From Candidatus Liptonbacteria bacterium (GTDB lineage: Bacteria; Patescibacteriota; Minisyncoccia; UBA6257; 2-01-FULL-56-20): a DNA stretch of 64,000 nt. The position numbers and the translations under genes are program-made. The stretch lies in the NCBI GenBank assembly GCA_023244895.1, contig JAHFLL010000001.1, forward strand, positions 404,741 through 468,740. Reading direction: 5' to 3'. This document shows, piece after piece, positions 1 to 64,000 of the stretch; the first letter of the stretch is position 1, and every line of letters starts with the position of its first letter. The notes below the pieces were generated by a model. It saw only the letters and a list, made by a program, of their open reading frames with translations, did not search any database and had not been told where the DNA came from.

Positions 1-39
1 GGTCTCCGGCGGGTTTGTTTTTTGAGATAAGGTTAAACA

Positions 40-606
40 TTAAAATCCTATTTTGTCCGATATATTTTGAAGCGCGGAAATTACCGTTTTAAAATGCTCT
101 TCTTCCGAAATACCCAGCTCCATTGTCCCCCGCGCAATCTCCTCCCGACTAACTTTTTCCGCGAACTTTTTCTTCTTCAAATATTTAGTCACTGTTTCCG
201 GCGTGATTCCAGATAACTTATCCGGACGCATATAAGCAATAGCTACCAAGAAACCACAAAGCTCATCCACCGCGAAGAGACACTTGGCCATTTGCGTTTC
301 ACGCGATACTCCAGAATAAGTGGCATGCCCCAGAACCGCCTCAACCATTTCTTCCGGATAGCCTTGTTCTCGTAGAACTTTTACGGCCTCAAAAGGGTGC
401 CCCGTCTTCATAATCGGATCCGGGTTGGGATATTTTTCATAATCCAGATCGTGTAGCAGGCCGGTTATGCCCCATAAATCTTCATCTCCCTGATATTTTA
501 AGGCGTAGGCACGCATAGCCGCTTCCACGCACAACATATGTTTGCGCAAACTAGGTGACTCCACCCAATCCGTCAGCAATTGCCAAGCATCTTCTCTTTG
601 AGGCAT
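40..606 (-). CDS. HD-domain metal-dependent phosphohydrolase
   Basis: 188-aa ORF with an HD motif (LLHDLDY) and the helical HD-superfamily pattern. Confidence 0.6.
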   Translation of the reverse strand: MPQREDAWQLLTDWVESPSLRKHMLCVEAAMRAYALKYQGDEDLWGITGLLHDLDYEKYPNPDPIMKTGHPFEAVKVLREQGYPEEMVEAVLGHATYSGVSRETQMAKCLFAVDELCGFLVAIAYMRPDKLSGITPETVTKYLKKKKFAEKVSREEIARGTMELGISEEEHFKTVISALQNISDKIGF

Positions 607-718
607 GAGTCAAAGGTACCAAAAAGGATAGCCTTAATCAATTTTTTATATATAGAGAAGCGCCCGCCGGTTTATTACCAGCGAGCGCTCTTCCCTCCTT
701 TCCTTCTCGTGCCACATC

Positions 719-1111
719 CTACCCGTGCGGGAGAGCCTTGCCGGCTATCACGAGCTCCGCTCTTGCCAAGACGTCGACCGTTGCGACCAGCACGCTCTGA
801 GGTATCGCAACTTTCGCGTGATTGGCAGCATCAATTAACTTCCTGACGCGACGGACAGTCTCGTTCACCATCCTGATGGAGATGGGATGGGAACCCAGCA
901 GATGGCGGAGGTGCTGCAGGTCCATGTTGATCGCATGGGCTACGACATCTCCAACCTTGTGGTCGGTCGGATCTGTCCCGAACCATTCCTTGAAACGATT
1001 TGAGTTAGCCTTCCTAAGGGCTTCCGCCGCAGCGTGACTATGCCTCATCACTCCTCCAGGGTTTTGTTCAGACTTATTTTTAAAACAAAAATCAACTATT
1101 GGCAAGTGCAA
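719..1111 (-). CDS. Hypothetical protein in a small GC-rich islet (possible HEPN-like Rx5H motif)
   Basis: 130-aa ORF in a patch visibly GC-richer than its flanks, with antisense ORFs also present. RHLLGSH resembles an Rx4-6H motif. The true start is likely an internal Met (MRHSH). Confidence 0.3.
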   Translation of the reverse strand: MHLPIVDFCFKNKSEQNPGGVMRHSHAAAEALRKANSNRFKEWFGTDPTDHKVGDVVAHAINMDLQHLRHLLGSHPISIRMVNETVRRVRKLIDAANHAKVAIPQSVLVATVDVLARAELVIAGKALPHG

Positions 1112-1127
1112 AAAAGCATCTCAACCG

Positions 1128-2807
1128 TCAATCCTCCAACGCAATATGTTGCTTATGTAGAAGCTTCAAATCATGCTCCTTCAAACTGTGCAAAATTGAC
1201 ATATCCGGATCTATTGCGATTGTTTTGCCCAAATATTGCCCGGCGGTAAAGTGCGGGAGAAGAACATAATCCGCGCCATGGGCATAAAGAAGTTCTGCGT
1301 CCTTTTCTGTCTCCGCCCTTACAATAATTTTGGGTCGCTCCAACAGGTCTTTCAACTCCGAAATGAGCATTAAATTATCCTCCAAGTCCGGGCTGGTAGA
1401 AATAACCAATTTAGCTTCATCAAAATTAGCCTTCTCAAATATCTCTTGGTCCGCTAAATCTCCAAAAAGATAATCCACCTTCCTTCTTTGAAGCTGGGGC
1501 AATATCTCCGGATTAAAATCTATCGCTAGAACGTCTTTCGGATTCAAATTGTCCAGTATGCTTTGGCCCGTACGGTGCGCGCCAATCAAAATGATAGGTT
1601 TATGGAATTCTTCGTTAAACATCTTGTCGTCTTTAGCTTTGCGCTTTTCAAACAAAGATAAGGCCTTCGCGAAGAATCTAAAAAGAAGTTCGCTATGCTG
1701 CAAAAGATAACTGGAAAGTACGAATGTCGTTAACCCGACCGCGGCTATTAGAGAAACTACGCCGTTATCCAAGTGTCCTATTTTTGCTCCCAGCGCCACC
1801 AACACCAAGCTAAACTCCGATATTTGCGCTATAGCCATTCCGGTCATAAAACTGGTCCGTTTACGATAGCCCATCAAGCCCATTGCTATTAGGACGATGA
1901 GCGGATTGCCGATTAGGACAAAAAGAGAAAGGATGAAAACGGAGACCATGGACTCGCCCACGTTTGAAAAAGTGATAGATGAACCCAGCGCCACAAAGAA
2001 TATTAAGATAAAAAAGTCTCTTAACGGCCTGACCCGCGCGGATATCTGGAAATGCTCCGCCGAGTTAGCCAAAGAAAGTCCAGCCAGAAAACCAGCTATT
2101 TCGACCGAAAAACCTATCATCTTAGCGAAGGTGGCGACCAGAAAGACCCAGGCCAAGGACATCACAAACAAAAGTTCGTGAGAACGGGCCACCCGATCCA
2201 GTACGGAGGGCAAAACCTTTCGGCCCAGATAAAGCATTATCCCAAAAAGGACTACCGCTTTGCCGACCACTGCGAGTATCGGCAAATACTCTATTCCCTC
2301 CCCACCCCGCACTCCCGAAAGAATCACCAGGAGTATCACGGCGACCAAATCTTGAATGAGTAATATGCCTACGGCAATACGTCCATACAAGCTATGCATA
2401 TCCCTCTTTTCCGTTAGAACCTTGACCGCGATGATGGTTGAGGAAAAGGTAAGAGCAATACCTATATAAGAAGCCGAAACTATTCCGAAATGAAGCAACG
2501 TGGCTATCCAAAATCCCGCCCCGAAAGTTACAACCACCTGCGTTAAGCCTATTATTAAAGCCGGCTTACTGACTGCCTTAAACGATTCGTAATTTATTTC
2601 TAGTCCCACCAAAAACAAAAGAAACATTATGCCCATGTCTGCGAAAATGCGCAGACTGTCCTCCATGCCTGCGGGATAGAAATAATGGAGTAGTAAACCG
2701 GTCAACAGGTATGCCAAAATAAGCGGCTGGCGCAAAAGTTTGGCTAAATATCCCAAAATAGAGGCAACCGAAAGTACAACTGCTAGCTGAACTATTTCGC
2801 TGGCCAT
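1128..2807 (-). CDS. Cation:proton antiporter (CPA2/KefB-like) with C-terminal RCK/TrkA-N domain
   Basis: 559 aa with many TM helices and the Na_H exchanger pattern. The C-terminal Rossmann motif (IILIGAHRTGQSI) is typical of TrkA-N. Confidence 0.75.
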   Translation of the reverse strand: MASEIVQLAVVLSVASILGYLAKLLRQPLILAYLLTGLLLHYFYPAGMEDSLRIFADMGIMFLLFLVGLEINYESFKAVSKPALIIGLTQVVVTFGAGFWIATLLHFGIVSASYIGIALTFSSTIIAVKVLTEKRDMHSLYGRIAVGILLIQDLVAVILLVILSGVRGGEGIEYLPILAVVGKAVVLFGIMLYLGRKVLPSVLDRVARSHELLFVMSLAWVFLVATFAKMIGFSVEIAGFLAGLSLANSAEHFQISARVRPLRDFFILIFFVALGSSITFSNVGESMVSVFILSLFVLIGNPLIVLIAMGLMGYRKRTSFMTGMAIAQISEFSLVLVALGAKIGHLDNGVVSLIAAVGLTTFVLSSYLLQHSELLFRFFAKALSLFEKRKAKDDKMFNEEFHKPIILIGAHRTGQSILDNLNPKDVLAIDFNPEILPQLQRRKVDYLFGDLADQEIFEKANFDEAKLVISTSPDLEDNLMLISELKDLLERPKIIVRAETEKDAELLYAHGADYVLLPHFTAGQYLGKTIAIDPDMSILHSLKEHDLKLLHKQHIALED

Positions 2808-2820
2808 TGATTTTCAACTA

Positions 2821-3198
2821 TTATGATTGCGCTTTGGATATCCTTTCCGCTAAGTCTCCGATATATGGCAGTTTGTAGATTCCGCCCTGATAGCCCTTAT
2901 ACATCAAGAAAACCCACGAAATTACCCACACTAAATAAATTATATCCACCAAAAAGTAGAGAAATATAGAGAAAGACATGCCCAGCACAATGGAAAGAAT
3001 TTGTAGACCCCCAAACCAGATCAAAGACTGCGCCGCATGGAATCTTACGGTTGGCCTGTTCTTCTCTAATAATAAGAAAATTAGGCCGGTTACCCAAAAT
3101 CCCAGATAGCAGAAAAGATTAGCCGCGTTTTCGCCCATACCACTGCCCCCCTGAGGAGCCGGAGCCGGATCGGGAGATGTTTGATTATTTTGTTCCAT
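2821..3198 (-). CDS. DUF4870-like small membrane protein
   Basis: 125 aa with a Pro/Gly-rich N-terminus, then TM helices carrying an HAAQS motif. Confidence 0.5.
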   Translation of the reverse strand: MEQNNQTSPDPAPAPQGGSGMGENAANLFCYLGFWVTGLIFLLLEKNRPTVRFHAAQSLIWFGGLQILSIVLGMSFSIFLYFLVDIIYLVWVISWVFLMYKGYQGGIYKLPYIGDLAERISKAQS

Positions 3199-3251
3199 TT
3201 TGGATTCTTATCTTATTTTTGTGACTTTCCTAAATTATAACATATTGAATT

Positions 3252-4115
3252 CTACTTCTCATCAAATAGCTTTTGCAGAATATCAATATTTCTCCTATCC
3301 GGACCCGCGCCCTCAAATCCCGGCACCTCTAGCAGCCAAGGCAGGCTCTTAAATTCCTTTATGCGCGCCAGATTTATAAAACCAGCCAAACCTATCTCGC
3401 CCTGTCCAATATTCTCGTGCCTATCATGGTGCGAGCCGACCGAGGTCTTACTATCGTTCACATGTAGACAAGAAATCTTGCTCCACCCTATCAACCGACC
3501 CAGTTCTTCTTTTAATATGTTCAGATTGGCCGAGTCGTACTTCTCCATGACTCCCGCCTCCAATGCGTGTGCGGTATCAAAACAAACCCCCACTCGTTCG
3601 TTTTTATCTATTAGTTTCAAAATCTTAGATAAGTCCGCAAGAGACGAACCTAATTTATCGCCTCCACCCGCGCTGTTTTCTAAAATCAATTTACTTTCGC
3701 CCGGCACCTCTTTTAATATGTTTAAAACTATTCGTGCCAAATGCTCGCGCGCTTCTTGCGGGTTTCCGCCCTTGCTTGACCCTAGATGAAATATGACTCC
3801 CTCGCCCCCTATCGCTTCACTAATTTTGAGACTGTTTCTAAGGAGATTCTCGGACTTTTGCCTTAGGTCAACATTCGGACTGGCCAGATTTATGAGATAT
3901 GGCGCGTGTAAAAAAACTGGCCAAACATCCATCTCTCGCGAAAGTGCTCGAAATTCTTTCGCGGACTTCTCGTCCGGTAGGGCCGCGTTCCACTGGCGTG
4001 GAGAAGAGCCGAATATCTGAATCGTGTTAGCACCTATCTCCCTGGCCCTCAAAAGAGCCTGCGTTAAGCCCCCTCCCGCAGAAACGTGTCCTCCAATACG
4101 AACTTTTGTGCTCAT
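3252..4115 (-). CDS. nfo: Endonuclease IV (AP endonuclease family 2)
   Basis: 287 aa with a TIM-barrel AP-endonuclease pattern (GGHVSAGGG, HAPYLINLASP, metal-binding His/Asp/Glu). Confidence 0.8.
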   Translation of the reverse strand: MSTKVRIGGHVSAGGGLTQALLRAREIGANTIQIFGSSPRQWNAALPDEKSAKEFRALSREMDVWPVFLHAPYLINLASPNVDLRQKSENLLRNSLKISEAIGGEGVIFHLGSSKGGNPQEAREHLARIVLNILKEVPGESKLILENSAGGGDKLGSSLADLSKILKLIDKNERVGVCFDTAHALEAGVMEKYDSANLNILKEELGRLIGWSKISCLHVNDSKTSVGSHHDRHENIGQGEIGLAGFINLARIKEFKSLPWLLEVPGFEGAGPDRRNIDILQKLFDEK

Positions 4116-4375
4116 TGGGAACTATTATAACCTAATACCCGCCAAACCCAACCCGGCTGCCCGCCACCCTCCCAGCCCTTGATTTTTTGACCGGGATATG
4201 CTAGGATGTAGAAGTAAATAAGAGATGCCCTAAGGGGCGTTTTTTGTTTGTAAAATAAGGGTTTAAAGCCGTTTCTGATACCCAACACGGGTTTCTACGG
4301 TTCAGGCCTAAAAGTCTTCGTAAAAGCAAATTTGGGGCCATAGCAAGGCCTTAAATAGCGGAAAACAAGCATAAA

Positions 4376-4828
4376 ATGTCTAAAAACGCGGCGTTGGGAG
4401 CGATACTCGTTTTGAGCATCTTTTACCCCACCCAAGGAGAGGTAATCCACGCGGATTTCGAACTGGATATACCTACCCATACTCAGACCACTGTCTCAAC
4501 CACCCTGGCTTCCGTACCGACGATTAAAGCTGTCTCGGCTAGAACCAGGACGGTTAAAGTCACCGCCTACACCAGCAGCCCGGAAGAAACGGATGATACT
4601 CCATTCATAACCGCTTCCGGTAAAACCGTGCGGGATGGCATAGTCGCCAGCAACTTTCTCCCCCTGGGAACCAGGGTCAAAATTCCTACCCTATTCGGCG
4701 ACAAAATCTTTGTGGTAGAAGACCGCATGCACCCCAGGATGAAAAACGTGGTGGATATTTGGATGGAAAAGAAAGAAGATGCCCTCAAATTCGGATTCAA
4801 AAATGCCGAGATAGCAATCTTGGACTAG
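4376..4828 (+). CDS. 3D-domain (MltA-like double-psi beta-barrel) protein with signal peptide
   Basis: 150 aa with an N-terminal hydrophobic leader and the C-terminal 3D-domain pattern (VAYTSS, TASG, VASN, LPLGT, DRM). Confidence 0.6.
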   Translation: MSKNAALGAILVLSIFYPTQGEVIHADFELDIPTHTQTTVSTTLASVPTIKAVSARTRTVKVTAYTSSPEETDDTPFITASGKTVRDGIVASNFLPLGTRVKIPTLFGDKIFVVEDRMHPRMKNVVDIWMEKKEDALKFGFKNAEIAILD

Positions 4829-4876
4829 AAAATAGAATTTAGTAGTTAGAAGTTAGTAGATAATGCGCGCAATAAC

Positions 4877-4906
4877 CAAAACCCCCGGAACTCCGGGGGT
4901 TTTGGT
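4877..4906. terminator. Bidirectional intrinsic terminator hairpin
   Basis: AAAACCCCCGGAACTCCGGGGGTTTTGG: a perfect GC stem flanked by A-runs and T-runs. Confidence 0.55.
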
Positions 4907-4984
4907 TGTCGGGCTGGTTGCCTGTAAATTATTTATACACGAAAGCCGGTTCCGATGCCCGTCTGGGACTTACTCGAAACCGGC

Positions 4985-5206
4985 TCACTCTCGCGAGGCC
5001 TTGTCGGTCTCGGCTGCTTGGTCCGCTTGGACTTGCTCTGCAATCTGTCTGTCCAGCCGGCGCTTACTTCGGGCATACTTTATGGCCCAGGGAGAGAGAA
5101 TCGCCCCAGCCACGAGAAATCCGACCCCGTAGATAAAGCACCTAGACCAGCTTACGGTCTCTTTCTCCAACCCCTTGATCGTGTCCGCGATCGTCTTTGC
5201 GGTCAT
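4985..5206 (-). CDS. Small single-TM membrane protein
   Basis: 73 aa with a strong SD (AGGAGGTG) 4 nt upstream of the ATG, one TM helix, a charged C-terminus, and its own hairpin terminator downstream. It sits in a GC-richer patch. Confidence 0.45.
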   Translation of the reverse strand: MTAKTIADTIKGLEKETVSWSRCFIYGVGFLVAGAILSPWAIKYARSKRRLDRQIAEQVQADQAAETDKASRE

Positions 5207-5254
5207 GGACCACCTCCTAGCTCCCTTATACTCCTATTTTATAACCTATTCAAA

Positions 5255-5893
5255 TTAGAAATCCTGCCCGTCCCCCTCTTTCATGGGACGAAAATCTATG
5301 CCCTCCGAAACCAAAAAAGTTTCTGGCACCAGATGCGCGGCTCCAAACTGCTTTACCCCACCATCGTGCACTGGAAAAGCGAACTTGGGCCTCACCTCTA
5401 AAGCATACTTCATCGCCTCGGATATCTTCATCCAAGGTCCGGCCACCGGCAAGGCCAATATTTCCGGCCTGGTTTTGGGAATATAAAAAGCGTCTCCGGG
5501 ATAGAACAATCTTCCGCCGAAGAAAAAGCCCGTATTCTGAACTTGACCAAAGTTTTGATATATCTCCGCGTGCTTATTACCCATTGCTTCCAGTTTTAAA
5601 CCCGAGACGTCTCCGGTCACGCCATCCTCCATCAATTCAAAGGATATTCCCTCTTTGGTCAAAATAACTCCTACCCCGGAATTAGTTATAACTCTTACGC
5701 CCGGGTTTTCTTTGAGCAGGATTCTTAATGAGTCCATGTGCAAGTGATCGGCATGCTCGTGCGTAATCACTATCGCATTCAGATTCCGCGCCTCAACTTG
5801 AGACAAGGAATAGCTACCGGGATCGGTCAATATTCGTACTCCGCTTTCTTCAATCAGTAACGCGCAATGTCCGTATTTAGTTACTTTCATCAA
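5255..5893 (-). CDS. MBL-fold metal-dependent hydrolase
   Basis: 212 aa with HEHADH and the other beta-lactamase-fold metal ligands. Confidence 0.7.
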   Translation of the reverse strand: MMKVTKYGHCALLIEESGVRILTDPGSYSLSQVEARNLNAIVITHEHADHLHMDSLRILLKENPGVRVITNSGVGVILTKEGISFELMEDGVTGDVSGLKLEAMGNKHAEIYQNFGQVQNTGFFFGGRLFYPGDAFYIPKTRPEILALPVAGPWMKISEAMKYALEVRPKFAFPVHDGGVKQFGAAHLVPETFLVSEGIDFRPMKEGDGQDF

Positions 5894-6071
5894 CGTTATT
5901 ATTATCCGTCACGTCTTCCTGCTTATTTTGAGTCTCTGTCTTGCCATGCTTGCCATCCGTGCATTCACAGGGCTCCAGGGGGTGGTCATGCTTCTCACAG
6001 GTTTGCGCCTGGCAAGTACCCGGCTTATCAGAAACTCCCGCGCAACTTCCGGAACAAAAATAATGAGTCAT
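5877..6071 (-). CDS. Small Cys-rich putative metal-binding protein
   Basis: 64 aa with six Cys (CSGSC, C-x4-C, CEC) and several His. It overlaps the MBL gene start by 17 nt, and TATAAT lies just upstream of the ATG (possibly leaderless). Confidence 0.3.
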   Translation of the reverse strand: MTHYFCSGSCAGVSDKPGTCQAQTCEKHDHPLEPCECTDGKHGKTETQNKQEDVTDNNNVDESN

Positions 6072-6085
6072 ATTTTTATTATAAT

Positions 6086-6709
6086 TTATTTATTTTCAGT
6101 TATCTTCGCAAAATCTTCCGTCACTTTATTCCAATTAACTACATTCCACCAAGCGGCGATATAGTCCGGTCGACGATTCTGATACTTAAGGTAATAGGCG
6201 TGTTCCCAGACATCCAAGCACAAAATGGGATGCAGCCCCTCCGAAACCGGGGAATCCTGATTCGCGCTGGAAACTATACTTATCTTTCCGCTTGGGTCGG
6301 CTAAGAGCCAGGCCCAGCCACTGCCAAACCTCCCTAGCGCCGCCTTACCAAAAGATTCCTTCATCGCATCCAAGCTGCCGAAAGATTCATTTATCTTTTG
6401 GAGTAAGGCGGGAGAAGCTTCCCCGCCCTGTCCGATCGGAGCCATATATTCCCAAAACAAGGAGTGATTATAATGTCCACCTCCATTGTTCCGAATAGCA
6501 ACCCTGCTCTCTTCCGGAATAGAGTCCAAGTTTTGCAGCAACTCCAGAACGCTCTTATCCTGAAACGCGGGCAAACCTGCCAGCGACTCATTTAACTTAT
6601 TCACATAAGTCTGATGATGTTTAGAATGGTGGATTTCCATTGTTTGCGCGTCAATGTAGGGCTCTAACGCTTCGTATCCGTATCCTAATTTCGGTAGTTC
6701 GTGTTGCAT
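6086..6709 (-). CDS. Fe/Mn superoxide dismutase
   Basis: 207 aa with [14 protein letters not shown] and the other SOD signature residues. Confidence 0.85.
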
Positions 6710-6716
6710 GTGTTTG

Positions 6717-7064
6717 TTATTTTTTTATATTTTTTAAAGACGGTAGCTGTTCTATTTTCGCGGCGACTATGAAATCATTTTCTGACAAACCCGAAATGGC
6801 ATGGGTCCACAAGATGATATCTACCTTGTTGTAATAGATAATTATATCCGGATGATGTCCCTCTGCCTCAGCAAGCTTCGCGACTTCGTTCACGAAATCT
6901 ATGGCTTGGACGAAATTCTCAAATATAAATCTCTTCTGTATTTTTATATCTTCCAAAATAGACCAGTCCAAAGGTAGCTGCTTCAAATAGGTGGCTGCTT
7001 CTGCGGGGCTAAACCTAGGCACTCCTCCCTCGCAAGGTAGGCACTTTTTATCGGTCAAATTCAT
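6717..7064 (-). CDS. Pterin-4a-carbinolamine dehydratase (PCD/DCoH)
   Basis: 115 aa with the EGHHPD motif. Confidence 0.75.
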
Positions 7065-7159
7065 TGGAGTTAGATTATACCAGAAAAAGGACGGGCTAGA
7101 CAGCAGAACCTAAAACCCCGCTAAGGCGGGGTTTTAGAAAAAAACTACATCAATTATCC

Positions 7160-7531
7160 CTATTTTTTGCCGTTCCGACACATCTTCTTAGAGCAACAGC
7201 AATCGCCACAGCAATTTTCCTCGCTCTTTACCCTACCCGCGCACTCTAGGCACTCCGTTTCGCCACAGTCACACTTTTTACCGAAAACAAAGATATAAAG
7301 TATCTCTAATATGCCCAAGGTATTCACTACCAGAAGCACGATAAACCAGCCCGCCGATTTATTTTGAGCGGCGCGCCATAGGGCAAATCCCTTCCAAATC
7401 AAAGACCAAATGATTATCGCGAAGACCAGAACCAATCCCAGCCAGCCCCAATGACCGAATCCCTCCCAGTTCTGGTATGGACCGACGTTCATCACGCCCC
7501 CCATGACCCTACCAAATCCTTCTCCGTACAT
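7160..7531 (-). CDS. Membrane protein with Cys-rich C-terminal tail
   Basis: 123 aa with two TM helices and a tail KKCDCGETECLECAG...CCGDCCCSKKMCRNGKK. Confidence 0.45.
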   Translation of the reverse strand: MYGEGFGRVMGGVMNVGPYQNWEGFGHWGWLGLVLVFAIIIWSLIWKGFALWRAAQNKSAGWFIVLLVVNTLGILEILYIFVFGKKCDCGETECLECAGRVKSEENCCGDCCCSKKMCRNGKK

Positions 7532-7567
7532 GTTATTTGTTTAAATATTTTAAACGACCTTTCTTCC

Positions 7568-7768
7568 CTATCTGTTGCCAAGCATCGCCTCCGCCTCCGA
7601 CCTGGTCAGTAAATCCCTCTTTTTGATTTCCTCCTCCACCAATTTGCGGACCGTGTCTTCCAGTACCTTCTTACTGTCTTGCGCCTGCTTCATTAACTGC
7701 GAAATCTGGTCCGGAGACATGCCCTTCATCATCTCGGACGCCATCTTAAATTGGTCAAACATTCCCAT
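7568..7768 (-). CDS. Small helical hypothetical protein
   Basis: 66-aa charged helical ORF with no recognisable family. Confidence 0.3.
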   Translation of the reverse strand: MGMFDQFKMASEMMKGMSPDQISQLMKQAQDSKKVLEDTVRKLVEEEIKKRDLLTRSEAEAMLGNR

Positions 7769-7796
7769 TCTATTTTTATTAATTATTTGTTAATGC

Positions 7797-8546
7797 CTAT
7801 CTTATACCGCTGTCAAATTGCAAACTCAAATCCGTCCACTTTCCATTTTCTACCACAAACTTTACGGGACTAAAGGATGGCATTCGTCGCGCGCCAAGTT
7901 CCGCTTGGGCTATCACATAAGATCCCGGAGAAAGCTGTGTCTCAAATCGACCGTCTCCATCGGAAGAAACATTGGTAGGGGTCCCGCTCTTTTGGTTTGT
8001 TATTACAAAGGAAGCAATAAATGGTTTGTCCGCACATTCTGCCGGATTAGGATCGCGCACCACCGGACAGGTTGGACCGATAGTTACCATGCCTCGCACG
8101 CCCGACTTGCTCAAGACCGGTGCGGGGGCAACGTTTTCCGTAAAGCTGTCGCCGCTAGAAGTCACACATCTTCTGGGATAAGACTCCATCACCGGATAGC
8201 CCTGAGCAACACACTCCTCAAAACTGGAAGGTTCTCCAAGGGGAGTATTGCCGTAATCTTTTGTAAACGTCCGTCCGTCTGGAGACACACACCTCTCCGG
8301 ATAAGTCATCAAAACCTTTCCGCCCTGCGCCATGGCGCACTCCTCAAAATTATTAACCTCCGAAATATTACCGCTAGACAGCTTATCAATGAAGTAATAA
8401 GCCAAAACGGCCAGAACGGCCAATATTACTGCCGCCACAATTAAAGATTCATGTCTGTCTTGAGGACGCATGTTAGTTGTATCTTTCTTTCGCGCTCGGA
8501 TTATAACATACTTCCTAGGTTTAGGAAAAATTATCATCTTCCCCAT
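7797..8546 (-). CDS. Membrane-anchored secreted protein with tandem FEEC...YP(E/R)RCV repeats
   Basis: 249 aa. The start is probably an internal Met (MRPQDRHES), before a TM anchor. A Cys-containing module is duplicated. Confidence 0.45.
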   Translation of the reverse strand: MGKMIIFPKPRKYVIIRARKKDTTNMRPQDRHESLIVAAVILAVLAVLAYYFIDKLSSGNISEVNNFEECAMAQGGKVLMTYPERCVSPDGRTFTKDYGNTPLGEPSSFEECVAQGYPVMESYPRRCVTSSGDSFTENVAPAPVLSKSGVRGMVTIGPTCPVVRDPNPAECADKPFIASFVITNQKSGTPTNVSSDGDGRFETQLSPGSYVIAQAELGARRMPSFSPVKFVVENGKWTDLSLQFDSGIR

Positions 8547-8630
8547 AAATCGCCTTTCCGAATCCAGGATTTGCGCCTTCTGCGCTTATATAATATCCTA
8601 AACCGGCAAAATTAATACACAAACACAAAT

Positions 8631-9710
8631 ATGACCAAAGAAGAACTGGGAGGGAAAATATCTAATCTAAAAATTTCACGCGGGAAAAAATCGGAAGCGC
8701 TCATAGAGGGAGAAATCACGGTAGAGACCATGCGCCCCTATGCGGAGGCGGTAGTCAAAGAAGCCGGTAAAGATTTTGAGATGCCCGGCTTCCGCAAAGG
8801 CCAGGTTCCAGAGAACATATTACGCCAGAATTTAAATATGGCGCACGTCTGGTCGGATGCCGCCCATGATGCCCTGGGCGACTTATATCCCGAGATATTG
8901 GAGCTCCATGAGTTAGCGGTCATTAGTTCTCCGCGCGTGACGTTCACCAAGCTTGCTCCGGAAAATCCGCTCGGTTTTCAAATAGAAATAGGCTTAATGC
9001 CGGAATTCAAATTGCCGGACTATAAAAAAATAGGCAAAAAAGCTGCTGAAACAAAAAAAATAGCGGAAACGACCGAGGCGGAGATAGAAGAAACCATAGC
9101 CTACATCAAGAAGTCTCGAGAGAAAAGCCAGCAAGACAAAGAATTGACGGATGAAAATATTAAAGAATTCGGAGATTTCAAAAACCTGGCGGAATTCCGT
9201 GCGCGCATTAAGGAAAATCTTTTACATGAGAAAGAGATGGATGCGAGTCGCGCGATTCGGGAACAAATAGCTAAAGACTTAGCGGAAGCTACCAAGATAG
9301 AGCTTCCGGAAATAGTTGTGGAAGAAGAACTCCAAATTATGCGCAAGGATCGCGCCGCGGAACTGGACCGTCTTAAAATGTCCACCGAAGATTATTTAAA
9401 GCAGTTGAATAAAACTGCGCAGGAGCTGGAGAAGCAGGAACTGGAATACGTGGAGCGTCAGCTCAAAACGCGCCTGATACTCGGTAAGATAGCGGAAGAA
9501 GAAAAGATAGTACCGGAAGAAAAGGAAGTGGAACAAAACTCGGAATATTTAATGAGGCGCCACCCGGAAAGCGACCCGGAACAGGTCTACCATTACGTTG
9601 TGAATATGCTGACCAACGAGCTGGTCTTGGAGCTACTGGAAGGCAAGAAAAAAGACACGCAAGCTCAAGAGAAGACGGGAAAACCGAAAGACAAGCCGGA
9701 GGAGAAATAA
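8631..9710 (+). CDS. tig: Trigger factor (short form)
   Basis: 359 aa. The N-terminal GFRKGQVP motif is diagnostic of the trigger-factor ribosome-binding domain. The C-terminus is long and helical. An extended -10 (TATATAAT) lies upstream. Confidence 0.65.
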   Translation: MTKEELGGKISNLKISRGKKSEALIEGEITVETMRPYAEAVVKEAGKDFEMPGFRKGQVPENILRQNLNMAHVWSDAAHDALGDLYPEILELHELAVISSPRVTFTKLAPENPLGFQIEIGLMPEFKLPDYKKIGKKAAETKKIAETTEAEIEETIAYIKKSREKSQQDKELTDENIKEFGDFKNLAEFRARIKENLLHEKEMDASRAIREQIAKDLAEATKIELPEIVVEEELQIMRKDRAAELDRLKMSTEDYLKQLNKTAQELEKQELEYVERQLKTRLILGKIAEEEKIVPEEKEVEQNSEYLMRRHPESDPEQVYHYVVNMLTNELVLELLEGKKKDTQAQEKTGKPKDKPEEK

Positions 9711-9726
9711 CCGGCACTACCCACAG

Positions 9727-9762
9727 CGCAAAAACACCGCCAGGAAAGCGGTGTTTTTGTTT
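9727..9762. terminator. Intrinsic terminator after tig (bidirectional)
   Basis: AAAACACCGCCAGGAAAGCGGTGTTTTTGTTTT. Confidence 0.55.
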
Positions 9763-9780
9763 TAGGTCTATAAAAGATTC

Positions 9781-10830
9781 CTATATTTTAACAATCTCCT
9801 CCCAGGGCAAACCTGCTTTACCAAAGTGCCCATAAGCCGCGGTCTGGAGATATATGGGGCGCAATAAATTCAAGCGCTCCATAATCGCGCGTGGACGGAA
9901 ATCAAATTTGGCCTTTACTAACTCCGCCAGACTCTCGCCCTTTTCATTTATCGCCTCCACCATCAAAGGCTCCGCCCGCCCGATGGCGTAGGCAACCGAA
10001 ACCAGGCACGTTTTTGCCAATCCACTCGCGACAACATTTTTGGCCGCAAAACGGGCCATGTAAGCGGCGGATCTATCCACCTTGCTGGGGTCCTTGCCGG
10101 AAAAACATCCTCCGCCATGAGGCAAGAGTCCGCAATAAGTATCCACCATTATCTTGCGTCCAGTGAGTCCTGTGTCTGCCTCAAACCCACCCTGCACAAA
10201 TCTACCCGTGGGATTAACTAATATCTCCAAACTGGAGACGTCTCCTATAATGGGTTTTATCAATTTATCCGTCAACTCTTGTTTGATAAATTCTTGTTCT
10301 GCCTCTTCCGAATGCTGTGCGCTTACTAAAACCGCGGTAATTTTTCCATTTTGGACGGTTATCTGAGTCTTACCGTCCGGTCTCATCCAAGACAGTCCGG
10401 CACGCCTCAATTTTTCCAAGCCCTCCGCGAGCGCGTGAACCTTCACTACCGCGTCTGGCAAATATTCCGGAGTCTCATCGGTGGCGTAGCCATACATAAT
10501 ACCCTGGTCCCCTGCTCCACCAGTATCTACTCCGAGCGCGATGTCTGGTGATTGGCGAACGATATTGGTTATTATTTTTAGCTCCTGTTCGTATCCGATA
10601 CCGCGATAAATTTCTTTTGCTATCTTTTCCGCGTCAAATTGGGCATTCGTGGTCACTTCTCCGCCCACGATTAAAGTTCCATGTCCGCCGAACGATTCCA
10701 CCGCCACCCTGCTTTTAACGTCTTCCCGGAGACATTCGTCTAGAATCGCATCCGAAATCTGATCACAAACCTTGTCGGGGTGACCGGAGGTCACGCTTTC
10801 TACCGTATAAGTTTTATCTATTACAAACAT
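9781..10830 (-). CDS. metK: S-adenosylmethionine synthetase
   Basis: 349 aa with N-terminal ESVTSGHPDKVCDQISDAILD and the GGGAFSGKD-like motif. Confidence 0.9.
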   Translation of the reverse strand: MFVIDKTYTVESVTSGHPDKVCDQISDAILDECLREDVKSRVAVESFGGHGTLIVGGEVTTNAQFDAEKIAKEIYRGIGYEQELKIITNIVRQSPDIALGVDTGGAGDQGIMYGYATDETPEYLPDAVVKVHALAEGLEKLRRAGLSWMRPDGKTQITVQNGKITAVLVSAQHSEEAEQEFIKQELTDKLIKPIIGDVSSLEILVNPTGRFVQGGFEADTGLTGRKIMVDTYCGLLPHGGGCFSGKDPSKVDRSAAYMARFAAKNVVASGLAKTCLVSVAYAIGRAEPLMVEAINEKGESLAELVKAKFDFRPRAIMERLNLLRPIYLQTAAYGHFGKAGLPWEEIVKI

Positions 10831-10861
10831 TTATTTTTTGACTTAGTTTATTATATTGACT

Positions 10862-11060
10862 TAAAAACAAAAAACTCTCTGCGGGAAAGAGAGCGACCTT
10901 GATTATCTTTCCCTTACGGGTCTGAATTTAGCACCTTCTTCAATTTCGCTCGGGTTAGCTTGCCCTGAGTTTATCGAAGGGTTGCTGGCGGATCTCCGGG
11001 TCAGTTCCCGCTCTCCTTGCGCAGTTTAAACACAAGAAGGATCCCCGCACTCTTGATAGT
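10862..11060 (-). promoter_or_regulatory. SAM-I (S-box) riboswitch in the metK leader, with terminator
   Basis: Reverse complement contains ACUAUCAAGAG, a GGGAACUGACCC (P3) stem, CAGCAACC, the pseudoknot element AAGGUGCUAAAUUCAG, and GAAAGAUAAU closing P1. A CUCUCU/AGAGAG hairpin plus U-run follows. Confidence 0.7.
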
Positions 11061-11120
11061 ATTCAGTTGTAGAAACAATTTTATACCATATGCGCCTCTG
11101 GTCAAGTGAGAAATGTCTAT

Positions 11121-11149
11121 TTGACGATATATATCATATATGTTATAAT
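11121..11149 (+). promoter_or_regulatory. Sigma70-like promoter (TTGACG-17-TATAAT)
   Basis: Consensus hexamers with a 17-nt spacer, read directly from the sequence. Confidence 0.45.
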
Positions 11150-11325
11150 CTAGACAGATCTTAGATAAAGGATTGCCTCTTGCGGACAGATCGTGAAGCG
11201 AAATTTGTTTTATGTTTCGTGCTCCATGCTTCATGACGTGCTCGCAGGAGGCAAGGTCAGAATCACTGGCCAGCTAGAGGTGGTCGGGCTAGCTCTAAAC
11301 AACCACCTTCTGCAACAATCCGATA

Positions 11326-11502
11326 ATGTTTCAAGCCATCGGATTAGCGGCAGTGATTGTAGTCTTGGGGATTTTTATGCCGGACGTTTTGAACGCCTTG
11401 CAGAACTTCCTCCTGACTCTCCTGCAGCGGGCCACGTTGGTATTGGATTCGATTCAAACCCCGAATCAATCCGCCGACGTGTTCCGCACCATGCAACGCT
11501 AG
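11326..11502 (+). CDS. Possible 58-aa hydrophobic small ORF (MFQAIGLAAVIVVLGIF...)
   Basis: Below the ORF-track cutoff. Hydrophobic N-terminus with a terminator directly downstream. No clear SD, and the ATG sits in a predicted hairpin loop. Confidence 0.25.
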   Translation: MFQAIGLAAVIVVLGIFMPDVLNALQNFLLTLLQRATLVLDSIQTPNQSADVFRTMQR

Positions 11503-11518
11503 ACCAAGTGTTGCGAGC

Positions 11519-11556
11519 AAAACACCATTCCTCAGGGAATGGTGTTTGTGCGTTTA
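11519..11556 (+). terminator. Intrinsic terminator
   Basis: AAAACACCATTCC-TCAG-GGAATGGTGTTTGTG hairpin plus T-rich tail. Confidence 0.45.
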
Positions 11557-11568
11557 AGCGGAATAAGA

Positions 11569-11901
11569 CTAATCTTTATTTACACTCCCCTGCACTCCCT
11601 CTGTTCTCGCTCTCTTTTGCCGTATTTTCTCCTTCAAAGATTCCAGCTCTCTTTCTAAGTCTTCTAAAAATTCCTTAGCGCCTTCACTGCGCTCTCGGAC
11701 TTCCCCGTCCGGCTCGCGTGGAGTTAGAATCCAGAAAATTATGTAAAACAAACCTCCTAGTCCATGGATTAAAAGTAAGGCCACGAATATCACTCTTACC
11801 AGGGTTGCGTCTATCTCGAAATGCTCCGCGAGTCCTCCGCAGACTCCGGCAATAATATGGTTTTTACGTGAACGATATAGGGTTTTTGGTTCCTTTGGCA
11901 T
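11569..11901 (-). CDS. PspC-domain membrane protein
   Basis: 110 aa with LYRSRKNHIIAGVCGGLAEHF (PspC domain), a TM helix and a helical acidic tail. Confidence 0.65.
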   Translation of the reverse strand: MPKEPKTLYRSRKNHIIAGVCGGLAEHFEIDATLVRVIFVALLLIHGLGGLFYIIFWILTPREPDGEVRERSEGAKEFLEDLERELESLKEKIRQKRARTEGVQGSVNKD

Positions 11902-11904
11902 AGC

Positions 11905-12939
11905 TCATACTATAATCATTCCGTCGCCGAAAGAAAAGAGGCGAAATTTGTGTTTAATGGCAAATCGGTAGATATTCATAATCTCTTTGCGGGAAGACAA
12001 AGCGGAGACCAGCATCAATAAACTGGATTTCGGTACGTGGAAATTGGTGATCAAACCATCCAGAGACTTGAACTTATAACCCGGTCGGATAAAAAGATCC
12101 GTCTCGCCCTTTTTAGGCATCAATTTCCCGGACTTTCCCGCGGCCGATTCCAATGTTCGCGCCACGGTAGTGCCAACCGCGACAATTTTTCTACCTTCCC
12201 GACGAGCCTTATTGATCTTCTCCGCCGCCGCCGCGGAAACAGAATATTCCTCCACGTGCAATCTGCCGGACCTCATATTTGCTTCGGTCACCGAAGCAAA
12301 AGTACCCAAATTTACGTGCAGAGTAGTAAGACATATCTCATGACCTTCCTCCCGCAAATCTTTTAACAATTTGCGAGTAAAATGAAGGGAAGCGGTGGGT
12401 GCCGCAACCGAGCCGGGTCTTTCCGCGAATACGGCCTGATATTCTCTGCGCAACTCTCTTTCTTTGAGCGGAGAATGTTTAATATATGGCGGAATCGGTG
12501 TCTTGCCGTACTTCCGGAGAATGCTCATAAACTTTCTTTTTGCAAAAAGGGTTTTCAGGTAATACTCTTTGCTGTTTTTGTTTTCTACTTCAAATCCGAA
12601 TTTATCCACGGTCAAGACCTCTCCCGGAATAACCTTCCTATCCATCAGAAACCTTAAGTCTCCGACAAATGTTCCCAAGTATAACCCCCTCACCCTGCCG
12701 CCGGTTTTTTTATGGAACTCCAAACGCGCCGGAACAACCTTGGTTTGATTCAAAACTAAAAGTGATTTAGGCGGGAGATACTTGGCAATATTCCTAAAAA
12801 CATCTACTGCTATCTTTTTAGTCTTTCTGTCGTAGATCAGAAGGCGCGCGCTATCTCTAGGATGCGCCGGTTTTTGAGCGATCAACTCCGCCGGAAACTC
12901 AAAATTATACTTCTCAAGCTCCGCCAAATTATTTTTCAT
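11905..12939 (-). CDS. queA: S-adenosylmethionine:tRNA ribosyltransferase-isomerase
   Basis: 344 aa with the QueA N-terminal pattern (LIAQKPAHPRDSARLLIY). Confidence 0.85.
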   Translation of the reverse strand: MKNNLAELEKYNFEFPAELIAQKPAHPRDSARLLIYDRKTKKIAVDVFRNIAKYLPPKSLLVLNQTKVVPARLEFHKKTGGRVRGLYLGTFVGDLRFLMDRKVIPGEVLTVDKFGFEVENKNSKEYYLKTLFAKRKFMSILRKYGKTPIPPYIKHSPLKERELRREYQAVFAERPGSVAAPTASLHFTRKLLKDLREEGHEICLTTLHVNLGTFASVTEANMRSGRLHVEEYSVSAAAAEKINKARREGRKIVAVGTTVARTLESAAGKSGKLMPKKGETDLFIRPGYKFKSLDGLITNFHVPKSSLLMLVSALSSRKEIMNIYRFAIKHKFRLFSFGDGMIIV

Positions 12940-13194
12940 CTAATCGTGATTCTTCTGCCACCAATCCCTTAAAAAACTTAGCGATAAGGTGGATAGTAAA
13001 TACCCCAAAACAGGCACGAAAGCTTTTAGCCAAGGATACTTCTCGCTAATTAAGACCAGCCATATCCCCGCCACTACATAGGTCGCGACAGATATAAATA
13101 TCCTTCTGGTCCAGCTGGTTTCCCAAAATTTATCCAATTCAACCCTTGCGTTCCGCTCCTTAATCAGTTGTATCTCCTTTTCTATGTCCATCAT
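12940..13194 (-). CDS. Small 2-TM membrane protein
   Basis: 84 aa, hydrophobic. Confidence 0.4.
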   Translation of the reverse strand: MMDIEKEIQLIKERNARVELDKFWETSWTRRIFISVATYVVAGIWLVLISEKYPWLKAFVPVLGYLLSTLSLSFLRDWWQKNHD

Positions 13195-13200
13195 TTTAAA

Positions 13201-13914
13201 TTAAGTGGATGCCGCAAAATAAGTAGCTATAATAGCCGCCGTTTCCGCTCGTAAGGTCAGTTTGCCCAAGCTAATCACAGGATATTTGAGCGCCTTAACC
13301 AGGGCCAATTCTTTTTCCGTCCAACCGCCTTCCGGACCGACAAATATTCCCACCCGATCGGATTTAGCCAGCTTACCCCGCAAGGTCAGCGAATCTTTAC
13401 TACCTCCTCTTTCGTCAAAAAATATATTTAAATCGTTCTCTCTGGCTAGCGTCAGGGCCCCTTCCAGACTACGGGACTCCAGAATCTCCGGAATGGATAG
13501 TCTACCGGACTGCTCCGCCGCCTCCTTGGCAATCTTACGCAATCTTTCCAAAGAAAGACCCAGCTTAACCGTCCTTTCCGAGATAACCGGAACTATTTCC
13601 GAGGCGCCCGTCTCGGTCGCTTTTTGAACAACCAATTCAAAATTGTCTTTTTTGATTACCGCCGCGAAAAGGGTTATGTATTTTTTAGGTTCGGATCCCT
13701 CGTCTACCGGTCGGATGCTTTCAAAAACAACCCCACTCGCGCCTAACTCTGCTATTCGAACTAGAACCGCCCCGCCCTTACCATTCCCCAAAACTACCTC
13801 TTCCCCGGGACCAAGCCGTAGAACGTCCCTTATCTGATGCACTAAGCCCGGCTCAGAGGCATCCAAACGGTGCTGGCTTAGATCAAAATCGCCGATGAAG
13901 CGGTGTATTTTCAT
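13201..13914 (-). CDS. rsmE: 16S rRNA (uracil1498-N3)-methyltransferase
   Basis: RsmE pattern with the start likely at internal MKIHRF. A 4-nt overlap with the upstream gene fits that start. C-terminal SPOUT fold motifs (GPEGGWT). Confidence 0.75.
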   Translation of the reverse strand: MKIHRFIGDFDLSQHRLDASEPGLVHQIRDVLRLGPGEEVVLGNGKGGAVLVRIAELGASGVVFESIRPVDEGSEPKKYITLFAAVIKKDNFELVVQKATETGASEIVPVISERTVKLGLSLERLRKIAKEAAEQSGRLSIPEILESRSLEGALTLARENDLNIFFDERGGSKDSLTLRGKLAKSDRVGIFVGPEGGWTEKELALVKALKYPVISLGKLTLRAETAAIIATYFAAST

Positions 13915-14510
13915 GCTAGAGGGTTGTCCCATTTGACTCTTTTTTTGGACGGTTCGCTCCACCACAAGAACAGATACAGTAAGAATAACGCCAGAAAGTT
14001 AAACAGCAAGAAGGCCGGGGTCCCCCAGTCTATGCCCTGCGCGAACCTCCATTCTGAGATTGGCCAGAGAACCGGAGTCGCGGAGTATTCGTAGCTATGC
14101 GAAGGCACGTCTATCAAAATATGAAGCCCCCAGCCCAACATTGCCCAGAGAGAAGAACTGCGCCGAGCCTTTCGTCCCGTGAATAACCGGTAGAATAGAA
14201 CCACAAGAAGCATGGCGACGCAGAAAACAACCAGGCTATGACTTAGGCTATAGAATATGCGTGTTATGGTATTCGTGTCTACCAAGCCCAACTGTCCGTG
14301 TTGCGGTATTTGAGAATAATTTATTTTCCCGCTTACCAAATTCCACACATACACGGCCCACACCGGAGCAAAAACCACTACGTCCGGGAAAATGCCCCAC
14401 CCCGCCGTGAGTATTGGTCTTACCCGTAGATGTTTATGCTTAACTTTAAGATGACGGTTGGCTAATTGCGCCAAACCGGCTGACCAGAGAGCATGAGAAA
14501 ATATTTCCAT
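13911..14510 (-). CDS. Membrane-bound metal-dependent hydrolase (YdjM/DUF457-like)
   Basis: 199 aa with multiple TM helices and His-rich motifs (HSL, HILIDVPSH). Confidence 0.5.
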   Translation of the reverse strand: MEIFSHALWSAGLAQLANRHLKVKHKHLRVRPILTAGWGIFPDVVVFAPVWAVYVWNLVSGKINYSQIPQHGQLGLVDTNTITRIFYSLSHSLVVFCVAMLLVVLFYRLFTGRKARRSSSLWAMLGWGLHILIDVPSHSYEYSATPVLWPISEWRFAQGIDWGTPAFLLFNFLALFLLYLFLWWSEPSKKRVKWDNPLA

Positions 14511-14933
14511 TTATTTTTTTGTTCCTAGAAAGCGATTGACCAAAACAACCAGCAGGGTTACGAAAATTACCAAGACTATCACAGAAGACAAGGAGTTGTT
14601 ATATATATCAACCTGTCCTCTGCCAAAATCAATAACATTTTCTCTTATAAACCACAGCTCGTCTAATATTAACCCGATAGCTACCGCGATAAGTGGTAGT
14701 TGCAGCCAGCTTCTCTTTCTCTCGAACAACATAAGAATCGCGGAAAAGATCAAGAGAGATACTCCGTAGTCAAAGTGGTGCAGTTCGAACCCGAACAGTT
14801 TAGGATCAAAATCGCTGATATGAATATATATGCCAATTCTCGTAACAACTATCGTCAAGCAGATAAGAGAAACGAAAACTATGATCCTGTGATGAATCTC
14901 CAGCTTCTCAAATTTATCAATAAATTTTTTCAT
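14511..14933 (-). CDS. Hypothetical membrane protein
   Basis: 140 aa with 4 TM helices. Confidence 0.4.
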   Translation of the reverse strand: MKKFIDKFEKLEIHHRIIVFVSLICLTIVVTRIGIYIHISDFDPKLFGFELHHFDYGVSLLIFSAILMLFERKRSWLQLPLIAVAIGLILDELWFIRENVIDFGRGQVDIYNNSLSSVIVLVIFVTLLVVLVNRFLGTKK

Positions 14934-14934
14934 A

Positions 14935-15627
14935 TTAAAGTTCGTAAATCACATCTTTTCTCTCTACCACGACTTGCCAATTGTTCTTTCGCGCGACGCG
15001 ATATAAAAGAGAGTTGGGATTAAAACATATCGGATGTTCCACCATTTTAAGAAACGCTACGTCTGACTCCGTATCCCCCACACCCACCGAACCCTTTAGG
15101 GTTAAATTCTCTTTCTCTATGGCACGCTCCATAATCTTAGCCTTATCCATTATTAATTCCTCGTACTCAACCTTACCGGTAAATCTTTTATTCTTGTCTA
15201 ATTCCAGGATTCTGCCGTAAACCTTATTAAAACCCAGAGCGACCGCGAAATCATGCACGATATATTTAGGCGAATGAGAGATTGCCAAAAGATAATAGTT
15301 TCTATTTTTCAACTCCCTAATCAAATCACGGGTGTATCTATAAACTTTATCTTTATTGGCTCGTAATACTGCCCCTGAAGTCTTTTTAAATTCTGCTAAC
15401 TTAACTCCTTTTATATTCTTGCCGAAGACCCGCACCACACCCATTATGTATTCTTCATATCCGCCTACTCTATTTTGCCAATCATCTTTTTTTTGCAGAT
15501 ACTCCCGCTGAGTTTTTGGCGGAAAAATACCGCGGGCGATCATCTCATCCACGAGCTCAATTAGAAGACTGGAACGAAAAATAGTTCCGTCTATATCAAA
15601 CACCGCCAACTTCATTTTTTTTTGCAT
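14935..15627 (-). CDS. HAD-superfamily hydrolase (HAD-IB/PSPase-like)
   Basis: 230 aa with DIDGTI motif I and C-terminal GVGDTESD motifs III/IV. Confidence 0.7.
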   Translation of the reverse strand: MQKKMKLAVFDIDGTIFRSSLLIELVDEMIARGIFPPKTQREYLQKKDDWQNRVGGYEEYIMGVVRVFGKNIKGVKLAEFKKTSGAVLRANKDKVYRYTRDLIRELKNRNYYLLAISHSPKYIVHDFAVALGFNKVYGRILELDKNKRFTGKVEYEELIMDKAKIMERAIEKENLTLKGSVGVGDTESDVAFLKMVEHPICFNPNSLLYRVARKNNWQVVVERKDVIYEL

Positions 15628-16101
15628 CTATTTAAACAGATTGGCGAAACCACTAAGCAACCGTTGCCAGACCTCCCCCGAAACGCTCATCATAAAAGCT
15701 CCTAAACCAACCAACGTTGCGCCAATAGCCGCCCGCCAGGTGAATGGATCTTTTAGTACCAGAACGGCAAGAATGAAAACAAACAACAGGCTTAGTCTAT
15801 CTATCGCGGCTACCGCCGGAGCGGGACCGTGTTTTAGGGCGTAAAAATAGAATATCCAAGAGAGAGCTCCTGCCGCGCCTGCCAGAACTATCCAAAGCCA
15901 TTCCCGGTCGCTTACGGAATGCCAGGTAAAATTTCTGAATTTGCCGAGCAAAATAGCCGCAAGTAAAGTAATCCCCGCCATTACTACCGCGCGCAAAGCG
16001 GTGGCGAGGGTTGAATCTAGTTTAGACAGACCTATCTTGCCGAAAATAGCTACCAATGCGGCGCAAATCGCGGAAAGTAATGCGTACCAAAACCAATTCA
16101 T
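15628..16101 (-). CDS. Small EamA/DMT-family membrane protein
   Basis: 157 aa with 4-5 TM helices in an EamA-like pattern. Confidence 0.55.
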   Translation of the reverse strand: MNWFWYALLSAICAALVAIFGKIGLSKLDSTLATALRAVVMAGITLLAAILLGKFRNFTWHSVSDREWLWIVLAGAAGALSWIFYFYALKHGPAPAVAAIDRLSLLFVFILAVLVLKDPFTWRAAIGATLVGLGAFMMSVSGEVWQRLLSGFANLFK

Positions 16102-16163
16102 AGTGGATATATTATGCCAAATTTAAACCGGATTTACCACGTCTATGGCGCAACTTAAAACGT

Positions 16164-17387
16164 TTATTTTTTAAGCTTTTCTAAAACATCTTTTTTAAAG
16201 TGCTCAAACTGATCATCCTTTATCGCCTGGCGCAAGCGCGCCATAAAATTACCGAAAAAGAAAACGTTATGCATCGTAGCTAATCGGCCAGCCTGCATAT
16301 CTTTTCTCTTGAACATCTGTTTTAACATCGCGCGCGACATATCCGGGTTGGTGCAAACCGGGCACACGCAAAGCTCGTCTAGCGGTCCTTCCGGATCCGG
16401 TAAAACGCTTTTCATAATATCTAAGTGGCCCCTCTCGGTCCAAATCCGGCCATGCCTGGCCTCGCGAGTGGGTATCACGCAGTCAAAGGTGTCTATTCCC
16501 GCTTCCACGCCCGCCAAAATATCCTCCATTTTACCGACCCCAAAAAGATGGCGAGGTTTACTCTCCGGCAAATTTTCTATAGCCCACTCCACCATTTGGG
16601 CTGTTTTGGCCTTAGTACCTCCGTAAGCATCTCCGTAGGTGCTGCCGATAGCGAATCCGTCAAACGGCATTTTGCCAATTACGCTGGCACTCTCTTTCCT
16701 CAAGTCTTCAAAGGCGCCACCCTGCACCACGCCATACATGGCCTGATCCGTAGCGTGGGCCTCAAGCGACCTCTCTGCCCATCTATGAGTCCGCTCCATA
16801 GCTTGCTTGGTATAGGCGTAGTCGTGAGCTGGGGAGGTAGGTTCGTCAAAAGCTACTATAATGTCCGCCCCCAACTGCTCTTGTATCTTCACGGATGTTT
16901 CCGCATCTAAATACATTTCTTCCTCCCCACCAACTACCTCCTCCATCCCATCTTCTCCCGGTAGTACGGGATGGAAATAAACTCCGGCTTCGGTCACGCG
17001 CACTAAACTCTTTTTTTCGGAAAGAGATTTATTTTCATCCGACTTGCTTCCCCCTCGCCGCATATTATTTTCGTAAAGAAAGCCCAGACTGAAAACTTGA
17101 AAGCCGCCGGAGTCGGTCATAATTGGTCCTTTAAAACGCATTACTTCATGCAGGCCCGGATAGTCATTCAGTCCCTCGTCACCCAGATCCCGCCAGAGAT
17201 GGTAGGTGTTTGAGATAATCATTTGGACGTTGGCCTCCTTTAGATCTTCGGGGGTTAGCGTACGCACTTCCGCGTGCGTTCCCACAATAACGTAAGCTGG
17301 AGTTTCTACTAAGCCGTGCGCGGTCTTTAAAATACCCGTGCGAGCATGAGTGTTTTTATCTTTCCGCTCAACGTCAAAGCTGAACAT
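16164..17387 (-). CDS. tgt: Queuine tRNA-ribosyltransferase
   Basis: 407 aa with the TDSGGFQ motif and a C-terminal zinc site (CVCPVC...H). Confidence 0.85.
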   Translation of the reverse strand: MFSFDVERKDKNTHARTGILKTAHGLVETPAYVIVGTHAEVRTLTPEDLKEANVQMIISNTYHLWRDLGDEGLNDYPGLHEVMRFKGPIMTDSGGFQVFSLGFLYENNMRRGGSKSDENKSLSEKKSLVRVTEAGVYFHPVLPGEDGMEEVVGGEEEMYLDAETSVKIQEQLGADIIVAFDEPTSPAHDYAYTKQAMERTHRWAERSLEAHATDQAMYGVVQGGAFEDLRKESASVIGKMPFDGFAIGSTYGDAYGGTKAKTAQMVEWAIENLPESKPRHLFGVGKMEDILAGVEAGIDTFDCVIPTREARHGRIWTERGHLDIMKSVLPDPEGPLDELCVCPVCTNPDMSRAMLKQMFKRKDMQAGRLATMHNVFFFGNFMARLRQAIKDDQFEHFKKDVLEKLKK

Positions 17388-17390
17388 GCG

Positions 17391-17831
17391 CTAATTTATA
17401 ATATCCACTAACTCTATCGTGAACTTTAAAGTGGAATTAGGAGGGATGGGACCAACCGCATTCGGACCGTATCCCATTTCCGGCGGAATAGTGAGCTCGC
17501 GCTTACCGCCGACCTTCATACCTTCAAAACCCTCATCCCAGCCCTTAATGACTTGCCCCGCTCCCAATTGGAAGCTAAAGGGCTGCCTACGTTCATAGGA
17601 ACTATCAAACTGCGTCCCGTTAAGCAGAGTACCGGCATAGTGAACAGATAAAGTGTCGCCCATCTTAGCCTCTTTGCCGTTACCCACTGTTATTTCTTTT
17701 ATAATTAATCCGTCTGCCCTAGTAATCATTGCTGTTTGTTGATTATTTTTCTGTGAGTTGATCCAGCCTTGGCTCTGACCTACGATTATTAGAACCGCGA
17801 TAAGAACCACAATTCCGCCGATTATTCTCAT
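17391..17831 (-). CDS. FKBP-type peptidyl-prolyl cis-trans isomerase (membrane-anchored)
   Basis: 146 aa with an FKBP C-terminal domain (VHYAGTLLNGTQFDSS, GWDEG). Confidence 0.8.
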   Translation of the reverse strand: MRIIGGIVVLIAVLIIVGQSQGWINSQKNNQQTAMITRADGLIIKEITVGNGKEAKMGDTLSVHYAGTLLNGTQFDSSYERRQPFSFQLGAGQVIKGWDEGFEGMKVGGKRELTIPPEMGYGPNAVGPIPPNSTLKFTIELVDIIN

Positions 17832-17847
17832 TTATATTTTTAGATTT

Positions 17848-18219
17848 TTATCTGACCCTACTGCCCGGTTCGACTTCCTTTTCCGGCATGAGTATCTTGG
17901 GTAGCCCATCGCTTCCGCTCGCGGCTAAAAGCATTCCCTCGCTTTTAAAGCCCATTAATTCTCTTGGTTCTAGGTTGGCAACTATCACTATGGTTTTCCC
18001 AATAAGCTCTTCCGGCGCGTACGCCTTGCCTATTCCAGCTACAACTTGCCTTGTCTGCGGCGCTCCATCCTCTCCCAAGTCTCCCGCCTCCAACTCCAAG
18101 CGAATCAATTTTTCCGAATCCGGCACTCTCTCCGCGCCAAGCACTTTCGCGGTTCTGAGTTCTGTCTTTAAGAAATCATCTATGTTTATTTTGTCCATTG
18201 TTTGCAGAAATAGTATCAT
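17848..18219 (-). CDS. tRNA-binding domain protein (CsaA/Myf/EMAP-like)
   Basis: 123 aa showing the OB-fold tRNA-binding domain pattern (LDLRVG-like, KTIVIVANLEPR). Confidence 0.6.
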   Translation of the reverse strand: MILFLQTMDKINIDDFLKTELRTAKVLGAERVPDSEKLIRLELEAGDLGEDGAPQTRQVVAGIGKAYAPEELIGKTIVIVANLEPRELMGFKSEGMLLAASGSDGLPKILMPEKEVEPGSRVR

Positions 18220-18240
18220 TGGGAGGTACTTTAAACAAGC

Positions 18241-18840
18241 ATGGAAACATTTTTAGGCTTACTTTTCGGAGACTTCGCTATTTATCTTCCTAAAATAGTA
18301 TTTTGGGCGAGCTGGGTTGCGGCGGCATACTTTTATTTCATACCCCGACCACGCGCTATGAGATGCCTTGCCATCTTTCTGGCGAGTTTTCGCTTGCTTT
18401 ACGTCGGTTTTCTCATCTATGGCCAACACTTTATTTGGTCCCAAAACGAATTCACTAAGTTCTTCGTGGAATATCAGAACGGAAGCTATTTTAGCGAGTA
18501 TGCCTGGGTCCACTTCGGACTGAATGCCGTCCTTTCCATAACAGGAGCGCTTCTGTTTTGGACGCTTCTGCGTTCTCTTAAATCTTATCGGGAAAGGTTT
18601 TTCTATGAAGGAGAGACGGAGCTGGGCTTGGTCTTAGCGCTTATCTGCGGCTGGCCAGGAATATTGATCTTTATCTGTTTTAGCTTAGTGATGGTTGTCC
18701 TGGTTTCTATTTTTAAGATACTCTTCACTAAGGAAAAGTACACCACGCTTGGCGTACCTCTCCTCTTGGCCTGCCCCGTTGTTCTTCTGGGCTCCGTCGC
18801 GTTGGTTGACGCCCTCAGACTCGGCGCCCTCAAAATCTAA
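18241..18840 (+). CDS. Hypothetical polytopic membrane protein
   Basis: 199 aa with 5-6 TM helices. Confidence 0.4.
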   Translation: METFLGLLFGDFAIYLPKIVFWASWVAAAYFYFIPRPRAMRCLAIFLASFRLLYVGFLIYGQHFIWSQNEFTKFFVEYQNGSYFSEYAWVHFGLNAVLSITGALLFWTLLRSLKSYRERFFYEGETELGLVLALICGWPGILIFICFSLVMVVLVSIFKILFTKEKYTTLGVPLLLACPVVLLGSVALVDALRLGALKI

Positions 18841-18880
18841 TCCAATCCTTCCTTTCGGAATTTGGTGCTTGGGATTTGTC

Positions 18881-20050
18881 CTAAAATGTTCCCTTGCGCT
18901 TTTTCATCGCGCTGGACACCTTGGCTTTAGCCAACTCTACTGCCACTTGGCGAGGGTTGCGCTTGGTCTTAATGCTCTTCGTAAGCACTTCTCTTACGGC
19001 CTTACTTATTCTCTCCTCAACCAGCTTGAACATTTTCTCCGGAGAATAGCCCATGTGCTCCGCGTAGGAAGATATGACTCCGCCCGCGTTGGCCACGAAA
19101 TCGGGCACGATGAGAATACCTTTTTTGACTAATCTTTCTTCTATCTCTTCCCGCATGGGAATATTCCCTCCCTCTACTATTATGTGGGCTTTAATCTTTT
19201 CGTAATTACCTTCATGAATCACGTCTGTGACGGAAGCCGGGATCATAATGTCTACCGGAATTGACCAAAACGCGTCCGCGGACAAGGTCTTCGCGCCCGG
19301 GTAGGTGGTGATAGATTTTCTACTGTCAACTATTTTTGCCACCTTTTTCGGGTCAAATCCTTCCGGCATGTGCACTACGCCCTGCGCGTCTGCGATTGCG
19401 ACTACCTTCGCACCCATCTCGGTTAAGAATTTGTACGCAAAGGTACCGACATTCCCAAATCCATGAATAGAAACTGTCGCGCCCTTAATAGGAGCTTTTT
19501 TCATCTCCGCCGCTATTTTAGCCGCCTGCGCAACCCCAAAACCCGTACTACCATATTCATGCGGAATACCGCACTTAAGAGTCTTACCCTTACCCACGCA
19601 ATACTTGGCGGGCTTACCGGTCGCGTCACCCCAATTACCACTTGCTTCCACGAACCACTGCATCTCGGTTTCACCGGAATTCACATCCGGCCCGGCAATG
19701 TATTTGGTAAACAGAAACGGCTTAATAGCTCGCGCGAAAGATTCTATCAACTTCTTTTTAGTAGCAAGAGAGGCGTCCATCCTACCGTTCTTGCCCATAA
19801 TCGGCCAACGTAAGCCGGACTTTGCTCCACCGAAAGGAATCCCAGCCATGGCATTTTTCCAAGTCATGGTGCTGGCTAGACGATAGACCTCTTCTTCACT
19901 CACTTTCGGCATTAAACGGATTCCGCCTTTGCCAACCCCGATAGCGGTGTTGTGTATTACCGCGAACCCTTCCATGCCGATCTTGGGGTCTTTAACGCGC
20001 ACCACATACTCCGGCCCGAAATTATCTTTACTTGTATCCATTGGAAACAA
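18881..20050 (-). CDS. Glu/Leu/Phe/Val dehydrogenase (glutamate dehydrogenase-like)
   Basis: 389 aa with GGAK and the active-site Lys region (KNAMAGIPFGGAKSG). Confidence 0.8.
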   Translation of the reverse strand: MFPMDTSKDNFGPEYVVRVKDPKIGMEGFAVIHNTAIGVGKGGIRLMPKVSEEEVYRLASTMTWKNAMAGIPFGGAKSGLRWPIMGKNGRMDASLATKKKLIESFARAIKPFLFTKYIAGPDVNSGETEMQWFVEASGNWGDATGKPAKYCVGKGKTLKCGIPHEYGSTGFGVAQAAKIAAEMKKAPIKGATVSIHGFGNVGTFAYKFLTEMGAKVVAIADAQGVVHMPEGFDPKKVAKIVDSRKSITTYPGAKTLSADAFWSIPVDIMIPASVTDVIHEGNYEKIKAHIIVEGGNIPMREEIEERLVKKGILIVPDFVANAGGVISSYAEHMGYSPEKMFKLVEERISKAVREVLTKSIKTKRNPRQVAVELAKAKVSSAMKKRKGTF

Positions 20051-20074
20051 TCTTTTTTAGTAGGCCTTTATTTT

Positions 20075-20329
20075 TTATTTAATATTGAGAAGATGGGCTA
20101 GGGTCGCCTCATCAAAACCAATCACTACCTGATCTCCAATCTCTATTACCGGCACGCCCATCTGACCAGTCTTATCAATCATTGCCTGCGCGGCTACGCG
20201 GTCAACTGCCACATTTTTTTCTTCGTAAGCAACATTGTGCGCGCTGAAATACTGCTTGGCCATCTTGCAATAAACACAGGTTGGCGTGGAATAGATTGTT
20301 ACCTTTGGCGCTGTTACTGCTTCTGCCAT
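20075..20329 (-). CDS. Glutaredoxin-like protein (NrdH/YruB type)
   Basis: 84 aa with CVYC redox motif in a thioredoxin fold. Confidence 0.7.
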   Translation of the reverse strand: MAEAVTAPKVTIYSTPTCVYCKMAKQYFSAHNVAYEEKNVAVDRVAAQAMIDKTGQMGVPVIEIGDQVVIGFDEATLAHLLNIK

Positions 20330-20345
20330 GTTGTTGTTATTATTT

Positions 20346-20678
20346 TTATTTTTTTTCGACCGATTTATTATTTTCTATCGCCTTAAGCAAAGCTTTAATT
20401 GTAGGATTGGTCTTAATGCCGTAACACATGGATTGTCCCGCCCGCACCCCTTTTATCAGCCCGGTCATCTCTAGAATCTTGAGCTGTTGGGAGGCGGCGG
20501 GCACGGATATGCCAAAAATCTTCGCGATATCCGTCACGCACAGGTCTTTGTATTCACACAGCAGGTTGAACATTTTAAACCTGCGCGCGTCTCCCAATGC
20601 GCCGAAGATTATGGGCAAACCCTCGTCTTCGGACTGAATTGCCTTCTGAATTTTCTTTATTTCGGATTCGGATATCAT
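20346..20678 (-). CDS. ArsR/SmtB-family transcriptional regulator
   Basis: 110 aa with a winged-HTH pattern (LCVTDIAKIFGISVPAASQQLKIL). Confidence 0.75.
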   Translation of the reverse strand: MISESEIKKIQKAIQSEDEGLPIIFGALGDARRFKMFNLLCEYKDLCVTDIAKIFGISVPAASQQLKILEMTGLIKGVRAGQSMCYGIKTNPTIKALLKAIENNKSVEKK

Positions 20679-20709
20679 ATTGACTTAGATTTATTTTTAT
20701 TTCCTAATA

Positions 20710-20733
20710 TTAAGCTATTAAGCAATAGCTTAA
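20710..20733. promoter_or_regulatory. Perfect 10-4-10 inverted repeat (TTAAGCTATT-AAGC-AATAGCTTAA), candidate ArsR operator
   Basis: Read directly from the sequence. It sits in the arsR promoter region and overlaps a TTGACA-containing -35/-10 zone on the minus strand. Confidence 0.4.
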
Positions 20734-20855
20734 TAATTGTAGTCGCAACTAAGAATCTGTCAAGTCTTCCCCGGGACAGCTCCTGCTTAACCAAATACAC
20801 CCAAAGCATCCAGAACTTCGGGTCAATCTAAGTTCCAACGACTAATCACTAAGTC

Positions 20856-22682
20856 CTAATTCTTGATTCCCAACTGCCTTCTCCTCTCCTCCATTTCATC
20901 TAAGACCATCTTGCGGATACGCACGCTCTTAGGAGTGACTTCCACCAGTTCGTCGTCTCCGATATATTCCAAAGAGTCTTCCAAATCCATAGTCTTGGGA
21001 GTATCAAAATGTTCCGCCGCTCCGTCGTTCTTAGAACGCATATTAGAAAGCTCTTTTTCCTTACAGACATTGACCGGTAAGTCTTTCGGACGAGAACGCT
21101 GACCCACTACTTGCCCCTTATAAACCTGTTCGCCCGGACCGATGAAAAACATGCCCTGTCCCTGTACGTTTAACATACCATAAAGGCGAGTGATTCCCGT
21201 CTCGTGCGCCACGAGCGAGCCCTGTTCCCTGTCCTTCCAGTTTCCCGGGTCGGGACGATACTCGTCAAAAACCACGTGCATGATGCCCAAACCCTTGGTA
21301 TCGGTAATAAATTCCTGCCGGTAGCCGAACATGCCCCGGGTGGGAATAGAAAAATCCAAATAGGTTATTCCGTTTTCGGTGCGCATATCGGTCAGCTCTC
21401 CTTTGCGACCACCCAATTTCTGAATAATCACGCCGGAGTATGCTTCCGGGACTTCAATAGAAACATCATCATACGGAGTACAGGTTTTGCCGTCTATGGT
21501 CTTGGTAATAACCTGCGGACGAGAAACCTGGAATTCGTATCCCTCCCGGCGCATGCGCTCAATTAAAATCGCCAAGTGCAACTCTCCCCTGCCGGAAACA
21601 ACCCAGCCGGCCTTGCCGCTTACAGTTTCCGCCACATCCTCCACTCTTAAGGCCACATCCGACTCTAATTCGTTATACAGTCTCTCTCTGATCTGGCGGG
21701 AGGTGGTAAACTGTCCCTCCTTGCCAGCTACCGGCGAATCGTTTACCAAAAAAGTCATCTTCACGGTTGGCTCTTCAATATTCAAGAGCGGTAAAGCCAC
21801 GGGGTTTACGGGGTCCGCAACAGTTTCTCCGATAGTTATGTCCGCTATGCCGGAAATTGCCACAATGTCTCCCGCGGAAACTTCCTTGGCGTCCGTGCGG
21901 GTTAAACCCTCGTAGGTCATGAGCGAAACAAGACGACACTTCTTAGTCTCTCCCAAACGGTTGATATGAACTATTTCTTGCCCCGCCTTGATAACGCCAT
22001 TATATATTCGGCCGGTCGCGACCCGTCCCTTAAAACTATCCGCGGTCAAAGTATTTATAAGCATCTGCAGGGGCTTACCCGGATCTCCTTCCGGCGCGGG
22101 AATATGCTCCAATATCGCATCAAAAATCGGAGAGATGTCCTTCATGGCATCTAGCTCCTTTTCCAGCCCGGCTTTACCGAGTTTCGCGGAAGCGTATACG
22201 ATCGGAAAATCCGCGATATGCTCTTCCGCGCCCAATTCCATAAATAGATCTAGGGTTTTATCCACTACGTAATTCGGGCGTGCGTCCGGCTTGTCTATCT
22301 TATTAATCACCACCACTACTCGTAGCTTGGATTCCAGCGCTTTTTTGAGCACGAAGCGAGTCTGAGGCATAGGACCCTCCTTGGCGTCTATTAAGAGCAG
22401 GCAACCGTCCGCCATCTTCAAAACCCGCTCCACCTCGCCTCCGAAATCAGCGTGTCCCGGCGTATCTATAATGTTTATCTTGGTGCCCTTCCAGTTTACG
22501 GACGCGTTTTTAGAAAAAATAGTAATCCCGCGCTCCCGCTCCAATTCGTTGGAGTCCATTATAAATTCCGTCGCGGCAACCTCTTTATTCATCTTAGTCA
22601 AAGATTGGCGCAACAAAGCATCCACCAAAGAGGTTTTTCCGTGATCTACGTGAGCTATTATGGCAACGTTTCGGATGTTCAT
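20856..22682 (-). CDS. typA: Translational GTPase TypA/BipA
   Basis: The start is probably MNIRNVAIIAHVDHGKT. EF-G-like GTPase with the TypA C-terminal domain. Confidence 0.9.
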   Translation of the reverse strand: MNIRNVAIIAHVDHGKTSLVDALLRQSLTKMNKEVAATEFIMDSNELERERGITIFSKNASVNWKGTKINIIDTPGHADFGGEVERVLKMADGCLLLIDAKEGPMPQTRFVLKKALESKLRVVVVINKIDKPDARPNYVVDKTLDLFMELGAEEHIADFPIVYASAKLGKAGLEKELDAMKDISPIFDAILEHIPAPEGDPGKPLQMLINTLTADSFKGRVATGRIYNGVIKAGQEIVHINRLGETKKCRLVSLMTYEGLTRTDAKEVSAGDIVAISGIADITIGETVADPVNPVALPLLNIEEPTVKMTFLVNDSPVAGKEGQFTTSRQIRERLYNELESDVALRVEDVAETVSGKAGWVVSGRGELHLAILIERMRREGYEFQVSRPQVITKTIDGKTCTPYDDVSIEVPEAYSGVIIQKLGGRKGELTDMRTENGITYLDFSIPTRGMFGYRQEFITDTKGLGIMHVVFDEYRPDPGNWKDREQGSLVAHETGITRLYGMLNVQGQGMFFIGPGEQVYKGQVVGQRSRPKDLPVNVCKEKELSNMRSKNDGAAEHFDTPKTMDLEDSLEYIGDDELVEVTPKSVRIRKMVLDEMEERRRQLGIKN

Positions 22683-22763
22683 ATGTTTAAACGGCAAACG
22701 CCCGCAAGGGCGCATTTAGTGCGTTTAATTTATACCAAAATATTTTAATTACGTCAATTAATT

Positions 22764-24032
22764 TTAGCGGGAGGGCCGATACGAAGGCCGCCTACTATGC
22801 CCACTGCCCCGCCGCGTGCCTCCGCTACCATAACCATGACTGCGCGAAGATCTAAATGGCGGTCGTCTACCATATGCGGGCCGAGCCGGAACTGAATGTA
22901 AAATCGGCTTAGGTAATGAATCCGGAAGTTCCGCTATGGGTAAAGGTTTATGCAAAAGCCTCTCTATGTCGCGCAAGTCCCCCAGCTGATCTGGGGTAGC
23001 GAACGAAATCGCATGCCCGCTCGCGCCCGCTCGCCCGGTTCGCCCGATACGATGCACGTAATCCTCCGCCTGCATGGGCAAGTCATAATTGATTACCACC
23101 TCAATGCCCTGCACATCAATACCGCGCGCCGCGATGTCTGTCGCAACTAATATGCGATACCTACCCGTGTCAAATCCATTTAAAGCATCTCTGCGCTGAT
23201 TGAGCGAGCGATTGGAGTGCAACTCCGCGGAAGTGTGCCCCAAATCACGCAACCCTTTCGCTATTCTTTTCGCGCCATGTTTAGTTCGGCTAAATACTAA
23301 GACCGAGCCCTTGTAGTCGTAGAGTAACTTTTTAAGAAGCGCGTCTTTGCTTTCTCGCCCAACCATAAACACCTCCTGGGTTAAGTTGTCCGCCATGGTC
23401 CCCGGCGGAGCTATCTCTATTTGTAACGGCAGCTTCATAAATGTTTTCGCGATTGTGCCTATCTCCGGAGGCATGGTGGCGGAAAACAACATCGTCTGCT
23501 TCTCTGTTGGAACAGATTGCAAAATGCGCTTGAGCTGGGGAGCAAAGCCCATGTCGAGCATCCGATCCGCTTCATCTAAAACCAAAATACCAACATTAGA
23601 AAGACTTAAAATACGCTGCTCTAGGTGATCAATAATGCGCCCCGGCGTGCCAATCACGATGTCCGACTTGCGCCTAATGTCCGATATCTGCCGACCCATG
23701 GGCGCGCCTCCAATCAGAAGGGCCGTCTTAATTCCCAGCCCGCGGCCTATTTTTTGTAAAGATTCCTCTACTTGAAGTGCCAACTCGCGCGTCGGCAGAA
23801 CCACCAAACCGATGCCATTCTTGCGCCGCAAAACCCCCTGAATCATAGGAATGCCAAAAGCAAGCGTCTTACCGGTGCCGGTCTGCGCGATACCGATCAG
23901 GTCCTTGCCTTCTATCGCGAGCGGGATAGACCTCTCTTGAATGGGCGTGGGAACGGTGAATTTAAGCTTGTCTAATATAGATAAAATACCGGGGGCTATA
24001 CCGAGTTTATAGAAGCCCGAAAATTCGTTCAT
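22764..24032 (-). CDS. DEAD-box ATP-dependent RNA helicase
   Basis: Q-motif, GTGKT, DEAD, SAT and HRIGRTGR motifs, plus an RG-rich C-terminal tail. Confidence 0.85.
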   Translation of the reverse strand: MNEFSGFYKLGIAPGILSILDKLKFTVPTPIQERSIPLAIEGKDLIGIAQTGTGKTLAFGIPMIQGVLRRKNGIGLVVLPTRELALQVEESLQKIGRGLGIKTALLIGGAPMGRQISDIRRKSDIVIGTPGRIIDHLEQRILSLSNVGILVLDEADRMLDMGFAPQLKRILQSVPTEKQTMLFSATMPPEIGTIAKTFMKLPLQIEIAPPGTMADNLTQEVFMVGRESKDALLKKLLYDYKGSVLVFSRTKHGAKRIAKGLRDLGHTSAELHSNRSLNQRRDALNGFDTGRYRILVATDIAARGIDVQGIEVVINYDLPMQAEDYVHRIGRTGRAGASGHAISFATPDQLGDLRDIERLLHKPLPIAELPDSLPKPILHSVPARPAYGRRPPFRSSRSHGYGSGGTRRGSGHSRRPSYRPSR

Positions 24033-24077
24033 AAAAGAACGATAACATGACTTTCTAAGAATAGATATGGCCGGAGA

Positions 24078-24557
24078 CTAAGCCATCTTGCGCAACTCAT
24101 ATCTCTCAAAACTATCACCCTCGTCCGCGAAATAGAACTCACCCTCCAATTTTTCTCCGGCAAGCACCCGTGGCAACCAGTATTTATCGTCCGGCCACAT
24201 CTCCCCAAACGGAATATCCGCATGTTTAAACCATTGCGGGCGCACTTCCTCCGTCTCTATCGGCTCACCCTCCCATTTTCGCACCAGATAAACCGGCACC
24301 TCCTGATTCCAGTCTTTTTTATGTTCTGGGAAGTAGAATCTTAAACTGGCCACGTGCTCTAGGTCATTTAATCCGAATTTCACCCCGATTTCCTCTTCCG
24401 ATTCCCGCACCGCGGACTGTTCTACCGTTTCGCCCAGCTCCGGTTTCCCGCCCACCCCATTCCACCTGCCCGCCCCAAACCTGCGCTTCTTCATCGCCAG
24501 AAGCACCTCCCCTTCCCGAATCAATAAAACCAAACTGACCTTGCGTAATTCCTCCAT
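24078..24557 (-). CDS. NUDIX hydrolase (MutT-like)
   Basis: Nudix box GGKPELGETVEQSAVRESEEEIG. The start is probably an internal Met just after the helicase stop. Confidence 0.75.
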   Translation of the reverse strand: MEELRKVSLVLLIREGEVLLAMKKRRFGAGRWNGVGGKPELGETVEQSAVRESEEEIGVKFGLNDLEHVASLRFYFPEHKKDWNQEVPVYLVRKWEGEPIETEEVRPQWFKHADIPFGEMWPDDKYWLPRVLAGEKLEGEFYFADEGDSFERYELRKMA

Positions 24558-24559
24558 CT

Positions 24560-27535
24560 TTATTTCATTATATTTCTTAGAGCACAAAATTCACAATCTT
24601 TCTCCCCGCAACTCTTGTCCCAAAATTTCAAATTTACAATCTCGTCTGCCACCTCCAAAATCTTAGCGCGCAACTCTTTTGTTTCCTCGTCGCTCACCGT
24701 GAATTCCTCCCGCTTAAACTTGCCCAACTTGTTGGGTTGCACAAAATCAATTACACCCGAAATCATTTTGTACTTATGCAAAGGATATAAATCCAAAAGC
24801 AATTTATAAAACACTAATTGTCTCTTATAGTCCCCGTCCGAATCTTCTGTTTTACCCTCCATCTTGTTCCGACTCTGCGCCTGGCCGGTCTTGTAGTCCA
24901 CCACGATTACTTCTCCTTCCTCGTCTTGTAGCTCTAACTTGTCCAACTTACCGTTTATCTTTACCCCGGGCGCGAGCTCAATATCGCGGATAGAAAATTC
25001 GCTGATAGTATTGTAATTCCAGTTCGCACTGTATTCATCATAATAATCCTTGAGTTCTTTTTTACCTCTCTTTAGCAATTCGTCTCTATCATCCTGGAGC
25101 ATGGGTTGCTTCCATATCTCCGCTTCAAACTGTTCCTGAATAAAATGGTAGTCCGCCTCCTTGCCTTCCTTGCGGGCGTCAAAAAACTTCTGAAGGGTGC
25201 CGTGCACCGCATTTCCGTACATCAAATGCCGATTTTGCGCCGCGGGCAAGCGCAAGAGGTTTTGGTAAAAATACTGCCAAGGACATTCCAAATAGTTATT
25301 AAGCGCAGTTACGGAAAGACCCTTTTCTTCAAAGACCGCGCGCACAAACTCGCGATTAGACTGGTCCGGCTGCGCCTGCTCTTTCTTGGTAAAAAGAATA
25401 TCTTTTTTGTTGCCGAACTCCTCGTCCCAGCTCTCCGCGTCAATCACCTCTTTTAGGTCCGATCTTATCTCCTCTAAAAATTGGCTGGGCACCTGCTCTC
25501 TGCCATCCTCTCCGTGATAGGCGTAGCTCAAATAAAGCTCTTTGCGCGCCCTGGTAAGACTCACGTAAAAAAGCCGGCGCTCGTCTTCGTTCTTTTCCAG
25601 CTCATCTGAATCCACATACTTTCCGGAGGGCAAGTTAAACTTGGTTAGATTGCGACGATTGCCCCAATGTCCATCCGTGAGCCTAGTTATAAATACCACG
25701 TCAAATTCTTGTCCCTTAGCGCTATGCGCGGTCATAAGACGCACCGCCTCCCGCGCGCCGCGCATCCGCGAACGGATAGCCACGCCGTGCTCTTCTAATA
25801 TTTGGAGGTGAGCCAGAAACTCTTTTAGGGAGTAATCTCCCCTATTGCCCGCCATTTTCTTTGCTTCATCAAAAAAAGCGTTAAGTTTTTCAATCCTATG
25901 CCAGCCCTTCTCACTCAAGAGATCTGCCAAATACCCGGATTCGCGCACCACCATTTCAAAAACTTCTACAAAGGGCTTGTTCTTGGCTAGACGATGCCAG
26001 CTCTCCAATTTATGATAAAGCTCTTTTAGTTTTTCCGGCTGGTTTAGCTTCACATCCTTTCTGCCCTGTCCGGAAAGCATTATGCGATGAAGGGACGCTT
26101 CGCCGTAATCTCTAGCGTAAATCAATTGATAGGCGTCCAGCGGATCAATACCCAAAAAATCTATATGGAGCGCCTCCGCCAAAGCGATATCGTTGCCGAA
26201 TTCTTCTATGGTCCTAAGTAATGCTATCAACTTGCGAATGTCGGAGTCGTGCAGAATATCTTTGTCTGACTCCAAGCTGACCGCGAGACCCTGCTTTTCC
26301 AAAAAATCCGCCAGCTTGAAGCCGTCCGCGTTGTCCCGAAAAATAACCGCTACTTCTTCCGGTCTGGTTCCGCGCTCTATCGCTTTTTTGATATTCTCCG
26401 CGACAAAATACAACTCCGTGCCCGGTAGACTAAAACCCGCCAGTTTTATCTTCTGGGCAAGATGTTGCGTCTGCGATTTAAGCTTTTGACCCAGAACCGC
26501 GCGATTATTCTCTATCAGACTCTGCGCCGAATCCAATATGTTCTGATGAGAACGATAGTTGTCCGTAAGCGAAATAAGCTTCACCTTAGGATACTTATTT
26601 TTGAAATATAGAAAGTTCTCCAAGCTCGCACCCTGAAAACGAAAGATGGCTTGTTTCTCGTCGCCTACCACGAACAAATTCGGGCTCTCATGGAAACTGG
26701 CCAAAAGCTCTAAGACAATATTCTGGGCGGTATTGGTGTCCTGGTGCTCATCTACCAACAGATACTGATATTTTTCTTGTAGTTCCAATAAAAAGTCATT
26801 CTTATCTCTGAGCGCGGAAACGGTCTCCAGTATCATATCGTCAAAATCGTAACGTCTCCGCTCGCGCAATATCTTTTCATAAGCCAGGTAAACCTGTGCC
26901 AGCTCTTGATTCTTCTCTATATCTTTAAGCTTTTTCTGGTACTCGCCCTTCATTTTGCCCTTATGCGCGCCCTTCTCGTGGTATAGGTCGGAAATTTTAT
27001 CAAACTCGGATTTTTGCTCTTTGGCCCATTTCTCAAAATCTCCCGCGCTCATGCCCTCGTTTTTAAGATGCTTAATAGCCCAAACGATATCCTTAATGTA
27101 GTGATACTTGTCGCCAAAAGGTTTTAATCGTTCCAGCTCTCCGTTGTCTAAAACCTCCCGCAAATAGCCGATTTGGTCCACTTCCGCTAAGTTCTCCGAA
27201 CCTATAATACGCGGATAGTATTCCGGATACCCCTCTATTAGACGGTTGCAAAAACCATGAAAAGTAGAAATATTCACGTAATATCCCGGTGCGCCGATAA
27301 GACCAACTAAACGCTTGCGCATATTGGCCGCGCCCGCCTCCGTAAAGGTTAGCGCCAAAATCGCGTCCGGAGGCGTGTCGGTTTGGAGCAGAATATTCGC
27401 GATACGCAAAGTGAGTATCTGGGTCTTGCCCGTGCCCGGACCCGCGATGACCATAACCGGACCCTCAATCGCGTCTACCGCCTCCTTTTGTCTGGGATTA
27501 AGTTTTTTATATGCCTCCTCAAACTCTTTCTTCAT
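24560..27535 (-). CDS. UvrD/PcrA-family helicase fused to C-terminal PD-(D/E)xK-type nuclease with Cys cluster
   Basis: 991 aa with N-terminal GPGTGKT and UvrD motifs. The C-terminus carries a 4-Cys cluster typical of AddB/Cas4-like Fe-S nucleases. Confidence 0.8.
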   Translation of the reverse strand: MKKEFEEAYKKLNPRQKEAVDAIEGPVMVIAGPGTGKTQILTLRIANILLQTDTPPDAILALTFTEAGAANMRKRLVGLIGAPGYYVNISTFHGFCNRLIEGYPEYYPRIIGSENLAEVDQIGYLREVLDNGELERLKPFGDKYHYIKDIVWAIKHLKNEGMSAGDFEKWAKEQKSEFDKISDLYHEKGAHKGKMKGEYQKKLKDIEKNQELAQVYLAYEKILRERRRYDFDDMILETVSALRDKNDFLLELQEKYQYLLVDEHQDTNTAQNIVLELLASFHESPNLFVVGDEKQAIFRFQGASLENFLYFKNKYPKVKLISLTDNYRSHQNILDSAQSLIENNRAVLGQKLKSQTQHLAQKIKLAGFSLPGTELYFVAENIKKAIERGTRPEEVAVIFRDNADGFKLADFLEKQGLAVSLESDKDILHDSDIRKLIALLRTIEEFGNDIALAEALHIDFLGIDPLDAYQLIYARDYGEASLHRIMLSGQGRKDVKLNQPEKLKELYHKLESWHRLAKNKPFVEVFEMVVRESGYLADLLSEKGWHRIEKLNAFFDEAKKMAGNRGDYSLKEFLAHLQILEEHGVAIRSRMRGAREAVRLMTAHSAKGQEFDVVFITRLTDGHWGNRRNLTKFNLPSGKYVDSDELEKNEDERRLFYVSLTRARKELYLSYAYHGEDGREQVPSQFLEEIRSDLKEVIDAESWDEEFGNKKDILFTKKEQAQPDQSNREFVRAVFEEKGLSVTALNNYLECPWQYFYQNLLRLPAAQNRHLMYGNAVHGTLQKFFDARKEGKEADYHFIQEQFEAEIWKQPMLQDDRDELLKRGKKELKDYYDEYSANWNYNTISEFSIRDIELAPGVKINGKLDKLELQDEEGEVIVVDYKTGQAQSRNKMEGKTEDSDGDYKRQLVFYKLLLDLYPLHKYKMISGVIDFVQPNKLGKFKREEFTVSDEETKELRAKILEVADEIVNLKFWDKSCGEKDCEFCALRNIMK

Positions 27536-27588
27536 AATGAACGATGGTTGAATTTTACTCCAAAGCGGTCAAATTAAGTAATCTTTTG

Positions 27589-27618
27589 TTGACACGATAT
27601 ATTTTTTATCGTATGAAT
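27589..27618 (+). promoter_or_regulatory. Sigma70-like promoter (TTGACA-17-TATGAA)
   Basis: Read directly from the sequence, at the edge of a GC-rich islet. Confidence 0.35.
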
Positions 27619-27642
27619 ATTTCTAGCACACAGGGAGGCACA

Positions 27643-28020
27643 GTGACGAGAAGGTTAGCGGACCTTATCAGGGAGTACGAGGCCAGACGGTGGACGCCCG
27701 TCCGCCGTAAACGCGAACTGCGCAAGACCATCCTCCAAAAGATGGCGCGCGCAATCGCAATCTTCTGCATAAATAACGGCAGACTGAGCGGTAGCGTCAT
27801 CATTCAGAGCGCGGGTAACGTCACCTGGGAGCCAATCAAGACGGACGCGCCCATCCTGACGGAACAAGCGTTTGTGGAGTTGTATCCGCGCGTTGTCTTC
27901 TTCGCGAGCTTCTGCAAGAAATACCGAGTCGGTAATCTCGGTATCAGGGTACCGGGCATGGGCACGGTGCACTGGGCTCCGCGAGAAGTCAGCCTAGAAA
28001 CCTCGCGCCGAAAGAGGTAA
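27643..28020 (+). CDS. Hypothetical Arg-rich protein in GC-rich islet (coding strand uncertain)
   Basis: A GGAGG precedes a GTG start, and a terminator hairpin lies downstream. An antisense 105-aa ORF (27655..27972) competes for the same DNA. No family recognised. Confidence 0.3.
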   Translation: MTRRLADLIREYEARRWTPVRRKRELRKTILQKMARAIAIFCINNGRLSGSVIIQSAGNVTWEPIKTDAPILTEQAFVELYPRVVFFASFCKKYRVGNLGIRVPGMGTVHWAPREVSLETSRRKR

Positions 28021-28032
28021 CGGCGCAGATTG

Positions 28033-28070
28033 AGCGACTAGCACCATGGGTGCTGGTCGCTTCGCTTTTA
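28033..28070 (+). terminator. Intrinsic terminator
   Basis: GCGACTAGCACC-ATGG-GTGCTGGTCGC hairpin followed by a T-rich tail. Confidence 0.4.
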
Positions 28071-28523
28071 TGGAGCCCAGGGGGCAGAAACTATTTGATA
28101 TATATATGGATGAATCCTCTCAAATAAAAATGCGCCAATAAGCCAGTAGGAACTGTGGAGTGCGCTAACGTGCCCTCTGTAATTAAAAGGCATACTAGAA
28201 TAATCCCACAAACGCACCCCAAAAAAGCGAATTACGAAAACGGAACCGGCGAGCTCAAGCAACGTTAAAAATATTATATAAATTAACAGTCTTAAAATTA
28301 GAGGTAGTGCGTAGATAGAGCTTGAGAGTAAAAGTAGTAGCAACGCGCCGAATCCATAGATAGGTAAAAGAGGGATAGGCTTTCCTAAATACTTAAACAA
28401 CCCCGGAAAGATAAATTTTTTAGCGAGAGCGGAGCGGTAGATGACCTCGATAACCCAACCCAAAAGGCTGTAAATGAAGAATATGGCTGCCAGCTCTATG
28501 GCGCTCATTAAAACGGATGTCAT
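28068..28523 (-). CDS. Hypothetical polytopic membrane protein
   Basis: 151 aa with 4 TM helices. It lies downstream of the ABC exporter and may be functionally linked to it. Confidence 0.45.
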   Translation of the reverse strand: MTSVLMSAIELAAIFFIYSLLGWVIEVIYRSALAKKFIFPGLFKYLGKPIPLLPIYGFGALLLLLLSSSIYALPLILRLLIYIIFLTLLELAGSVFVIRFFGVRLWDYSSMPFNYRGHVSALHSSYWLIGAFLFERIHPYIYQIVSAPWAP

Positions 28524-28613
28524 ATACCAAATCCTGAAATTATTTTATCGGACTGAGCCATGGGAAGTATTTTAACATCCAACCCGTGAGCGACAAAGCC
28601 TGACGCAATATTT

Positions 28614-30356
28614 TTATCCCCCGGCAACCTGCTGTTTCCAGAGAGCGGCATACAGGCCGTTTTTACTTAGAAGTTCCGCCGCGGAACCACGCTCTATCAG
28701 CTTCCCCTTTTCTAATACAAAGATGGTTTCGGAATGGACAATCGTAGAAAGACGATGAGCCACAAGTATGGTAATGAGATCCGGGCGCGTGAATTTTATA
28801 TTTTTAATGGTAAGTGTTATGTCTTCCTCTGTTAGAGAGTCCAAACTGGAGGTCGCCTCGTCAAAAATAATCAGGTCGGGTTTGCGCAAAAGCGCTCGCG
28901 CTATAGCCAATCTTTGCTTTTCTCCGCCGGAAAGCTTGAGTCCACCCTCCCCAATGCGGGTTGAAAGACCATTCTCTCCACGCTCAATAAGCACACTGGC
29001 AGAGGCTGCCCTAAGCGCCTCCTCGCAATCCTCATCGCTCGCCAGAGGATTCGCGAACAACAGATTCTCTCTGATGGTTCCGGCGAAAAGCTGGGTGTCT
29101 TGCGAAACCAGACCCATCTTTTTTCTCAGCCCCTCCTTATCTATATTCAGGTAGGGCTCTCCATTAATGGTTATCTTACCGGCGGTAGGTTCATACAGTC
29201 CTACAAGCAGCTTTATGATAGTGGACTTGCCCGAACCGGACGGACCCACAAAGGCGGCAGTCTGCCCTGGCCCTATTTCAAAATCTATTCCATTTAGAGC
29301 ATGCTCCGAGCTGGACTGATAAGAGAAAAAGACTTTATCAAATTTTATCCTGTCTATTTTCCCGATCGCGACCGGATGTTCCGGCTTCTTTTCCGCGGGT
29401 GTTCGGAAAAGCTCTTCTAGGCGACCCATGCTTGCCCGCATTTCCTGATAGCTCTTAGTCACATTGCCCAACTCACTCAAAGGATTGAAGACCGCGAAAG
29501 AGTAGAAGAGCAAACTAAAGAACTGGCCAAGGGTAATAGTACCCCTAAAGATTAAAAGCAACATTAGGAGCAGTAGTCCGGAACGCAAAACGTTGATTAG
29601 CGTGCCTTGGATAAAACTCATCTTGCGCACCAGAATCACTTTCTTGAGCTCCAATTGCAATATTTTTTCGTTCACGTCGTTTAGGCGTCCGATCTCCTGC
29701 TTTTCCAAACCCAAACTCTTCACTAATTCCACGTTACGCAAAGTCTCGGTAGTAGAGCCCGCCAGCCCCGCGGTCTGCTCAATTATGGTTTTCTGGGCGG
29801 TCTTAATCTTGCGGCTAATATAGTAGGTAGCCACGCCCAAAATAGGAATAATGGAAAAGTAAATTAGGCCAATCAGCCAGTTGACCGAAAACGCGTAAGA
29901 CAAAACAAACACCACTCCGATTAGGGACAGAAAAACAATATTAATAGCTCCCCGAATAAATTCTTCCGCGTCCGTGCGCGCTTTTTGTAACTTTTGCAAA
30001 AACTCACCGGAGCGCTGGTCCTCAAATATGGCGTAAGGCAAAGAGAAGGAATGCTCCACACTGTCCGAATAAATCTTGGTGCCAACCCTCTGGACTACAA
30101 TGCTGACGTAATAATCTTGAAAATTTTTGGCTACCCGGGAGACAAAGGCCACGCCCACCGAAGCTAAAAGCAACAAACCCACCCCGCGATAGAATTCCGG
30201 CTGGCTTAAAGCATCTGCCTTGGTGGCGTAACCGTCTATCAGATGCCGGAATATCTGCGGATCCAGCAAGGAGAATATCTGGTTTATGGTGGCGAGCAGT
30301 AGTGCTAGAAAGAGAGCTCGCCGATAGTCTTTAACGTATTTCCAGAGTAATTTCAT
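28614..30356 (-). CDS. ABC exporter, fused permease/ATPase (MsbA-like)
   Basis: 580 aa with an N-terminal 6-TM domain, then Walker A, LSGGEKQRLAIARAL and Walker B. Confidence 0.85.
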   Translation of the reverse strand: MKLLWKYVKDYRRALFLALLLATINQIFSLLDPQIFRHLIDGYATKADALSQPEFYRGVGLLLLASVGVAFVSRVAKNFQDYYVSIVVQRVGTKIYSDSVEHSFSLPYAIFEDQRSGEFLQKLQKARTDAEEFIRGAINIVFLSLIGVVFVLSYAFSVNWLIGLIYFSIIPILGVATYYISRKIKTAQKTIIEQTAGLAGSTTETLRNVELVKSLGLEKQEIGRLNDVNEKILQLELKKVILVRKMSFIQGTLINVLRSGLLLLMLLLIFRGTITLGQFFSLLFYSFAVFNPLSELGNVTKSYQEMRASMGRLEELFRTPAEKKPEHPVAIGKIDRIKFDKVFFSYQSSSEHALNGIDFEIGPGQTAAFVGPSGSGKSTIIKLLVGLYEPTAGKITINGEPYLNIDKEGLRKKMGLVSQDTQLFAGTIRENLLFANPLASDEDCEEALRAASASVLIERGENGLSTRIGEGGLKLSGGEKQRLAIARALLRKPDLIIFDEATSSLDSLTEEDITLTIKNIKFTRPDLITILVAHRLSTIVHSETIFVLEKGKLIERGSAAELLSKNGLYAALWKQQVAGG

Positions 30357-30446
30357 GGAATCCCGATTCTAGCATGATCGAGACACAAAAACACGCCTCC
30401 ACGCCCTCTCGGGGAGAGTAAAACCAACTTGGGCCTATCTACCCCT

Positions 30447-30722
30447 TTATGCTCCGTGCGAGGTGCGATGGGCCAGATTCCATAGCCAACCCAAAACATA
30501 GCCCACCACATAGCCAATGATGCCGGTTACGATGATGAGTAGAATGGCATTACCGAATCCGAATGGATCAATAGAGTACTGGACCGTCATAAAATGCAGG
30601 CCCAATATCCAATCCATAAGCGGTTTGGCAATATTGACCAGCACCATAAGCGCCCAGACCGCGTGCAGAATGGCGAACAGACCTCCCAGCGTTAGACCGA
30701 TTTTGTGAGAATTTAACTTCAT
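30447..30722 (-). CDS. Small membrane protein
   Basis: 91 aa with 3 TM helices. Confidence 0.4.
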   Translation of the reverse strand: MKLNSHKIGLTLGGLFAILHAVWALMVLVNIAKPLMDWILGLHFMTVQYSIDPFGFGNAILLIIVTGIIGYVVGYVLGWLWNLAHRTSHGA

Positions 30723-30767
30723 GTGAGATTTGATGATCTTCGACCTTTTTTATAAAAAATCTAAGAG

Positions 30768-31067
30768 CTATTCCGGAAAGAAACCATATTGGAGCGAGTA
30801 TTTAACGGTCAGGGTTTTGCCTATCGAAAGGGACTCCTTTTTGCAGACAGATTTCTTTATGGGTACAAAATACTTTTTACCCTTGGATGCGAAAAGCGAG
30901 GTTCGCCAGGTTGTTCCGCCTACCGTAACCGTGACCGGAATACTTCCCCACCCGCCCGGACGCACATTGGGGACCTTACCGTCCGGAATAGAAACATAAC
31001 TCCACGCTGCCGGACCAGGAAAGACGCACAACTTGCCCGTCACTGAATATTCTCCTGGAGGGTTCAT
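30768..31067 (-). CDS. DUF1905-domain protein
   Basis: Conserved TTWRTSL...VPIKK pattern. The start is taken at internal MNPPGEY; the longer ORF-track N-terminus is Gly/Arg junk. Confidence 0.5.
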   Translation of the reverse strand: MNPPGEYSVTGKLCVFPGPAAWSYVSIPDGKVPNVRPGGWGSIPVTVTVGGTTWRTSLFASKGKKYFVPIKKSVCKKESLSIGKTLTVKYSLQYGFFPE

Positions 31068-31093
31068 CTTCTTCGTCCTTATGTTTGTGGTCG

Positions 31094-31279
31094 CTAAGCT
31101 CCAGCTAGAAAACCAAAAAGTTGATGTACCAAGAAAGCTGGCCAGAGAACGGCCTTGAGCAATCCTAGTGCCCCCATCCCGAAAGAGGTGGCGTTGCTTA
31201 TGAAATAAACCGCCCCGCCCACCACTCCCAAACCATACACCGCCCCGGACGTACCTGCGCATTGCATTTTGTTTTGCAT
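31094..31279 (-). CDS. Small glycine-zipper membrane protein
   Basis: 61 aa with a GxxxG-rich TM segment, lying downstream of a purine-rich repeat tract. Confidence 0.3.
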   Translation of the reverse strand: MQNKMQCAGTSGAVYGLGVVGGAVYFISNATSFGMGALGLLKAVLWPAFLVHQLFGFLAGA

Positions 31280-31329
31280 GTATTAATTATCCCACTCACA
31301 TAAAAAAGCGCAAATCCTTATTCGCCCAT

Positions 31330-31425
31330 TCCCTCTTCCGCTTTCTAACTTCTACTTCCAACCTCTATCTTCTATATTCTATCTACTAACTTCTACCCTC
31401 CACTATACTTGAGTATAGTACCGGG
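31330..31425. repeat. Pyrimidine-rich (CTTCTAC-type) tract plus inverted copy of the 23-bp palindromic motif (left island edge)
   Basis: On the plus strand the tract contains almost no G. It ends with CCACTATACTTGAGTATAGTACC. This is the reverse complement of the GGTACTATACTACGGTATAGCGG motif at 39842 and 41041. Confidence 0.5.
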
Positions 31426-31575
31426 GATGAGAGAGTGGGAGTTGAGAGAATGAGAGCTGGGGGGTGGGAGTTTTGGGGGGCGGGGTGGGGGTGGGGGTGG
31501 GAGGGAGAAAACGGGTTGGAAAACGCGAGGGGGTTATTTTTGAGATGGGATAAGGGTTGGTGGGGTCAGATATTT
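31426..31575 (+). repeat. G-rich, C-poor tract (GGGGGTGGG repeats), G-quadruplex-capable
   Basis: GGGGGGTGGGAGTTTTGGGGGGCGGGGTGGGGGTGGGGGTGGGAGGGAG and nearby sequence. On the minus strand, transcribed from the upstream operon, this reads as C-rich/G-poor, which is rut-site-like. Confidence 0.5.
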
Positions 31576-31648
31576 ATGAACCAGGTTTTCGGAATGCTTG
31601 TAGGCCTCTTCGTTAATAAGGCTACTTCTCGATAAAAAGAAGTTATGA

Positions 31649-32404
31649 CTACCCAGTGGTCTTTTTGAGTTCTGGAACAGTCTCTTCGAGCAACGCCTTG
31701 ATTTGATCTGAGTCAAGTGAGGACAATGCGGAATATCCACCCCTGAGATTAAGCCTGCGCATTATCAGACGTACTTTTGCCTCCTTGCTATTCGAAAATA
31801 ATGTTGGATTTCCCACTACAAATTCAAGCACGGCGAATCGTATGGTCTCATTTCTTCCTTGGGCACCAGGCAATAGATGCGTGGTGTAGTCCAACATGGA
31901 AAATACCTCTCGGGTAAGGACGTAGGGATCTTTTGCGTCCTTCGTCTTCGTGAGAGAAACAACCCACCAGAGCCTTGCGATGTCGTTGTTCATCAACGAT
32001 GCGGGACTCATCGGATCGACAAACCAATGATCGAGAATATATTTACCTCGCTTACTTTCCTTCTGGGCGGATACATCCGTCCTCTTTTTCATATAGTCGA
32101 AAAAGTCCACGTGGGTAAGGTATGTCCAAAAGCGCTCATCCGATGCGTCTTCGGGGCTCAGCGCGCTGTACGCTTCGAAAAGTCGTATCGCGGCCTCCGC
32201 AGAATCCCTACTGCCCCCGCCCGGCGGGTTGGGAAATAATATTTTGGACATGGGAACCTTCAGAGACGACTGCACCGTATCGATATCTTCGACGGAGAAA
32301 CTTTCTCCTAAATATTTTTTTACGCCTTTCCCTGTACGCAAATCATCCTTCATTCTAACGAGGGCTGCGGTCGTAAATATCGGTCTGGTGTTTTTTTCTG
32401 GCAT
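31649..32404 (-). CDS. Hypothetical protein, 4th gene of GHKL-ATPase operon
   Basis: 251 aa. Its start lies 1 nt after the upstream stop. No recognisable family (motifs RFWTYLTHV and ILDHWF). Confidence 0.6.
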   Translation of the reverse strand: MPEKNTRPIFTTAALVRMKDDLRTGKGVKKYLGESFSVEDIDTVQSSLKVPMSKILFPNPPGGGSRDSAEAAIRLFEAYSALSPEDASDERFWTYLTHVDFFDYMKKRTDVSAQKESKRGKYILDHWFVDPMSPASLMNNDIARLWWVVSLTKTKDAKDPYVLTREVFSMLDYTTHLLPGAQGRNETIRFAVLEFVVGNPTLFSNSKEAKVRLIMRRLNLRGGYSALSSLDSDQIKALLEETVPELKKTTG

Positions 32405-32405
32405 A

Positions 32406-33257
32406 TCAGGAGAATGTTATTTTATCGACGATATTGTTGAGATCGTTCAGCGAATTGGTGAGGGGGTAGTCGAATATCGCTTGCACCAGCTCGGGGATAT
32501 TTTCCACCGAGACGCCTATGCGGCGCATTCGATCCTCTTTCATCAGGTCGGTCAGTTTCTTGTGCCACTTCCTGTGGTTGTGCGTGGCACTCCTATCTTC
32601 CGACAAAAACTCGCTCATCACCCAAAGCATAGCCGGATATACGTACAGCGATATGAATACTCGTTTCAAATCTTCGCTCTTTTTAATCTTCTTCATATTT
32701 TCGTAATCCTCTTCGGGTAACTTTATGAGGATAGGGTCCGACCCCAATTCGTACTTAACATCTTTCCCTGCATGCTTGTAGAACATGAAAAATGCGCCTT
32801 CCGATCCCGGCGTCTCCCAATCTTTGGTGACCTCGAAAGAATCGCTGCCGCTGTATCCGAGTATTTCACCCTTATGAACCGTGAAAGTTTGCCCATCGAA
32901 GAAATCTGTGGTGTAGGCATTTTTGTATCGCGGTATATCCTGTTTTGCGATAATCAAACACGTCGCCACAACCGTATCTCTGAGATATTTCGAATCTATC
33001 CTTATTTGCCCCGAACCGTCTCCAGGAAGCTCGAAGCCCATTCGATACATCGTCGAGGAACAGGATACGTCGACAAAGAAAACCGCCTTGCCGTCAGTTA
33101 TTAATTTCTCCATAGCTTCGTTATGGAGGACCTGAGAAACGGTCAAGATCGTCTCTTTGGCGATAACGAGTCCAATATGGGTCTCGAACCTACCGACGAT
33201 TTCGCCTCCGTCCTTGCGTAGTATTGGATGCGGCAACGATACAATGTCGAGTTTCAT
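32406..33257 (-). CDS. Hypothetical protein, 3rd gene of operon (possible PD-(D/E)xK-like motif GD...IDSK)
   Basis: 283 aa. ATGA overlap with the GHKL gene. The weak PD-x9-DxK pattern is speculative. Confidence 0.6.
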   Translation of the reverse strand: MKLDIVSLPHPILRKDGGEIVGRFETHIGLVIAKETILTVSQVLHNEAMEKLITDGKAVFFVDVSCSSTMYRMGFELPGDGSGQIRIDSKYLRDTVVATCLIIAKQDIPRYKNAYTTDFFDGQTFTVHKGEILGYSGSDSFEVTKDWETPGSEGAFFMFYKHAGKDVKYELGSDPILIKLPEEDYENMKKIKKSEDLKRVFISLYVYPAMLWVMSEFLSEDRSATHNHRKWHKKLTDLMKEDRMRRIGVSVENIPELVQAIFDYPLTNSLNDLNNIVDKITFS

Positions 33258-35155
33258 CGAGATTTTTTGATTAGTTCAAAAGCGTTGAGCTTCAGGGAAT
33301 ATTTTCCGGATTCCGAAAATTTTACCTTCAGTCTCCTTGCGCCCATTTTATTCAAAACAAGATCACGTATCTCGTTTGCATTGAAGCTGGGCTGATTTTT
33401 AACCGTCTTATCCGCTATGATCGTTTGCAAAACTAACCTCTCGGAAGAATCGTCGCCACCCGCAACTATTTGAACGATGTCTATTTTCTTTCCTGGCTCT
33501 CCCTTGATCTGAATCTGATGAGTCGGATTACTTTCGGAGTCGGAACCCGCAAATGAAAGGAATGCGATACCCGCTAGCGGTCGCGCGTCGTTATTCTTTG
33601 TTTTCGATTTTTTCTTTCCCTTGTTTCTCTTGTCGGCAACTGGAATATATACATCCCCACCTTCCTTCTCGGCGCGTTCTTTGATGCTCAGGATCTTCTT
33701 TTTTACTTTCAGATCCAAATTCCGCATTTCCTCGACGGTCACCTCGTCGCCGTATTCTTTTTGGGTGTATTCTTTTTCTCCGCCCTGCGCTCCAGAACCT
33801 TCGTCGGTATCCATTGCAATAAAATCCTCCAACCCCTCGATAGAAAGATATCGTTCTTCCCGAGAGGTGCTCAGTTTTTGCAACTCCCTTTTGATAAAAT
33901 TCTCCATTTCCAGATACGCCAACTTGGCCTTTTCGCGATTCTCTTGCGTTTTGGCGTTCTCCCATTTCCATTCGTTGTGTTCCTGGTTCTCCATCTCCCT
34001 GAGGAGCGCATTACCATTTTCGTTGTCGCAAATAAAAACCGCGGCATACCGATTCATCGAATTCTTCTTGATGCAGTCCACGACCATGCCGGGTTTCCGG
34101 ATCAAAGCCACCCGGTTGGGATACCCGTCAGCCAGTAAAAGATGCAAGCGAACCTTGCCGAGGTGATCCAATTCGTCCTCTATCGGAGCATCCTTACGAT
34201 AGGCGTAGTAGAGAGGTAGCGGGTTCGGCACATCCGTGTTGCCCCACTCGAAAGGAGCTTTGCTGAAATATTTATGGAGGAGGTGTTCGACGGTATTTTG
34301 ATTGATGGTTTCGTTTTCCTGCACCTTAACGGTAAGCTTGCCCGTAATGATGGGCAGCCAGAAATAGCGGAGGATCGATTGAACCAATTCTGAGGCCCAA
34401 TCGTCCTCACCGATGAAATCGGGGATTAAAAAGTCCGTGCCAGGTCTTATTCGCTTAAACACGCTCGGAAAAAGCTTGGTGAAATTAGTTGGGATGAGAT
34501 CGCGGTCGTGAATCGGCTTTTGATCACCCACGCCGTAGGTACCGTTATTTTGTTTTCGCTTCCCGTCTTCTTCGAACGTGGTAACGATGGTTTTCCCAGC
34601 GAAGGTATAAGAGTTGGCCTCGTCGATACTGGAAATGAAAAGGGAAAGAAAGCCGGACGAGACATAGTAAGCGCCTTTTCCCAGACCGAACGATCCACCG
34701 CTCCCAGACTGTTTATTGCTGAAACCGACGGATTCCGCAAACCGGAACCAGTTCTCTTTTGTCATGCCGACAGTATTGAAATCACTGATCCTGAGAACTT
34801 TGACCGTGGTATTTTTCGAGATTTTACTCGCTCCTTTCTCGAATTCGACTGCCGTATCAATCGCTCCTTTCTCCCTCAAATAAACGGCGCACGCCGAAAG
34901 TATCTTCGCGAGCCGCTCGGCTCCAGGCACGCTTTTGGCGGGCATCGTAACAACGCTGAATTCAGCTTCAACGGGCTTCCCTGAACTCGAATCGTGCGCG
35001 TCCATTATATTTTGGAGGGCCTCTCGGGCGATATAGTAGGAAGGATTACCGCGAAATTCAACCGTGGGCCCAGCATTCGGGCCATCGGCCATACCCCCCC
35101 CGAGATCCCCGAAAATCCATTCAGGCTTATTTGAATCTGTTGAAGTCTTGGGCAT
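33254..35155 (-). CDS. GHKL-superfamily ATPase (Hsp90/MORC/MutL-like Bergerat fold), 2nd gene of operon
   Basis: 633 aa with N-box EALQNIMDA, G1 box DFNTVGMTKE (Hsp90-like DxGxGMTK) and G2 GSGGSFGLGKG. It also has a Lys-rich low-complexity linker and a ~100-aa C-terminal domain. Confidence 0.7.
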   Translation of the reverse strand: MPKTSTDSNKPEWIFGDLGGGMADGPNAGPTVEFRGNPSYYIAREALQNIMDAHDSSSGKPVEAEFSVVTMPAKSVPGAERLAKILSACAVYLREKGAIDTAVEFEKGASKISKNTTVKVLRISDFNTVGMTKENWFRFAESVGFSNKQSGSGGSFGLGKGAYYVSSGFLSLFISSIDEANSYTFAGKTIVTTFEEDGKRKQNNGTYGVGDQKPIHDRDLIPTNFTKLFPSVFKRIRPGTDFLIPDFIGEDDWASELVQSILRYFWLPIITGKLTVKVQENETINQNTVEHLLHKYFSKAPFEWGNTDVPNPLPLYYAYRKDAPIEDELDHLGKVRLHLLLADGYPNRVALIRKPGMVVDCIKKNSMNRYAAVFICDNENGNALLREMENQEHNEWKWENAKTQENREKAKLAYLEMENFIKRELQKLSTSREERYLSIEGLEDFIAMDTDEGSGAQGGEKEYTQKEYGDEVTVEEMRNLDLKVKKKILSIKERAEKEGGDVYIPVADKRNKGKKKSKTKNNDARPLAGIAFLSFAGSDSESNPTHQIQIKGEPGKKIDIVQIVAGGDDSSERLVLQTIIADKTVKNQPSFNANEIRDLVLNKMGARRLKVKFSESGKYSLKLNAFELIKKSR

Positions 35156-35157
35156 TT

Positions 35158-35388
35158 TTATAGTTCAAACTCCTTCTCTTGTTTTTCTTCACCCCGAAAA
35201 CGAGCTTCCGCCTTCGCAAGCGCGTCTTTCATCGCCCCGAAAATCTTCCTTAATTGGTCTGGGGTGTAGTCGTAAAGCCCACGATTATGGAGATTGGAAA
35301 CGATCCGGATATCGTCGAGGACTTTCCTGACCCTTTTCTCCGCCAGCCGCTTGAACCGTTCCGCCTTTTGTTCGTTATTTTTTGACAT
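35158..35388 (-). CDS. Small helical basic protein, 1st gene of operon (possible DNA-binding/regulator)
   Basis: 76 aa. Its stop lies 2 nt before the GHKL ATG. A TTGACA-17-TATACT promoter sits upstream. Confidence 0.45.
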   Translation of the reverse strand: MSKNNEQKAERFKRLAEKRVRKVLDDIRIVSNLHNRGLYDYTPDQLRKIFGAMKDALAKAEARFRGEEKQEKEFEL

Positions 35389-35412
35389 AGTATTTTAGGA
35401 AGTATTTCCTGA

Positions 35413-35441
35413 AGTATATTCTATAGTATTTTCTATGTCAA
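35413..35441 (-). promoter_or_regulatory. Sigma70-like promoter for the 4-gene operon (TTGACA-17-TATACT on minus strand)
   Basis: Read directly from the sequence. It lies just downstream of a small GC hairpin that terminates vsr. Confidence 0.4.
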
Positions 35442-35446
35442 GTCTC

Positions 35447-35869
35447 TTATCTTCGGGCCTCTTCGGGGCCTAAACACCTCTTCATTTTGGTCTCTACGCG
35501 ATCCGGATGCTTCTTTATGACCGATCCCCAGAATCGGAGCACCTTATAACCGCGTTTGCGTAGTTCCCTGATCTGACGGCTGTCCCTTTTTATATTCGCA
35601 GCAATTTTTGATTTCCAAAAATCGGGAATTCGTGCGCCCCATTTTTTAAGCCCTCTTCCATGCCAAAAATCGCCATCCGCGAAGATGGCGATTTTATTTT
35701 TCACAAAGACAATGTCGGGTTTTCCCGGGAGACTGGCTACGTTTTTTCTGTAGCGTTCAATTTTCCAAAAAGGCCTGACTATTCTGCCCAATAGTTTTTC
35801 GATGTCGGTATTTTTTGTACCGACTTTCTTCATCAATACGCTACGCGCTTCTTTGGTTAATTTATCCAT
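35447..35869 (-). CDS. vsr: Very-short-patch-repair endonuclease
   Basis: Motif FADGDFWHGR (compare the FVDGCFWHGH Vsr signature) with conserved Asp/His. The start is probably internal MDKLT. Confidence 0.75.
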   Translation of the reverse strand: MDKLTKEARSVLMKKVGTKNTDIEKLLGRIVRPFWKIERYRKNVASLPGKPDIVFVKNKIAIFADGDFWHGRGLKKWGARIPDFWKSKIAANIKRDSRQIRELRKRGYKVLRFWGSVIKKHPDRVETKMKRCLGPEEARR

Positions 35870-36389
35870 GCTCCTCGACGCGTGGATAAATAATGCGTGC
35901 CTCTGCGACAAGAGCTTTAGTAACTGTTATATTCCATCCCCGCATAGTCTTGTGCCACTTCTTCAGTCTGAAAAATTGTTCCCATGTGATCTCTAAAATT
36001 TTCTTTGGCTGCAGATTCTGATCTATTAAAACAATAACGACGTACTCGAATTTCTTTTCCGAGGGATGCTCGATTTCGGGATCACCGAGTCCGTAAAAAA
36101 CACTCGTCAAACTGTTCGGCTCGGTAATTGTCTTTATGCTGTACCTGTCTCCCTTCCGACTCAATGCATCAACATTCTGGGTTCCTTCCGGAGCTGCTTG
36201 GAGCTTAGGCAACCCGGGAATTTTGTTATATGTTTCGATGGCCAAAAACTCGCCACGTTCCCCGGTGATGTTCTTGGTCCGTATTAACCCTCGCTTTTTC
36301 AAAAGAGTAATCGCAAACGCGTAGACGCTCCACACGACGTCATCACTGGCAGCCTCTATCTTCTCAAATATCTCAAATTCCTTTCCCAT
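35862..36389 (-). CDS. Hypothetical protein between dcm and vsr (R-M associated)
   Basis: 175 aa, translationally coupled to its neighbours. No recognised family. Confidence 0.45.
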   Translation of the reverse strand: MGKEFEIFEKIEAASDDVVWSVYAFAITLLKKRGLIRTKNITGERGEFLAIETYNKIPGLPKLQAAPEGTQNVDALSRKGDRYSIKTITEPNSLTSVFYGLGDPEIEHPSEKKFEYVVIVLIDQNLQPKKILEITWEQFFRLKKWHKTMRGWNITVTKALVAEARIIYPRVEEHG

Positions 36390-36397
36390 GAGTAAAT

Positions 36398-37384
36398 CTA
36401 CAGAAATTTTATTATTTCACGGCCAATTTCCCGTATCACGTTTATCGCCACGCTATTTCCGAGCTGCTTGAGCATCTGCGTATGTGTAACCGTTGTTGGA
36501 AAATCGAAATCCGCCGGAAATCCCATCATCGTTTTCATCTCACCCACAGTCAAGACATGTTTTTCCCCTCCAACAATATATGTATCCCAACTCCTCTTGT
36601 CCACAAACCATTCTCCGTTTCTTTTTTTGTATACTGGCGACCCGCGCCCACCAACTCGAATGGTTCTCCCTATCTTGTTCGGCCATTTCTTATCTTTAAA
36701 GAATTTACATAAAGTCGTGCCTCCTGGACTAGTTGGCTTTGGGAATTTAAATTCCTTGGCGCCAGGCGCTCCTTTTTTAAAGGCCACTAAATAAAATCTG
36801 GGTCGAGCGGTCGGCAGACCGAAATCGCTGGCATTCAGAAAGTTCCAGGAATCGTCTCGCTCCTCGTTTACGTAATATCCAGCCCTGTCCAGTTTTTCCA
36901 AGATAATTTGGAACGTATGCTTATTGTCGTGATTAACAATGTTCCTCACGTTCTCCAGAAAAATAACCTTCGGCTGCTTGGCCAAAATTATTCTCTCTAT
37001 GTCACCGAATAGGGTGCCTCTGTCATCATCAAATCCCCGTTTTTGTCCGATACGACTGAACGGTTGGCATGGGAAACCAGCACACAATACATCGAATTTT
37101 GGTATAACCCTTTTTATATTTTTATCCCAAATTGTTTTTGATTGCCCAGTATCAGTAAGGGTTATGTCCTTTATGCTTTTCCAAAAATAGGGTTCGCGCT
37201 TCTTGCTTTTAAACAATTCGGGGTTGGTCTTACGAAAATTATGCTCGTATGTCTTCCGTGCATTCTCGTCGAATTCATTTACGAACACGCATTCACCGCC
37301 GAGCTCCTGTAGCGCGAGATGGAATCCACCGATTCCAGCGAAAAGGTCAATAAATGTAAACTTTGGCCTCCTTTTCTTTTTCAT
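36398..37384 (-). CDS. dcm: DNA (cytosine-5)-methyltransferase
   Basis: Motif I FIDLFAGIGG, motif IV GFPCQPFS, ENV, and the C-terminal target-recognition and motif IX/X pattern. Confidence 0.85.
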   Translation of the reverse strand: MKKKRRPKFTFIDLFAGIGGFHLALQELGGECVFVNEFDENARKTYEHNFRKTNPELFKSKKREPYFWKSIKDITLTDTGQSKTIWDKNIKRVIPKFDVLCAGFPCQPFSRIGQKRGFDDDRGTLFGDIERIILAKQPKVIFLENVRNIVNHDNKHTFQIILEKLDRAGYYVNEERDDSWNFLNASDFGLPTARPRFYLVAFKKGAPGAKEFKFPKPTSPGGTTLCKFFKDKKWPNKIGRTIRVGGRGSPVYKKRNGEWFVDKRSWDTYIVGGEKHVLTVGEMKTMMGFPADFDFPTTVTHTQMLKQLGNSVAINVIREIGREIIKFL

Positions 37385-37464
37385 TATTTATACAATCAGA
37401 ATAGCATAATTTCCCTCCATTTTCACAGATTTATATACCCCAGCGATGCGCCAGAGCGAATGGT

Positions 37465-38475
37465 TTATCTTGCTTTATGGGATAGCTCAAATAACTTGTC
37501 CTTTATGCTTTCAAACTGGGCTCTAGTAATTGGATATGGTGTACCCCCGCCATGATTGAAAGAGTTTGAAAATGGCTCGCTGAATTCTCCCTGTTTCCCA
37601 AATTTCAGCTCAATATCCTTCTTGGACTTTTTCTTTATCTCAAAATCAACAAAGTGAGGCCAGTGCCGGTTATTTATTTCCAGGGTCCTTCTCTGATCTT
37701 CAAAAAATGTCCCCCTGTGGTTGTCGAGCGCCATATAATACGGTTCGACAATACTGCAAATGTAGTATCTGTAAATAGTTATCTCCGTCTTAGGGTTTTT
37801 GGGCATAGCCATACTATTCCCGGCCTTACCGAATATAAAAAGTATCTTGTCGCCTTTCTGCATATCCAGAATATGCGGCAATGCTTTTGCATGCTGTCGG
37901 AATGCCCAGAACGGCTTAGAGGGCTTACTCTTGAGCATCCTATCAAAGTTCTTCACCGCAGGGCCATTGGCTCCTCCTTTTAAGAATACGACCCAATATT
38001 GACTCTTGCTTGAAAGATTCTTGCTCTCGGCCTGATAAATTAGAGACTCCCGCGAGAGCCGAGAAATATTTTCCGCGACCCAATCGGCAAAATCATCATG
38101 GTCAATGGCTACAACGTCTATCCCCTCATATGTCTTTAAATCAGTCTCCCCAAGGACAACAACAAAACCATCTTTTTCTTTTATATATCTTTTCTGATTG
38201 TCTTTCTTAAAATCGGTTAAATGCCATTTGACCTCTACCGGTATGCCGTTCTGCCGTTTTTTAAAAAAGATCTCCAGGTCGGCTCGATAACGAGCTTCTG
38301 TCTTGGACCCTTCGGGTACAATAAGATTTATCTGATCTTTTTGGAGTCTTTCCGGAAGCAATTTTCTCCTCTGGCCAGAATCACCAAAATAATATCTTTC
38401 GAAAAGATAACGGTGGATCAGCTTTTCGTTAAAGGCATTTCGGTTGATCTTTTTGAAGATATCCAGTCCGCTCAT
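37465..38475 (-). CDS. Putative type II restriction endonuclease (N-terminal PD-(D/E)xK: RADLEIF...PVEVKW)
   Basis: 336 aa, located immediately upstream of dcm on the same strand. It has a D-x12-EVK motif. This is an inference. Confidence 0.5.
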   Translation of the reverse strand: MSGLDIFKKINRNAFNEKLIHRYLFERYYFGDSGQRRKLLPERLQKDQINLIVPEGSKTEARYRADLEIFFKKRQNGIPVEVKWHLTDFKKDNQKRYIKEKDGFVVVLGETDLKTYEGIDVVAIDHDDFADWVAENISRLSRESLIYQAESKNLSSKSQYWVVFLKGGANGPAVKNFDRMLKSKPSKPFWAFRQHAKALPHILDMQKGDKILFIFGKAGNSMAMPKNPKTEITIYRYYICSIVEPYYMALDNHRGTFFEDQRRTLEINNRHWPHFVDFEIKKKSKKDIELKFGKQGEFSEPFSNSFNHGGGTPYPITRAQFESIKDKLFELSHKAR

Positions 38476-38610
38476 TAAAATCTCTTATGTTTTTTATGAC
38501 CTACCCCTTCTTCCAATCCCTGATGGTGAATCCGCCGGGGGGAAGTTTTGGGCTCTTATTTACCTTAAATAATATGCCCCTCTTTTGGCTTTAGCAAGAA
38601 TAAAATTCAA

Positions 38611-38694
38611 GGCAGTAAGTAGATAGTAGCAAGTAGTAGGTAGAAGGCGGAGTATATAAAAAAGAACCAGCCCCGGACGCGCGTCGCGCCGGGG
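38611..38694. repeat. Composite repeat copy 1: C-depleted GTAG/TAGAAG tract + 48-bp terminator module (GCGGAGTATATAA..CCCCGGACGCGCGTCGCGCCGGGG)
   Basis: 47 of 48 bp match 39974..40021. On the minus strand this is a hairpin plus T-run terminating the PNP gene. Confidence 0.55.
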
Positions 38695-38726
38695 CCGGAA
38701 TAGAATCCGTCTGACTTCTCCGCCAC

Positions 38727-39614
38727 TTACGCCGCTTCGCTCCGGCGGTAGAGCTCGAAGAACCTGAGGAAGATCTTGGCGACACGCCGGCGGACCGGCG
38801 GGCTCTTCAAGACCCTCACGACCTCCTCGTGATTGGTCGCGTTTGTGCCATCCTTCTTGGTTGTATTGGACACGATGGAAACGGCGAGCGTGCGCAGACC
38901 GCGATTGGTCGCGACGATCACTTCGGGCGCGGTAGACATGCCCATCGCGTCCCCGCCCAGAATCCGAATCGCACGGACCTCCGCGGGGGTCTCGTAGGTC
39001 CGTCCGGTCTGGACGAAGAGCACGCCCCTGTGGACACGCCGAGACTCTCGCACGATTGCGGCCGCGCGGTGGAACATACTGCGCAGCTTCAGGTCGTACG
39101 TGCCGACCTTGGGGTACATGGGCTGGAAGTACCAGTTGCTCCCAAAGTCCAAATGCGGTCCGAGAAGCGGGTTGGGCATCGCGAGAGCGATGTGGTCCGT
39201 GACCACCATCAGATCTCCGACCTTGTAGGACATGTTCGCCGCGCCGACTGCGTTGGTCGACATGTAGATCTGGACACCGAGCTCCGCCATCACCTGGACG
39301 GCGAGGGTAACCCACCACATCGCCCGCGGGTCGGGAGCGGCGTTGTAGTAGTGCTCCCGGCCGGACAAGGCGAAAACGGGCACGCCAGCGATGGTCCCGT
39401 AGATCAGCTCGCCCTTGTGCCCCGGAGCGCTCACGCCCGGGAAACCGGGAATCAGCCGATACGGGATCACAACCTCCTTCACCATCTGCTCGGCGAGGTC
39501 GTCCATCCCCGAGCCTAGCGTGAGCGAAATCTTGGGCATGGGGCCATTCACCCTGCTCCGGATGTAGGCTGCCGCCGCCCGAACCTTGGCCACGTAGACT
39601 TTCGGCGAGATCAT
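38727..39614 (-). CDS. Purine nucleoside phosphorylase (PunA/MTAP family), GC-rich foreign cassette
   Basis: 295 aa with GSGMDDLAE, SGREHYY and MGMSTAPEVIVA...NHEEV. A strong SD (GGGAGG) lies upstream. The gene is markedly GC-richer than the genome. Confidence 0.8.
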   Translation of the reverse strand: MISPKVYVAKVRAAAAYIRSRVNGPMPKISLTLGSGMDDLAEQMVKEVVIPYRLIPGFPGVSAPGHKGELIYGTIAGVPVFALSGREHYYNAAPDPRAMWWVTLAVQVMAELGVQIYMSTNAVGAANMSYKVGDLMVVTDHIALAMPNPLLGPHLDFGSNWYFQPMYPKVGTYDLKLRSMFHRAAAIVRESRRVHRGVLFVQTGRTYETPAEVRAIRILGGDAMGMSTAPEVIVATNRGLRTLAVSIVSNTTKKDGTNATNHEEVVRVLKSPPVRRRVAKIFLRFFELYRRSEAA

Positions 39615-39837
39615 CTCTCAGTCCCTCCCTGTTATGCCTCACGGAATAATATCAAAACCGTTTCGGATAGCTCCTCGCGGCTCATCACATCATTATGCAG
39701 TCAGGTATAAAAATCAATGTAGTAAGCGAAAGTAGAGGCTAGTAGCTAGAAGGTAGTAGGTAGCGAGCAAAATGAACCTAAACGGGAAAACACTGCTCAT
39801 CTCTCACTAACCCTATCTCCCCCAACTCACACCCCCG

Positions 39838-40021
39838 TGGTGGGTACTATACTACGGTATAGCGGAGGATAGTAGGTAGAATATATAAGGTAGAAGTTGG
39901 AAGATGGGAAGTGGTAGGTAAAAAGCGAGGGGTAGAAGTTAGAAGATAGAAGTTGGAAGGTAGAAAGTAGAATGCGGAGTATATAAGAAAGAACCAGCCC
40001 CGGACGCGCGTCGCGCCGGGG
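39838..40021. repeat. Composite repeat copy 2: 23-bp palindromic motif + C-depleted purine tract + 48-bp terminator module
   Basis: GGTACTATACTACGGTATAGCGG, then about 100 nt with almost no C (GGTAGAAGTTAGAAGATAGAAG...), then the terminator module for the lipoprotein gene. Confidence 0.55.
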
Positions 40022-40041
40022 CGGTCAATCTCATCATCCTA

Positions 40042-40746
40042 CTAGTCATAGAAGCGCGTCACCGGGGAGTAGTGCTCCCGGATGAAGGCGTTGAAGCAGG
40101 GACCTTCCTTCTGGCCACAGGCAAGCCAGCCTCTATACATAGTGGCACCGACCGGGTCCAGGTTGCGGCCCGCCCTCACTAGAGCAGAGACGGTATAGCG
40201 GCAGGTCCTGTCCCATGCGGTGACCTCGGAGGCGATCAGCGCCTCCTTACCGTCCACGTTGTCACAGCCACTCGCAAGATGCTCCAGCTCGTGGAGAAGA
40301 CCGATCACGATCGAGACTTCGAAGGTCTGCGGCGTGACCTTTCCGCTTCGATAGAACTGTAGCTGGGCCGGTACGAAGATCCGGAGCACGGGATTGCCAC
40401 CCCGAGCATCGCAACCGGCCAAGACGTCTCTGGAGCGGTTATTGAAGGACGTGCTGGCCTCGATGGCGAACACCTTGCCGTAGCGCTCAGCGCTCCGCCT
40501 GGAGAGCTCCAGATAACGGTTGTTGATGTCCGAAACCGAATACCTGGCCCGGAGCACCTCCTCCATCACGGTCCGGTTGAAGTGGGAGTCCCAGAACGCG
40601 TGGAGCTCCTCGTCCGAGAACTTGCGCTCCACCCTCTCCGCCACGGTGGGGGTGGGTTCATTCTTCTTGTCTATGGGGCAACCAAGAACCAGAAGAATGG
40701 TCGTCAGAAACAGGATGCGCGCCGTTCTTCCGCGTCGCATGGACAC
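40042..40746 (-). CDS. Lipoprotein with HExxH zinc-metallopeptidase motif, GC-rich cassette
   Basis: Signal peptide with lipobox LVLGC, HELEH motif, and an SD (AGGGGAGG) before a GTG/ATG start. Confidence 0.55.
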   Translation of the reverse strand: MSMRRGRTARILFLTTILLVLGCPIDKKNEPTPTVAERVERKFSDEELHAFWDSHFNRTVMEEVLRARYSVSDINNRYLELSRRSAERYGKVFAIEASTSFNNRSRDVLAGCDARGGNPVLRIFVPAQLQFYRSGKVTPQTFEVSIVIGLLHELEHLASGCDNVDGKEALIASEVTAWDRTCRYTVSALVRAGRNLDPVGATMYRGWLACGQKEGPCFNAFIREHYSPVTRFYD

Positions 40747-40895
40747 AGGTTGCCTCCCCTATTGTTTTGCCGTCATTGCGGCGATGGTAAACGAACCGAC
40801 CATATAATACAATTTTTCATGTAAAACACAAGATAACCCTCTTTCATTAATTATCTAGCCCCTCACGTCCCCAGCTTGACTAGGACATAGCACCA

Positions 40896-41064
40896 GGTAA
40901 CAAGTAGTGGCTAGTAATTAGTATTGAATAACGGTGAGTTAGAAGACGGTGGTTGGTAGTTAGAACGTGGAAAGTGGAACGTAGAACTACTGCCACTACT
41001 ACAATCATAATTCCGCTTACTCATCCATCAACCCCCACAGTGGGCACTATACTACGGTATAGTT
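40896..41064. repeat. Third copy of purine-rich tract + 23-bp palindromic motif (GTGGGCACTATACTACGGTATAG)
   Basis: Same orientation as the copy at 39842, and upstream of the plus-strand gene 41153. Confidence 0.45.
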
Positions 41065-41152
41065 ATCCACAGATAGGCATTGACGCACAGACTGGACGGC
41101 TATAGTTTTAAATCAGCCCCCGAAACGTTAACCTCTTTCAAGGAGCAGTGTC

Positions 41153-41392
41153 ATGGGTAGCAACAACACGCCACGGTACGAGGAAGACACTCGGCAGGTC
41201 TCCTCGGCCACCAGTGCGGCGGGCATGGCAGCGGCAGTCATGATTGCCGGGCCGTTCGCAGCGCTGTTCGTCGATCCGAACGACAAGTGGGAGCACACCA
41301 TCACCGATACCCAGACTGGTAACCAGGTTGTGGGTACCGGGAGCACCCCGCAAGAAGCTCGCGACGAAGCCCTGGGCAACATGCGTCGCTAA
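41153..41392 (+). CDS. Small hypothetical protein (79 aa), GC-rich
   Basis: AAGGAG sits 7 nt upstream of the ATG. No recognised family. Confidence 0.45.
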   Translation: MGSNNTPRYEEDTRQVSSATSAAGMAAAVMIAGPFAALFVDPNDKWEHTITDTQTGNQVVGTGSTPQEARDEALGNMRR

Positions 41393-41564
41393 TCGTTTAG
41401 CGAACATCCAGCCCGGATATAAAAAGAGGTACAGACACAAAAGTAAGGCAAGAAAGGGGCAAAATAGCCCGCCGCAATTAGCGGAAAATCCACAAGGCGC
41501 ATATTACGCGCGAGCCCCGGCTATTGCTAACGCACCCGGGGTTTTTGAATATTAAAATCAACAC

Positions 41565-41612
41565 AAAAAGCGAGACCCCGGACGCAGCACGATGCTGGCC
41601 GGGGCCCGAACT
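41565..41612 (-). terminator. GC hairpin terminator related to the CCCCGG..CCGGGG module
   Basis: Minus-strand GGGCCCCGGCCAGCA..TGCTGCGTCCGGGG followed by a T-rich run, located after the zinc-ribbon gene. Confidence 0.35.
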
Positions 41613-41631
41613 CTTCTCCACGCACAGAACG

Positions 41632-41895
41632 CTATTGCGGAGGCCAGATGGACTCGTCCTCGCAGACGGGACACTCGTAGCGATCTCCTCGCCTGGCCGA
41701 CTCTGGCAACTGCTTGTCGCAATTGGGGCAGACCGGTACCAAAACAGTGTCCTCGTTGGCGGGCAGTCGGCAACATTGCGGGCAGTAGCCCGCAACCTTG
41801 CCGTTTCGATCTTCTACCCTCTCCAGCAACCCTCCGCACGCCTTGTGCGCGGACCACCACTCTGTCGGCTTCAAGGCGATCGCCAGAACGCTCAT
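41632..41895 (-). CDS. Zinc-ribbon mini-protein (CPQCC...CPNC...CPVC)
   Basis: 87 aa with a strong SD (GGGAGGAG) and three CxxC pairs. Confidence 0.5.
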   Translation of the reverse strand: MSVLAIALKPTEWWSAHKACGGLLERVEDRNGKVAGYCPQCCRLPANEDTVLVPVCPNCDKQLPESARRGDRYECPVCEDESIWPPQ

Positions 41896-41908
41896 CCGAT
41901 TCTCCTCC

Positions 41909-42118
41909 CTAGCACCTGGTGCAGGATGTCACGGTGCAGTAGGTCTTGGATTCCGGTCCGCCGCTTCTGCGAGCGCTGTCGTTGCAGCCCTCGCAGACCA
42001 GGGCGTTTCCACCCCGGACCAGACCCGCGCCATTGCAGTGCGAGCACTTCTCGCCCTTCTTCCCGCCGCTCCCTCGGCAGAAGGAGCAATTCATGACCGG
42101 GACGTCTCCGAGCGCCAT
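41909..42118 (-). CDS. DnaJ-type zinc-finger mini-protein (CxxCxGxG repeats)
   Basis: Start taken at MALGDV with the SD GGGGGA. Motifs CSFCRGSGG, CSHCNGAG and CEGCN. Confidence 0.45.
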   Translation of the reverse strand: MALGDVPVMNCSFCRGSGGKKGEKCSHCNGAGLVRGGNALVCEGCNDSARRSGGPESKTYCTVTSCTRC

Positions 42119-42200
42119 GATGTCCCCCAATCCAGACACGGGATGTGTCTGCTGGAGATAGATTTTGATACAACCAGAAACAAAGTCAACGCCCAAGCGG

Positions 42201-43688
42201 TTAAAGCTCTCCCAAATCCAAGGTCTGGTCTATTCTTATTTTTTGCACAAAGTCCGGCACGTGGCTGACTAATATCATCGCGCCCTCGTAGCGATGTAAG
42301 GCTTCCGCTATAACCGGGATGTGGCGAAAGTTGATGTGATTAGTGGGTTCGTCCAAAATCAATAAACCCGGATGCTGTAAAGTAATTGCCGCAAAAGCAA
42401 CCAGGCCCTTTTGCCCTTCGGACAGAGCTCCTATCTTAGTTTTTAAAATATTGGCGTCCAATAAAAAGCCCGCCGCGTGAGAACGCAAAGACTCTATCGT
42501 CCCGCCCCGCACCACATCTTTTAGAGCGTCGTAAACGGTCTGCTCAAAATCCAGGGTGGAAAAATCCTGACGATAATACCCAACTCGAATCCCCTCCTGT
42601 ATATGCTCTCCCTTGGCGTGACCACTCGCGAGTTTTTCCAAGAGGGTTGTCTTGCCGATACCATTCGGTCCGGCAAGCAAGAGATGCTCTTTCTTTTTGA
42701 GGTCAATCTTAACTTTCTTTACGACCGGCTTGTGGTCTCTAATAACCGAGACCGAAGAAAGGCTCAAAATAACTCCGGTAATATCTTCCTGGCAGGGAAT
42801 GAAAAATTTACGAATAGTTTTATCTTCCTGACGTCCCTCCACCATATCGCCTTCCAGCTCCACTATTTTCTCATTCATCTTACGCGCCACGTCACGCATA
42901 TGCCCTCCCTTCTGAGCGAAAAAGTTGGCCTGCTCTTTACGGTGCGCGATATCTTTTTCCAGGCGCACATTTTTCATTCTTTCTCTCTCCAGGCGCGCCT
43001 TAATTTCTTCCACCACCGCCAGATAGTTGCCGGGGTACTGCTCCACCTTGCGGGTAAAGCTGTCCAAATAAAGCACTCCATGCGTAAAAGCATTCAAAAA
43101 ATCGGCGTCGTGCGAAATAACAATACAGGTTTTTTTATAATCAATTAGAAACTGGGTTAAGTGCGCGATGCCCTGCTTGTCCAAATTGTTGGTCGGCTCG
43201 TCGAGCAACAGAATATCCGAATCCTGAATCAACGCCTGGGCCAAGAGAATTCTGGCTTGCTGGCCTCCGGAAAAGGTCTTGAGCGCGCGCGTGAGCGGAG
43301 CGGAAAGATGCACCGCTTCCAAAACCTTTTTTACCCTGGGCTCAATATCATAAATCTTTTTAGGGAAGGCGCGCTCAAAAAATTCCAAAACGGAAAGTTC
43401 CAGTTCGCTCCGCGCGATAACCTGGCGGGCGGTCGCAATGCTTAAGCCCTTTTCCACTATCACGTCTCCCTCCTCCGGGGGAAGTTCTCCGGTGATAAGC
43501 TTAAAGATGGTGCTTTTGCCCGCACCATTCTGACCCATTAAAGTAACTTTCGCGCCACGACGCACGGAAAAGCTGGCGCCCGATAGGATTGGCTTTTGAT
43601 GTCCAAACTCAAAAACCACCTCATTGAAGCGAATAATCACCTCGCCGTGGACCGGCTTGGTCTCGATTGTAGCGGAAACTGGTTTCAT
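42201..43688 (-). CDS. ABC-F family ATPase (tandem ABC domains, EttA/Uup-like)
   Basis: 495 aa with two Walker A/signature/Walker B sets and no TM domain. Confidence 0.85.
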   Translation of the reverse strand: MKPVSATIETKPVHGEVIIRFNEVVFEFGHQKPILSGASFSVRRGAKVTLMGQNGAGKSTIFKLITGELPPEEGDVIVEKGLSIATARQVIARSELELSVLEFFERAFPKKIYDIEPRVKKVLEAVHLSAPLTRALKTFSGGQQARILLAQALIQDSDILLLDEPTNNLDKQGIAHLTQFLIDYKKTCIVISHDADFLNAFTHGVLYLDSFTRKVEQYPGNYLAVVEEIKARLERERMKNVRLEKDIAHRKEQANFFAQKGGHMRDVARKMNEKIVELEGDMVEGRQEDKTIRKFFIPCQEDITGVILSLSSVSVIRDHKPVVKKVKIDLKKKEHLLLAGPNGIGKTTLLEKLASGHAKGEHIQEGIRVGYYRQDFSTLDFEQTVYDALKDVVRGGTIESLRSHAAGFLLDANILKTKIGALSEGQKGLVAFAAITLQHPGLLILDEPTNHINFRHIPVIAEALHRYEGAMILVSHVPDFVQKIRIDQTLDLGEL

Positions 43689-43785
43689 AGAAAATTAAGA
43701 CCCCCAAAATTGGGGGCGAACCACCAAAAGACAGCCTGATTATATCAGATATGAGATAAAATGCCAATGCCCGAGGACCCTAGCC

Positions 43786-44121
43786 TTATTCCCCGGGACA
43801 CCTGGCAAACTCGCAATTCGGACCAGTTCTTGCAACAGAGGATCCATCCGCGCAAAGCTTGGCCTCTTGCGTGCAAATAGACGCTCCCCCGCCTACATTT
43901 AAGGGGCCCGGAGCTACCGCTCTGGGGCATTCGGCGAATTCACAGTTAGGACCGGTTCTGCCTACCGCCGAACCATCCGGACATATTTTTGCCTCTTGTG
44001 TACATCCACGCGTGTTCCCGCCATCCGCATAATCTGATTTTCTATACGAAAGAAACAGCGCCATAACGGCCAAGACGACCACCACCGCTCCAACCATCAA
44101 AATCGTAAATCTACTATTCAT
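43786..44121 (-). CDS. Membrane-anchored secreted protein with duplicated CTQEAKxCxDGSxVxRTGPNCEFAxCP module
   Basis: Start at MNSRF (TM anchor), with two near-identical Cys modules. Confidence 0.45.
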   Translation of the reverse strand: MNSRFTILMVGAVVVVLAVMALFLSYRKSDYADGGNTRGCTQEAKICPDGSAVGRTGPNCEFAECPRAVAPGPLNVGGGASICTQEAKLCADGSSVARTGPNCEFARCPGE

Positions 44122-44122
44122 T

Positions 44123-45322
44123 TTATTTATCTTTGTCTTTATTTTTTTTATCCACGACCTTTTTCTCCGCAACCGTGCCCGAGCGGAGGACCATCTTTAG
44201 GTATTTATTACGAGATAATTTCTCTGGCAAGAAACTTTCCGCTCCGTAAGGCTTGTAGTTCTTGCCATAGCCCAACTCCTTCATAAGATCGGTGGGCGCG
44301 TTACGTACTACAAGTGGTACGGGCAAGTTTCCAAACTTCTTTACATCCGCCATGGCCATAAGGTAAGCGTCGTAAGAATTTCGGTTCTTCTGCGCAAGCG
44401 CGAGGTAAGACACGCCGTGCGCCAAGTTTATGGCCGCTTCCGGCAAACCCACCGTTTCCACCGCGCGAAAAACCGCGTTCGCGACCAGAAGCGCGGTAGG
44501 GTGCGCTAGCCCGATGTCTTCCGAAGCAAATACCACCATCCTGCGCGCGATAAACTTGGGGTCCTCGCCGGACTCCACCATGCGCGCCAGGTAATAAAGC
44601 GCCGCATCCGGCTGACTAGCGCGCATACTTTTTATAAAAGCACTAATAACGTTGTAATGCTCATCTCCCTTCTTGTCGAAACGCAAGAATTTATTCTGAA
44701 CCGTATTTTTAAGCGCCTCCAGGTCTATTTTACTATAAAGCGCGGCGGCATTTTCCAGAACGGTGATGGCCTGGCGGGCGTCGCCATTTGCCATGCGCAC
44801 CAGCCAATCCTTCGCGTCCTTGGGTAATTTGATTCCGGTTCTCTTAATTATCTCTCCGATTTCGCCGTCCGATAGTTCGTTCAGAACAAAGACTCGACAA
44901 CGGGAAAGGAGGGCGGGAATAATTTCAAAACTGGGATTCTCGGTGGTGGCCCCGATCAAAACCAAATTTCCCCGCTCCACGTGGGGCAATAAGAAATCCT
45001 GCTGGGCTTTATTGAAACGATGAATCTCGTCCAAAAACAGAATCCGGGGACCGCTCCGCAAGGAGTTATCGTTCACAATATTCTTGATATCCTCCTTACC
45101 CGCGGAAACGGCGGAAAGATCGTAAAGCTTAGCCTCCAAAGAATTGGCGTAGATACGCGCCAGGGTAGTCTTACCCACTCCGGGTGGACCCCAAAGTATA
45201 AAAGAAAAAACATGCTTATTCTTAATGGCAATATTAAGAGGCTTGCCCTCGCCTACCAGGTGCTCCTGCCCTACAAACTCTTTTAGGGTTTTGGGGCGTA
45301 TCTTTGATGCCAATGGCTCCAT
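44123..45322 (-). CDS. rarA: Replication-associated recombination protein A (AAA+ ATPase)
   Basis: 399 aa with GPPGVGKTT, the RarA/MgsA pattern and a C-terminal helical domain. Confidence 0.85.
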   Translation of the reverse strand: MEPLASKIRPKTLKEFVGQEHLVGEGKPLNIAIKNKHVFSFILWGPPGVGKTTLARIYANSLEAKLYDLSAVSAGKEDIKNIVNDNSLRSGPRILFLDEIHRFNKAQQDFLLPHVERGNLVLIGATTENPSFEIIPALLSRCRVFVLNELSDGEIGEIIKRTGIKLPKDAKDWLVRMANGDARQAITVLENAAALYSKIDLEALKNTVQNKFLRFDKKGDEHYNVISAFIKSMRASQPDAALYYLARMVESGEDPKFIARRMVVFASEDIGLAHPTALLVANAVFRAVETVGLPEAAINLAHGVSYLALAQKNRNSYDAYLMAMADVKKFGNLPVPLVVRNAPTDLMKELGYGKNYKPYGAESFLPEKLSRNKYLKMVLRSGTVAEKKVVDKKNKDKDK

Positions 45323-45404
45323 AAGAAAATACTAACACCCTCGCGCCTAAAAGGCACAAGTTTATATATGCGCGATGTATATACGGCGGACCTCCAGAAA
45401 ATTT

Positions 45405-45926
45405 CTACTTTTTCTTTTTAGAAACCTCTTTTTTAGCCACCTTGGCTTTCTTTACAACTTTAACCACGCTCTTCGCATCCTTAGGAGCAGACTTGGTGGC
45501 GGGCCAAACTATTTCCGGCGCAGCTACTTTGGGAGTAGATGACGCGCGATTCGCGGCTCCTACCACCTCAATCAGCTTATCCAATTTGGACATAAGGCTA
45601 TCCAACTGACGCTTGATATCGTCTATGCGACGATCTTCCACCTTGGGCGCAAAAGCCTGAGGAGTCGGGGCGGAAAAATCACGCCGGGGAGACCTACCTT
45701 CTGGCGCGCCACCTCTGTTCAAACCAAAACAGTCGCTACAATAAACCGGGCGGGAACCGTTCGGTTTAAACGGAACCTCACATGATTTACCACACTTATC
45801 GCAAACTGCCGGAAATAACTGAGGCCTATCAAAGCTTCTGCCTTCGGGCCTGCCAAAACTCGGTCTACGATCAAAGCCGCCTCCACCACGTTCTCTCCTA
45901 AATCCTCCTTTTTTGAAATCTTTCAC
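45405..45926 (-). CDS. Basic zinc-ribbon protein (RGG-rich N-terminus, CxxC-x17-CxxC, Lys-rich C-terminus), probable nucleic-acid binder
   Basis: 173 aa with CDKCGKSC...CSDC. Confidence 0.5.
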   Translation of the reverse strand: MKDFKKGGFRRERGGGGFDRRPSFGRPEGRSFDRPQLFPAVCDKCGKSCEVPFKPNGSRPVYCSDCFGLNRGGAPEGRSPRRDFSAPTPQAFAPKVEDRRIDDIKRQLDSLMSKLDKLIEVVGAANRASSTPKVAAPEIVWPATKSAPKDAKSVVKVVKKAKVAKKEVSKKKK

Positions 45927-46000
45927 CTTCTTTGTTTATGACCTGACAACCTATCGACTACCACACCATAGCCTTTTCTTCGCTTTTCGGCAAGCAAAAC

Positions 46001-47275
46001 CTAGGTTCCGTGCTGCCAGGAGGCAAGATATTCCTTCTGCTCCGCGGTTAAGGCATCTATTCCCAGACCCATAGTTTTGAGCTTAAGAGACGCCACGTAT
46101 AGCTCAATCTCGGAATCCACTTCATATACCTGCGGGGAAAGCGAGGCGTGATTTTTAACCATCCACTCCGCCGCCAATGCCTGGGTGGAAAAACTCATAT
46201 CCATAACAGAGGCGGGGTGCCCCTCCGCGGCGGCAAGGTTAATCAAACGCCCTTCCGCCAGAAGATAGATGCGCGCGCTGCCTTTTTCTCCCGTAATTAC
46301 GTATTCGTCCACGAAACGCCGGACATCTTTTCTAACCGAGCTCGCGAGCGCAGCCAAATCTTTAACATTCACCTCCACGTCAAAGTGACCGGAGTTGCAA
46401 ACTACCGCTCCATCTTTCATCAAACGGAAGTGATCTTTGGTCAAAACATTTATATTACCGGTTACGGTGCAAAAGATATCGCCAATCGGGGCGGCGGTCT
46501 GCATAGGCATTACCCGAAAGCCGTCCATCGCGGCCTCCAACGCTTTTATGGGATCCACCTCGGTTACTATCACCTGAGCGCTCATACCCCGCGCGCGCAA
46601 GGCAAGTCCCCGCCCGCACCAGCCATAACCGGCAATCACAAAATTCTTACCCGCGATTAAGGCGTCGGTCGCACGAATTATTCCGTCCAGGGTGGACTGG
46701 CCCGTGCCGTAACGATTATCAAAAAGATTTTTAGTCTTGGCATCATTTACCGCCACAACCGGAATGCGCAAAGCGCCGTCTTTAGCCATGGCTCGCAAAC
46801 GGATAACCCCGGTAGTTGTTTCCTCCATGCTGCCCCATAATTTCGCGAGCTCGCTCGGAAATTCATTATGAATAGTGGAAACGAGGTCAGCGCCGTCGTC
46901 CATCGTAATTTGAGGCTGGTGCGCGATAGCGGTTTTGATGTGCGAAAAGAACGTGTCACGATCCTCGCCTCGAATGGCGTATACCCGAATGCCATAATCC
47001 TGCACTAAGCTGGCCGCCACGTCATCTTGAGTGGAAAGCGGATTGGAGGCACACAAAAGAACATCCGCTCCGCCTACTTTGAGCGCCCGCGCCAAATTCG
47101 CGGTTTCCGCGGTAACGTGCAGGCAAAGCGACATCTTGGTATCCCTAAAAGGCTGCTCCTTTTCAAAGCGCGCGTAAGTTTCGGCTAAAACGGGCATGTC
47201 TCGCTCCGCCCATTCAATTCGTTTCTTACCCTGAGAGGCAAGGCTTATATCTTTTATGTCGTAGTCCATAGGCAA
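46001..47275 (-). CDS. ahcY: Adenosylhomocysteinase
   Basis: 424 aa with the SAH-hydrolase pattern, including the NAD-binding region GYGWCGRG. Confidence 0.9.
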   Translation of the reverse strand: MPMDYDIKDISLASQGKKRIEWAERDMPVLAETYARFEKEQPFRDTKMSLCLHVTAETANLARALKVGGADVLLCASNPLSTQDDVAASLVQDYGIRVYAIRGEDRDTFFSHIKTAIAHQPQITMDDGADLVSTIHNEFPSELAKLWGSMEETTTGVIRLRAMAKDGALRIPVVAVNDAKTKNLFDNRYGTGQSTLDGIIRATDALIAGKNFVIAGYGWCGRGLALRARGMSAQVIVTEVDPIKALEAAMDGFRVMPMQTAAPIGDIFCTVTGNINVLTKDHFRLMKDGAVVCNSGHFDVEVNVKDLAALASSVRKDVRRFVDEYVITGEKGSARIYLLAEGRLINLAAAEGHPASVMDMSFSTQALAAEWMVKNHASLSPQVYEVDSEIELYVASLKLKTMGLGIDALTAEQKEYLASWQHGT

Positions 47276-47308
47276 TCAGTTTAAAGGAAGATTGGCGTAA
47301 AATCCAGA

Positions 47309-48247
47309 TTAAGCGGGCAACTCCTCGCTAAAATTCTGCGCATAGCGCGCCCGCGCTTCCGCTAGAGTTAGACTATATTCCTGAGTGCCGTTTACTTCTA
47401 CCGCATAGGCAGAGATAACACTCGCAAACCGTCCTACTATTTCCAAGGGCCAAGCCATAATAAGCCCCTTAATAAATCCAGCGCGATAAGCGTCGCCTGC
47501 CCCGGTTGGATCTATTGCCGCATCTACCCGCGCGCAAGGAATATCTATTGTTTTCTCCCGGGTGCGAATGCGAGAACCTTCCTTGCCCAGAGTAGTGATA
47601 ATCATTTCCGCATATTTTAAAATATCCTCCTCGCTCCAGCCTGTTTTCTGAAGCACCAACGACAATTCATAATCATTTGAGATTAAAGCCTTGGCGCCGG
47701 TTATACCATTTTTTATCTCCTCCCCGGAAAGCGCGGCGATTTGCTGGCTGGGGTCAAAAATAAATGAAATGTTTTTCTCGCGGTACATGCCGGGCAAACG
47801 GCGCATATCTTCAATATTGCCGGGAGAAATAATTGCTAATGCTTGCGTGGGAATATCGTCCGGCGTCACCTCGCAGGAATGAGCCATCGCGCCGATAGAA
47901 AGAGCTGCAATTTGATTGTCGGCGTTATCGGTCATAATGTGAGAAACGGTAGTAGTTTTCTCGGGAACGATTTTCACGAGGCTCAGATCCACTCCCACGC
48001 GCGACAGCCAGTCGCGATAACGTTCAAAGTCCCGCCCGGCACAAGCGAGAATCAGCGGTTGTTCTTCTAAGAGAGCCAAGCCGTAAGCAATATTGCCGGC
48101 GGTTCCGCCAAAATGCTCCTCTAAATTTTCGGCTACAAAACTAAGGTTTAAGGTGTGGATTTTACCCGGCATAATATGGTCGCTGAAACAGCCGGCATAT
48201 TCCATTATCTTGTCGTAAGCGATTGAGCCAGAAACTAATACGCGCAT
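47309..48247 (-). CDS. PfkB-family carbohydrate/nucleoside kinase (possibly adenosine kinase)
   Basis: 312 aa with DPTGAGDAYRAGF, adjacent to ahcY. Confidence 0.75.
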   Translation of the reverse strand: MRVLVSGSIAYDKIMEYAGCFSDHIMPGKIHTLNLSFVAENLEEHFGGTAGNIAYGLALLEEQPLILACAGRDFERYRDWLSRVGVDLSLVKIVPEKTTTVSHIMTDNADNQIAALSIGAMAHSCEVTPDDIPTQALAIISPGNIEDMRRLPGMYREKNISFIFDPSQQIAALSGEEIKNGITGAKALISNDYELSLVLQKTGWSEEDILKYAEMIITTLGKEGSRIRTREKTIDIPCARVDAAIDPTGAGDAYRAGFIKGLIMAWPLEIVGRFASVISAYAVEVNGTQEYSLTLAEARARYAQNFSEELPA

Positions 48248-48317
48248 ATAAAGCTAATACTAAGCGCGCCCAGCTCAATTTGCAATTTCATCCACATCTT
48301 AAAATGTATTGAATGCT

Positions 48318-48410
48318 CGCTCTCCTCCCCTGGCTACCACTTTCTACTTTGCACATTCCACCTTCTGTCTTCTAACTTCTACCCGCTACTTACTACCTAC
48401 TGTCCTATCA
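48318..48410. repeat. G-depleted (CTAC/CTTCTA) tract in divergent promoter region
   Basis: Plus strand reads CCACTTTCTACTTTGCACATTCCACCTTCTGTCTTCTAACTTCTACCCGCTACTTACTACCTACTG. Same family as the other GTAG tracts. Confidence 0.4.
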
Positions 48411-48425
48411 TGTATAATGCTTTTC

Positions 48426-49193
48426 ATGCGCTTAAAGCTTATATCTCTCAATCTCTGGCAGGGCGGGAAGCTCTGGCAAGAGATCGTTGATTTCTTGGAG
48501 AGAGAAAAGCCCGATATTTTAGCCCTGCAAGAGGTCTATGAATCCAGAGAGCCCCATCCGGAACAGAGATATAGATCCATGACAAAACTACAGGAAGCCC
48601 TGCCTTATCTATCTTTCTATCAATTCGCCCCCACCCTCACGGGACTGTCCCTAGATGGTGTGCCATACAGAGAAGGCAATGCCGTCTTTAGCAAGTTCGA
48701 GCTGAAACAAAGGGGTGTTCATTTCTTTGATGTGCCTTATGGAGAATTTGATTATGCAGGCACGGCGTTTGATCCCGCCCGTGCACCCCGCAACATTCAA
48801 CACGTCGTAGCGGATATAAACGGAACCGATCTGAATATTTTTAATCTACAGGGTATTTGGGGCAAAAATGAGCTAGATAACGAGAGAAGGATGAATATGG
48901 GGAAAACCGTTGCCAAACTTGTAGCCGGCAGAGAACATGCTCTTCTCTGTGGGGACTTTAATGTGGATATTAAAACTCGAAGCATCGCCCAAATAGAGGA
49001 GGCTGGACTCGTAAACATATTTAAAGGCAAGATTGAGTCCAGCATGAATACTCTGCGCCGGCCACAAGAGATATTCGGTAAGATAACTCCAGACACGATT
49101 TTTATAAGCCCCGACCTGAAACTAATTTCCGCGGATTGCCCCAAGGTGGACATATCCGATCATTTGCCCCAGATAATTACCTTTGAAATTTAG
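48426..49193 (+). CDS. Endonuclease/exonuclease/phosphatase (EEP) family protein
   Basis: Start at MRLKLISLNLWQGG with TATAAT just upstream. EEP motifs (ILALQEV, CGDFN, SDHLP). Confidence 0.65.
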   Translation: MRLKLISLNLWQGGKLWQEIVDFLEREKPDILALQEVYESREPHPEQRYRSMTKLQEALPYLSFYQFAPTLTGLSLDGVPYREGNAVFSKFELKQRGVHFFDVPYGEFDYAGTAFDPARAPRNIQHVVADINGTDLNIFNLQGIWGKNELDNERRMNMGKTVAKLVAGREHALLCGDFNVDIKTRSIAQIEEAGLVNIFKGKIESSMNTLRRPQEIFGKITPDTIFISPDLKLISADCPKVDISDHLPQIITFEI

Positions 49194-49206
49194 ACCGGGC
49201 CTTGAA

Positions 49207-49240
49207 AACAAAACACCCCGCAAAGCGGGGTGTTTTGTTT
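49207..49240. terminator. Bidirectional intrinsic terminator
   Basis: AAAACACCCCGCAAAGCGGGGTGTTTTGTTT. Confidence 0.55.
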
Positions 49241-49253
49241 CTACCAATTTTAC

Positions 49254-49556
49254 TTAGTAGCTGGAGCCTTGACCACGACCACCGAATTCACGGCGGGGGG
49301 CACGAGCCTCCAAAGGACGGGCCTCGTTGACGGTTAAGCGGCGACCTTCGAAATCCTTACCATTCCACATTTCGATTGCCTTCGCAGCGTCAGCGTCATT
49401 GACCATCTCGACGAAACCAAACCCACGGGAGCGGTTGGTCATCTTGTCCATGATTATGGACGCGGATGCAACCTCTCCAGCCTGGGCAAAAGCCTCGCGC
49501 AAGCTGTCCTCGGTGGTGCTGTAGGGCAAACCACCAATATATAGCTTTGTAGCCAT
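49254..49556 (-). CDS. RRM-domain RNA-binding protein
   Basis: 100 aa with RNP-2 (LYIGGL) and RNP-1 (RGFGFVEM) and an RGG tail. Confidence 0.8.
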   Translation of the reverse strand: MATKLYIGGLPYSTTEDSLREAFAQAGEVASASIIMDKMTNRSRGFGFVEMVNDADAAKAIEMWNGKDFEGRRLTVNEARPLEARAPRREFGGRGQGSSY

Positions 49557-49722
49557 TTTGTGCTGTATTTTTAATCTTCGTGTAAGTCGACTTGTTTATT
49601 ACTTTCTCTCTGCTGATTCACACGAAGACCAACAAACGGCTCCGCGAACTGCTTGTGAGAAGAATTCTTACAGCTCTCGTATTATACCATTTGGCTTAAA
49701 TTAATGCAAATACCCTATTTAG

Positions 49723-51531
49723 CTATATTTTACCTAGCTTCCTAGCCAACGCCTCAGCTTCACTAAGCAGTCTTTCTATCTCATTTAAACCCTCGTGCCA
49801 GAAGTCCGCGCGAGTAATATCTACGCCCAAATCCGCGAAGATATCCTGGGGAGACTTAGAAATACCCGCAGAAAGAAACCTTTTCACGGCTTCAATCCTG
49901 GTCTTGTCTTTACGCACTTGAGCCTGCAAAGATTTTGATATCAGGAGCCCGGTCGCATAGGAATAAACATAAAAGAAGCTGCGAATATGGCTCCAGTAGA
50001 CCCACCAATTTTCGGAACCGGGAGATTGCTCCACCGCCTCGCCCATATAGTCTGCCATATGTTTCTGGAAAATCTGCCCGATCTCAATATGGGATAAATA
50101 TCCTTTTTCTCGAAAAGTTTTGTGAAGTTCTTGCTCAAAACGGTAACAGGCCGCCTGGCGGAAGATACTGGAGACATCATCATTCAACTTAGTGAGCATC
50201 ATGGCCAGGCGCAACTCCTCATCCGCTTCTTTCTCTATACGTTCCAGCACGAAGTCTTCCATAAAAGTACTAGCCACTTCCGCGCTGGCGGTAGAAGTCC
50301 CGAAATAGACTCCTTTCTGCTCCGGGCGCATCAGTTCGTTGTTAATCGCGTGCCCCATCTCATGCGCTAAGGTCATTACGTCGTTTAGGCGGTCAGTGTG
50401 ATTTAAAAGCACATATGTCGGCTGGCTGACTAGAAGATGGGAGCAAAAGGCGCCATTGTGCTTGCCCTTCCCCGGGAAAACATCTATCTGACCATTCTCT
50501 AGTAACCGTTCTAATATTTCGGGAAAGGCCGGATCCAGTCCGCTGAAGACATCTTTAACCAACCCCACCGCCTCCCCAAAAGTATATTTTTTATCCGCCT
50601 CGCCATAAGGCACGTTGCGTTCGTGGTATGCGAGCTTAGGCACACCCATTAATTTCGCCCGTAAGGCGTAATAATCACGGGAGATTTGAAAATGGTTCCG
50701 AATGGTTTCTATCGCCACATCTACCACCACGGTAGAGATGTCGTCGTGCACGTGACGCAGAGTATCCGGGCGCTCCACTCCGCGTAATTCATCATCGCTC
50801 TTCTTATTATCTAAGACCGCGTTTATCTCCGCCTCCGCCACATCCAGATGTTTTACAAAAATATTATTCAACGCCTGCGCCGCGGAGTCGCGTACCGGTT
50901 TTTCAATATTGTTCGCGAGGCTGGTTAGCTCCGAAAAATTTGCCTTCTTTCTGTTTCCCTCTTTGTCTACTAAAACCTCAGCTTCTTCTTTGGAAATCAA
51001 GCCAGACACCATCCTGACCCACTGGCCGTAAGCGGGCGAGGATTTGAAGTCCATGATTCTCTCTTCCGGTTCGGAAAGCAAATATTTGCCTTCCGCAAAC
51101 AATCTTTCCAAAAAATGCCTAAAATATGAAAGCTCCGACGCCGTGAGCATGCGCGCTTGCGCGTCCGGCTCTATCTTGGAAATCCTTAGCTCAAAAAAGC
51201 GCACCTCATCCGCGATTTTGCGCGCGAATTCTTCCGCCTGGTTTAGTTTCGCCTTAAGCTCCGAAGAATTCTGGTCCTGCTCCGCCCTTAACCAAAAATA
51301 ATAAGCTTCATCCCCGCCTTGTCCGCAAGAATTTTGCCAAGCTTCATATTCCGTAAGCGCTTGCGCTAGCGCCTTCGGGTCAGAGAGGTAGTCTTCGCGA
51401 TTTTTCCAAGCCTGCACAAATCCAGCCGTTTTGGCCTGTATCTCTTTACGCTTAGCTTCTTTCGCCGGGTCATCATCCGACACAAGGAGCGGGCTCAGGT
51501 CCCAGGTGGTTTTTATGTCTTTTTCTGTCAT
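49723..51531 (-). CDS. pepF: Oligoendopeptidase F (M3B)
   Basis: 602 aa with HEMGHAINNE (HExxH) and the downstream Glu. Confidence 0.8.
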   Translation of the reverse strand: MTEKDIKTTWDLSPLLVSDDDPAKEAKRKEIQAKTAGFVQAWKNREDYLSDPKALAQALTEYEAWQNSCGQGGDEAYYFWLRAEQDQNSSELKAKLNQAEEFARKIADEVRFFELRISKIEPDAQARMLTASELSYFRHFLERLFAEGKYLLSEPEERIMDFKSSPAYGQWVRMVSGLISKEEAEVLVDKEGNRKKANFSELTSLANNIEKPVRDSAAQALNNIFVKHLDVAEAEINAVLDNKKSDDELRGVERPDTLRHVHDDISTVVVDVAIETIRNHFQISRDYYALRAKLMGVPKLAYHERNVPYGEADKKYTFGEAVGLVKDVFSGLDPAFPEILERLLENGQIDVFPGKGKHNGAFCSHLLVSQPTYVLLNHTDRLNDVMTLAHEMGHAINNELMRPEQKGVYFGTSTASAEVASTFMEDFVLERIEKEADEELRLAMMLTKLNDDVSSIFRQAACYRFEQELHKTFREKGYLSHIEIGQIFQKHMADYMGEAVEQSPGSENWWVYWSHIRSFFYVYSYATGLLISKSLQAQVRKDKTRIEAVKRFLSAGISKSPQDIFADLGVDITRADFWHEGLNEIERLLSEAEALARKLGKI

Positions 51532-51565
51532 CTTTATTTTATATTTACCTACTACATACTACTTT

Positions 51566-51736
51566 CTACTTACTGTTCAACACTTTCTGTTCTACTCCAC
51601 ACCAGGGACAAAACCAGGCATTGCGCTTGGGCGCGTCAGCTATGGACCACCATTTATTACACTTCCCGCAACGAAAATGAGAAATCTGCTCCAATGAAAT
51701 TCTGCCCTGTAGTTTCTTCTTGTCTTCTGTTTTCAT
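51566..51736 (-). CDS. Possible small zinc-ribbon protein (CGKCNKWW...CPWCG)
   Basis: Internal Met start. The 3' end runs into the purine-rich tract upstream of pepF. Weak call. Confidence 0.25.
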   Translation of the reverse strand: MKTEDKKKLQGRISLEQISHFRCGKCNKWWSIADAPKRNAWFCPWCGVEQKVLNSK

Positions 51737-51737
51737 T

Positions 51738-52283
51738 CTATCTGACGATGTATTCAAATAAATTTCCTCTGTCCAATTTGAATCTTTTAGTGACGCCAAG
51801 AGATGGCTGGATCGCAAAGCTTTCCCCGGGTCTACGCTCCGCGTAATTAACTTCAATTACACCATCTTTGATAGATATGTTCTGAGGCGCGATTCTATCA
51901 CCCAAAAGAAGAGAGTTTGTGCCTCTCGCACCGGTATTTGTATTCAAGGCAGAAGAAACATAGAAGAAGGTTCCGCTACCACCCGAATCTTGGGTTAACA
52001 TAACCGCCGAATCCTCTTTGCCGTCGCTATCTAAATCTCCCAGGGCTGGCTCTCCAAATATGCGCGTAATTATCTTGCTCGCGGAACCCGGCGCGGCTTC
52101 TTGCTCCAAGACTCCGTTCTTCAGAGGATAAAGCAAGTTCTCTATGGTGTAGGTTGCATTTTTCGGCTCAAAAAGAGTTGCGGAGTTGTCCGGAGCTATG
52201 CTCGGCCCTGTTCCGTTCCAGTAATAGAACATCGCGGCCACAACCACCACAAAAGCGCCAACAACCATAACTTTTTTCGTCAT
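51738..52283 (-). CDS. Membrane-anchored hypothetical protein
   Basis: 181 aa with an N-terminal TM anchor. Confidence 0.4.
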   Translation of the reverse strand: MTKKVMVVGAFVVVVAAMFYYWNGTGPSIAPDNSATLFEPKNATYTIENLLYPLKNGVLEQEAAPGSASKIITRIFGEPALGDLDSDGKEDSAVMLTQDSGGSGTFFYVSSALNTNTGARGTNSLLLGDRIAPQNISIKDGVIEVNYAERRPGESFAIQPSLGVTKRFKLDRGNLFEYIVR

Positions 52284-52323
52284 GCACTAATAATAAGACC
52301 CTGCGGAGATCTGGGCAAATCAG

Positions 52324-52722
52324 CTAGTAAGACTTTCTAAAATTGGTCCATAGTCTTTGTGGCCAACTCTTACCCATGAAAAATAACGCCAAATCTATTT
52401 CTTCAATAATTCTTTTATTCCCCATCCACCCCTCTTGAGACTTTAGCCCGATGAGTATTCTTTTCGAAACTGGATAATAAGCTGAAAAATTTCTCAATTC
52501 GTATATAATAGCTATCTGTCTATCAAGTTTTATTTTTCTATCTGGCTGCAACTGCTCGTTTACCAGCTCGTCTATCAACTTATGATATATATTAAAACGT
52601 TTATCTTTTAGATAATCTCTAAATTTCCATAACGCCCAAAAGCCAGCCATTATTAAAGACAGCGCTCCTATGCCGCCAGAATGAATATCTAAAAAATTTA
52701 GGATGTCATTCACGTTAAACAT
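52324..52722 (-). CDS. Hypothetical membrane protein
   Basis: Start probably at internal MFNVND, just after the lexA stop. Confidence 0.35.
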   Translation of the reverse strand: MFNVNDILNFLDIHSGGIGALSLIMAGFWALWKFRDYLKDKRFNIYHKLIDELVNEQLQPDRKIKLDRQIAIIYELRNFSAYYPVSKRILIGLKSQEGWMGNKRIIEEIDLALFFMGKSWPQRLWTNFRKSY

Positions 52723-52723
52723 G

Positions 52724-53404
52724 CTAATTAGTTGAGTACAACGGCACCACTTCCAAGTCGCCCTTTTGGGGAGCGCGCACAATATCTATGACCTTGCCGA
52801 AAATTTGAAAGTTGCGATTTACGATTATCGGCTTATATTGCGGGTCGGAAGAAACCGGGTGCAAGATGATGGCGTTATTCGCGAACTGAATCTTCTTTAT
52901 AACCGCGAAACCGTCAATTATTGCCACCACTAAATCTTCCTCATAGATGGCCTGAGTCATCTCCACTAAGACATAGTCGTTCTCGTTTATGCCCGCGTCT
53001 TTCATAGAATCGCCCACCGCGCGAATACCAACCACATTATCTTTGCGCCGCCCTTGGAGCATTTCGCTCGCCACGCATAAAAACTCATCAAAAGAACTTT
53101 GCGCGAAGACGTTCACGTTATCGCAACCCGCGGAAGCGATAACCGGAATTTCTACTTCTTCCTTGGGCTTATCGTTTTCCAACTCCAGCACACGAATACC
53201 ACGCCGCTCGTAGCGGGAACGCTGGATTAGGCCCTTCTTTTCCAAAACCATTAGATATTGAGAAATACTGCGCGGAGAAGACAACTTCAAGGAACGCGCC
53301 ATTTCTTGAATGGTGGGCGCCTCGCCGTGCCTATCCGCATAGCTTTTTAGGACCTCGTAAAACTTTCTTTGTTTTTCCGTCAGCGTTGAGATTATTTTGT
53401 TCAT
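52724..53404 (-). CDS. lexA: LexA repressor
   Basis: 226 aa with an N-terminal wHTH, an S24 domain carrying GDSM (the Ser of the dyad) and the downstream Lys. Confidence 0.85.
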   Translation of the reverse strand: MNKIISTLTEKQRKFYEVLKSYADRHGEAPTIQEMARSLKLSSPRSISQYLMVLEKKGLIQRSRYERRGIRVLELENDKPKEEVEIPVIASAGCDNVNVFAQSSFDEFLCVASEMLQGRRKDNVVGIRAVGDSMKDAGINENDYVLVEMTQAIYEEDLVVAIIDGFAVIKKIQFANNAIILHPVSSDPQYKPIIVNRNFQIFGKVIDIVRAPQKGDLEVVPLYSTN

Positions 53405-53412
53405 GCTTAAAT

Positions 53413-53425
53413 TGTATTACATACA
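53413..53425. promoter_or_regulatory. Candidate SOS box palindrome TGTAT-TAC-ATACA upstream of lexA
   Basis: Read directly from the sequence. A second ATACATTA half-site-like element lies about 20 nt away. Confidence 0.3.
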
Positions 53426-53526
53426 TTACTCTCGTCAATATATACATTATATATATTACCCGGGCCAAAAAGCCCGTATTTCCTAGCTTATTTCTCCCCT
53501 CCTAAAAGTTATCCACAGCCTTAGAG

Positions 53527-53967
53527 CTACTGAATCTTATTGTCTTCCAAATATTTTATCGCTACCTCGGCACCCTCTATGGAAATTATTTTGTGCTTGT
53601 ACCCGAAAAATTCGGTTATGGATTTCCGAACTTCGTCCGGCAATTCCACACAGCTCTTTCTCGGATCACCAACATCAACCACTATCATCTTATCGTCTCC
53701 ATCCTCCCGACGTAGTAAGCCTATCGGCTCAACCACAACCTCTCCCCCTACGGAATATTTCTTATTAGATATTAACAAAACATCTACCTCATCTTTATCA
53801 TTAGCGTTAAATGTATTCGGTACGTAGCCATAATCGACTGGCATAATGCCATTATTCACCTGTATGACGTCTTTGATCGGACCGATATCCACAAAACCGG
53901 ATTTATCATAACCAAGATGACGCCTGCGATCGTCTCCCTTCGGCATTTCTATAATTACCTTAAACAT
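53527..53967 (-). CDS. Inorganic pyrophosphatase (family I)-like
   Basis: Motifs PVDYGYVP and DKDEVDVLLIS resemble NYGFIPQT and DGDPLDVLV. Start at MFKVII. Confidence 0.55.
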   Translation of the reverse strand: MFKVIIEMPKGDDRRRHLGYDKSGFVDIGPIKDVIQVNNGIMPVDYGYVPNTFNANDKDEVDVLLISNKKYSVGGEVVVEPIGLLRREDGDDKMIVVDVGDPRKSCVELPDEVRKSITEFFGYKHKIISIEGAEVAIKYLEDNKIQ

Positions 53968-53974
53968 GACCAGA

Positions 53975-54565
53975 CTAGTCAGTCTTTTCTCTTTTGACCA
54001 ACCCCTCAAAAGTGATGCGAATATAATCTCCCACCGTCACACCTTTCATCTTGTATATCTGATTGGTGGAAAAAATTCTTTTATCTTCCGGATTAAGACC
54101 GAGCCAGACGATTGCCTCATCAATTTTCTGCCAACTATCTGATTCAATCTCCAAATACGGCTCAAGTTCCGGATAGATGTCTATATCAAACTCCACGCCC
54201 TCCTTAGTCCAGCGGGTGCGTTTATTTTCCACATAATGCTTTTCAATAAATCCGATGCTTAAGAGCAGTTGGGCGGTCTTCTCAAAATCGTTCACGATTA
54301 TTTCCGTCTCCTCCATGCCGTCGTCATTGCCGGTACCGTCATGTTTCTCCGCGCCAAGCCGTTTTTTGAAACTTAGAGTAATTTTTTCGCCCTCATCCCG
54401 CAGACGCAACCAGGAGTGGGCTTTGTCTAGGCGCCAATCCGGATAGTCAAAAACTCGCCGGCGGTAAAAAAAATCGCCCACTTTCTCCGCGCCAACCTCC
54501 AGAAGCTTGGCCTCCAAGCTCGCGAGATTTACATTTAAGAATTTAACCTCTATTTCTTCAGCCAT
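53975..54565 (-). CDS. CYTH-domain (triphosphate tunnel metalloenzyme) protein
   Basis: N-terminal EIEVKF acidic motif. Start at MAEEIEVKF. Confidence 0.6.
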   Translation of the reverse strand: MAEEIEVKFLNVNLASLEAKLLEVGAEKVGDFFYRRRVFDYPDWRLDKAHSWLRLRDEGEKITLSFKKRLGAEKHDGTGNDDGMEETEIIVNDFEKTAQLLLSIGFIEKHYVENKRTRWTKEGVEFDIDIYPELEPYLEIESDSWQKIDEAIVWLGLNPEDKRIFSTNQIYKMKGVTVGDYIRITFEGLVKREKTD

Positions 54566-54858
54566 ATGGATGAGCCAATTATAAATCCAATTCACAAAAA
54601 ATATCCACAGACCGGGAAGTTTGACAGCTTTCTAAAACGGGCAGAATATTAACCTCGCACATTAGAAATATTTTAGGAATCTGGGGAAGCGGGTGTAAAT
54701 CCCGCACAGTGCCGCTACGGTGATCTCGATAATCTTATCGGGAAAGTCCGACTACCAGTCCTAGAACCTTTTGTGTTCCTCGAGCAAGGAACAAACTGAT
54801 TTTGTCCAATCAGGATCCCCTTGCTCTAGCGGGATTTTTTAGTTCCGCGCAGAACAAA

Positions 54859-56679
54859 ATGTTTAAAAAAATAATCGGCGTGCTTGCGGGCGGAGTAGTC
54901 GTGGCAGTCTTGGCAATTCCCTCTCTCTCGCGGGGAGATATAAATAAATCGGTCGCATATCTGGAGTCAAAATCTCTTAGCGCCTGGAGTGTTATGGCCT
55001 TAGTCTCGGCGGGCAAGAACCCAAGCACGGATTCCTTGAAGAGCATAAGCGCAACCCAAGCCATAGACTTGGAGGCACCGATACTCGCTCTCACCGCGGC
55101 AGGCAAAGATCCACGCAGCTTCTCCACCGAGAATCTGGTTACTAAATTAAAAAATTATTACGACGGGACCCAATTAGGCAGTGCATCTATTCTAAACGAC
55201 GACATATTTGGACTTCTGGCCCTCAAAAGCTCCGGCGAGAGCGATTCGGATACTACCGTTTCCGGAACCAAGGCCCTTATACTTTCCAAACAGAATTCGG
55301 ATGGCGGATGGAGCTACGCGATTGGCGGAGCGAGCGATACGAATACGACCGCGGCGGGCATTATGGCGCTTATTTCCGCCGGGCAGAACAAAGAGAGCGC
55401 TCCAATTACAAATGGTCTTAATTATCTTAAATCCGCCCAAAATATAGATGGTGGCTTCCCTTATGACCCTAAAAGCGCTTGGGGCACGGATTCGGATGCC
55501 TCTTCGGATGCCTGGGTCATAATGGCTTTACGTTCGGTGGGCATAGATCCCGCAACCATAACCAAGGACGGTAAGTCCGCCCTTACGCATCTCGCGACCC
55601 TTTCCACAGAAGAAGGATATTATCGCTATCAAGCCGGCAGTTCGGAAGATTCTTTTAGTCCAACCACTACTTCTTACGCGGTTATCGCTCTCTCCGGCAA
55701 ATATCTCCCAGTCGGAACAATCGCTCCCCCGCCCGCAAGCAAAGCTGGATTCAGCTATCGCATTGAAGGCGCAAGTGGCCAGCTTTGCGCCGGAGAGGCA
55801 GATGGATTAACCGCGCTTGACGCGGTCGTTATCGCGAGCGAGGCCTGCAACATTACCTACCATATGACTCAGATGAGCTTCGGGGATTACGTGGATGCCA
55901 TCGGCGGAGAAACCGCTTTCGGCACAAATGGCTGGATGTATCTGGTAGACAATCAAAAGCCAAGCGTGGGCGCGGGAGATTACAAGCTATCCGCGAACGA
56001 TGAGGTGCTCTGGTACTACGGAGACTATGCCTGGCAACCGCTTCGCCTATCGCTTAATTCCACCAGCACCACCGGCTCAACCCTAACCGGCAAGTTGGAA
56101 TACTTTGATGGCACAAATTGGAAATACTCCGAGGGTGCGACCATAAAAGCGAATGATAAGACTGCTACGACCGGAATAGATGGAACATTTTCTCTAACTC
56201 TATCTAATGGAGCTTACAAAGTGTTTGGCGAGAAGAATGGCTTTATCCACAGCAATCGTTCCAATTTTAACGTCGGCACCGCCAGCCAGAGCTCTTTGGA
56301 TCTAACTGTAGATCTGGGTTCTGGAGGTAATAGCAGTTCCAACCCCGACCCGACTCAGGAAATATCTTTTTCCGTCCAGACCGAAAATTCTCTTAAAAAA
56401 TTTAATTTCGGTAAGAAAAGTAACGGAGCCCTTCCTGTCCAGAAAGCGACTCTGACCAATTTAAGCGCGAGCCCAACTCACTTTGAGAGCAGTGTCTCGG
56501 GCGATGAGGTCTTCCGAAATTATTTGAATCTAGACGGCAAAACGTGGCGGATGTTCGGAGTAAATCTCGCGCCGGGCGGGGCCAAACAAACCGAGATATC
56601 TCTCAAGCTTCCTTCCGGGCATACCGGTACGGGCGTACGCAATGGGTCGCTAATATTCTGGGCCACACCCGCTCTCTAA
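54859..56679 (+). CDS. Secreted protein with prenyltransferase/terpene-cyclase-like alpha/alpha-toroid repeats and C-terminal beta-sandwich
   Basis: Signal peptide, then repeated GGW...A.G..AL units and a C-terminal domain (GIDGTFSLTLSNGAYKV) resembling the carboxypeptidase regulatory domain. Confidence 0.5.
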   Translation: MFKKIIGVLAGGVVVAVLAIPSLSRGDINKSVAYLESKSLSAWSVMALVSAGKNPSTDSLKSISATQAIDLEAPILALTAAGKDPRSFSTENLVTKLKNYYDGTQLGSASILNDDIFGLLALKSSGESDSDTTVSGTKALILSKQNSDGGWSYAIGGASDTNTTAAGIMALISAGQNKESAPITNGLNYLKSAQNIDGGFPYDPKSAWGTDSDASSDAWVIMALRSVGIDPATITKDGKSALTHLATLSTEEGYYRYQAGSSEDSFSPTTTSYAVIALSGKYLPVGTIAPPPASKAGFSYRIEGASGQLCAGEADGLTALDAVVIASEACNITYHMTQMSFGDYVDAIGGETAFGTNGWMYLVDNQKPSVGAGDYKLSANDEVLWYYGDYAWQPLRLSLNSTSTTGSTLTGKLEYFDGTNWKYSEGATIKANDKTATTGIDGTFSLTLSNGAYKVFGEKNGFIHSNRSNFNVGTASQSSLDLTVDLGSGGNSSSNPDPTQEISFSVQTENSLKKFNFGKKSNGALPVQKATLTNLSASPTHFESSVSGDEVFRNYLNLDGKTWRMFGVNLAPGGAKQTEISLKLPSGHTGTGVRNGSLIFWATPAL

Positions 56680-56680
56680 G

Positions 56681-57208
56681 ATGAAAAAAATAATTATTTT
56701 GACGGCGGCGTCGTTCTTGGTCATACTCGGCTTCCAAACTTCAAGAGCGAATGCAATAGGTATATCAGTCCGTCCGTCCGAGCTCCGCATCCAGGCCCAA
56801 ACCGGAGAGACGGCAAGCGCGCGGATAAAAGTAAAAAATCCCTCCGAGGAGGTGGCGCTTTTTGAGGTTTATCCGGAGGAATTTGAAAATAAGATAAGCG
56901 CCTCCCCTGCCAAGTTCACTTTGGAAAGCGGAGAGGAAAAAGATGTGGTTATAAAATTCAAACCCAGTGAGGATGGAATTTTTAGTACATCTCTTGCGGT
57001 GGTGGCTCGTCCACTAGACAATCCGGGGGGTATCGGGAGCGGGGCCAAAATAGCGTTCCAGGCCGAAAACAAGCCTCGCTCAATTGGCTTGGCGCTCATA
57101 TCGGATATTTTTTCCGGCCGAAGGGCGGCTGTCGCAATCATAATATTGGCCGCCCTGGCCACTCTAATGCTAATACTTAGAAAAAGAATTGCTCAAAAAC
57201 AAAACTAG
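56681..57208 (+). CDS. Secreted hypothetical protein with C-terminal TM anchor
   Basis: 175 aa with a signal peptide, a beta-rich middle, and a C-terminal TM plus basic tail. Confidence 0.4.
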   Translation: MKKIIILTAASFLVILGFQTSRANAIGISVRPSELRIQAQTGETASARIKVKNPSEEVALFEVYPEEFENKISASPAKFTLESGEEKDVVIKFKPSEDGIFSTSLAVVARPLDNPGGIGSGAKIAFQAENKPRSIGLALISDIFSGRRAAVAIIILAALATLMLILRKRIAQKQN

Positions 57209-57600
57209 ACCTTGCGACGGTGCTCCTTTTTGATGCGCCAGTATTCCGAATCCCCGCCTGCCCCAGGTTCCTTGCCTCGGCTTTTCTTCATTAGTTTGGC
57301 GGGATATTTTTGGGCAATATGCGCCAATTTTTCGCGGATTATTTTTTCGGTGTCTAATCCCAAAAGAACGGATAAGTCCAACGCATAAATCAAAACATCC
57401 GCCAGCTCCTTTTTGATATGCTCCAATTTCTCCTTATCTTTCTTTATTTCTTCCAACGGCAAATTTTCCCACTGAAAAAGCTCTAGAAGCTCCGCGCCCT
57501 CTATCATAACCGACTTGGCCAGATCCGCCGGACGCAATTTATGCCAACCACGCTCTTTAAGATATTTATATATGTCTTTTTCCAGCTCCCTCATAATCAA
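57205..57600 (-). CDS. MazG-like nucleotide pyrophosphohydrolase
   Basis: Motifs EGAELLE and ELADVLIYALDLS. Confidence 0.7.
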   Translation of the reverse strand: MIMRELEKDIYKYLKERGWHKLRPADLAKSVMIEGAELLELFQWENLPLEEIKKDKEKLEHIKKELADVLIYALDLSVLLGLDTEKIIREKLAHIAQKYPAKLMKKSRGKEPGAGGDSEYWRIKKEHRRKV

Positions 57601-57809
57601 TCTCCGATGTATTTGAATCTGGGACCTTTGTAGCCGTCCCGCTCTATTTCTTCTGTAAACATGATGGCCGGTCTAACCCACAACTGCTCCTCTCCGCAGA
57701 CGTGGTATATAACCATCTCTTCCATGGTCTCGCTATGTTTTGCGAAACCGACAACCTCGTAGTCTTTGCCCTTAAAGTGCCTATATTTGCCCAACTTAAT
57801 TTCACTCAT
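57597..57809 (-). CDS. DUF1653-family small protein
   Basis: 70 aa with the YRHFKGKDY pattern. Confidence 0.6.
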   Translation of the reverse strand: MSEIKLGKYRHFKGKDYEVVGFAKHSETMEEMVIYHVCGEEQLWVRPAIMFTEEIERDGYKGPRFKYIGD

Positions 57810-58171
57810 CTCACTATTATATGTTTAAAATACTTTTCCTGAAAATGAACTTTCTCCTCTATCTCCACATCAGTTAAAGTTTTCCCCTTAGACACAACCA
57901 CTAGCTTGTCGTCGTCATCTTCCAGGCGATGGATTATTGCGATAACCACACCGCTCACCTTATCCAGAGGTTCGCTTGAGCTAAGATGGTATGCGTCCAG
58001 CTCCTTCCCATCCGGAGCTATAATCCCGGGAATGTAGCCTGCATTAATTTCGTATATCTCATCCGGATATTTGGGATGCCGGCTGCCCAATGGCCGGTCA
58101 ATCACCATCTCCACCTCTTTACCAAGAAATGGCTCTGCTAGCCTAAACGAAATTGATTTATCCTTGTCCAT
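57806..58171 (-). CDS. Divergent inorganic-pyrophosphatase-like protein
   Basis: DRPLGSRHPKY...NAGYIPGIIAPDGKELDAYHL parallels family I PPase motifs. Confidence 0.5.
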   Translation of the reverse strand: MDKDKSISFRLAEPFLGKEVEMVIDRPLGSRHPKYPDEIYEINAGYIPGIIAPDGKELDAYHLSSSEPLDKVSGVVIAIIHRLEDDDDKLVVVSKGKTLTDVEIEEKVHFQEKYFKHIIVR

Positions 58172-58697
58172 GCTCTTTTTTATACAACATTGTGTCGTAT
58201 CCTTCAAAAACTCTATCTTCCGGTTTCACGCCGAGGCTGACTAGAAAATCCATCAGCTCGGCTTGCACTTTCTTGCCATCCTCCTCGCTCATTTTTTCTA
58301 CTTCAATGAAAGAACCCAAACCCTCCACCTCGTCCAGACAGATTTCTAACTCTTCCACTTTGCCCTTACGCCTGTTCTTGTTTACGAAAACAGTATGGGT
58401 AAATCCTAATAGTTCCAACATCTTACGAGCTCCTACCGAATCGCTCACCTCCACTTCTTGCTCAAAACAATCCAATTCTCCGCTGCGGTCTTTTTTGGCG
58501 GTTAGTAAATATCTACCACCACTACTACGTATGCGCATAACCGTGCTGTCGCCTAAATTGCTTGGGGTGGCCCCGGGGATATTAAATATCTCGTCTTCCT
58601 GGCGGACGGGGTCGGAAAGTTTACAACCCAAACTCCCCAGTTTTTCTATTATGGTTTTTGCATCCGATATTTTTGCCTTAACTTCTATTTCAAACAC
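58158..58697 (-). CDS. CYTH-domain protein (second copy)
   Basis: N-terminal EIEVKAKI and C-terminal FIEVEKM motifs. Confidence 0.6.
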   Translation of the reverse strand: MFEIEVKAKISDAKTIIEKLGSLGCKLSDPVRQEDEIFNIPGATPSNLGDSTVMRIRSSGGRYLLTAKKDRSGELDCFEQEVEVSDSVGARKMLELLGFTHTVFVNKNRRKGKVEELEICLDEVEGLGSFIEVEKMSEEDGKKVQAELMDFLVSLGVKPEDRVFEGYDTMLYKKEHGQG

Positions 58698-58780
58698 TTA
58701 GCGCTTTTTTATCTTAGCGACAGATACGCGTAAAATACGCCACGCCTCCTTCGCGGCAAAGAGACCAACTTCGTACAAGT

Positions 58781-61336
58781 TTATGAACCGTGACATTTCT
58801 TATATTTCTTCCCGCTTCCACAGGGGCAGGGGTCGTTGCGACCAGCCTCCTTACCATCCGCGCCGCGCATACCCTTGTTGGATATGTGGATTACCTGAGT
58901 TTCCTTGCTGGTATTACTTTCGCTTTTCTCGGGCTTAAATATATTACCCAATACCCAGGAATTGAAGTTATCCCAAAAAGTGGCATATAGACGATGCGCC
59001 TCCTGGCGATATTCTACCAGAGGGTCTTTCTGGCCATAGGCGCGCAAACCGACCGACTCGCTTAACGCCTCCAAATCTTCCAGATTATTCATCCAAAGCA
59101 TATCTAAAATGCTCAAAAGCTTGGCATAAGCATTCGGCTGCAAAGCCACCTCCACGCTTCGTTTAGTAATAATCTCGCGCAGCTTCGTCAAATCCATACC
59201 AGGCCAGGGATGATCCTTATCCACAATGCCCGATTCCTCACAGGCCTGCTTGAGCGAAGCCTCTCCTTCCGGCTCCTGCTCCATCCCTATAAATGTTTTT
59301 TCCATCCCGGCGGCAGCAGCATCAAAGATCAACTGGGGCAGAATAGCCTTGCCCTGGCTCTCTAATATCTCCTGGCGCCTCTTATAGACCGCGGAGCGTT
59401 GCTTGTTTAAAACGTCATCGTATTCCAATAGATGTTTGCGCATATCAAAGTTCGCGCCCTCCACCTTACTTTGGGCTTGCGCAACTGCTTTAGAAATAAA
59501 TCCGACCTGAATCGGCTCATCTTCCGGTAAATCAAAACGCTCAATCATGCTCCTGATACGGTCGCCTCCGAAGATTCGCAAGAGATCGTCGTCCAAAGCC
59601 AAATAGAATTGAGAAGAACCACGGTCGCCCTGCCGGCCTGCGCGCCCGCGCAGCTGATTATCTATGCGCCTGGCTTCATGACGCTCCGTACCTATTACAT
59701 GTAGACCTCCCAGCTCTTTTACCTTCTCTGCCTCCTCTTTGGTGGGCGGATTGCCACCCAGGATTATGTCCACACCACGGCCAGCCATGTTGGTCGCAAC
59801 TGTTACCCCCTTCAACCTGCCTGCCTGCGCGATAATGGAGCCTTCTCGTTCGTTATTCTTGGCGTTTAAAACTTCATGCGGGATACCGTCCTGGCTTAAA
59901 AGCGCGGAAAGGTGCTCGTTCTTTTCAATAGAAGTAGTTCCCAAAAGCACCGGCTGGCCTTTTTCATAACAGGTTCGCACATCCCGTACCACTGCCCGCC
60001 ATTTTGCCTCTTGGTCTTTGTAAATTACATCCGACCGGTCTTCTCTCGCCAAAGGCCGATTAGATGGAATAGAGAAAACGTCCAGATTGTATACCTTGTA
60101 GAATTCTTCCGCGGAAGTTTGCGCCGTGCCGGTCATGCCGGAAATGTGTTTATACATACGGAAGTAGTTCTGAATAGAAATCTTGGCATAAGTCTTGGAT
60201 TCTTCTTTTACCAACACGCCTTCCTTGGCCTCAATAGCCTGATGCAAGCCGCCGTTATAACGCCGACCCTGAAGCATGCGCCCGGTAAACTCATCTACAA
60301 TTATTATCTGTCCATCTTTCACCACGTAATCCTTGTCTTTGCGATAAAGCGCGTGCGCGCGTAAGCTCTCTTCCAAGTAATGCACTAGGCGTAAACTTTC
60401 AGGCGCGTAAAGGTTCGGGACGCCCAAGGCTTTTTCCATTTTCTCTATGCCCGCCGATATGATGCTGACCGAACGCTTCTTCTCGTCCACGGTGTAGTCG
60501 TTGTCCACCTCCAGATTCTTTACCAAGCGAGCGAAAACTTTATAGTACTCGCTGGACTGTGCATCCGGCGCGGAAATAATAAGCGGAGTGCGGGCCTCAT
60601 CTATCAAAATACTATCCACCTCGTCTATCACCGCGAAAAAGGGCTTGCGCTGAGCCTGTTCTAGGGGATTATAGGTCAGGTTGTCGCGCAGATAGTCAAA
60701 ACCGAACTCATGATTGGTACCGTAAGTTATGTCCGCGAGATATGCCTCCCGGCGAGTAATTGGCCTTAGGAAATCCTGTTGGATTAAAAAACTGCCGGTT
60801 GTGTCTTCTTTTTCGTCCAAAGCCTTAACCTGAGCCGCCGGAACCTTCCATTCCGGATCATATAGATATGCCGCGTTCGGCACCAAGCAACTTACCGAGA
60901 GACCCAGCGCGCGATAAATCTGCCCCATCCAAACCGCGTCGCGACGGGCGAGGTATTCGTTTACGGTTACCACGTGTGAACCCCTACCCTCCAGGGCGCG
61001 CGCGTAAACCGGAGCAACCGCGGCCAACGTCTTTCCTTCTCCCGTCATCATCTCCGCCACTCCCCCGCGATAAAGAACTACGCCACCCATCAACTGCACA
61101 TCATATGGCCGTTGATGCAGGGTACGTCGAGCCGCTTCCCGCGCGAGCGCAAAAGCATATTTAAAATCCGGCTCTGCGTCTTTGCTGAAAGATTCTTTTA
61201 GCTCCAAGCTTTTTTCTTTAAGTTCCGCGTCGCTCAACTTTTCCACCTCCGGTTCTAATTTATTTATCTCGGAAACCAAATTACGCAGTTCATCCAACTG
61301 CTTCCCACCGAAAAAGTTTTTAAGCGCGCCGAACAT
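58781..61336 (-). CDS. secA: Preprotein translocase ATPase SecA
   Basis: 851 aa with DEAD-like motor motifs and a C-terminal zinc tail CPCGSGKKYKKCHG. Confidence 0.9.
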   Translation of the reverse strand: MFGALKNFFGGKQLDELRNLVSEINKLEPEVEKLSDAELKEKSLELKESFSKDAEPDFKYAFALAREAARRTLHQRPYDVQLMGGVVLYRGGVAEMMTGEGKTLAAVAPVYARALEGRGSHVVTVNEYLARRDAVWMGQIYRALGLSVSCLVPNAAYLYDPEWKVPAAQVKALDEKEDTTGSFLIQQDFLRPITRREAYLADITYGTNHEFGFDYLRDNLTYNPLEQAQRKPFFAVIDEVDSILIDEARTPLIISAPDAQSSEYYKVFARLVKNLEVDNDYTVDEKKRSVSIISAGIEKMEKALGVPNLYAPESLRLVHYLEESLRAHALYRKDKDYVVKDGQIIIVDEFTGRMLQGRRYNGGLHQAIEAKEGVLVKEESKTYAKISIQNYFRMYKHISGMTGTAQTSAEEFYKVYNLDVFSIPSNRPLAREDRSDVIYKDQEAKWRAVVRDVRTCYEKGQPVLLGTTSIEKNEHLSALLSQDGIPHEVLNAKNNEREGSIIAQAGRLKGVTVATNMAGRGVDIILGGNPPTKEEAEKVKELGGLHVIGTERHEARRIDNQLRGRAGRQGDRGSSQFYLALDDDLLRIFGGDRIRSMIERFDLPEDEPIQVGFISKAVAQAQSKVEGANFDMRKHLLEYDDVLNKQRSAVYKRRQEILESQGKAILPQLIFDAAAAGMEKTFIGMEQEPEGEASLKQACEESGIVDKDHPWPGMDLTKLREIITKRSVEVALQPNAYAKLLSILDMLWMNNLEDLEALSESVGLRAYGQKDPLVEYRQEAHRLYATFWDNFNSWVLGNIFKPEKSESNTSKETQVIHISNKGMRGADGKEAGRNDPCPCGSGKKYKKCHGS

Positions 61337-61363
61337 AGCGTGGTAGTATTTTATGCCTATTGA

Positions 61364-61720
61364 TTATTTTCCTGATTTTTGCCTGGCGCTTACCTTGCGC
61401 ACTCGGTCAACTTTCTGAGTTTTATATTTCTCAATTTCCAGACGCAACTTAGACTGCACCTCATCCACTGCCGCTCGGACATCATCGGATTCTTGTTTGG
61501 CCCTCAAAACTTTGTTCGGTAAACGCAGAGTCGCCTCCGCCATAAAAACCTCTCCGCGATGGTGGTGGCGGGTGGTACGGGCTACCTCCAGCCAAAGCTC
61601 GGGTTGACCGGATGCGTCAAAACGCTTAAGCAAACGCTCGATAACCGCCATTTTGCGCCCTATGTAAACCTTCAAGGCCGGAGTCAAGACCAACTCTGTC
61701 GCTTTGATGTTCGTTTGCAT
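61364..61720 (-). CDS. hpf: Ribosome hibernation promoting factor (HPF/RaiA)
   Basis: 118-aa sigma54-modulation/S30EA pattern, in the classic position upstream of secA. Confidence 0.8.
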   Translation of the reverse strand: MQTNIKATELVLTPALKVYIGRKMAVIERLLKRFDASGQPELWLEVARTTRHHHRGEVFMAEATLRLPNKVLRAKQESDDVRAAVDEVQSKLRLEIEKYKTQKVDRVRKVSARQKSGK

Positions 61721-61804
61721 ATATCTATGGTATCAATTGAGTCGCCGCTTGTCTATTCTATATATTACAAGCTCCTTCTAGTATTTTTCGTGGCGTTCGC
61801 TATA

Positions 61805-61836
61805 AAAAACTCACCCCCGCGTTGCGGGGGTGAGTG
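61805..61836. terminator. Bidirectional intrinsic terminator
   Basis: AAAAACTCACCCCCGCGTTGCGGGGGTGAGTG. Confidence 0.5.
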
Positions 61837-62316
61837 AAGGGCTAGATTCTCTTCTTCTTCGCTACCTTCTTTGTTGCCTTCTTCTTCTTAGCTGGCATGG
61901 CAATTATTTACTTTTATTTGGTTGGGTTGCCGACTGCCCCAACTTTTTTTTGAAAAGACCATGAGAAAGTTTCCCCTCTCACGACGCATTTATTATAGCA
62001 AATTGATTTTGCTATTTTTCGCAAACCTGTGGATAACTCCGCTCCGGGGTTTATTTCGTGGCAACCATTATAGTTTTTCCAGACCAGAAAAACTTAATTG
62101 CATCTCGGCAAAAACAATACAAGTTAACCAAGGTGGTTTTTGCCTGCGATAGCTTGCCACGAAACAAACTCCTACGCTCGACTGGATAGATCCGAGAGCT
62201 TCTCGCGAAAAAATCTTACGCTTTATGAAAAGAAATAAATAACCTTAACAGCTTCCATAAAAACACGAACTTACGCTTAACTAAAACATTAGAAGGTTTC
62301 TTTAAGAACTAAACAT

Positions 62317-63225
62317 CTATGGCTCCAGGGATAATTCTTTTTCCGGATTTTTGGAGGTGAGCAGTATTAAGCCGAAGAAGAGCGGCACAAAAGAAGACAG
62401 CTGCCAAACGGTCGGGATGTTGCCCAAGAGAAAGTAGGCAAAAACCAAAGTAAAGAGCGGGCTCACGCTGCTTAGCGCTATTGCCTTAGTTATAGAAAGG
62501 CGGTGTATACCCTCTATCCAGAATATCTTGCTTAGCCCCAACAGAACTACTCCGTTTAATAAAAGCGTCGGCAAGGAATTTTTTATGTCTGTCCACGCGA
62601 GAACTTCTCCGAACAGATTCGCAGTCAGAAATATGGCCGGAACAGAGACTATGCACCTCAAAAGCAGGATTGTTTCGGTGCTAACTTTTTTCCTTGCTCT
62701 TTTTTGAAAATAATTTCCGGCCGGTCCAGTAGCGGCTGCGGCCAATATCAGCAAATCTCCCGCGTACCATCCGCTGGATTTCGGTAAAAGGATTATCACC
62801 GCACCCAACAGCATCAACAGCGAACCCCAGAGGTATTTGACCGAGAAATATTCTTTCTGCCAAACCTGAAAATATAAGTAGCTGAAAAATATTTCCATCA
62901 AAGCTACTAAGCTAACATTACCGCTGGTGCTATATTTCAATCCGATAAAATAAAGTATGTAGTACAGCGCGCCATTAATCAGGGCTACCAAGAAGATATC
63001 TTTTAAGGCTTCCCCATCCTTCAATTCCGGCCATCTTTTATTCCAAATAAACAGAAAAAGGAAAACCAGGGAAGAAAAAAGCGTAGCAAAGCCTAAAGAC
63101 ACCAGAGGGGGCAGGGAAAGATAGGTCATTGCGGTTATGACCGGGAATAATCCCCACAGCCAGCCCTCCGACAGAATAATTATCTCCCCTTTCCTCTCGG
63201 TAGACAGAGAGTTGAAGCTTTTCAT
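62317..63225 (-). CDS. EamA/DMT-family transporter (10 TM)
   Basis: 302 aa with two EamA-like halves. Confidence 0.7.
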   Translation of the reverse strand: MKSFNSLSTERKGEIIILSEGWLWGLFPVITAMTYLSLPPLVSLGFATLFSSLVFLFLFIWNKRWPELKDGEALKDIFLVALINGALYYILYFIGLKYSTSGNVSLVALMEIFFSYLYFQVWQKEYFSVKYLWGSLLMLLGAVIILLPKSSGWYAGDLLILAAAATGPAGNYFQKRARKKVSTETILLLRCIVSVPAIFLTANLFGEVLAWTDIKNSLPTLLLNGVVLLGLSKIFWIEGIHRLSITKAIALSSVSPLFTLVFAYFLLGNIPTVWQLSSFVPLFFGLILLTSKNPEKELSLEP

Positions 63226-63227
63226 AT

Positions 63228-64000
63228 CTAGATCCTGATGATTTCTTCTTCTATCCGGATTTTGAACTTATCCCAAACGGATTTCTTGACCAACCCTATT
63301 AAGACTTCTACGTCTTTAGCCTTAGCCCGGCCCATGTTGACTATAAAGTTAGGATGCTTGGGCGAAACCATCGCGCCGCCGGATTTCTTACCCATCACGT
63401 CCGCCTTGGAAATGATATAAGCGACCGGCACGACCGGAAAGGGATCGTTTTTTACGACTTCACGATACAAGGCCTGCTGTTTTTTGGTTAGACTCGCCAA
63501 GGGAATATTCTTGAAGGTGCTGCCTATACTGGGATGCTCCATCGGGTGCCTGCTCCAGCGATAATTTATTTTGTCTTCTATGGATTTTTTTATATCCTTT
63601 GCGATGCCCGGCTTCAGCTTGAAAATAGCCGAAGCAATAATTTCTTCCCCGTCTCTCTGCTTAAAAATACTGTCGCGATAACCAAACGCGCACTGCTTAT
63701 TGTTCCTCTCGATTATCTTTCCATCTTTGACCCGAACGCTTTTTACGCTCACAACCGAATCCTTTGTCTCCCCGCCGAAACAACCCGCATTCCCCCGAAT
63801 TGCCCCGCCCACGCTTCCCGGCAATCCTCCCGCCCACTCCATACCGCTCATTTCTTTCTGGACCGTAAATTTCAAAAAATTCTTAACCGACGCGCCTGCG
63901 CCGACTTCCACAAAATTACGCTTAACAATTTTAAAAAAATCTAAAACCGGACGAATAACGATTCCCTTGAAACCGTCGTCGCTTATTAAAAGATTCGTGC
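63228..64000 (-). CDS. murB: UDP-N-acetylenolpyruvoylglucosamine reductase (C-terminal part; 5' end beyond window)
   Basis: MurB C-terminal domain pattern. The ORF is open to the window edge. Confidence 0.65.
   Translation of the reverse strand, partial: TNLLISDDGFKGIVIRPVLDFFKIVKRNFVEVGAGASVKNFLKFTVQKEMSGMEWAGGLPGSVGGAIRGNAGCFGGETKDSVVSVKSVRVKDGKIIERNNKQCAFGYRDSIFKQRDGEEIIASAIFKLKPGIAKDIKKSIEDKINYRWSRHPMEHPSIGSTFKNIPLASLTKKQQALYREVVKNDPFPVVPVAYIISKADVMGKKSGGAMVSPKHPNFIVNMGRAKAKDVEVLIGLVKKSVWDKFKIRIEEEIIRI

Follow-up and report, generated by a model that had tools for sequence, protein, structure and literature searches.

Heptamer tracts in the window

The window analysed here is a 64-kb stretch of an 840-kb genome, and our census of tracts covers this stretch. 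The host is a small groundwater CPR bacterium (Candidatus Paceibacterota), represented by a contig of 840,672 bp. Scattered across the intergenic DNA of the window is a family of C-poor tracts that are degenerate tandem arrays of a heptamer unit, GTAGAAG or GTAGTAG. The unit comprises a TAGNAG core (TAGAAG or TAGTAG) and one variable base, which is seldom C. A sequence-only reading had listed nine such tracts as a dispersed, strand-asymmetric, intergenic family outside the standard annotated classes. That description is correct, and eight of the nine tracts were confirmed in sequence and position; the tandem heptamer structure had been overlooked.

Five of the eight tracts are on the plus strand. 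The first, at 4826–4865, holds five units and is followed by a hairpin at 4867–4914; its opening TAG doubles as the stop codon of a 150-aa gene (4376–4828). The tract at 38611–38646 is flanked by the hairpin behind the PNP gene and by a promoter-like sequence, TTGCTA-17-TATTAT, of a 336-aa gene. A further tract lies at 39719–39768. The longest, at 39864–39974, consists of blocks of 62 and 48 nt and has a single C in its 111 nt. The most decayed copy, at 40896–40990, is 149 nt upstream of a 234-aa gene in the CT direction. On the minus strand, the tract at 31341–31400, GA-rich on that strand and G-free on the plus strand, is 78 nt upstream of a DUF1905 gene. The tract at 48318–48410 occupies the divergent spacer between the PfkB and Exo_endo_phos genes and adjoins TGTATAAT (48411–48418, plus strand), and that at 51547–51600 lies upstream of pepF, 15 nt from its start codon. 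The ninth listed tract, 4208–4225, is at most a weak candidate: it lies in a 26-nt C-free run (4202–4227, plus strand) that contains one GTAGAAG and precedes a small hairpin and T-run. No heptamer array was detected there, and the candidate is indistinguishable from chance.

Every tract shows a period of 7, and the window contains no other heptamer family. TRF reported period 7 (or 14) at 4839–4859, 31343–31395, 38617–38645, 39740–39763, 39933–39965, 40961–40987 and 51546–51574. A search for at least three phased TAGNAG units yielded 11 matches in the window versus 0.4 in null sequences, and 10 of these were located within the listed tracts; for at least four units, the numbers were six and zero, respectively.

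The purine-rich strands of the eight tracts together contain 206 A, 192 G, 116 T and 25 C. C thus makes up 4.6%, as compared to ∼25% in the remaining intergenic DNA. The earlier statement that the tracts consist almost only of G, A and T is looser for 48318–48410 (seven G) and 40896–40990 (eight C). Relative to a second-order Markov null, C-free runs of at least 40 nt were in excess (four versus 0.15 expected), as were G-free runs (six versus 1.9). Shorter base-free runs (at least 22 nt) are frequent, including in genes, so composition alone is insufficient to define the family.

The tracts resemble one another at 75–90%. Individual arrays are 3–15 units long with 69–85% matches, far more degenerate than classic SSRs, which counts against an origin as slippage repeats. 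C accounts for 4 of 48 variants in the core and for 4 of 46 bases at the seventh position; this avoidance, judged against a naive null, hints at a compositional constraint on the tracts, a further point against slippage repeats. Unit order is common to different loci beyond what is seen in unit-shuffled arrays, with ∼0.3% of shuffles reaching the observed score. It thus appears that the tracts spread by duplication or recombination.

Position and orientation relative to genes

All eight tract loci are intergenic, although intergenic DNA represents 10.7% of the window (naive P ∼2 × 10⁻⁸). The GA strand of each tract is interrupted by stop codons in every reading frame. Relative to genes, the tracts point both ways. 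According to the sequence-only reading, most tracts immediately precede a gene read in the same direction. In the GA direction, this is true of only three of the eight (DUF1905, PfkB and pepF). Four tracts point at a gene when read in the CT direction (the 336-aa gene, PNP, the 234-aa gene and Exo), and tract 4826, which begins at the stop codon of the upstream gene, lies in the spacer to a convergent gene. Orientation is effectively random, as would be the case for simple compositional noise, but coding DNA is free of tracts. The tracts are therefore not such noise.

Seven of the eight tracts are in spacers that contain at least one gene start, which could be taken to favour a role as DNA-level promoter elements (UP-like) or as operator arrays for a transcription factor of the downstream gene. 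The sequences adjoining tracts 38611–38646 and 48318–48410 also fit such a role. A parallel might be drawn with regulator-binding heptad arrays such as those of the Vibrio cholerae ctx promoter, whose TTTTGAT repeats reportedly recruit transcriptional activators (bioRxiv 10.1101/2021.05.14.444153). However, neither the orientation of the tracts nor their distance to gene starts (15 to 162 nt) is consistent, one tract, in the spacer between two convergent genes, begins at a stop codon, and their composition is G-rich (36% G) rather than A/T-rich. Consensus promoter scans detected nothing beside most tracts. The TATATAA and TATAAT sequences noted earlier after 38646 and 39974 are not −10 boxes: they belong to the A/T run flanking a GC hairpin behind two minus-strand genes. 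The first of these terminator-like modules, a GC hairpin with a T-run at 38647–38700 (minus strand), is 3′ of the PNP gene and contains the TATATAA; a second copy (39975–40025, minus strand) is 3′ of the 234-aa gene. Moreover, a conserved PfkB-proximal A/T-rich block and a TTGCAA-17-TAGTAT sequence lie downstream of tract 48318–48410, and both are retained in a relative, L175, whose orthologous spacer has no tract but conserved flanks, including the −10 and −35-like promoter sequences. A function as promoter elements or operators, and with it the UP-like elements suggested earlier, is thus very improbable.

Comparison with related genomes

The relatives L172/L173 and L177/L178 carry the same heptamer unit family. 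A period of 7 is more frequent than any other among the tandem repeats in 167 kb of CPR loci; the units differ in other CPR genomes. In the orthologous Exo/PfkB spacer, L177 and L178 have the same tract as the 93-nt tract of the window with a single gap of exactly 21 nt, or three units. The pepF tract has no counterpart at the orthologous site of L177, L178 or L175. Conservation in relatives had been proposed as a check; tract positions are not conserved. The contigs L181 and L001/L174, from two samples, are 100% identical to the window and accordingly display no polymorphism at this level, which counts against slippage repeats.

Tracts also coincide with breaks in synteny. The PNP cassette is homologous to L172 (88%) as far as 39717 on one side and 38723 on the other. 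The former position is 2 nt from tract 39719–39768. The latter is 4 nt past the PNP stop codon, ahead of the hairpin-and-tract module at 38611–38700.

Possible roles of the tracts in RNA

The window encodes a canonical RRM_1 protein (49254–49556) between two tracts, and the order pepF-RRM-Exo-PfkB is syntenic in relatives. The tracts might accordingly be RNA-level landing pads for a single-RRM RNA-binding protein such as this one. The RNA, read in the GA direction, would be unstructured and C-free, with tandem (G)UAG(A/U)AG motifs that would bind several copies of the protein, which might be a chaperone, stabiliser or translational modulator. C avoidance among the variants would fit such binding. 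Cyanobacteria carry RRM proteins. Six of 10 cross-phylum matches to a 21-mer are from Bacteroidota and CPR, or seven when one cyanobacterium is included. RRM proteins occur in Bacteroidota (bioRxiv 10.1101/2021.04.27.441718) and, as the window gene illustrates, in CPR. RbpB, an RRM-1 protein from Bacteroides, recognised a threefold repeat of GUAGGAUA, which is made up of G, U and A, with a KD of 5.1 μM but showed no binding to a C/U-rich motif (bioRxiv 10.1101/2021.04.27.441718). In vivo, the protein associates with single-stranded stretches ahead of terminator hairpins (PMC11697453). Both properties favour the landing-pad reading, and hairpins likewise come after tracts 4826, 38611 and 39864, as well as after the weak candidate at 4202. 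By contrast, only two of the eight tracts (4826 and 51547) are clearly within a sense transcript in the GA direction; for several, transcription would yield the CU strand. L175 and L179 encode RRM proteins but have no such tracts within 10–15 kb, and the lack of positional conservation among relatives is also unfavourable. Overall, we regard binding by an RRM protein as unlikely.

The opposite strand raises a different role. Sites of the rut type are C-rich and G-poor, and the CT strand contains ∼36% C and 4.6% G over 36–111 nt. The tracts could thus be polar, rut-like insulators: Rho would load onto CT-strand RNA, which is unstructured and rich in C with hardly any G, and read-through would be halted, while GA-strand RNA would be invisible to Rho. 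At 4826, 38611 and 39864, the CT-strand tract directly follows a hairpin behind a co-directional minus-strand gene, as such a role would predict. However, the CT strand of 31341, 48318 and 51547 is antisense to the local genes, and orthologous sites in relatives lack tracts. Rho loading is therefore a highly unlikely function.

Palindrome H and associated modules

Three of the heptamer tracts adjoin a palindrome, CTATAC-N4-GTATAG, designated H, with a G-rich, C-free or C-poor arm on the opposite side. In module A, tract 31341–31400 is the left arm, H (ACTATAC-TTGA-GTATAGT, 31402–31419) is the centre, and the other arm (31423–31566, plus strand) is G-rich and C-poor, has periods of 6, 8 and 15, but not 7, and contains a G-quadruplex-prone run at 31458–31510. 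Module B has a C-free arm, G-rich on the minus strand (39796–39836), and H as ACTATAC-TACG-GTATAGC (39846–39863). In module C, the arm, also G-rich on the minus strand, is at 40993–41039 and H, ACTATAC-TACG-GTATAGT, at 41046–41063. The arm across H is non-periodic yet also C-free or C-poor; single-unit slippage leaves it unexplained, which counts against that mechanism.

These modules bear on the earlier suggestion that the tracts are remnants of a small mobile element. The tracts could be fragments of a non-autonomous mobile or dispersed module of the MITE/REP/BIME type, in which CT-heptamers, H and the G-rich arm effectively form a long imperfect inverted repeat; a trans-acting enzyme would copy the module between intergenic sites, or gene cassettes would carry it. 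Palindrome H occurs three times in the window versus 0.5 expected, and the polarity of the arms is always the same. A 76-nt module recurs in L172 with 85.5% identity in a different gene neighbourhood, where H extends to a 12-bp stem. Its conservation, about equal to that of coding DNA, suggests constraint or recent movement and would count against slippage repeats. The two GC-rich genes are preceded by the same arrangement of H, a G-rich arm and heptamers and are followed by the same hairpin, and the H modules occupy a region that differs between relatives. The common unit order and the recurrence of the 76-nt module thus lend the suggestion partial support. On the other hand, no transposase, integrase or RAYT-like gene was present among the scanned window proteins or among the tabulated genes of overlapping contigs, and neither target-site duplications nor defined termini were seen. 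H is missing from five of the eight tracts and, among 1.2 Mb of loci, is limited to the host genome and L172/L173. Finally, the modules did not fold clearly better than shuffled sequences (z of −1.7 to +0.9). A mobile origin is therefore doubtful.

Origin of the tracts and comparison with known systems

On balance, we lean towards the tracts being lineage-specific, degenerate heptanucleotide tandem repeats of the STRR or long simple-sequence repeat (LSSR) type, which has previously been described in cyanobacteria and further bacterial groups. Of the long-SSR classes in prokaryotes, the heptanucleotide one is reported to be the most abundant; its members lie mostly between genes and differ in length from one close relative to the next (PMC4679880; PMC4692102). 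Arrays would lengthen and shorten in whole 7-nt units by slipped-strand mispairing and decay by point mutation between such events. Duplication, recombination or gene conversion might copy them from one intergenic site to another, in many cases where gene cassettes of a variable region join. The arrays, presumably near-neutral, would be tolerated solely outside genes because the purine-rich strand stops in three frames and 7-nt indels shift the frame. A sequence-specific regulatory role is unnecessary to explain the tracts; if they have an effect, it is probably to push promoters and terminators apart as unstructured spacers.

Several known systems share features with the tracts. REP/BIME elements are likewise small, dispersed and extragenic, with a palindrome, GTAG-containing flanks and positions between genes and beside terminators. 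However, no RAYT-type gene was seen in the present case, and the element is mostly a direct tandem repeat rather than a palindrome. The three repeats of GUAGGAUA bound by RbpB are similarly tandem, G/U/A-only and contain GUAG, and the window encodes a single-RRM protein; by contrast, that motif has a length of 8 nt and comes from in vitro work (bioRxiv 10.1101/2021.04.27.441718), and the orientation of the present tracts does not fit a purely RNA-level role.

Among heptamer repeats, the GGGAATC and GGGGA(T/C)T repeats of Xanthomonas and Nostoc are also intergenic, vary in length and sequence among close relatives and, like the present arrays, sometimes occur as inverted pairs (PMC4692102). The present unit does not form G-quadruplexes; the G4-prone sequence is in the separate, non-heptameric arm beside H. 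The TAACTGA direct repeats of marine Beggiatoaceae, cyanobacteria and Bacteroidetes also constitute one heptamer family with numerous intergenic sets, often near the start codons of genes that lack a clear Shine-Dalgarno site, and share a patchy, cross-phylum distribution (PMC4679880). In both families, stop codons inside the unit together with the 7-nt period place stops in all frames. TAACTGA sets mostly have a single orientation immediately upstream of start codons (PMC4679880), whereas the present tracts are mixed and only the pepF tract abuts a start codon.

A narrow literature search found no report of such a heptamer family in CPR. As compared to the cyanobacterial STRRs, or heptanucleotide long SSRs (Mrazek et al. 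2007, as described in PMC4679880 and PMC4692102), the present arrays are short (3–15 units), strongly degenerate, have one free position that avoids C, and occur in a CPR bacterium. The two nevertheless have in common a 7-nt unit, intergenic location, one unit family per genome, many dispersed arrays and length differences among relatives.

Composition and heptamer periodicity

C-depleted tracts were found where the sequence-only reading had placed them. In eight tracts (4826-4865, 31341-31400 (-), 38611-38646, 39719-39768, 39864-39974, 40896-40990, 48318-48410 (-) and 51547-51600 (-)), the pooled C content of the purine-rich (GA) strand was 4.6%, compared with ~25% in the remaining intergenic DNA, and its G content was 36%. 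A further listed tract, 4208-4225, contained a single GTAGAAG within a 26-nt run and was indistinguishable from chance. Of C-free runs 40 nt or longer, the window had four, against 0.15 expected; of G-free runs of this length it had six, against 1.9 expected. Base-free runs of 22-35 nt were frequent, and several long G-free runs lay inside genes. Composition alone is therefore insufficient to define the tract family.

All eight tracts are degenerate tandem heptamers, a feature that had been overlooked. The unit is TAGAAG or TAGTAG followed by one variable base, and TRF reported a period of 7 or 14 in seven of the eight tracts, at one place in each. A detector of phased TAGNAG units gave 11 matches of three or more units in the window, as opposed to 0.4 in second-order Markov sequences, and six matches of four or more units, as opposed to none; ten of the 11 fell inside the tracts. 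The units matched each other at 72-85%, short of the near-perfect identity of simple-sequence repeats (SSRs), and the tracts are thus not clean SSRs but arrays that have decayed or are rich in variants. The variant bases avoided C relative to a null of 1/3 or 1/4, which is only suggestive because this null ignores transition bias.

Pairs of tracts were 75-90% alike. Local-alignment scores between tracts exceeded those of unit-shuffled arrays; ~0.3% of shuffles attained the observed top score or the sum of the five highest. These data indicate that the order of units is common to the tracts, and hence that copying occurred, not only independent slippage of one unit. The most economical reading, slightly more probable than not, is that the tracts are slippage-prone heptanucleotide repeats of one lineage-specific family, shaped by whole-unit resizing, mutational decay, copying among intergenic sites and exclusion from genes. 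Such arrays would lengthen and shorten in whole 7-nt units, decay through mutation and be copied from one intergenic site to another.

Genomic setting and orientation

A protein that clusters with the BipA of the window is labelled Candidatus Paceibacterota, and among named organisms Liptonbacteria have the nearest relatives of the PfkB kinase. [quoted passage not shown] The GA strand of every tract carried stop codons in all three frames; these, together with frame-shifting indels, would account for the exclusion from genes. The flanking genes encode a 150-aa protein and an MBL-fold hydrolase at 4.8 kb; DUF1905 and DUF6339 proteins at 31.3 kb; a 336-aa protein, a PNP_UDP_1 phosphorylase (PNP), a 234-aa secreted-looking protein and small zinc-ribbon ORFs at 38.5-42.2 kb; PfkB and Exo_endo_phos (Exo) at 48.3 kb; and a 181-aa protein and oligopeptidase F (pepF) at 51.6 kb. 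No tRNA or tmRNA was present in the window, and the idea of a tRNA or integration site was rejected.

Tract orientation relative to genes follows no rule. Most tracts had been thought to lie just upstream of a gene in their reading direction. The GA direction faced a gene start in only three of eight cases, namely DUF1905 (78 nt), PfkB (70 nt) and pepF (15 nt), and the CT direction did so in four (the 336-aa gene, PNP, the 234-aa gene and Exo). The stop codon of the 150-aa gene forms the start of the tract at 4826, which ends at a hairpin and occupies a convergent spacer. In spacers between co-directional genes, the sense strand was GA in two and CT in three.

UP elements are A/T-rich blocks at about -40 to -60, directly 5' of the -35 hexamer and in fixed orientation. 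The tracts, with 36% G, mixed orientation and variable distances to genes, do not resemble them. The TATATAA noted after tracts proved to be the A/T run of GC hairpin modules at 38647-38700 and 39975-40025 and not a -10 box, and promoter consensus scans around the tracts yielded two adjacent sites only.

Comparison with relatives and within the population

The gene order pepF-RRM-Exo-PfkB-AdoHcyase was kept in contigs of relatives whose PfkB orthologues share 78% identity. In the divergent Exo/PfkB spacer, the window has a 93-nt tract. Two of these contigs, L177 and L178, have the same tract minus one 21-nt gap, corresponding to three units, and a third, L175, has none. All of them conserve both flanks: TATAAT, 7 nt and ATG on the Exo side, and AAATTGCAAATT ... 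TA[G/C]TATTA on the PfkB side. All three contigs lack the pepF tract at the orthologous site. Retention of the promoter-like flanks by the tract-less orthologue argues, with composition, position and orientation, against one proposal of the sequence-only reading, that the tracts are UP-like promoter elements, and equally against an operator array; we give these readings almost no credence. Its other proposals, a binding array and a mobile remnant, keep some probability.

In the window, the Exo-side flank at 48411-48428 (+) comprises TGTATAAT, then 7 nt, then the ATG of Exo_endo_phos, a geometry kept in L177 and L175 that suggests a leaderless mRNA for this gene. The DUF1905 and pepF starts resemble this arrangement. 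The leaderless and extended -10 readings draw on sequence and on conservation in relatives rather than on the promoter-scan tool.

A GC-rich island (38560-42200; 52-57% GC versus 47% elsewhere in the window) lies between the genes for an ABC-F ATPase and the 336-aa protein and encodes PNP, the 234-aa protein and the small zinc-ribbon ORFs; at this place the related contig L172 carries FA_desaturase, DUF3160, Memo and other genes. Between the window and L172/L173, the ABC-F and PNP genes share 86% and 88% nucleotide identity, respectively, and the intervening genes differ. The PNP homology with L172 ends at 39717, 2 nt from tract 39719-39768; its other end, at 38723, is 4 nt beyond the PNP stop codon and precedes the hairpin-and-tract module 38611-38700. 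The heptamer family also occurs in other spacers of L172 and in L177. In this variable gene region the tracts occupy the joints, and heptamer arrays may build up at such places where a region recombines and is supplied horizontally.

Two sequencing runs of one population gave contigs identical to the window across one tract, and no within-population variation was seen among them at that tract. One contig of this population, L174, stops at 39993, in the repeated hairpin module beside a tract.

The palindrome H and the hairpin modules

Three tracts are parts of a larger module around a palindrome, H (CTATAC-N4-GTATAG), which gave six strand-matches in the window against 0.5 expected. H occurs at 31402-31419, 39846-39863 and 41046-41063. 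Over these copies and that of the related contig L172, its stem stays the same and its loop varies (TTGA, TACG, CATA). Heptamers in the CT sense flank one side of H in two of the three window copies. The opposite side is a G-rich, C-free, non-heptameric arm in all three, with constant polarity. Both strands facing outward from H are therefore C-poor. Within the G-rich arm beside the first H, G4-G6 blocks at 31458-31510 (+) (TGGGGGGTGGGAG...GGGGTGGGGGTGGGGGTGGG) have clear G-quadruplex potential. On both strands, each half of H resembles a -10 element (TATAGT/TATACT), and from its sequence H could be a divergent promoter or operator. At 31.3-31.6 kb, the H module bounds a restriction-modification or defence-like block (31649-37384) that encodes a DUF6339 protein, two large proteins without Pfam hits, a Vsr mismatch endonuclease and a C-5 cytosine methylase.

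One layout is common to two GC-rich genes of the minus strand: H, G-rich arm, heptamers, Shine-Dalgarno leader, gene, GC hairpin with T-run, and heptamers. The two hairpin modules are identical in sequence and the heptamers adjoining them have diverged. The hairpin, CCAGCCCCGGACGCGCGTCGCGCCGGGGC plus a T-run, lies at 38647-38700 and 39975-40025, after two different GC-rich genes, and at 3885-3928 of L172, after a DUF2103 gene; judged by its sequence, it is a dispersed terminator-like module.

L172 also contains an H module (H at 8985-9000), 85.5% identical over 76 nt and set in a different gene context, in which H forms the tip of a 12-bp stem. At 8795-8945 of L172, 5' of this module, the motif TTAGGTTAATT(A/C)C occurs three times between heptamer blocks. 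The conserved, relocated copy and the cassette-like layout would suit a small mobile module centred on H. We nevertheless regard this as unlikely; no mobile-element enzyme was found among the scanned window proteins, nor were termini or target duplications. Across 1.2 Mb of fetched loci, searches by nhmmer profile and regular expression recovered H modules only in this genome and in L172/L173.

RNA-level readings

Folds of the tracts, H modules and putative 5' leaders on both strands had z-scores of -1.7 to +1.5 relative to dinucleotide shuffles, and a structured-RNA reading was dropped. In an Rfam scan of the window at gathering score, an AdoCbl riboswitch was the sole pass and no family was found at the tracts; permissive scans of the tract regions returned chance-level matches only. 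The riboswitch (54658-54801 (+); 51.2 bits, gathering score 50) lies immediately 5' of the gene for a protein of 625 aa that carries DUF4430 and prenyltransferase-like repeats; a cobalamin-related function of this protein, at the surface or in uptake, is probable.

Rho loads at rut sites, unstructured stretches of RNA of at least 60 nt that are C-rich and G-poor, are transcribed in the sense direction 3' of a gene and give rise to Rho-dependent 3' ends. The CT strand of the tracts, with ~36% C and 4.6% G and folding no better than shuffles, has such a composition; three of the eight tracts come after hairpins and, in the CT sense, after a co-directional gene. The five remaining tracts do not fit this pattern and only four of eight reach 60 nt. 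A polar Rho-loading site is very unlikely.

A canonical single-RRM protein of 100 aa is encoded at 49254-49556 (-), with RNP2 LYIGGL, RNP1 RGFGFVEM and a Gly/Arg-rich tail; its gene is syntenic in relatives, between pepF and Exo_endo_phos. In Bacteroides, RbpB, which has a single RRM-1 domain, bound three repeats of GUAGGAUA in vitro and not a C/U motif (bioRxiv 10.1101/2021.04.27.441718), and in vivo it binds single-stranded stretches preceding terminator hairpins (PMC11697453). By analogy, the tracts might be landing pads for the RRM protein. They resemble the threefold G/U/A motif GUAGGAUA of this homologue from another phylum, the binding of RbpB ahead of terminator hairpins is in keeping with the idea, and the C-avoidance of the variant bases together with the C-free, non-periodic arm suggests a compositional constraint. 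Against it stand the mixed orientation of the tracts and the relatives that have RRM genes and lack tracts, and we think it improbable. A broader analogy, that C-free GUAG-type heptamer arrays serve as multivalent platforms for the small single-RRM proteins of Patescibacteriota (CPR), Bacteroidota and cyanobacteria, seems more doubtful still. If it held, intergenic heptamers like the cyanobacterial STRR and the RRM proteins of these phyla would belong to one post-transcriptional system, and H with its two outward C-free arms would be a divergent transcription unit producing such RNAs.

Wider distribution and comparison with known systems

Ten species-representative genomes carry the 21-mer GGTAGAAGTTAGWAGAYAGAA. 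Three are Bacteroidota and three CPR; the others are a Clostridia MAG, Dialister, a cyanobacterium and a Calditrichaceae MAG. Every match sits within a longer heptamer array, and all lie between long ORFs except that in locus L002, which a long ORF overlaps. In several cases a stop codon coincides with the start of the array or lies a few bases from it, or a hairpin follows the array. At least 120 metagenome contigs contained (TAGAAGN)x4, mostly as perfect single-unit microsatellites and some probably eukaryotic; the unit is widespread, but these matches say little about the tract family of the window. Their seventh base was often C, and avoidance of C is thus not universal. In 167 kb of CPR loci, 7 was the commonest tandem-repeat period, with other units in other genomes. 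A Levybacteria locus (L003) carries the heptamer family of the window as inverted pairs, a GA array followed by a CT array (2247-2354 and 5038-5168), which fill the spacer between co-directional genes and would form long hairpins.

The window offers a compact example of heptamer repeats in a reduced CPR genome, with a single unit family whose arrays have clearly been gained, lost and resized by 21 nt where orthologous sites are compared. A literature search found no report of a heptamer family of this kind in CPR bacteria. If the repeats are only products of slippage, the practical consequence is that annotators should not call them promoters and that assemblies break there; if they are landing pads for a protein, a small genome such as this one is well suited for testing it.

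REP/BIME elements with RAYT combine an imperfect palindrome, a conserved GTAG and a Y1 transposase-like gene in the genome. In the window, the palindrome H and GTAG-rich flanks are present, and no Y1_Tnp match was found among the scanned window proteins. HutP-type arrays have UAG repeats 4 nt apart in a terminator/antiterminator leader, plus the HutP protein. The UAG-N4 spacing of the tracts agrees with this, and neither a HutP-family match among the scanned window proteins nor a leader context at the tracts was evident.

Intergenic heptamer repeats have been noted for decades in cyanobacteria, Beggiatoaceae, Xanthomonas and Bacteroidetes, with no agreed function. Heptanucleotide repeats are reported to be the most abundant class of long SSR in prokaryotes, for which polymerase slippage has been proposed (PMC4679880; PMC4692102; bioRxiv 10.1101/2022.06.06.494920). 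Known families include the cyanobacterial STRR, TAACTGA of Beggiatoaceae, cyanobacteria and Bacteroidetes, and GGGAATC of Xanthomonas (PMC4679880; PMC4692102); they are intergenic, variable between close relatives and of unsettled function (PMC4679880; PMC4692102; bioRxiv 10.1101/2022.06.06.494920). Like the STRR and the long SSRs, the tracts consist of head-to-tail 7-nt units, form dispersed, mostly intergenic arrays of one unit (eight loci in 64 kb) and, at one locus, differ in length between relatives by whole units.

What the first reader, a model, noticed from the sequence alone, without database searches (positions are those of the whole stretch)
31330..42200. About 11 kb mosaic accessory island with alternating native-GC and foreign-GC segments
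The island lies between the DUF1905 gene (end 31067) and the ABC-F gene (42201). It contains the following.
- The GHKL operon.
- A Dcm + REase + Vsr cluster.
- Three GC-rich cassettes: PNP 38727-39614, HExxH lipoprotein 40042-40746, and small Zn-finger genes 41153-42118.
- Repeated terminator modules, a 23-bp palindromic motif in three copies (the leftmost inverted), and C- or G-depleted tracts.
The GC-rich cassettes carry GGAGG-type Shine-Dalgarno sequences that look stronger than those of the flanking native genes (not compared systematically). This fits recent acquisition from a higher-GC donor.
Basis: seen in the sequence. Interest (0 to 1): 0.75.

Follow-up and report, generated by a model that had tools for sequence, protein, structure and literature searches.

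The report
Swappable gene island in a CPR bacterium
An 11-kb stretch of an ultra-small groundwater bacterium's chromosome is a hypervariable island: one half carries anti-phage defence genes, the other a row of GC-rich, self-contained single-gene cassettes that turn up reshuffled in related genomes, an ordinary kind of island apart from that cassette row.

Summary
The window is a housekeeping chromosome segment of a Patescibacteria (Paceibacteria-type) genome. In between, the sister carries different genes and shares only PNP.

Defence half (31.6-38.5 kb, native-like GC):
- the PADLOC candidate system PDC-M33 (A/B/C), preceded by a 76-aa gene;
- Vsr;
- a BisI-family methyl-dependent nuclease, not a cognate REase;
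- an HhaI-like C5 methylase;
- a nuclease-EVE fusion.

Cassette half (38.5-42.2 kb): four transcription units.
- GC is 0.60-0.63 and GC3 0.74-0.85, against 0.47 and 0.52 for core genes.
- Three open with a strong GGAGG-type ribosome-binding site, which core genes mostly lack.
- Each ends in a CCCCGG...CCGGGG terminator hairpin found nowhere else in the window.

Thirteen such cassette genes across three related genomes share one codon usage, occur in different orders, and insert singly at other intergenic sites.

A foreign origin is supported. "Recent" is not shown: cassette dS is 0.38-0.44, and no donor was found. There is no integrase, tRNA or phage gene. This is a new member of a known kind, with an unusual cassette array.

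The parts
30768..31067 (-). DUF1905 gene, conserved left flank (not part of the island)
   Evidence: Pfam PF08922 1e-20. 78% nt identity to L168 2635-2938.
31094..31279 (-). Conserved 61-aa gene, the last core gene before the island
   Evidence: 87% nt identity to L168 1722-1922. Homology with the sister genome ends at window 31295. dN/dS 0.10.
31296..42195 (.). Hypervariable island, bounded by the loss of homology with the sister genome
   Evidence: L082 homology ends at 42196 and L168 homology at 31295. Only PNP (38723-39717) and short intergenic modules are shared inside.
31341..31418 (+). Module A: G-free CTTCTAC-type tract followed by the palindrome CTATACTTGAGTATAG (31403-31418). Inverted relative to modules B and C.
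   Evidence: 85.5% identity to L082 8948-9022.
31420..31570 (+). G-rich, nearly C-free tract with runs of GGGG/GGGGG. No gene lies downstream on this strand.
   Evidence: (GC skew +0.41).
31649..32404 (-). PDC-M33C (DUF6339)
   Evidence: Pfam PF19866 2.9e-45. PADLOC PDLC04586 8.4e-36.
32406..33257 (-). PDC-M33B
   Evidence: PADLOC PDLC04583 1.2e-44, full length.
33254..35155 (-). PDC-M33A, with GHKL-like motifs (REALQNIMDA, DFNTVGM, GGSFGLGKG)
   Evidence: PADLOC PDLC04582 9.9e-91, aa 12-625. Motifs read from the translation. No Pfam hit. An alternative start at 35092 was called in the ENA assembly.
35158..35388 (-). 76-aa helical protein, first gene of the PDC-M33 operon. A near-consensus promoter lies at 35441-35413.
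   Evidence: ORF. Called in an independent assembly. Promoter TTGACA-17-TATACT, 11 of 12 matches.
35447..35869 (-). Vsr very-short-patch repair endonuclease
   Evidence: Pfam PF03852 3.4e-21. The 140-aa gene call in L164 puts the start at 35869.
35862..36389 (-). BisI-family modification-dependent (type IIM) endonuclease
   Evidence: PADLOC mREase_II PDLC03205 1.1e-60. The 3-sequence profile hits Eco15I (8q5m) at 7.6e-7 and NhoI (8q5n) at 0.007. Both are BisI-family enzymes per PMC11347163.
36398..37384 (-). C5 cytosine DNA methyltransferase, HhaI-like. Motifs FxGxG, PCQ, ENV and GNSV are present.
   Evidence: Pfam PF00145 2e-73. Best PDB match M.HhaI, 4.8e-50.
37465..38475 (-). PD-(D/E)XK-like nuclease fused to a C-terminal EVE domain; predicted type IV modification-dependent nuclease
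   Evidence: Family alignment A4 has invariant D66 and E81. AF2 pLDDT 93. Foldseek finds EVE folds 2hd9, 2eve, THYN1-5mC DNA 5j3e and TgMcrB-N 6p0f at prob 1.0; the N-terminal part weakly matches Bax1 nuclease.
38502..38611 (-). Conserved junction and promoter element between the cassette array and the defence genes
   Evidence: 92% identity to L166 3650-3756, where it precedes RadC. 38502-38539 is 89% identical to L082 12879-12916, where it precedes T5orf172. Promoter-like TTGCTA-17-TATTAT at 38597-38569.
38609..38695 (-). Terminator repeat copy 1 (hairpin 38670-38695 plus U-run), 3' of PNP
   Evidence: Fold -32.2 kcal/mol.
38723..39717 (-). PNP cassette: promoter, GGAGG Shine-Dalgarno and purine-nucleoside phosphorylase CDS (38727-39614)
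   Evidence: NCBIfam NF006054 5e-71. GC3 0.845. SD dG -11.4. 88% nt identity to L082 9898-10892. dN/dS 0.13.
39718..39984 (-). Spacer module B: TAG-rich C-free tracts, palindrome CTATACTACGGTATAG (39847-39862) and a G-free tract
39936..40022 (-). Terminator repeat copy 2 (hairpin 39997-40022), 3' of the HExxH gene
   Evidence: Fold -32.5 kcal/mol, z -4.3. Logan contigs break here.
39985..40833 (-). HExxH cassette: a 234-aa predicted lipoprotein (CDS 40042-40746) with the lipobox LVLGC and the motif LLHELEHL
   Evidence: Translation. Only 2 homologues among 5.8 billion proteins. 84% nt identity to L166 2374-3217. GC3 0.78, SD -11.0. dN/dS 0.24.
40834..41100 (-). Spacer module C with the palindrome at 41047-41062
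41153..41392 (+). 79-aa cassette on the + strand, with AAGGAG SD and its own terminator hairpin at 41515-41541
   Evidence: (called as a gene).
41576..41604 (-). Type-2 terminator hairpin, 3' of the zinc-ribbon gene
   Evidence: 84% identity to L082 9825-9878, which lies after a different gene.
41632..41895 (-). 87-aa zinc-ribbon protein with three CxxC pairs
   Evidence: Weak Pfam zinc-ribbon hits. GC3 0.74, SD -10.8.
41909..42196 (-). 95-aa CxxCxGxG-repeat protein, abutting the ABC-F stop codon
   Evidence: Translation. Called in L167. GC 0.60.
42201..43688 (-). ABC-F ATPase, conserved right flank (not part of the island)
   Evidence: Pfam. 96.6% aa identity to L082.

Best explanation
Window 31296-42195 is a flexible (hypervariable) genomic island at a fixed chromosomal hotspot of a groundwater Patescibacteria lineage. 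The hotspot lies between the conserved 61-aa/DUF1905 genes and the ABC-F gene. The island has two compartments of different origin.

(1) A defence compartment (31.6-38.5 kb).
- It has native-like GC and, like the core genome, almost no Shine-Dalgarno sites.
- It holds the candidate system PDC-M33 (76-aa gene, then A, B, C, driven by a near-consensus promoter).
- It also holds a 5-methylcytosine-centred cluster. Inferred roles: the HhaI-like C5 methylase marks self DNA. Vsr repairs the T:G mismatches that 5mC deamination causes. The BisI-family nuclease and the nuclease-EVE fusion cut foreign DNA that carries other or denser cytosine modification.

(2) An array of four self-contained transcription units (38.5-42.2 kb).
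- Three have an AT-rich promoter region and a strong GGAGG-type ribosome-binding site. The fourth (95-aa plus 87-aa genes) abuts the ABC-F stop codon with no promoter region of its own. All four have a 60-63% GC coding sequence and a CCCCGG...CCGGGG intrinsic terminator.
- The units belong to a pool of such cassettes that circulates among related Paceibacteria. All have one common, non-native codon usage.
- Cassettes are gained, lost and reordered one at a time. The most likely route (inferred) is DNA uptake followed by recombination at the short repeated terminator and junction modules, or at microhomologies. No dedicated integrase is involved.

What is shown: the boundaries, the variability, the compositional and translational foreignness of the cassettes, cassette sharing and shuffling, and the protein family assignments.

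What is inferred: the recombination route, the donor, the activity and specificity of the enzymes, and any defence function of PDC-M33.
For: Boundaries and variability.
- L082 and L168 (sister genome) lose homology at 42196 and 31295 and carry other genes there.
- A second assembly, L164, is 100.000% identical over 14,927 nt spanning the island, so the structure is not peculiar to one assembly.

Foreignness of the cassettes.
- GC, GC3 and tetranucleotide z-scores.
- Shine-Dalgarno dG of -11 against a core mean of -2.1.
- RSCU correlation is 0.81-0.91 among cassettes of four sequences, but 0.04-0.41 between cassettes and core genes.

Self-contained units.
- Four hairpins, exclusive to this region, all fold as terminators in the sense of the upstream gene.
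- The same pattern holds for cassette genes in L082, L166 and L168.

Shuffling.
- PNP is shared with L082 and HExxH with L166. The 62-aa, 95-aa' and 191-aa genes are shared between L082 and L166 in different orders.
- PNP has a type-1 hairpin here and a type-2 hairpin in L082.
- Two single-cassette insertions in L168 sit at sites that are empty in the window. They are flanked by 9-nt and 17-19-nt direct repeats.
- The PNP unit in the window is itself bracketed by the 87-nt direct repeat.

Cassette age and constraint.
- Cassette dS is 0.38-0.44 against 0.5-1.8 for core genes, with dN/dS 0.13-0.24.

Defence annotations.

No mobility genes: there is no integrase, transposase or tRNA in the 64 kb.
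Against: - No empty site or excision product was seen. Only two or three related genomes could be found, and the three Logan contigs and the ENA contig identical to the window (L001, L165, L167, L164) may come from the same or related samples.
- GTDB and JGI relatives (77% ABC-F identity or less) have lost synteny, so the age and breadth of the hotspot are unknown.
- The donor is unidentified, and the high GC has persisted over dS of about 0.4. The cassettes may therefore be long-term residents of a clade-specific pool rather than recent imports.
- The defence compartment's foreignness rests only on its absence from the sister genome and on modest codon and tetranucleotide deviation.
- PDC-M33 is an unpublished, untested candidate system (PMC11811056).
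- The palindrome and tract modules remain functionally unexplained.
Confidence: 0.78

Rival explanations
1. Integron-like, site-specific cassette system. The hairpin repeats at the 3' end of each cassette, and/or the CTATAC-N4-GTATAG palindromes, are recombination sites used by a recombinase encoded elsewhere. The array is a dedicated gene-capture platform.
For: - Single-gene, ORFan-rich cassettes, each followed by an imperfect GC-rich palindrome. Cassette order is shuffled between genomes.
- Hairpin families are exchanged between cassettes. Homology breakpoints fall at hairpin ends.
- A conserved 110-nt junction lies at the end of the array in three genomes.
Against: - No integrase or any other recombinase in 64 kb.
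- Three of the four units carry their own promoter region and strong ribosome-binding site, unlike typical integron cassettes.
- The hairpins are canonical terminators with U-runs. By inspection they lack the RYYYAAC/GTTRRRY cores.
- Direct repeats flanking the single insertions in L168 have different lengths and sequences, 9 nt against 17-19 nt. This argues against one defined site.
- There is no Rfam match.
Confidence: 0.12
2. One mobile element (prophage remnant, ICE, transposon or integrated plasmid) acquired as a single 11-kb block.
For: Defence genes and cargo genes cluster together. Homologues of PDC-M33A and the BisI-like gene occur on plasmids of other phyla.
Against: - No integrase, phage, conjugation or replication gene, no tRNA and no terminal repeats.
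- The two halves differ sharply in GC, codon usage and Shine-Dalgarno use.
- The sister genome shares only the PNP cassette.
- No match in IMG/VR, phage or plasmid collections.
Confidence: 0.04
3. Assembly or binning chimera: high-GC fragments of another organism were stitched into a 47% GC contig.
For: Abrupt GC steps. Short-read contigs break at the repeats.
Against: - An independent MEGAHIT-type contig of 60.7 kb is identical across all junctions.
- Logan contigs join ABC-F to the GC-rich genes.
- The contig breaks are explained by a 33-nt exact repeat.
- Sister genomes from other projects show the same interleaving.
- GC changes coincide with gene boundaries, and the spacers between GC-rich genes are native-like.
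Confidence: 0.02
4. The GC-rich genes are native genes whose composition reflects selection (for example on expression level), not transfer.
For: PNP is a plausible core salvage function for a CPR bacterium. Its nearest relatives are CPR/DPANN proteins. Both cassettes tested (PNP, HExxH) are under purifying selection.
Against: - Absent or differently placed in the sister genome.
- The HExxH gene is an ORFan.
- GC3 is up to 5.6 sd above core.
- Ribosome-binding sites and terminator style differ from core genes.
- Cassette dS is below core dS.
Confidence: 0.04

Closest known systems
Flexible genomic islands, defence islands and integration hotspots between conserved core genes
   Same: A fixed chromosomal position bounded by conserved genes. 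Gene content is replaced between close relatives. Several defence systems are clustered and composition is atypical. Genomic islands, including one carrying an RM system in a Paceibacteria MAG, have been reported in groundwater Patescibacteria (PMC12455944).
   Different: No integrase, tRNA or flanking repeats. Half of the island is an ordered array of single-gene units with uniform foreign composition.
Phage 'morons': independent transcription units spread by horizontal transfer (PMC3594210)
   Same: Three of the four units have a predicted promoter region and all four a factor-independent terminator. Their base composition differs from that of their neighbours. They are inserted between other genes and their cargo is heterogeneous.
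   Different: They sit in a bacterial chromosome with no phage genes nearby, and no relatives exist in IMG/VR or phage records. They form a tandem array and share terminator modules.
Integron gene-cassette arrays
   Same: Small, mostly same-strand, ORFan-rich cassettes, each followed by an imperfect palindrome. Cassettes are shuffled between genomes.
   Different: No IntI, attI or Pc. Three of the four units have their own promoter region and SD. The palindromes are plain terminators without attC core sites.
[quoted passage not shown]
   Same: Size of about 175 aa. The profile matches Eco15I and NhoI over nearly the full length. It lies next to a C5 methylase gene, as BisI does in B. subtilis T30.
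   Different: It comes from a CPR genome. The neighbouring methylase has all the catalytic motifs checked, whereas the one next to BisI is inactive. Vsr is also linked. Activity and specificity are untested.
EVE/PUA-domain fusion nucleases (for example EVE-HNH VcaM4I, PMC7897488; McrB N-terminal domain of T. gammatolerans)
   Same: A C-terminal EVE fold of the kind that reads 5mC/5hmC, fused to a nuclease module and located in a defence cluster.
   Different: The nuclease part is PD-(D/E)XK-like, not HNH or McrBC. Sequence profiles do not reach Pfam EVE (E 0.032), so only the predicted fold shows it.
PADLOC candidate system PDC-M33
   Same: All three components match full length, in the order A-B-C, with E 1e-91, 1e-45 and 8e-36.
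   Different: An extra 76-aa gene lies upstream. The system is an unpublished candidate with no tested function (PMC11811056; no paper mentions it).

Membership tests
Genomic island / hotspot | Present in one genome and absent or replaced in close relatives at the same position, between conserved genes | tested here: met
   L082 and L168 against the window: homology ends at 42196 and 31295, with different genes inside.
Genomic island / hotspot | Atypical composition relative to the host genome | tested here: met
   Met strongly for 38.5-42.2 kb (GC3 z 3.8-5.6, tetranucleotide z 3.6-8.5). Met only weakly for 31.3-38.5 kb (tetranucleotide z 1.5-3.7, RSCU r 0.38-0.52 with core)..
Genomic island / hotspot | Mobility signatures: integrase, tRNA target, flanking direct repeats | tested here: not met
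   No integrase or transposase in 64 kb. No tRNA. No terminal direct repeats.
Defence island | Two or more defence systems clustered | tested here: met
   PDC-M33 A/B/C, BisI-family nuclease, C5 MTase with Vsr, and a nuclease-EVE fusion within 7 kb.
Phage moron | Own promoter and own factor-independent terminator | tested here: met
   All four hairpins fold as terminators with U-runs. AT-rich upstream regions with -35/-10-like hexamers were read in the sequence for three units; the 95/87-aa unit has none. These are predictions only, with no transcript data.
Phage moron | Nucleotide composition different from neighbouring genes | tested here: met
Phage moron | Located within a phage or prophage genome | tested here: not met
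   No phage genes in the window. No hits in IMG/VR or phage records.
Integron | IntI tyrosine recombinase adjacent to the array | tested here: not met
   No Phage_integrase or other recombinase hit among the proteins of the 64-kb window that were scanned. A gene elsewhere in the genome cannot be excluded.
Integron | attC sites with R''/L''-L'/R' structure and a GTTRRRY core at cassette boundaries | tested here: not met
   The hairpins are perfect GC stems with U-tails and no RYYYAAC/GTTRRRY cores, judged by inspection. No attC covariance model was available.
Integron | Mostly promoterless cassettes expressed from Pc | tested here: not met
   Three of the four units have their own AT-rich upstream region and strong SD.
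PADLOC PDC-M33 | Three co-oriented genes matching models M33A, M33B and M33C | tested here: met
   E 9.9e-91, 1.2e-44 and 8.4e-36, all near full length and contiguous.
PADLOC PDC-M33 | Anti-phage activity | not testable with these tools
   Candidate only (PMC11811056). No literature found.
GHKL ATPase (claim for PDC-M33A) | Bergerat-fold motifs N box, G1 and G2 | tested here: inconclusive
   Motif-like strings are present in the translation. There is no Pfam HATPase hit at E<=10 and no PDB sequence hit. No structure was predicted.
BisI family (type IIM) | Sequence homology to characterised members over the whole protein | tested here: met
   Profile A5 against Eco15I at 7.6e-7 (aa 8-160 against 4-146) and NhoI at 0.007. 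PADLOC mREase_II at 1.1e-60.
BisI family (type IIM) | Cleavage of Gm5CNGC-type methylated DNA | not testable with these tools
   Needs enzyme assays.
EVE-domain modification-dependent nuclease | EVE/PUA fold | tested here: met
   AF2 pLDDT 93. Foldseek prob 1.0 to 2hd9, 2eve, 5j3e and 6p0f, with TM on target 0.42-0.65. Pfam EVE is only E 0.032.
EVE-domain modification-dependent nuclease | Fused nuclease domain with catalytic residues | tested here: inconclusive
   Invariant D66 and E81 lie in a D...ExK-like pattern. Only a weak fold match to Bax1 nuclease was found, prob 0.66-0.91.

The most novel reading that the evidence does not exclude
The GC-rich units are members of an undescribed, integrase-independent or trans-mobilised cassette pool specific to a Paceibacteria clade.
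- Each unit is a portable expression module: promoter, strong SD, ORF and CCCCGG-stem terminator.
- The shared terminator and junction repeats double as the recombination substrates that insert, delete and reorder cassettes, both in an array next to ABC-F and at scattered intergenic sites.
- The units' uniform non-native codon usage and SD-led translation would then be the signature of a single donor compartment. This could be the unknown host organism or an unknown extrachromosomal element of these episymbionts.
Probability: 0.18. Interest if true: 0.8.

Novelty: new member of a known kind. Interest (0 to 1): 0.52.

Why it matters
CPR/Patescibacteria have tiny genomes, and how they acquire new functions is poorly understood.
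- This locus shows a concrete hotspot where defence genes and ready-to-express foreign cassettes, including a nucleoside-salvage PNP, are exchanged between close relatives.
- The cassettes carry translation signals that the core genome largely lacks. This bears on how an SD-poor organism expresses imported genes.
- If one donor compartment supplies all cassettes, their composition (about 62% GC, GGAGG-led, CCCCGG-stem terminators) could be used as a fingerprint to look for the host or mobile element associated with this lineage.
- The defence half adds a CPR example of a 5mC-centred module: methylase, Vsr and two modification-dependent nucleases.
- It also places the untested PDC-M33 candidate in a clear defence-island context.

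Tried and rejected
- Synteny or empty-site test with 80 GTDB and 80 JGI loci anchored on ABC-F. The best identity is 77%, and even flanking genes are not syntenic, so the test is uninformative.
- Exact-protein look-up of PDC-M33A failed because of a different start call.
- Rfam scan of 30.5-42.6 kb at E<=1 found nothing. tRNA scan of the window found none.
- IMG/VR scans with the hairpin and with the HExxH, PNP and 87-aa proteins found no relatives.
- blastn of the cassette region against phage and plasmid records found no match.
- Donor search through PNP homologue contexts (L172 at 0.53 GC, L174 at 0.38 GC) produced no plausible donor.
- Single-sequence AlphaFold of the 336-aa protein gave pLDDT 34 and was unusable. 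It was replaced by an alignment-based model.
- PDB sequence and profile searches, and per-member Pfam scans, for the 336-aa family found nothing. Only the fold search worked.
- PDB and Pfam searches for PDC-M33A found nothing meaningful.
- The generic promoter scan is not enriched over shuffles: 14 found against 12.4 expected. Promoter assignments therefore rest on position only.
- The palindrome and tract modules were aligned but no function could be assigned. Readings as riboswitch, attC, dif or MITE were considered and have no support.
- A simple prophage or ICE was considered and rejected (see rivals).

Full report
**Context.** The 64-kb window is a housekeeping chromosome segment. It encodes SecA, BipA, TGT, QueA, MetK, trigger factor, SOD, LexA, MgsA and ABC-F, with a mean GC of about 0.47. 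The closest named relatives of its ABC-F protein are Patescibacteria/Paceibacteria MAGs at 77% identity or less. No tRNA gene was found in the window. No integrase, transposase or recombinase was found among the proteins scanned.

**Check of the observation.**
- Sliding GC shows three blocks of 0.56-0.66 GC at 38.7-39.6, 40.05-40.75 and 41.1-42.2 kb. They are separated by spacers of 0.43-0.48 GC. The region 31.3-38.5 kb is 0.37-0.54.
- The five cassette genes have GC 0.60-0.63 and GC3 0.74-0.85. The 67 core genes have GC 0.471+-0.040 and GC3 0.515+-0.059, with a maximum of 0.644. Tetranucleotide distance to the flanks gives z 3.6-8.5 for the 1-kb windows starting 38.5-41.5 kb and 1.5-3.7 for 31-38.5 kb.
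- The Shine-Dalgarno claim was tested for every gene. The core mean duplex energy with the anti-SD is -2.1 kcal/mol, and 2 of 67 genes reach -9 or lower. The cassette genes give -11.4, -11.0, -8.3, -10.8 and -7.3.
- Only 5 of 67 core genes reach -10.5 even if any start in the first 40 codons is allowed.
- The native-GC island genes resemble the core in lacking SD sites, except PDC-M33A.
- The repeats are real:
  - an identical 26-nt hairpin at 38670-38695 and 39997-40022 within an 87-nt direct repeat;
  - four CCCCGG...CCGGGG hairpins, all between 38671 and 41604, where 0.21 are expected;
  - three CTATAC-N4-GTATAG palindromes, where 0.03 are expected, the leftmost inverted relative to its flanks;
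  - C-free and G-free tracts.
- Similar TAG-rich tracts also occur in native intergenic regions at 4816-4869, 48360-48411 and 51528-51574. The tracts are therefore a feature of this genome, not of the imported DNA.

**Gene content, defence half.** All genes are on the minus strand.
- PDC-M33C (DUF6339), PDC-M33B and PDC-M33A match the three PADLOC models over their full length, with E 8e-36, 1e-44 and 1e-90. They are preceded by a 76-aa gene and an 11-of-12 consensus promoter.
- PDC-x systems are unpublished PADLOC candidates (PMC11811056). No paper in the library mentions PDC-M33 or DUF6339.
- The 'GHKL' label for PDC-M33A rests on motif-like strings only. Pfam and PDB sequence searches found nothing.
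- Vsr follows.
It matches PADLOC mREase_II at 1e-60. A three-sequence profile matches Eco15I at 7.6e-7 and NhoI at 0.007. Both are BisI-family enzymes (PMC11347163).
- BisI itself sits next to a C5 methylase gene (PMC4926085).
- The methylase here is HhaI-like, at 5e-50. Its catalytic motifs are present.
- The unannotated 336-aa gene belongs to a family of about 90 cluster representatives with invariant D66 and E81.
- An alignment-based AlphaFold model of it has pLDDT 93. Its C-terminal domain is an EVE fold, with Foldseek prob 1.0 to 2hd9, 2eve, THYN1 bound to 5mC DNA and the T. gammatolerans McrB N-domain. Its N-terminal part weakly resembles the Bax1 nuclease.
- Together these genes form a 5-methylcytosine-centred defence cluster.

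**Gene content, cassette half.**
- PNP matches NF006054 at 5e-71.
- The 234-aa protein has a lipobox and an HExxH motif. It has only two homologues among 5.8 billion proteins.
- A 79-aa gene lies on the plus strand.
- An 87-aa zinc-ribbon gene and a 95-aa CxxCxGxG-repeat gene abut the ABC-F stop codon.
- Each unit ends in a hairpin that folds at -25 to -32 kcal/mol and is followed by a U-run in the sense of the gene.

**Related genomes.**
- L164 is a 60.7-kb contig from another assembly. It is 100.000% identical to the window over 14,927 nt, from 28727 to 43653.
- Logan contigs of the same strain join ABC-F to the GC-rich genes. They break exactly at the 33-nt exact repeat in the terminator modules.
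- L082/L083 and L168 represent a sister genome from the Rifle ANAN16-1 sample. ABC-F is 96.6% aa identical, the UvrD-like helicase 91% and the ABC transporter 92%. Nucleotide homology with the window ends at 42196 on the right and 31295 on the left.
- Between those points the sister carries, after ABC-F: a 269-aa gene, a 62-aa gene, DUF2103, a fatty-acid desaturase, a 95-aa gene, DUF3160, Memo, a 191-aa gene, PNP, 296-aa and 146-aa genes, T5orf172, RadC-methylase and a second methylase.
- On the DUF1905 side it carries an HTH_20 regulator, a NUDIX gene and a GC-rich partial gene.
- Only PNP is shared with the window (88% nt, 90% aa).
- The sister island is also mosaic: 0.60-0.62 GC blocks, native blocks and a 0.31-0.38 GC methylase block.
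- L166 is a third, 4.5-kb contig. It carries 191-aa', 435-aa, 62-aa, HExxH (84% nt to the window), 95-aa' and then RadC. This is another order of partly the same cassettes.

**What the comparison shows.**
2. Across the window, L082, L166 and L168 there are 13 kinds of GC-rich cassette gene.
   - All of those that could be scored have strong SD sites (-9 to -14).
   - All have GC-rich terminator hairpins (-20 to -30). Neighbouring native or AT-rich genes mostly lack both.
   - Cassette codon usage correlates at r 0.81-0.91 between genomes but 0.04-0.41 with core genes. The two halves of the core set correlate at 0.86.
3. Hairpin modules are separable from the coding sequences. PNP is followed by the type-1 hairpin here and by a type-2 hairpin in L082. 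The type-1 hairpin follows DUF2103 in L082 and HExxH in L166.
4. A 110-nt promoter-like element (38502-38611) closes the array in the window and in L166, and part of it does so in L082. It precedes a different AT-rich defence gene in each genome.
5. Cassettes also insert singly.
   - L168 has a 175-aa cassette between the 61-aa gene and DUF1905, flanked by TTCTGGCAG.
   - It has a 268-aa cassette next to CmpB, flanked by the 17-19-nt repeat ATAAAAGCGAAGCGGTYGG.
   - Both sites are empty in the window.
6. The PNP unit in the window is itself bracketed by the 87-nt direct repeat. A single recombination between those repeats would delete it.

**Age of the cassettes.**
- Synonymous divergence between window and sister is 0.79 for ABC-F, 1.20 for the ABC transporter and 1.43 for the UvrD-like helicase.
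- It is 0.44 for PNP and 0.38 for HExxH (the latter against L166). dN/dS is 0.13 and 0.24.
- The cassette copies therefore share a more recent ancestor than the host genomes. They have been exchanged or drawn from a common pool, and they are under purifying selection.
- They are far from identical, and GC3 is 0.85 in both PNP copies. 'Recent acquisition' is thus not demonstrated.

**Donor.** The donor is unknown.
- PNP's nearest relatives outside the clade are CPR and DPANN proteins at 55% identity or less. Two of their contexts gave no lead.
- Nothing matches in the IMG/VR, phage or plasmid collections.

**Most likely mechanism.**
- The locus is a flexible genomic island at a conserved hotspot.
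- The defence compartment looks like DNA from SD-poor donors of similar GC, plausibly other Patescibacteria. This is consistent with reports that most transfers into Patescibacteria come from other Patescibacteria and that RM systems ride on their genomic islands (PMC12455944).
- The cassette compartment is an array of moron-like units, meaning independent transcription units spread by horizontal transfer (PMC3594210), although it is not in a phage.
- Gain, loss and reordering are best explained by recombination at the short shared terminator and junction modules, or at microhomologies, after DNA uptake. This step is inferred, not shown.

**Rivals.**
- An integron-like, site-specific system is the main rival. 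It would need a recombinase encoded elsewhere. Against it: three of the four units have their own promoter region and SD, the hairpins are plain terminators, and the flanking repeats vary in length.
- En-bloc acquisition of one mobile element, an assembly chimera, and native genes with odd composition are each contradicted by several results (see the rival explanations).

**Unexplained.** The module made of a CT-rich tract, the CTATAC-N4-GTATAG palindrome and a G-rich tract has four copies: three in the window and one in L082. A palindromic operator for a dimeric regulator is a reasonable guess, by analogy with the TTCGCAC-N4-GTGCGAA palindromes around the HTH_20 gene in L168. Nothing tests this.

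**Verdict.** Three corrections apply: the nuclease identities, the unproven recency, and the absence of a simple empty site. As a kind of feature it is a new member of a known class. The shuffled, uniformly foreign, self-expressing cassette array in a CPR genome is the unusual part.

Noticed in passing
L168:1999-2526 and L168:6386-7192 (empty sites at window 31067-31094 and about 28020-28068): The sister genome has two further single GC-rich cassettes (175 aa, GC 0.59; 268 aa, GC 0.60) inserted at intergenic sites that are empty in the window. The first is flanked by TTCTGGCAG, which occurs three times within 870 nt. The second is flanked by a 17-19-nt direct repeat, ATAAAAGCGAAGCGGTYGG.
   Followed up: partly
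L168:650-1650 and 2948-2977: Five or so copies of a 35-nt motif containing the palindrome TTCGCAC-N4-GTGCGAA lie in the intergenic regions around an HTH_20 (ArsR-like) gene and a NUDIX gene in the sister genome's version of the island. They look like operators of that regulator.
   Followed up: no
window 4816-4869, 48360-48411, 51528-51574 (also 28298-28340): TAG-rich, C-free tracts with 7-nt periodicity (GTAGAAG, TTAGAAG, GTAGTAG) on the sense strand, just upstream of native genes. The same kind of tract fills the cassette spacers. Function unknown.
   Followed up: partly
window 31420-31570 (+): A 150-nt G-rich, almost C-free tract with many GGGG/GGGGG runs (G-quadruplex potential). It faces the 3' end of the PDC-M33 operon and has no gene downstream.
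   Followed up: no
whole window (67 core genes): Core genes of this genome almost entirely lack Shine-Dalgarno sequences: mean anti-SD duplex dG -2.1 kcal/mol, and only 2 of 67 at -9 or lower. The 16S 3' end is not in the window, so the anti-SD sequence could not be checked.
   Followed up: partly
window 27544-28020 (+): A 158-aa gene with no Pfam match has the highest GC3 (0.64) of the 'core' set. It is shared with the sister genome, where it was called as 124 aa (L168 7395-7769) and sits next to the inserted 268-aa cassette. It may be an older, partly ameliorated cassette.
   Followed up: no
L168:524-585 and L168:7249-7310: A 62-nt repeat at 90% identity follows the terminators of two different GC-rich cassette genes in the sister genome. 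This is another shared 3' module, distinct from the CCCCGG hairpins.
   Followed up: no
L174 (Logan SRR25018341, 6.3 kb): In an unrelated low-GC (0.38) CPR-like contig, the PNP homologue (52% identity) and the gene after it are also GC-elevated (0.46-0.47), and a NUDIX gene follows them. PNP may be a recurrent transferred gene in these lineages.
   Followed up: no

Follow-up and report, generated by a model that had tools for sequence, protein, structure and literature searches.

Palindromes in a variable locus of a Candidatus Liptonbacteria genome as probable operators of a YerC-type TrpR-family repressor

The palindrome that occurs three times in the analysed 64-kb stretch of DNA (hereafter the window) probably represents a lineage-specific operator of P0002, a YerC/YecD (HisR)-type TrpR-family repressor that is encoded elsewhere on the chromosome. 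This assignment rests on the motif being identical in the window and at the yerC locus and linked with yerC in seven lineages, on the geometry of the yerC promoters, on the agreement of the motif with the HisR consensus, and on the homology of the window copies to the module at yerC. The original prediction, in which the palindromes could be operator sites for a regulator encoded in the same island, was right about the kind of site, a 20-bp TrpR/HisR frame that overlaps the -10 box at yerC, and wrong about the regulator, which lies outside the window. Patescibacteria (CPR) carry few regulators, and to our knowledge very few of their transcription-factor regulons have been described. The site appears to be of a known kind in a phylum where such sites have not been studied, and the predicted operator of a TrpR/HisR-type repressor can here be read directly from the sequence. 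For annotation purposes, the palindrome would be a marker of host regulation and not of the edge of a mobile element.

Palindromes in the window and at yerC

The three palindromes were confirmed at 31400-31422 (w1, plus strand), 39842-39865 (w2, minus strand) and 41041-41064 (w3, minus strand). Their core, CTATAC-N4-GTATAG (CTATACTNNNGTATAG), has three exact matches in the 64 kb, at 31403-31418, 39847-39862 and 41047-41062, against 0.01 expected from 100 shuffles. No further convincing copies with 2-3 mismatches were found in the 64 kb scanned of the 840-kb genome. The core reads CTATACTTGAGTATAG in w1 and, on the plus strand, CTATACTACGGTATAG in w2. Placed in a 20-bp frame, the window motif is cACTATA-N6-TATAGTa, represented by cACTATA-CTTGAG-TATAGTa in w1, tACTATA-CTACGG-TATAGcg in w2 and cACTATA-CTACGG-TATAGTt in w3. 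A one-sided extension, GG(T/C)AC, is common to all three and bears out the opposite orientation that had been assigned to w1. The w3 copy shares 88% identity with w2 across 32 nt (repeat D10), and w1 shares 85.5% identity across 76 nt with a module in the related genome L188 (8948-9022). All ten half-site bases are intact in w1-w3 and in the L188 copy, whereas the inner spacer and flanks have diverged. Among 19 CTATA-type sites, the inner 4 bp are free to vary, while the flanking Y-R and the C and G adjacent to the half-sites are kept, as expected for the site of a dimeric HTH protein. Nor is the motif confined to accessory DNA, in this genome or in other CPR genomes.

The genome that contains the window also encodes a candidate cognate TrpR-family regulator. 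P0002 is a 116-aa TrpR-family YerC/YecD protein that matches PF01371 and the structures PDB 3FRW (E = 4e-17), 3G1C and 3KOR. The longest contig for P0002 and for each of three window proteins is 840,672 bp, and P0002 is present in the same sequencing run (SRR14366791) as the contig that carries the purine/uridine nucleoside phosphorylase (PNP) gene of the window. A P0002-type gene was not found inside the window. The yerC gene in the P0002 locus (L180/L181) is bracketed by two copies of CTATACTATAGTATAG. Site 1 (308-323) ends one base ahead of the start codon within a TTGACA-17-TACTAT promoter match, and site 2 (758-773) lies 83 nt past the stop codon within a TTGACT-16-TACTAT match, so that both sites cover the -10 box of a TTGAC(A/T)-N16/17-TACTAT promoter. 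The layout in L127 is the same, and the sites of L180 and L127 overlap the -10 box of TTGACA-17-TAC(T/C)AT.

This arrangement recurs in other CPR genomes. The pattern CT[AT]TA-N6-TA[AT]AG is found in 7/7 of the independent CPR yerC lineages that were fetched, with a single copy 2-34 nt ahead of yerC and another one or two 22-111 nt behind it, and in all seven a site is located at the regulator's own promoter. The order of yerC, operator and small ORF is likewise conserved in every one of these lineages. Additional loci include L142, with three sites around a yerC-like gene, and L015, with one near its yerC-like gene. The palindrome is lineage-specific, being either CTATA-N6-TATAG or CTTTA-N6-TAAAG, and its half-sites change symmetrically across lineages (CTATAC/GTATAG, CTTTAC/GTAAAG and CTTTAG/CTAAAG). 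The recognition helix starts with S-P-R in proteins with CTATA sites and mostly with S-S-T or S-S-R in those with CTTTA sites (n=7 proteins, one of which, P0009, has mixed sites). Palindromes remain paired with a purine-rich tract in distant lineages, although the tract sequence itself is not kept.

In Bacillus subtilis, YerC is HisR, a TrpR-family repressor with 20-bp palindromic operators that follow the consensus cacTTTAnnnnnnTAAAgtg, and regulators of this family often control their own genes (Ashniev et al., 2022; PMC9413887). The phyla for which HisR orthologues are listed in that study do not include Patescibacteria. The L185 site, CCACTTTAGTGCACTAAAGTGG, fits the published HisR consensus exactly, and L182 and L196 also carry the consensus. 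The window motif has the same frame as the HisR operator and differs from it by one base in each half-site (T-to-A; CTTTA to CTATA). Further likenesses are a PF01371 protein in the same genome, the 5-bp half-sites, the 6-bp spacer, the c-a-c / g-t-g flanks, and a site at the regulator's own promoter. Differences are that genes for histidine biosynthesis or transport are absent from view at the CPR copies, and that the island copies reside on a repeated module with C-free flanks and have no -35 box. The E. coli TrpR operator (TGTACTAGTTAACTAGTACA) is also the palindrome of an autoregulated, dimeric HTH repressor from the same Pfam family, with an outer GTAC-TA / TA-GTAC flavour. Its half-site sequence and spacing are different, however, and the CPR site fits the HisR frame and not the TrpR frame (PMC9413887). 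The CPR sites would work in the manner of HisR sites, but "histidine repressor" is not a suitable name for the regulator, because his genes adjoin no copy. The neighbours are PNP, lipoprotein and DUF1905 genes, a small conserved ORF and prfA, together with NUDIX and adenylate-kinase-like genes.

Genomic context of the three window copies

The window copies are associated with a variable locus downstream of an ABC-F gene. The w2 copy is located on the minus strand, 228 nt upstream of the start of the PNP gene (PF01048; 38727..39614, minus strand), which is its candidate target and is conserved in L188. In L196/L197, the yerC gene, the operator and a PNP_UDP_1 gene are directly adjacent, which parallels the position of w2 upstream of the window's PNP gene. 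The w3 copy lies in the divergent region between a 79-aa gene (41153..41392, plus strand), 89 nt away, and a gene encoding a 234-aa predicted lipoprotein (40042..40746, minus strand). The latter protein carries a HELEH motif, a search for a family match found none, and its gene forms the cassette between w3 and w2. On one side of w1, a convergent gene has its 3' end towards the palindrome. A defence island (31649..38475, minus strand) extends between w1 and the PNP gene, and encodes a candidate defence system (PDC-M33 A/B/C), a Dcm-type methyltransferase, Vsr, a methyl-directed restriction-enzyme-like protein, and 76-aa and 336-aa proteins of unknown function. The 76-aa protein (35158-35388), which had been put forward as a possible regulator, has no match to a DNA-binding family.

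The island copies align with yerC site 2, that is, with the downstream operator plus leader module, on both sides of the palindrome. For example, the minus strand at w2 reads TATCCTCCG-palindrome-N10-GGGGGTG, compared with TATCCACCG-palindrome-N9-GGGGGTG at site 2 of L180. A TTGAC(A/T) -35 box at the yerC-equivalent position is absent from w1-w3. The distances from w1-w3 to the nearest start codons, 89-333 nt, are unusual for repressor sites. A promoter-like sequence (TTGATG-16-TATGAT) was identified on the minus strand at 41031-41004, with w3 located 16 nt upstream of the match, and w2 has a weak CTCACA-16-TATACT match. In L188, the module is found at a different position from that in the window.

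Alternative explanations and a proposed mechanism

The window copies could instead be inert hitch-hikers, descendants of YerC-type operators that have no regulatory role of their own and are carried along within an intergenic spacer module (terminator, period-7 tract, palindrome and purine-rich tract), itself copied and rearranged by homologous recombination. Their lack of a -35 box, their distance from start codons, a terminator hairpin that is 100% identical in two module copies, the presence of the module elsewhere in L188, where one copy breaks inside the left half-site (L188 12180), and the break of assembly contig L002 at the repeated module are all consistent with this explanation. However, the half-sites have stayed intact in w1-w3 and in the L188 copy while the spacer and flanks diverged, and the pairing of palindrome and purine tract is kept in distant lineages despite the changed tract sequence, and we consider inertness unlikely. 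It is quite improbable that the palindromes are site-specific recombination sites (att, dif or integron attC-like) for the insertion, excision or inversion of cassettes, as had also been proposed. The copies do occur between cassettes of a locus that differs in two related genomes, w1 is inverted with respect to w2 and w3, and inverted arms around a 4-6 bp centre formally fit a tyrosine-recombinase core. The partial L188 copy that ends within the left half-site is the only breakpoint hint in favour. Against this, no integrase, recombinase, resolvase or transposase family was found in window ORFs of at least 110 aa, nor a recombinase, integrase or transposase family among the called genes of L188. 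Homology of the window to L188 stops at gene ends (42196, 39717 and 38723 in the window), and none of the breaks falls at 39847-39862 or 41047-41062, so the palindromes can be said to delimit island segments only loosely. The fixed promoter positions around yerC in seven lineages are unlike recombination sites, and the different central bases, TTGA and TACG, would block recombination of w1 with w2 or w3. As short imperfect palindromes repeated in both orientations between genes or cassettes, the copies also resemble REP/BIME elements and integron attC sites, but they differ from these in their low copy number (3 in 64 kb), their invariant stem and free loop, and their constant placement in the promoters at yerC. 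Neither a RAYT transposase nor an integron integrase was found, and no R'/R'' GTTRRRY core was seen.

A structural hairpin formed by RNA or by single-stranded DNA (terminator, element for processing or stability, or cruciform), with its function in pairing and not in protein recognition, was judged very improbable. Copies away from yerC (L015, L011, L188 and w3) often have extra complementary GC-rich flanks, beyond what a 20-bp protein site explains. These flanks are not conserved, and they extend the palindrome to a perfect 44 nt in L015, 38 nt in L011 and 28 nt in L188, with a GTGGG/CCCAC pair at w3, where the hairpin has z = -5.1. The L017 copy, in addition, is flanked by two convergent genes, a position that offers it no promoter to control. 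The core stem, however, has just 6-7 AT-rich pairs (about -6 kcal/mol; z = -0.2 for the plus strand of w2), no T-run follows the hairpin, and real terminators are nearby. A purely structural element would accept compensatory changes, whereas the stem keeps one and the same sequence. The copies close to yerC are located in promoter DNA that is not transcribed, or where transcription starts. It is extremely improbable that the copies are operators for a metal or aldehyde sensor of the CsoR/RcnR/FrmR family (DUF156) whose gene lies elsewhere in the genome. The same 20-mer (e.g., CTATACTGGGGTATAGTACC) lies directly upstream (10-40 nt) of PF02583 genes in many non-CPR genomes, at no fewer than 14 loci (from Acinetobacter, Gemmatimonadota and high-GC soil bacteria), so the sequence alone does not name the protein. 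Type-1 operators of RcnR/CsoR/FrmR proteins have a G/C tract between AT-rich inverted repeats, as in TACT-G6-N-AGTA. In contrast, the spacers of the window copies are TTGA and TACG, and the CPR copies have neither a central G tract, as RcnR-type sites typically do, nor a DUF156 gene in linkage; tblastn found no homologue in the window or in the CPR loci examined. The linkage in CPR genomes is with yerC, with co-varying half-sites. The resemblance to RcnR/CsoR sites is a convergent similarity of AT-rich palindromes.

With operators of P0002 as the preferred reading, a mechanism can be proposed whose elements (binding itself, the direction of regulation, a ligand, and any effect on expression by the island copies, which have no -35 box) are predictions from sequence. 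A YerC dimer would contact CTATA and TATAG, a pair of 5-bp half-sites with 6 bp between them. In front of yerC, where the site covers the -10 box and the start of transcription of a predicted strong sigma-70-type promoter, bound YerC would repress its own leaderless mRNA. The second yerC copy would cover the promoter of a downstream small-ORF transcript with a long, purine-rich, C-poor leader. The w1-w3 copies would be paralogues of this second "operator plus purine-rich leader" module, which may have been reused as intergenic junction DNA in the hypervariable locus downstream of the ABC-F gene, and they probably tether YerC near the PNP, 234-aa/79-aa and DUF1905 cassettes. The recurring link to nucleoside phosphorylase, and not to histidine genes, suggests that the family has acquired a new role in organisms that depend on salvaged nucleosides.

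A broader proposal, which we regard as speculative and rather unlikely, is that CPR bacteria reuse the YerC promoter/leader module as a portable regulatory junction. Acquired cassettes, here nucleoside salvage genes, secreted proteins and defence systems, would in this way be brought into the regulon of one small-molecule-sensing repressor, and the modules would also supply homology for shuffling. If this were true, the near-C-free transcribed tracts, in some of which UAG recurs at 7-nt intervals, would be functional in themselves, and might represent unstructured leaders or arrays for RNA-binding proteins.

Flanking tracts and junction modules

Of all these features, the C-free period-7 flanks most deserve further attention. 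The original prediction that each palindrome is followed by a C-depleted purine tract describes a real feature, but the plus side of w3 (41063 onwards) is ordinary sequence and only its minus-strand side is C-poor. At w1 and w2 the skew is two-sided, with the strand that reads away from the palindrome being C-poor on either side. C-less runs are located at 31423-31456, 31482-31511, 31527-31566, 39864-39925 and 39927-39974, and G-less runs at 31341-31410 and 39796-39836. These flanking tracts are strand-asymmetric, and several of them are period-7 tandem arrays. To the left of w1, a G-less, pyrimidine-rich tract (31341..31400, plus strand) consists of 7.7 copies of a TTCTAAC period-7 array, which on the minus strand is a C-less TAGAAG-type tract leading towards the DUF1905 gene. 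To the right of w1, a C-depleted, G-rich tract (31423..31566, plus strand) contains GAGAG-type repeats and G runs (31470-31511). The G-less tract left of w2 (39796..39836, plus strand) reads GGGGGTGTGAGTTGGGGGAGATAGGG... on the minus strand and forms the purine-rich side of the module, and the C-less tract right of w2 (39864..39974, plus strand) includes a period-7 TAGAAGT array at 39933-39965. Between w3 and the gene for the 234-aa protein, a tract poor in C and rich in TAG (40895..40990, plus strand) has a period-7 array at 40961-40987.

An inverted similarity of about 100 bp had been described between the surroundings of w1 and w2. It is present, but covers only 65 nt at 75% identity (31358-31422 versus 39843-39907), and several shifted registers are caused by the 7-nt repeats. 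Its interpretation as degraded terminal inverted repeats was not supported, as the similarity is that of a repeated intergenic module (period-7 tract plus palindrome), which is also found in direct orientation, at yerC and elsewhere in the related genome. Terminal inverted repeats of a mobile element are likewise not supported: the match lies in low-complexity DNA, the module is direct at w2/w3, present at yerC and single in L188, and no transposase was found in window ORFs of at least 110 aa.

A junction module was identified in two copies on the minus strand. Copy 1 (38609..38695) comprises a TAG tract, GCGGAGTATATAA and a hairpin, the predicted terminator after the PNP gene, and copy 2 (39936..40022) is the predicted terminator after the 234-aa gene. 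The two copies are 83% identical (repeat D3), with 100% identity in the terminator hairpin (D8). The assembler break in contig L002 coincides with the repeated module.

Palindrome copies and gene content of the window

The three copies of the palindrome were found where the original prediction had placed them and with the sequence it described (w1, 31400-31422, plus strand; w2, 39842-39865, and w3, 41041-41064, both minus strand), and the three-copy finding is real. The CTATACT-N3-GTATAG core occurs in the 64-kb window only at 31403-31418, 39847-39862 and 41047-41062, where shuffled sequences give an expectation of 0.01, and allowing 2-3 mismatches yielded no credible extra copies in the window.

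The window belongs to a metagenome-assembled genome of the Patescibacteria (CPR) type, and the same DNA is represented in ENA assembly ERZ27279977 (L001). Most of the window genes lie on the minus strand, where reading down from 45.3 kb gives RarA, an ABC-F ATPase, a pair of small ORFs rich in Cys, a 79-aa gene that runs the other way (41153-41392), w3, a 234-aa lipoprotein-like gene (40042-40746), a terminator, a period-7 tract, w2, a purine/uridine nucleoside phosphorylase gene (PNP; 38727-39614), a defence island, w1 and DUF1905. The defence island contains the PADLOC candidate system PDC-M33, whose A, B and C genes are consecutive (31649-35155; E = 1e-90, 1e-44 and 8e-36) and are neighboured by genes encoding a Dcm-type methyltransferase, Vsr and a methyl-directed restriction-enzyme-like protein. 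PNP and the 234-aa gene are each followed by a copy of an 87-nt junction module, which consists of a TAG tract, GCGGAGTATATAA and a terminator hairpin; the hairpin is identical in both copies. A canonical lexA gene (52724-53404, minus strand; LexA_DNA_bind and Peptidase_S24) has no palindrome copy nearby. The sole Rfam match in the window is a cobalamin riboswitch unrelated to the palindromes. This AdoCbl riboswitch (54658-54801, plus strand; 51.2 bits, gathering threshold 50) immediately precedes a 625-aa gene whose product has DUF4430 and squalene-hopene-cyclase-like repeats.

The flanks of w1 and w2 are strand-asymmetric, the strand reading away from the palindrome being almost C-free on both sides. 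The plus strand is G-free over 70 and 41 nt to the left of w1 and w2, respectively, and carries C-free stretches of 34-62 nt to their right. Of the two flanks, one is of GGGGGTG/GAGAG type and the other consists of period-7 repeats (TAGAAGN), arrays of which were located by Tandem Repeats Finder at 31343-31395, 38617-38645, 39740-39763, 39933-39965 and 40961-40987. The inverted similarity of about 100 bp claimed earlier between the surroundings of w1 and w2 exists but is shorter, covering 65 nt at 75%, and the 7-nt repeats give it several further, shifted registers. TAG-rich, C-free tracts (TAGAAGN or TAGTAGN) are found at 4826-4865 and 51528-51574 as well as in the arrays at 38617-38645, 39740-39763 and 40961-40987. 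Period-7 tracts are thus not confined to the island, being present elsewhere behind a stop codon and immediately ahead of a start codon, and are a general feature of intergenic DNA in this genome. The UAG every 7 nt is reminiscent of HutP-type RNA-binding arrays, a tentative parallel. G runs to the right of w1 (GGGGGGCGGGGTGGGGGTGGGGGTGGGAGGGAG; 31470-31511) match the usual G-quadruplex pattern. A 56-nt G-less plus-strand run inside the queuine tRNA-ribosyltransferase gene (16904-16959), C-less on the coding strand, resembles the intergenic tracts in composition.

Palindromes in other genomes and the yerC locus

A scan of one genome per species with GGYACTATACTNNNGTATAG retrieved 41 loci, most of them scattered over phyla at about chance level. 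Four of the 41 belong to Patescibacteria, and in those the palindrome extends further; this CPR enrichment is modest and alone unconvincing. A strict scan of metagenomes gave no match, and a looser one gave three classes: organelle-like repeats and RcnR/CsoR-linked loci, which form the bulk of the matches, and a few CPR-like contigs. In the organelle-like family (L072, L075, L083, L087 and about 20 other metagenome loci), the flanks are constant and the 4-nt loop is flipped (CTATACTAAGGTATAG versus CTATACCTTAGTATAG), a signature of hairpin-mediated small inversions. Viral scans gave matches at chance level, bar one phage contig (L005, identical to L070; IMG/VR, 38,958 bp). Between 9840 and 11680 of this contig, copies of CTATACTWWAG(G/T)ATAG, at least six in all, immediately precede small early genes, and one copy has a G-run tract and ACAGATA-type low-complexity repeats next to it.

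The CPR-like contigs led to yerC, because a TrpR-like gene (PF01371) lies near the palindrome in L127, L142, L015 and L081. A protein search with the L127 protein retrieved hundreds of 'YerC/YecD family TrpR-related' proteins from Patescibacteria. One of them, P0002, shares 81% identity with the L127 protein. P0002 and the PNP contig of the window share one sequencing run (SRR14366791, from a groundwater community), and for P0002, as for the PNP, RarA and 234-aa proteins of the window, the longest contig measures exactly 840,672 bp, indicating that the regulator is encoded in the window's own genome, outside the window. The best matches of P0002 among solved structures are the TrpR-like proteins 3FRW, 3G1C and 3KOR.

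The sequence CTATACTATAGTATAG occurs twice at the P0002 locus (L180/L181). In L180, site 1 (308-323) lies one base before the yerC start codon, over the -10 hexamer of a TTGACA-17-TACTAT promoter match, and site 2 (758-773) lies 83 nt after the yerC stop codon, over the -10 of a TTGACT-16-TACTAT match. L127 shares this two-site layout. The yerC loci of five further homologues were fetched for comparison, and a 16-bp palindrome, CT[AT]TA-N6-TA[AT]AG, is present at yerC in every lineage fetched: one copy 2-34 nt before the gene, downstream of a TTGACA box, and one or two more 22-111 nt after it. The half-sites vary by lineage, always symmetrically, being CTATAC/GTATAG in L180, L127 and L190, CTTTAC/GTAAAG in L196 and at the upstream site of L193, CTTTAC/CTAAAG in L182, and CTTTAG/CTAAAG in L185. 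The predicted recognition helix starts with S-P-R in proteins with CTATA sites and mostly with S-S-T or S-S-R in those with CTTTA sites; given the small sample, this apparent tracking of half-site type is suggestive only. Across 19 CTATA-type sites, the inner four bases are free, and the C and G adjoining the half-sites and the flanking Y-R are kept. This is the pattern expected of a dimeric helix-turn-helix site.

The transcript from site 2 encodes a conserved peptide of 26-43 aa (...HHNQLFREEIGCG...), which synonymous third-position changes between lineages show to be coding. In the window's genome, this small ORF (L180 958-1050, outside the window) lies a short way beyond yerC, under the second promoter to carry an operator, and has the sequence MTKQNINFNTSAGHHNQLFREEIGCGFYFS. 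Five lineages (L180, L127, L190-192, L193-194 and L185-187) retain the motif HH..LF.E.IGCG, and the end of the ORF is overlapped by an internal inverted repeat (CTCTTC...GAAGAG) and a T-run. It is followed by a conserved gene of 229-337 aa with no assigned function and, in L180/L181 and L185-L187, by a convergent prfA beyond it. An sRNA was considered for the yerC-downstream region and rejected, the region being the small ORF. A known RNA family was likewise rejected, as Rfam had no match at the palindrome copies or in this region.

The intergenic module in the window and in a related genome

When the copies were aligned with their flanks, as the original prediction had proposed, w1 (+), w2 (-) and w3 (-) agreed on either side of the palindrome with the site downstream of yerC. 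Common to them, in this order, are (T)ATCC(A/T)CC(G/A), the palindrome, 9-10 nt, GGGGGTG and a purine-rich, C-poor tract. The island copies lack the TTGACT -35 box, and a pyrimidine-rich period-7 tract stands in its place.

A related genome, L188, shares 86-88% nucleotide identity with the window in ABC-F and PNP. It has one such module, CCCCTACTATACCATAGTATAGTAGGGGG, which is 85.5% identical to w1 over 76 nt but occupies another position, ahead of a 191-aa gene that itself lies upstream of PNP. Only RarA/ABC-F, PNP and short modules are common to the two genomes at this locus, and homology stops at gene boundaries, not at palindromes; the locus downstream of ABC-F is therefore hypervariable, and the module serves there as reusable junction DNA. 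A second copy of the pyrimidine-rich tract in L188 (12147-12185) ends ...CTTCTACCCCTACT|GCGG, broken inside the left half-site of the palindrome, and is the only hint of rearrangement at the palindrome itself.

Candidate YerC operators and alternative explanations

YerC of B. subtilis has been identified as HisR, a TrpR-family histidine repressor that binds 20-bp palindromic operators sharing the consensus cacTTTAnnnnnnTAAAgtg and is frequently autoregulated; Patescibacteria are not among the phyla listed with HisR orthologues (Ashniev et al., 2022; PMC9413887). The L185 site, CCACTTTAGTGCACTAAAGTGG, is an exact instance of this consensus, whereas the window motif, cACTATA-N6-TATAGTa, lies in the same frame with one substitution per half-site. 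A literature search of limited reach, in which absence of evidence is all that a negative can mean, found no paper describing a YerC regulon in Patescibacteria. The palindromes are best filed as lineage-specific TrpR/HisR (YerC)-type operators on a repeated intergenic module in a variable, defence-rich CPR locus. The palindrome would work like a HisR operator; the regulon that defines a histidine repressor was not found, and that name should therefore not be given to the regulator.

At yerC, the repressor would sit on the -10 box and the transcription start and shut off its own mRNA, which is probably leaderless; at site 2, it would control a transcript with a purine-rich leader of roughly 180 nt. 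Putative YerC binding sites are the most economical reading of the window copies as well. All ten half-site bases are intact in each, for which reason they are read as still binding YerC, which would place PNP and perhaps neighbouring cassettes under its influence. PNP is the best-supported target, since the gene next after yerC and its operator in the L196/L197 lineage encodes a PNP. Binding itself, its regulatory sign, the ligand and whatever the island copies may do are inferred. As an operator, the palindrome is ordinary; what is new, and partly unexplained, is an apparent rewiring to nucleoside salvage, together with the conserved small ORF and the C-free period-7 flanks.

The main rival to YerC operators is that the window copies are inert hitch-hikers on a duplicated spacer module, an account that makes the identical claim of ancestry. 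Site-specific recombination sites, one of the roles originally suggested, are weakened by the absence of a recombinase (window ORFs of at least 110 aa gave no match to a recombinase or transposase family), by homology breakpoints that miss the palindromes, by palindrome centres that differ between copies and by the fixed promoter positions at yerC. Integration linked to tRNA was rejected, the window having no tRNA genes. A purely structural hairpin stays alive at a low level: unexplained extra complementary GC-rich flanks in several non-yerC copies (L015, L011, L188 and w3) speak for it, but the core is weak (about -6 kcal/mol; z = -0.2 for w2) and the stem sequence is invariant.

Other regulators were also weighed. 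In at least 14 non-CPR loci (L143, L105, L149, L126, L121, L098, L134, L164, L027, L160, L107, L009, L031 and L079), the same 20-mer (e.g., CTATACTGGGGTATAGTACC) lies 10-40 nt upstream of an RcnR/CsoR-family (PF02583) gene, where it seems to serve an unrelated repressor family as autoregulatory operator. The AT-rich palindrome has thus been used more than once, so that its sequence alone cannot name the binding protein; an RcnR/CsoR operator is nevertheless unlikely here because no such gene was found in the CPR sequences examined. The core fits the E. coli SOS-box frame when written as TACTAT-N8-ATAGTA, and two of the matches adjoined DNA-repair genes. A LexA/SOS box was rejected because the window's own lexA lacks a nearby copy and the Patescibacteria LexA site is described in the literature as a direct repeat. 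A sigma-70 promoter at the island copies was rejected for want of a consistent -35 box. Likenesses to a T7-like or N4-like phage promoter, a pMV158-type nick site (TACTACG), FRT, dif, CIRCE and the NrdR box fail on spacing or on copy-variable bases, the loop being unconserved.

A perfect DnaA-box 9-mer, TTATCCACA, abuts w3 at 41063-41071; about 0.5 chance matches are expected in the window alone. The same 9-mer is present in L185 (about 10645), about 40 nt upstream of the yerC site-2 promoter, and the near-identical TTATCCACC lies in the spacer of that promoter in L180 (about 746-754) and L190. Its recurrence beside the operator is curious.
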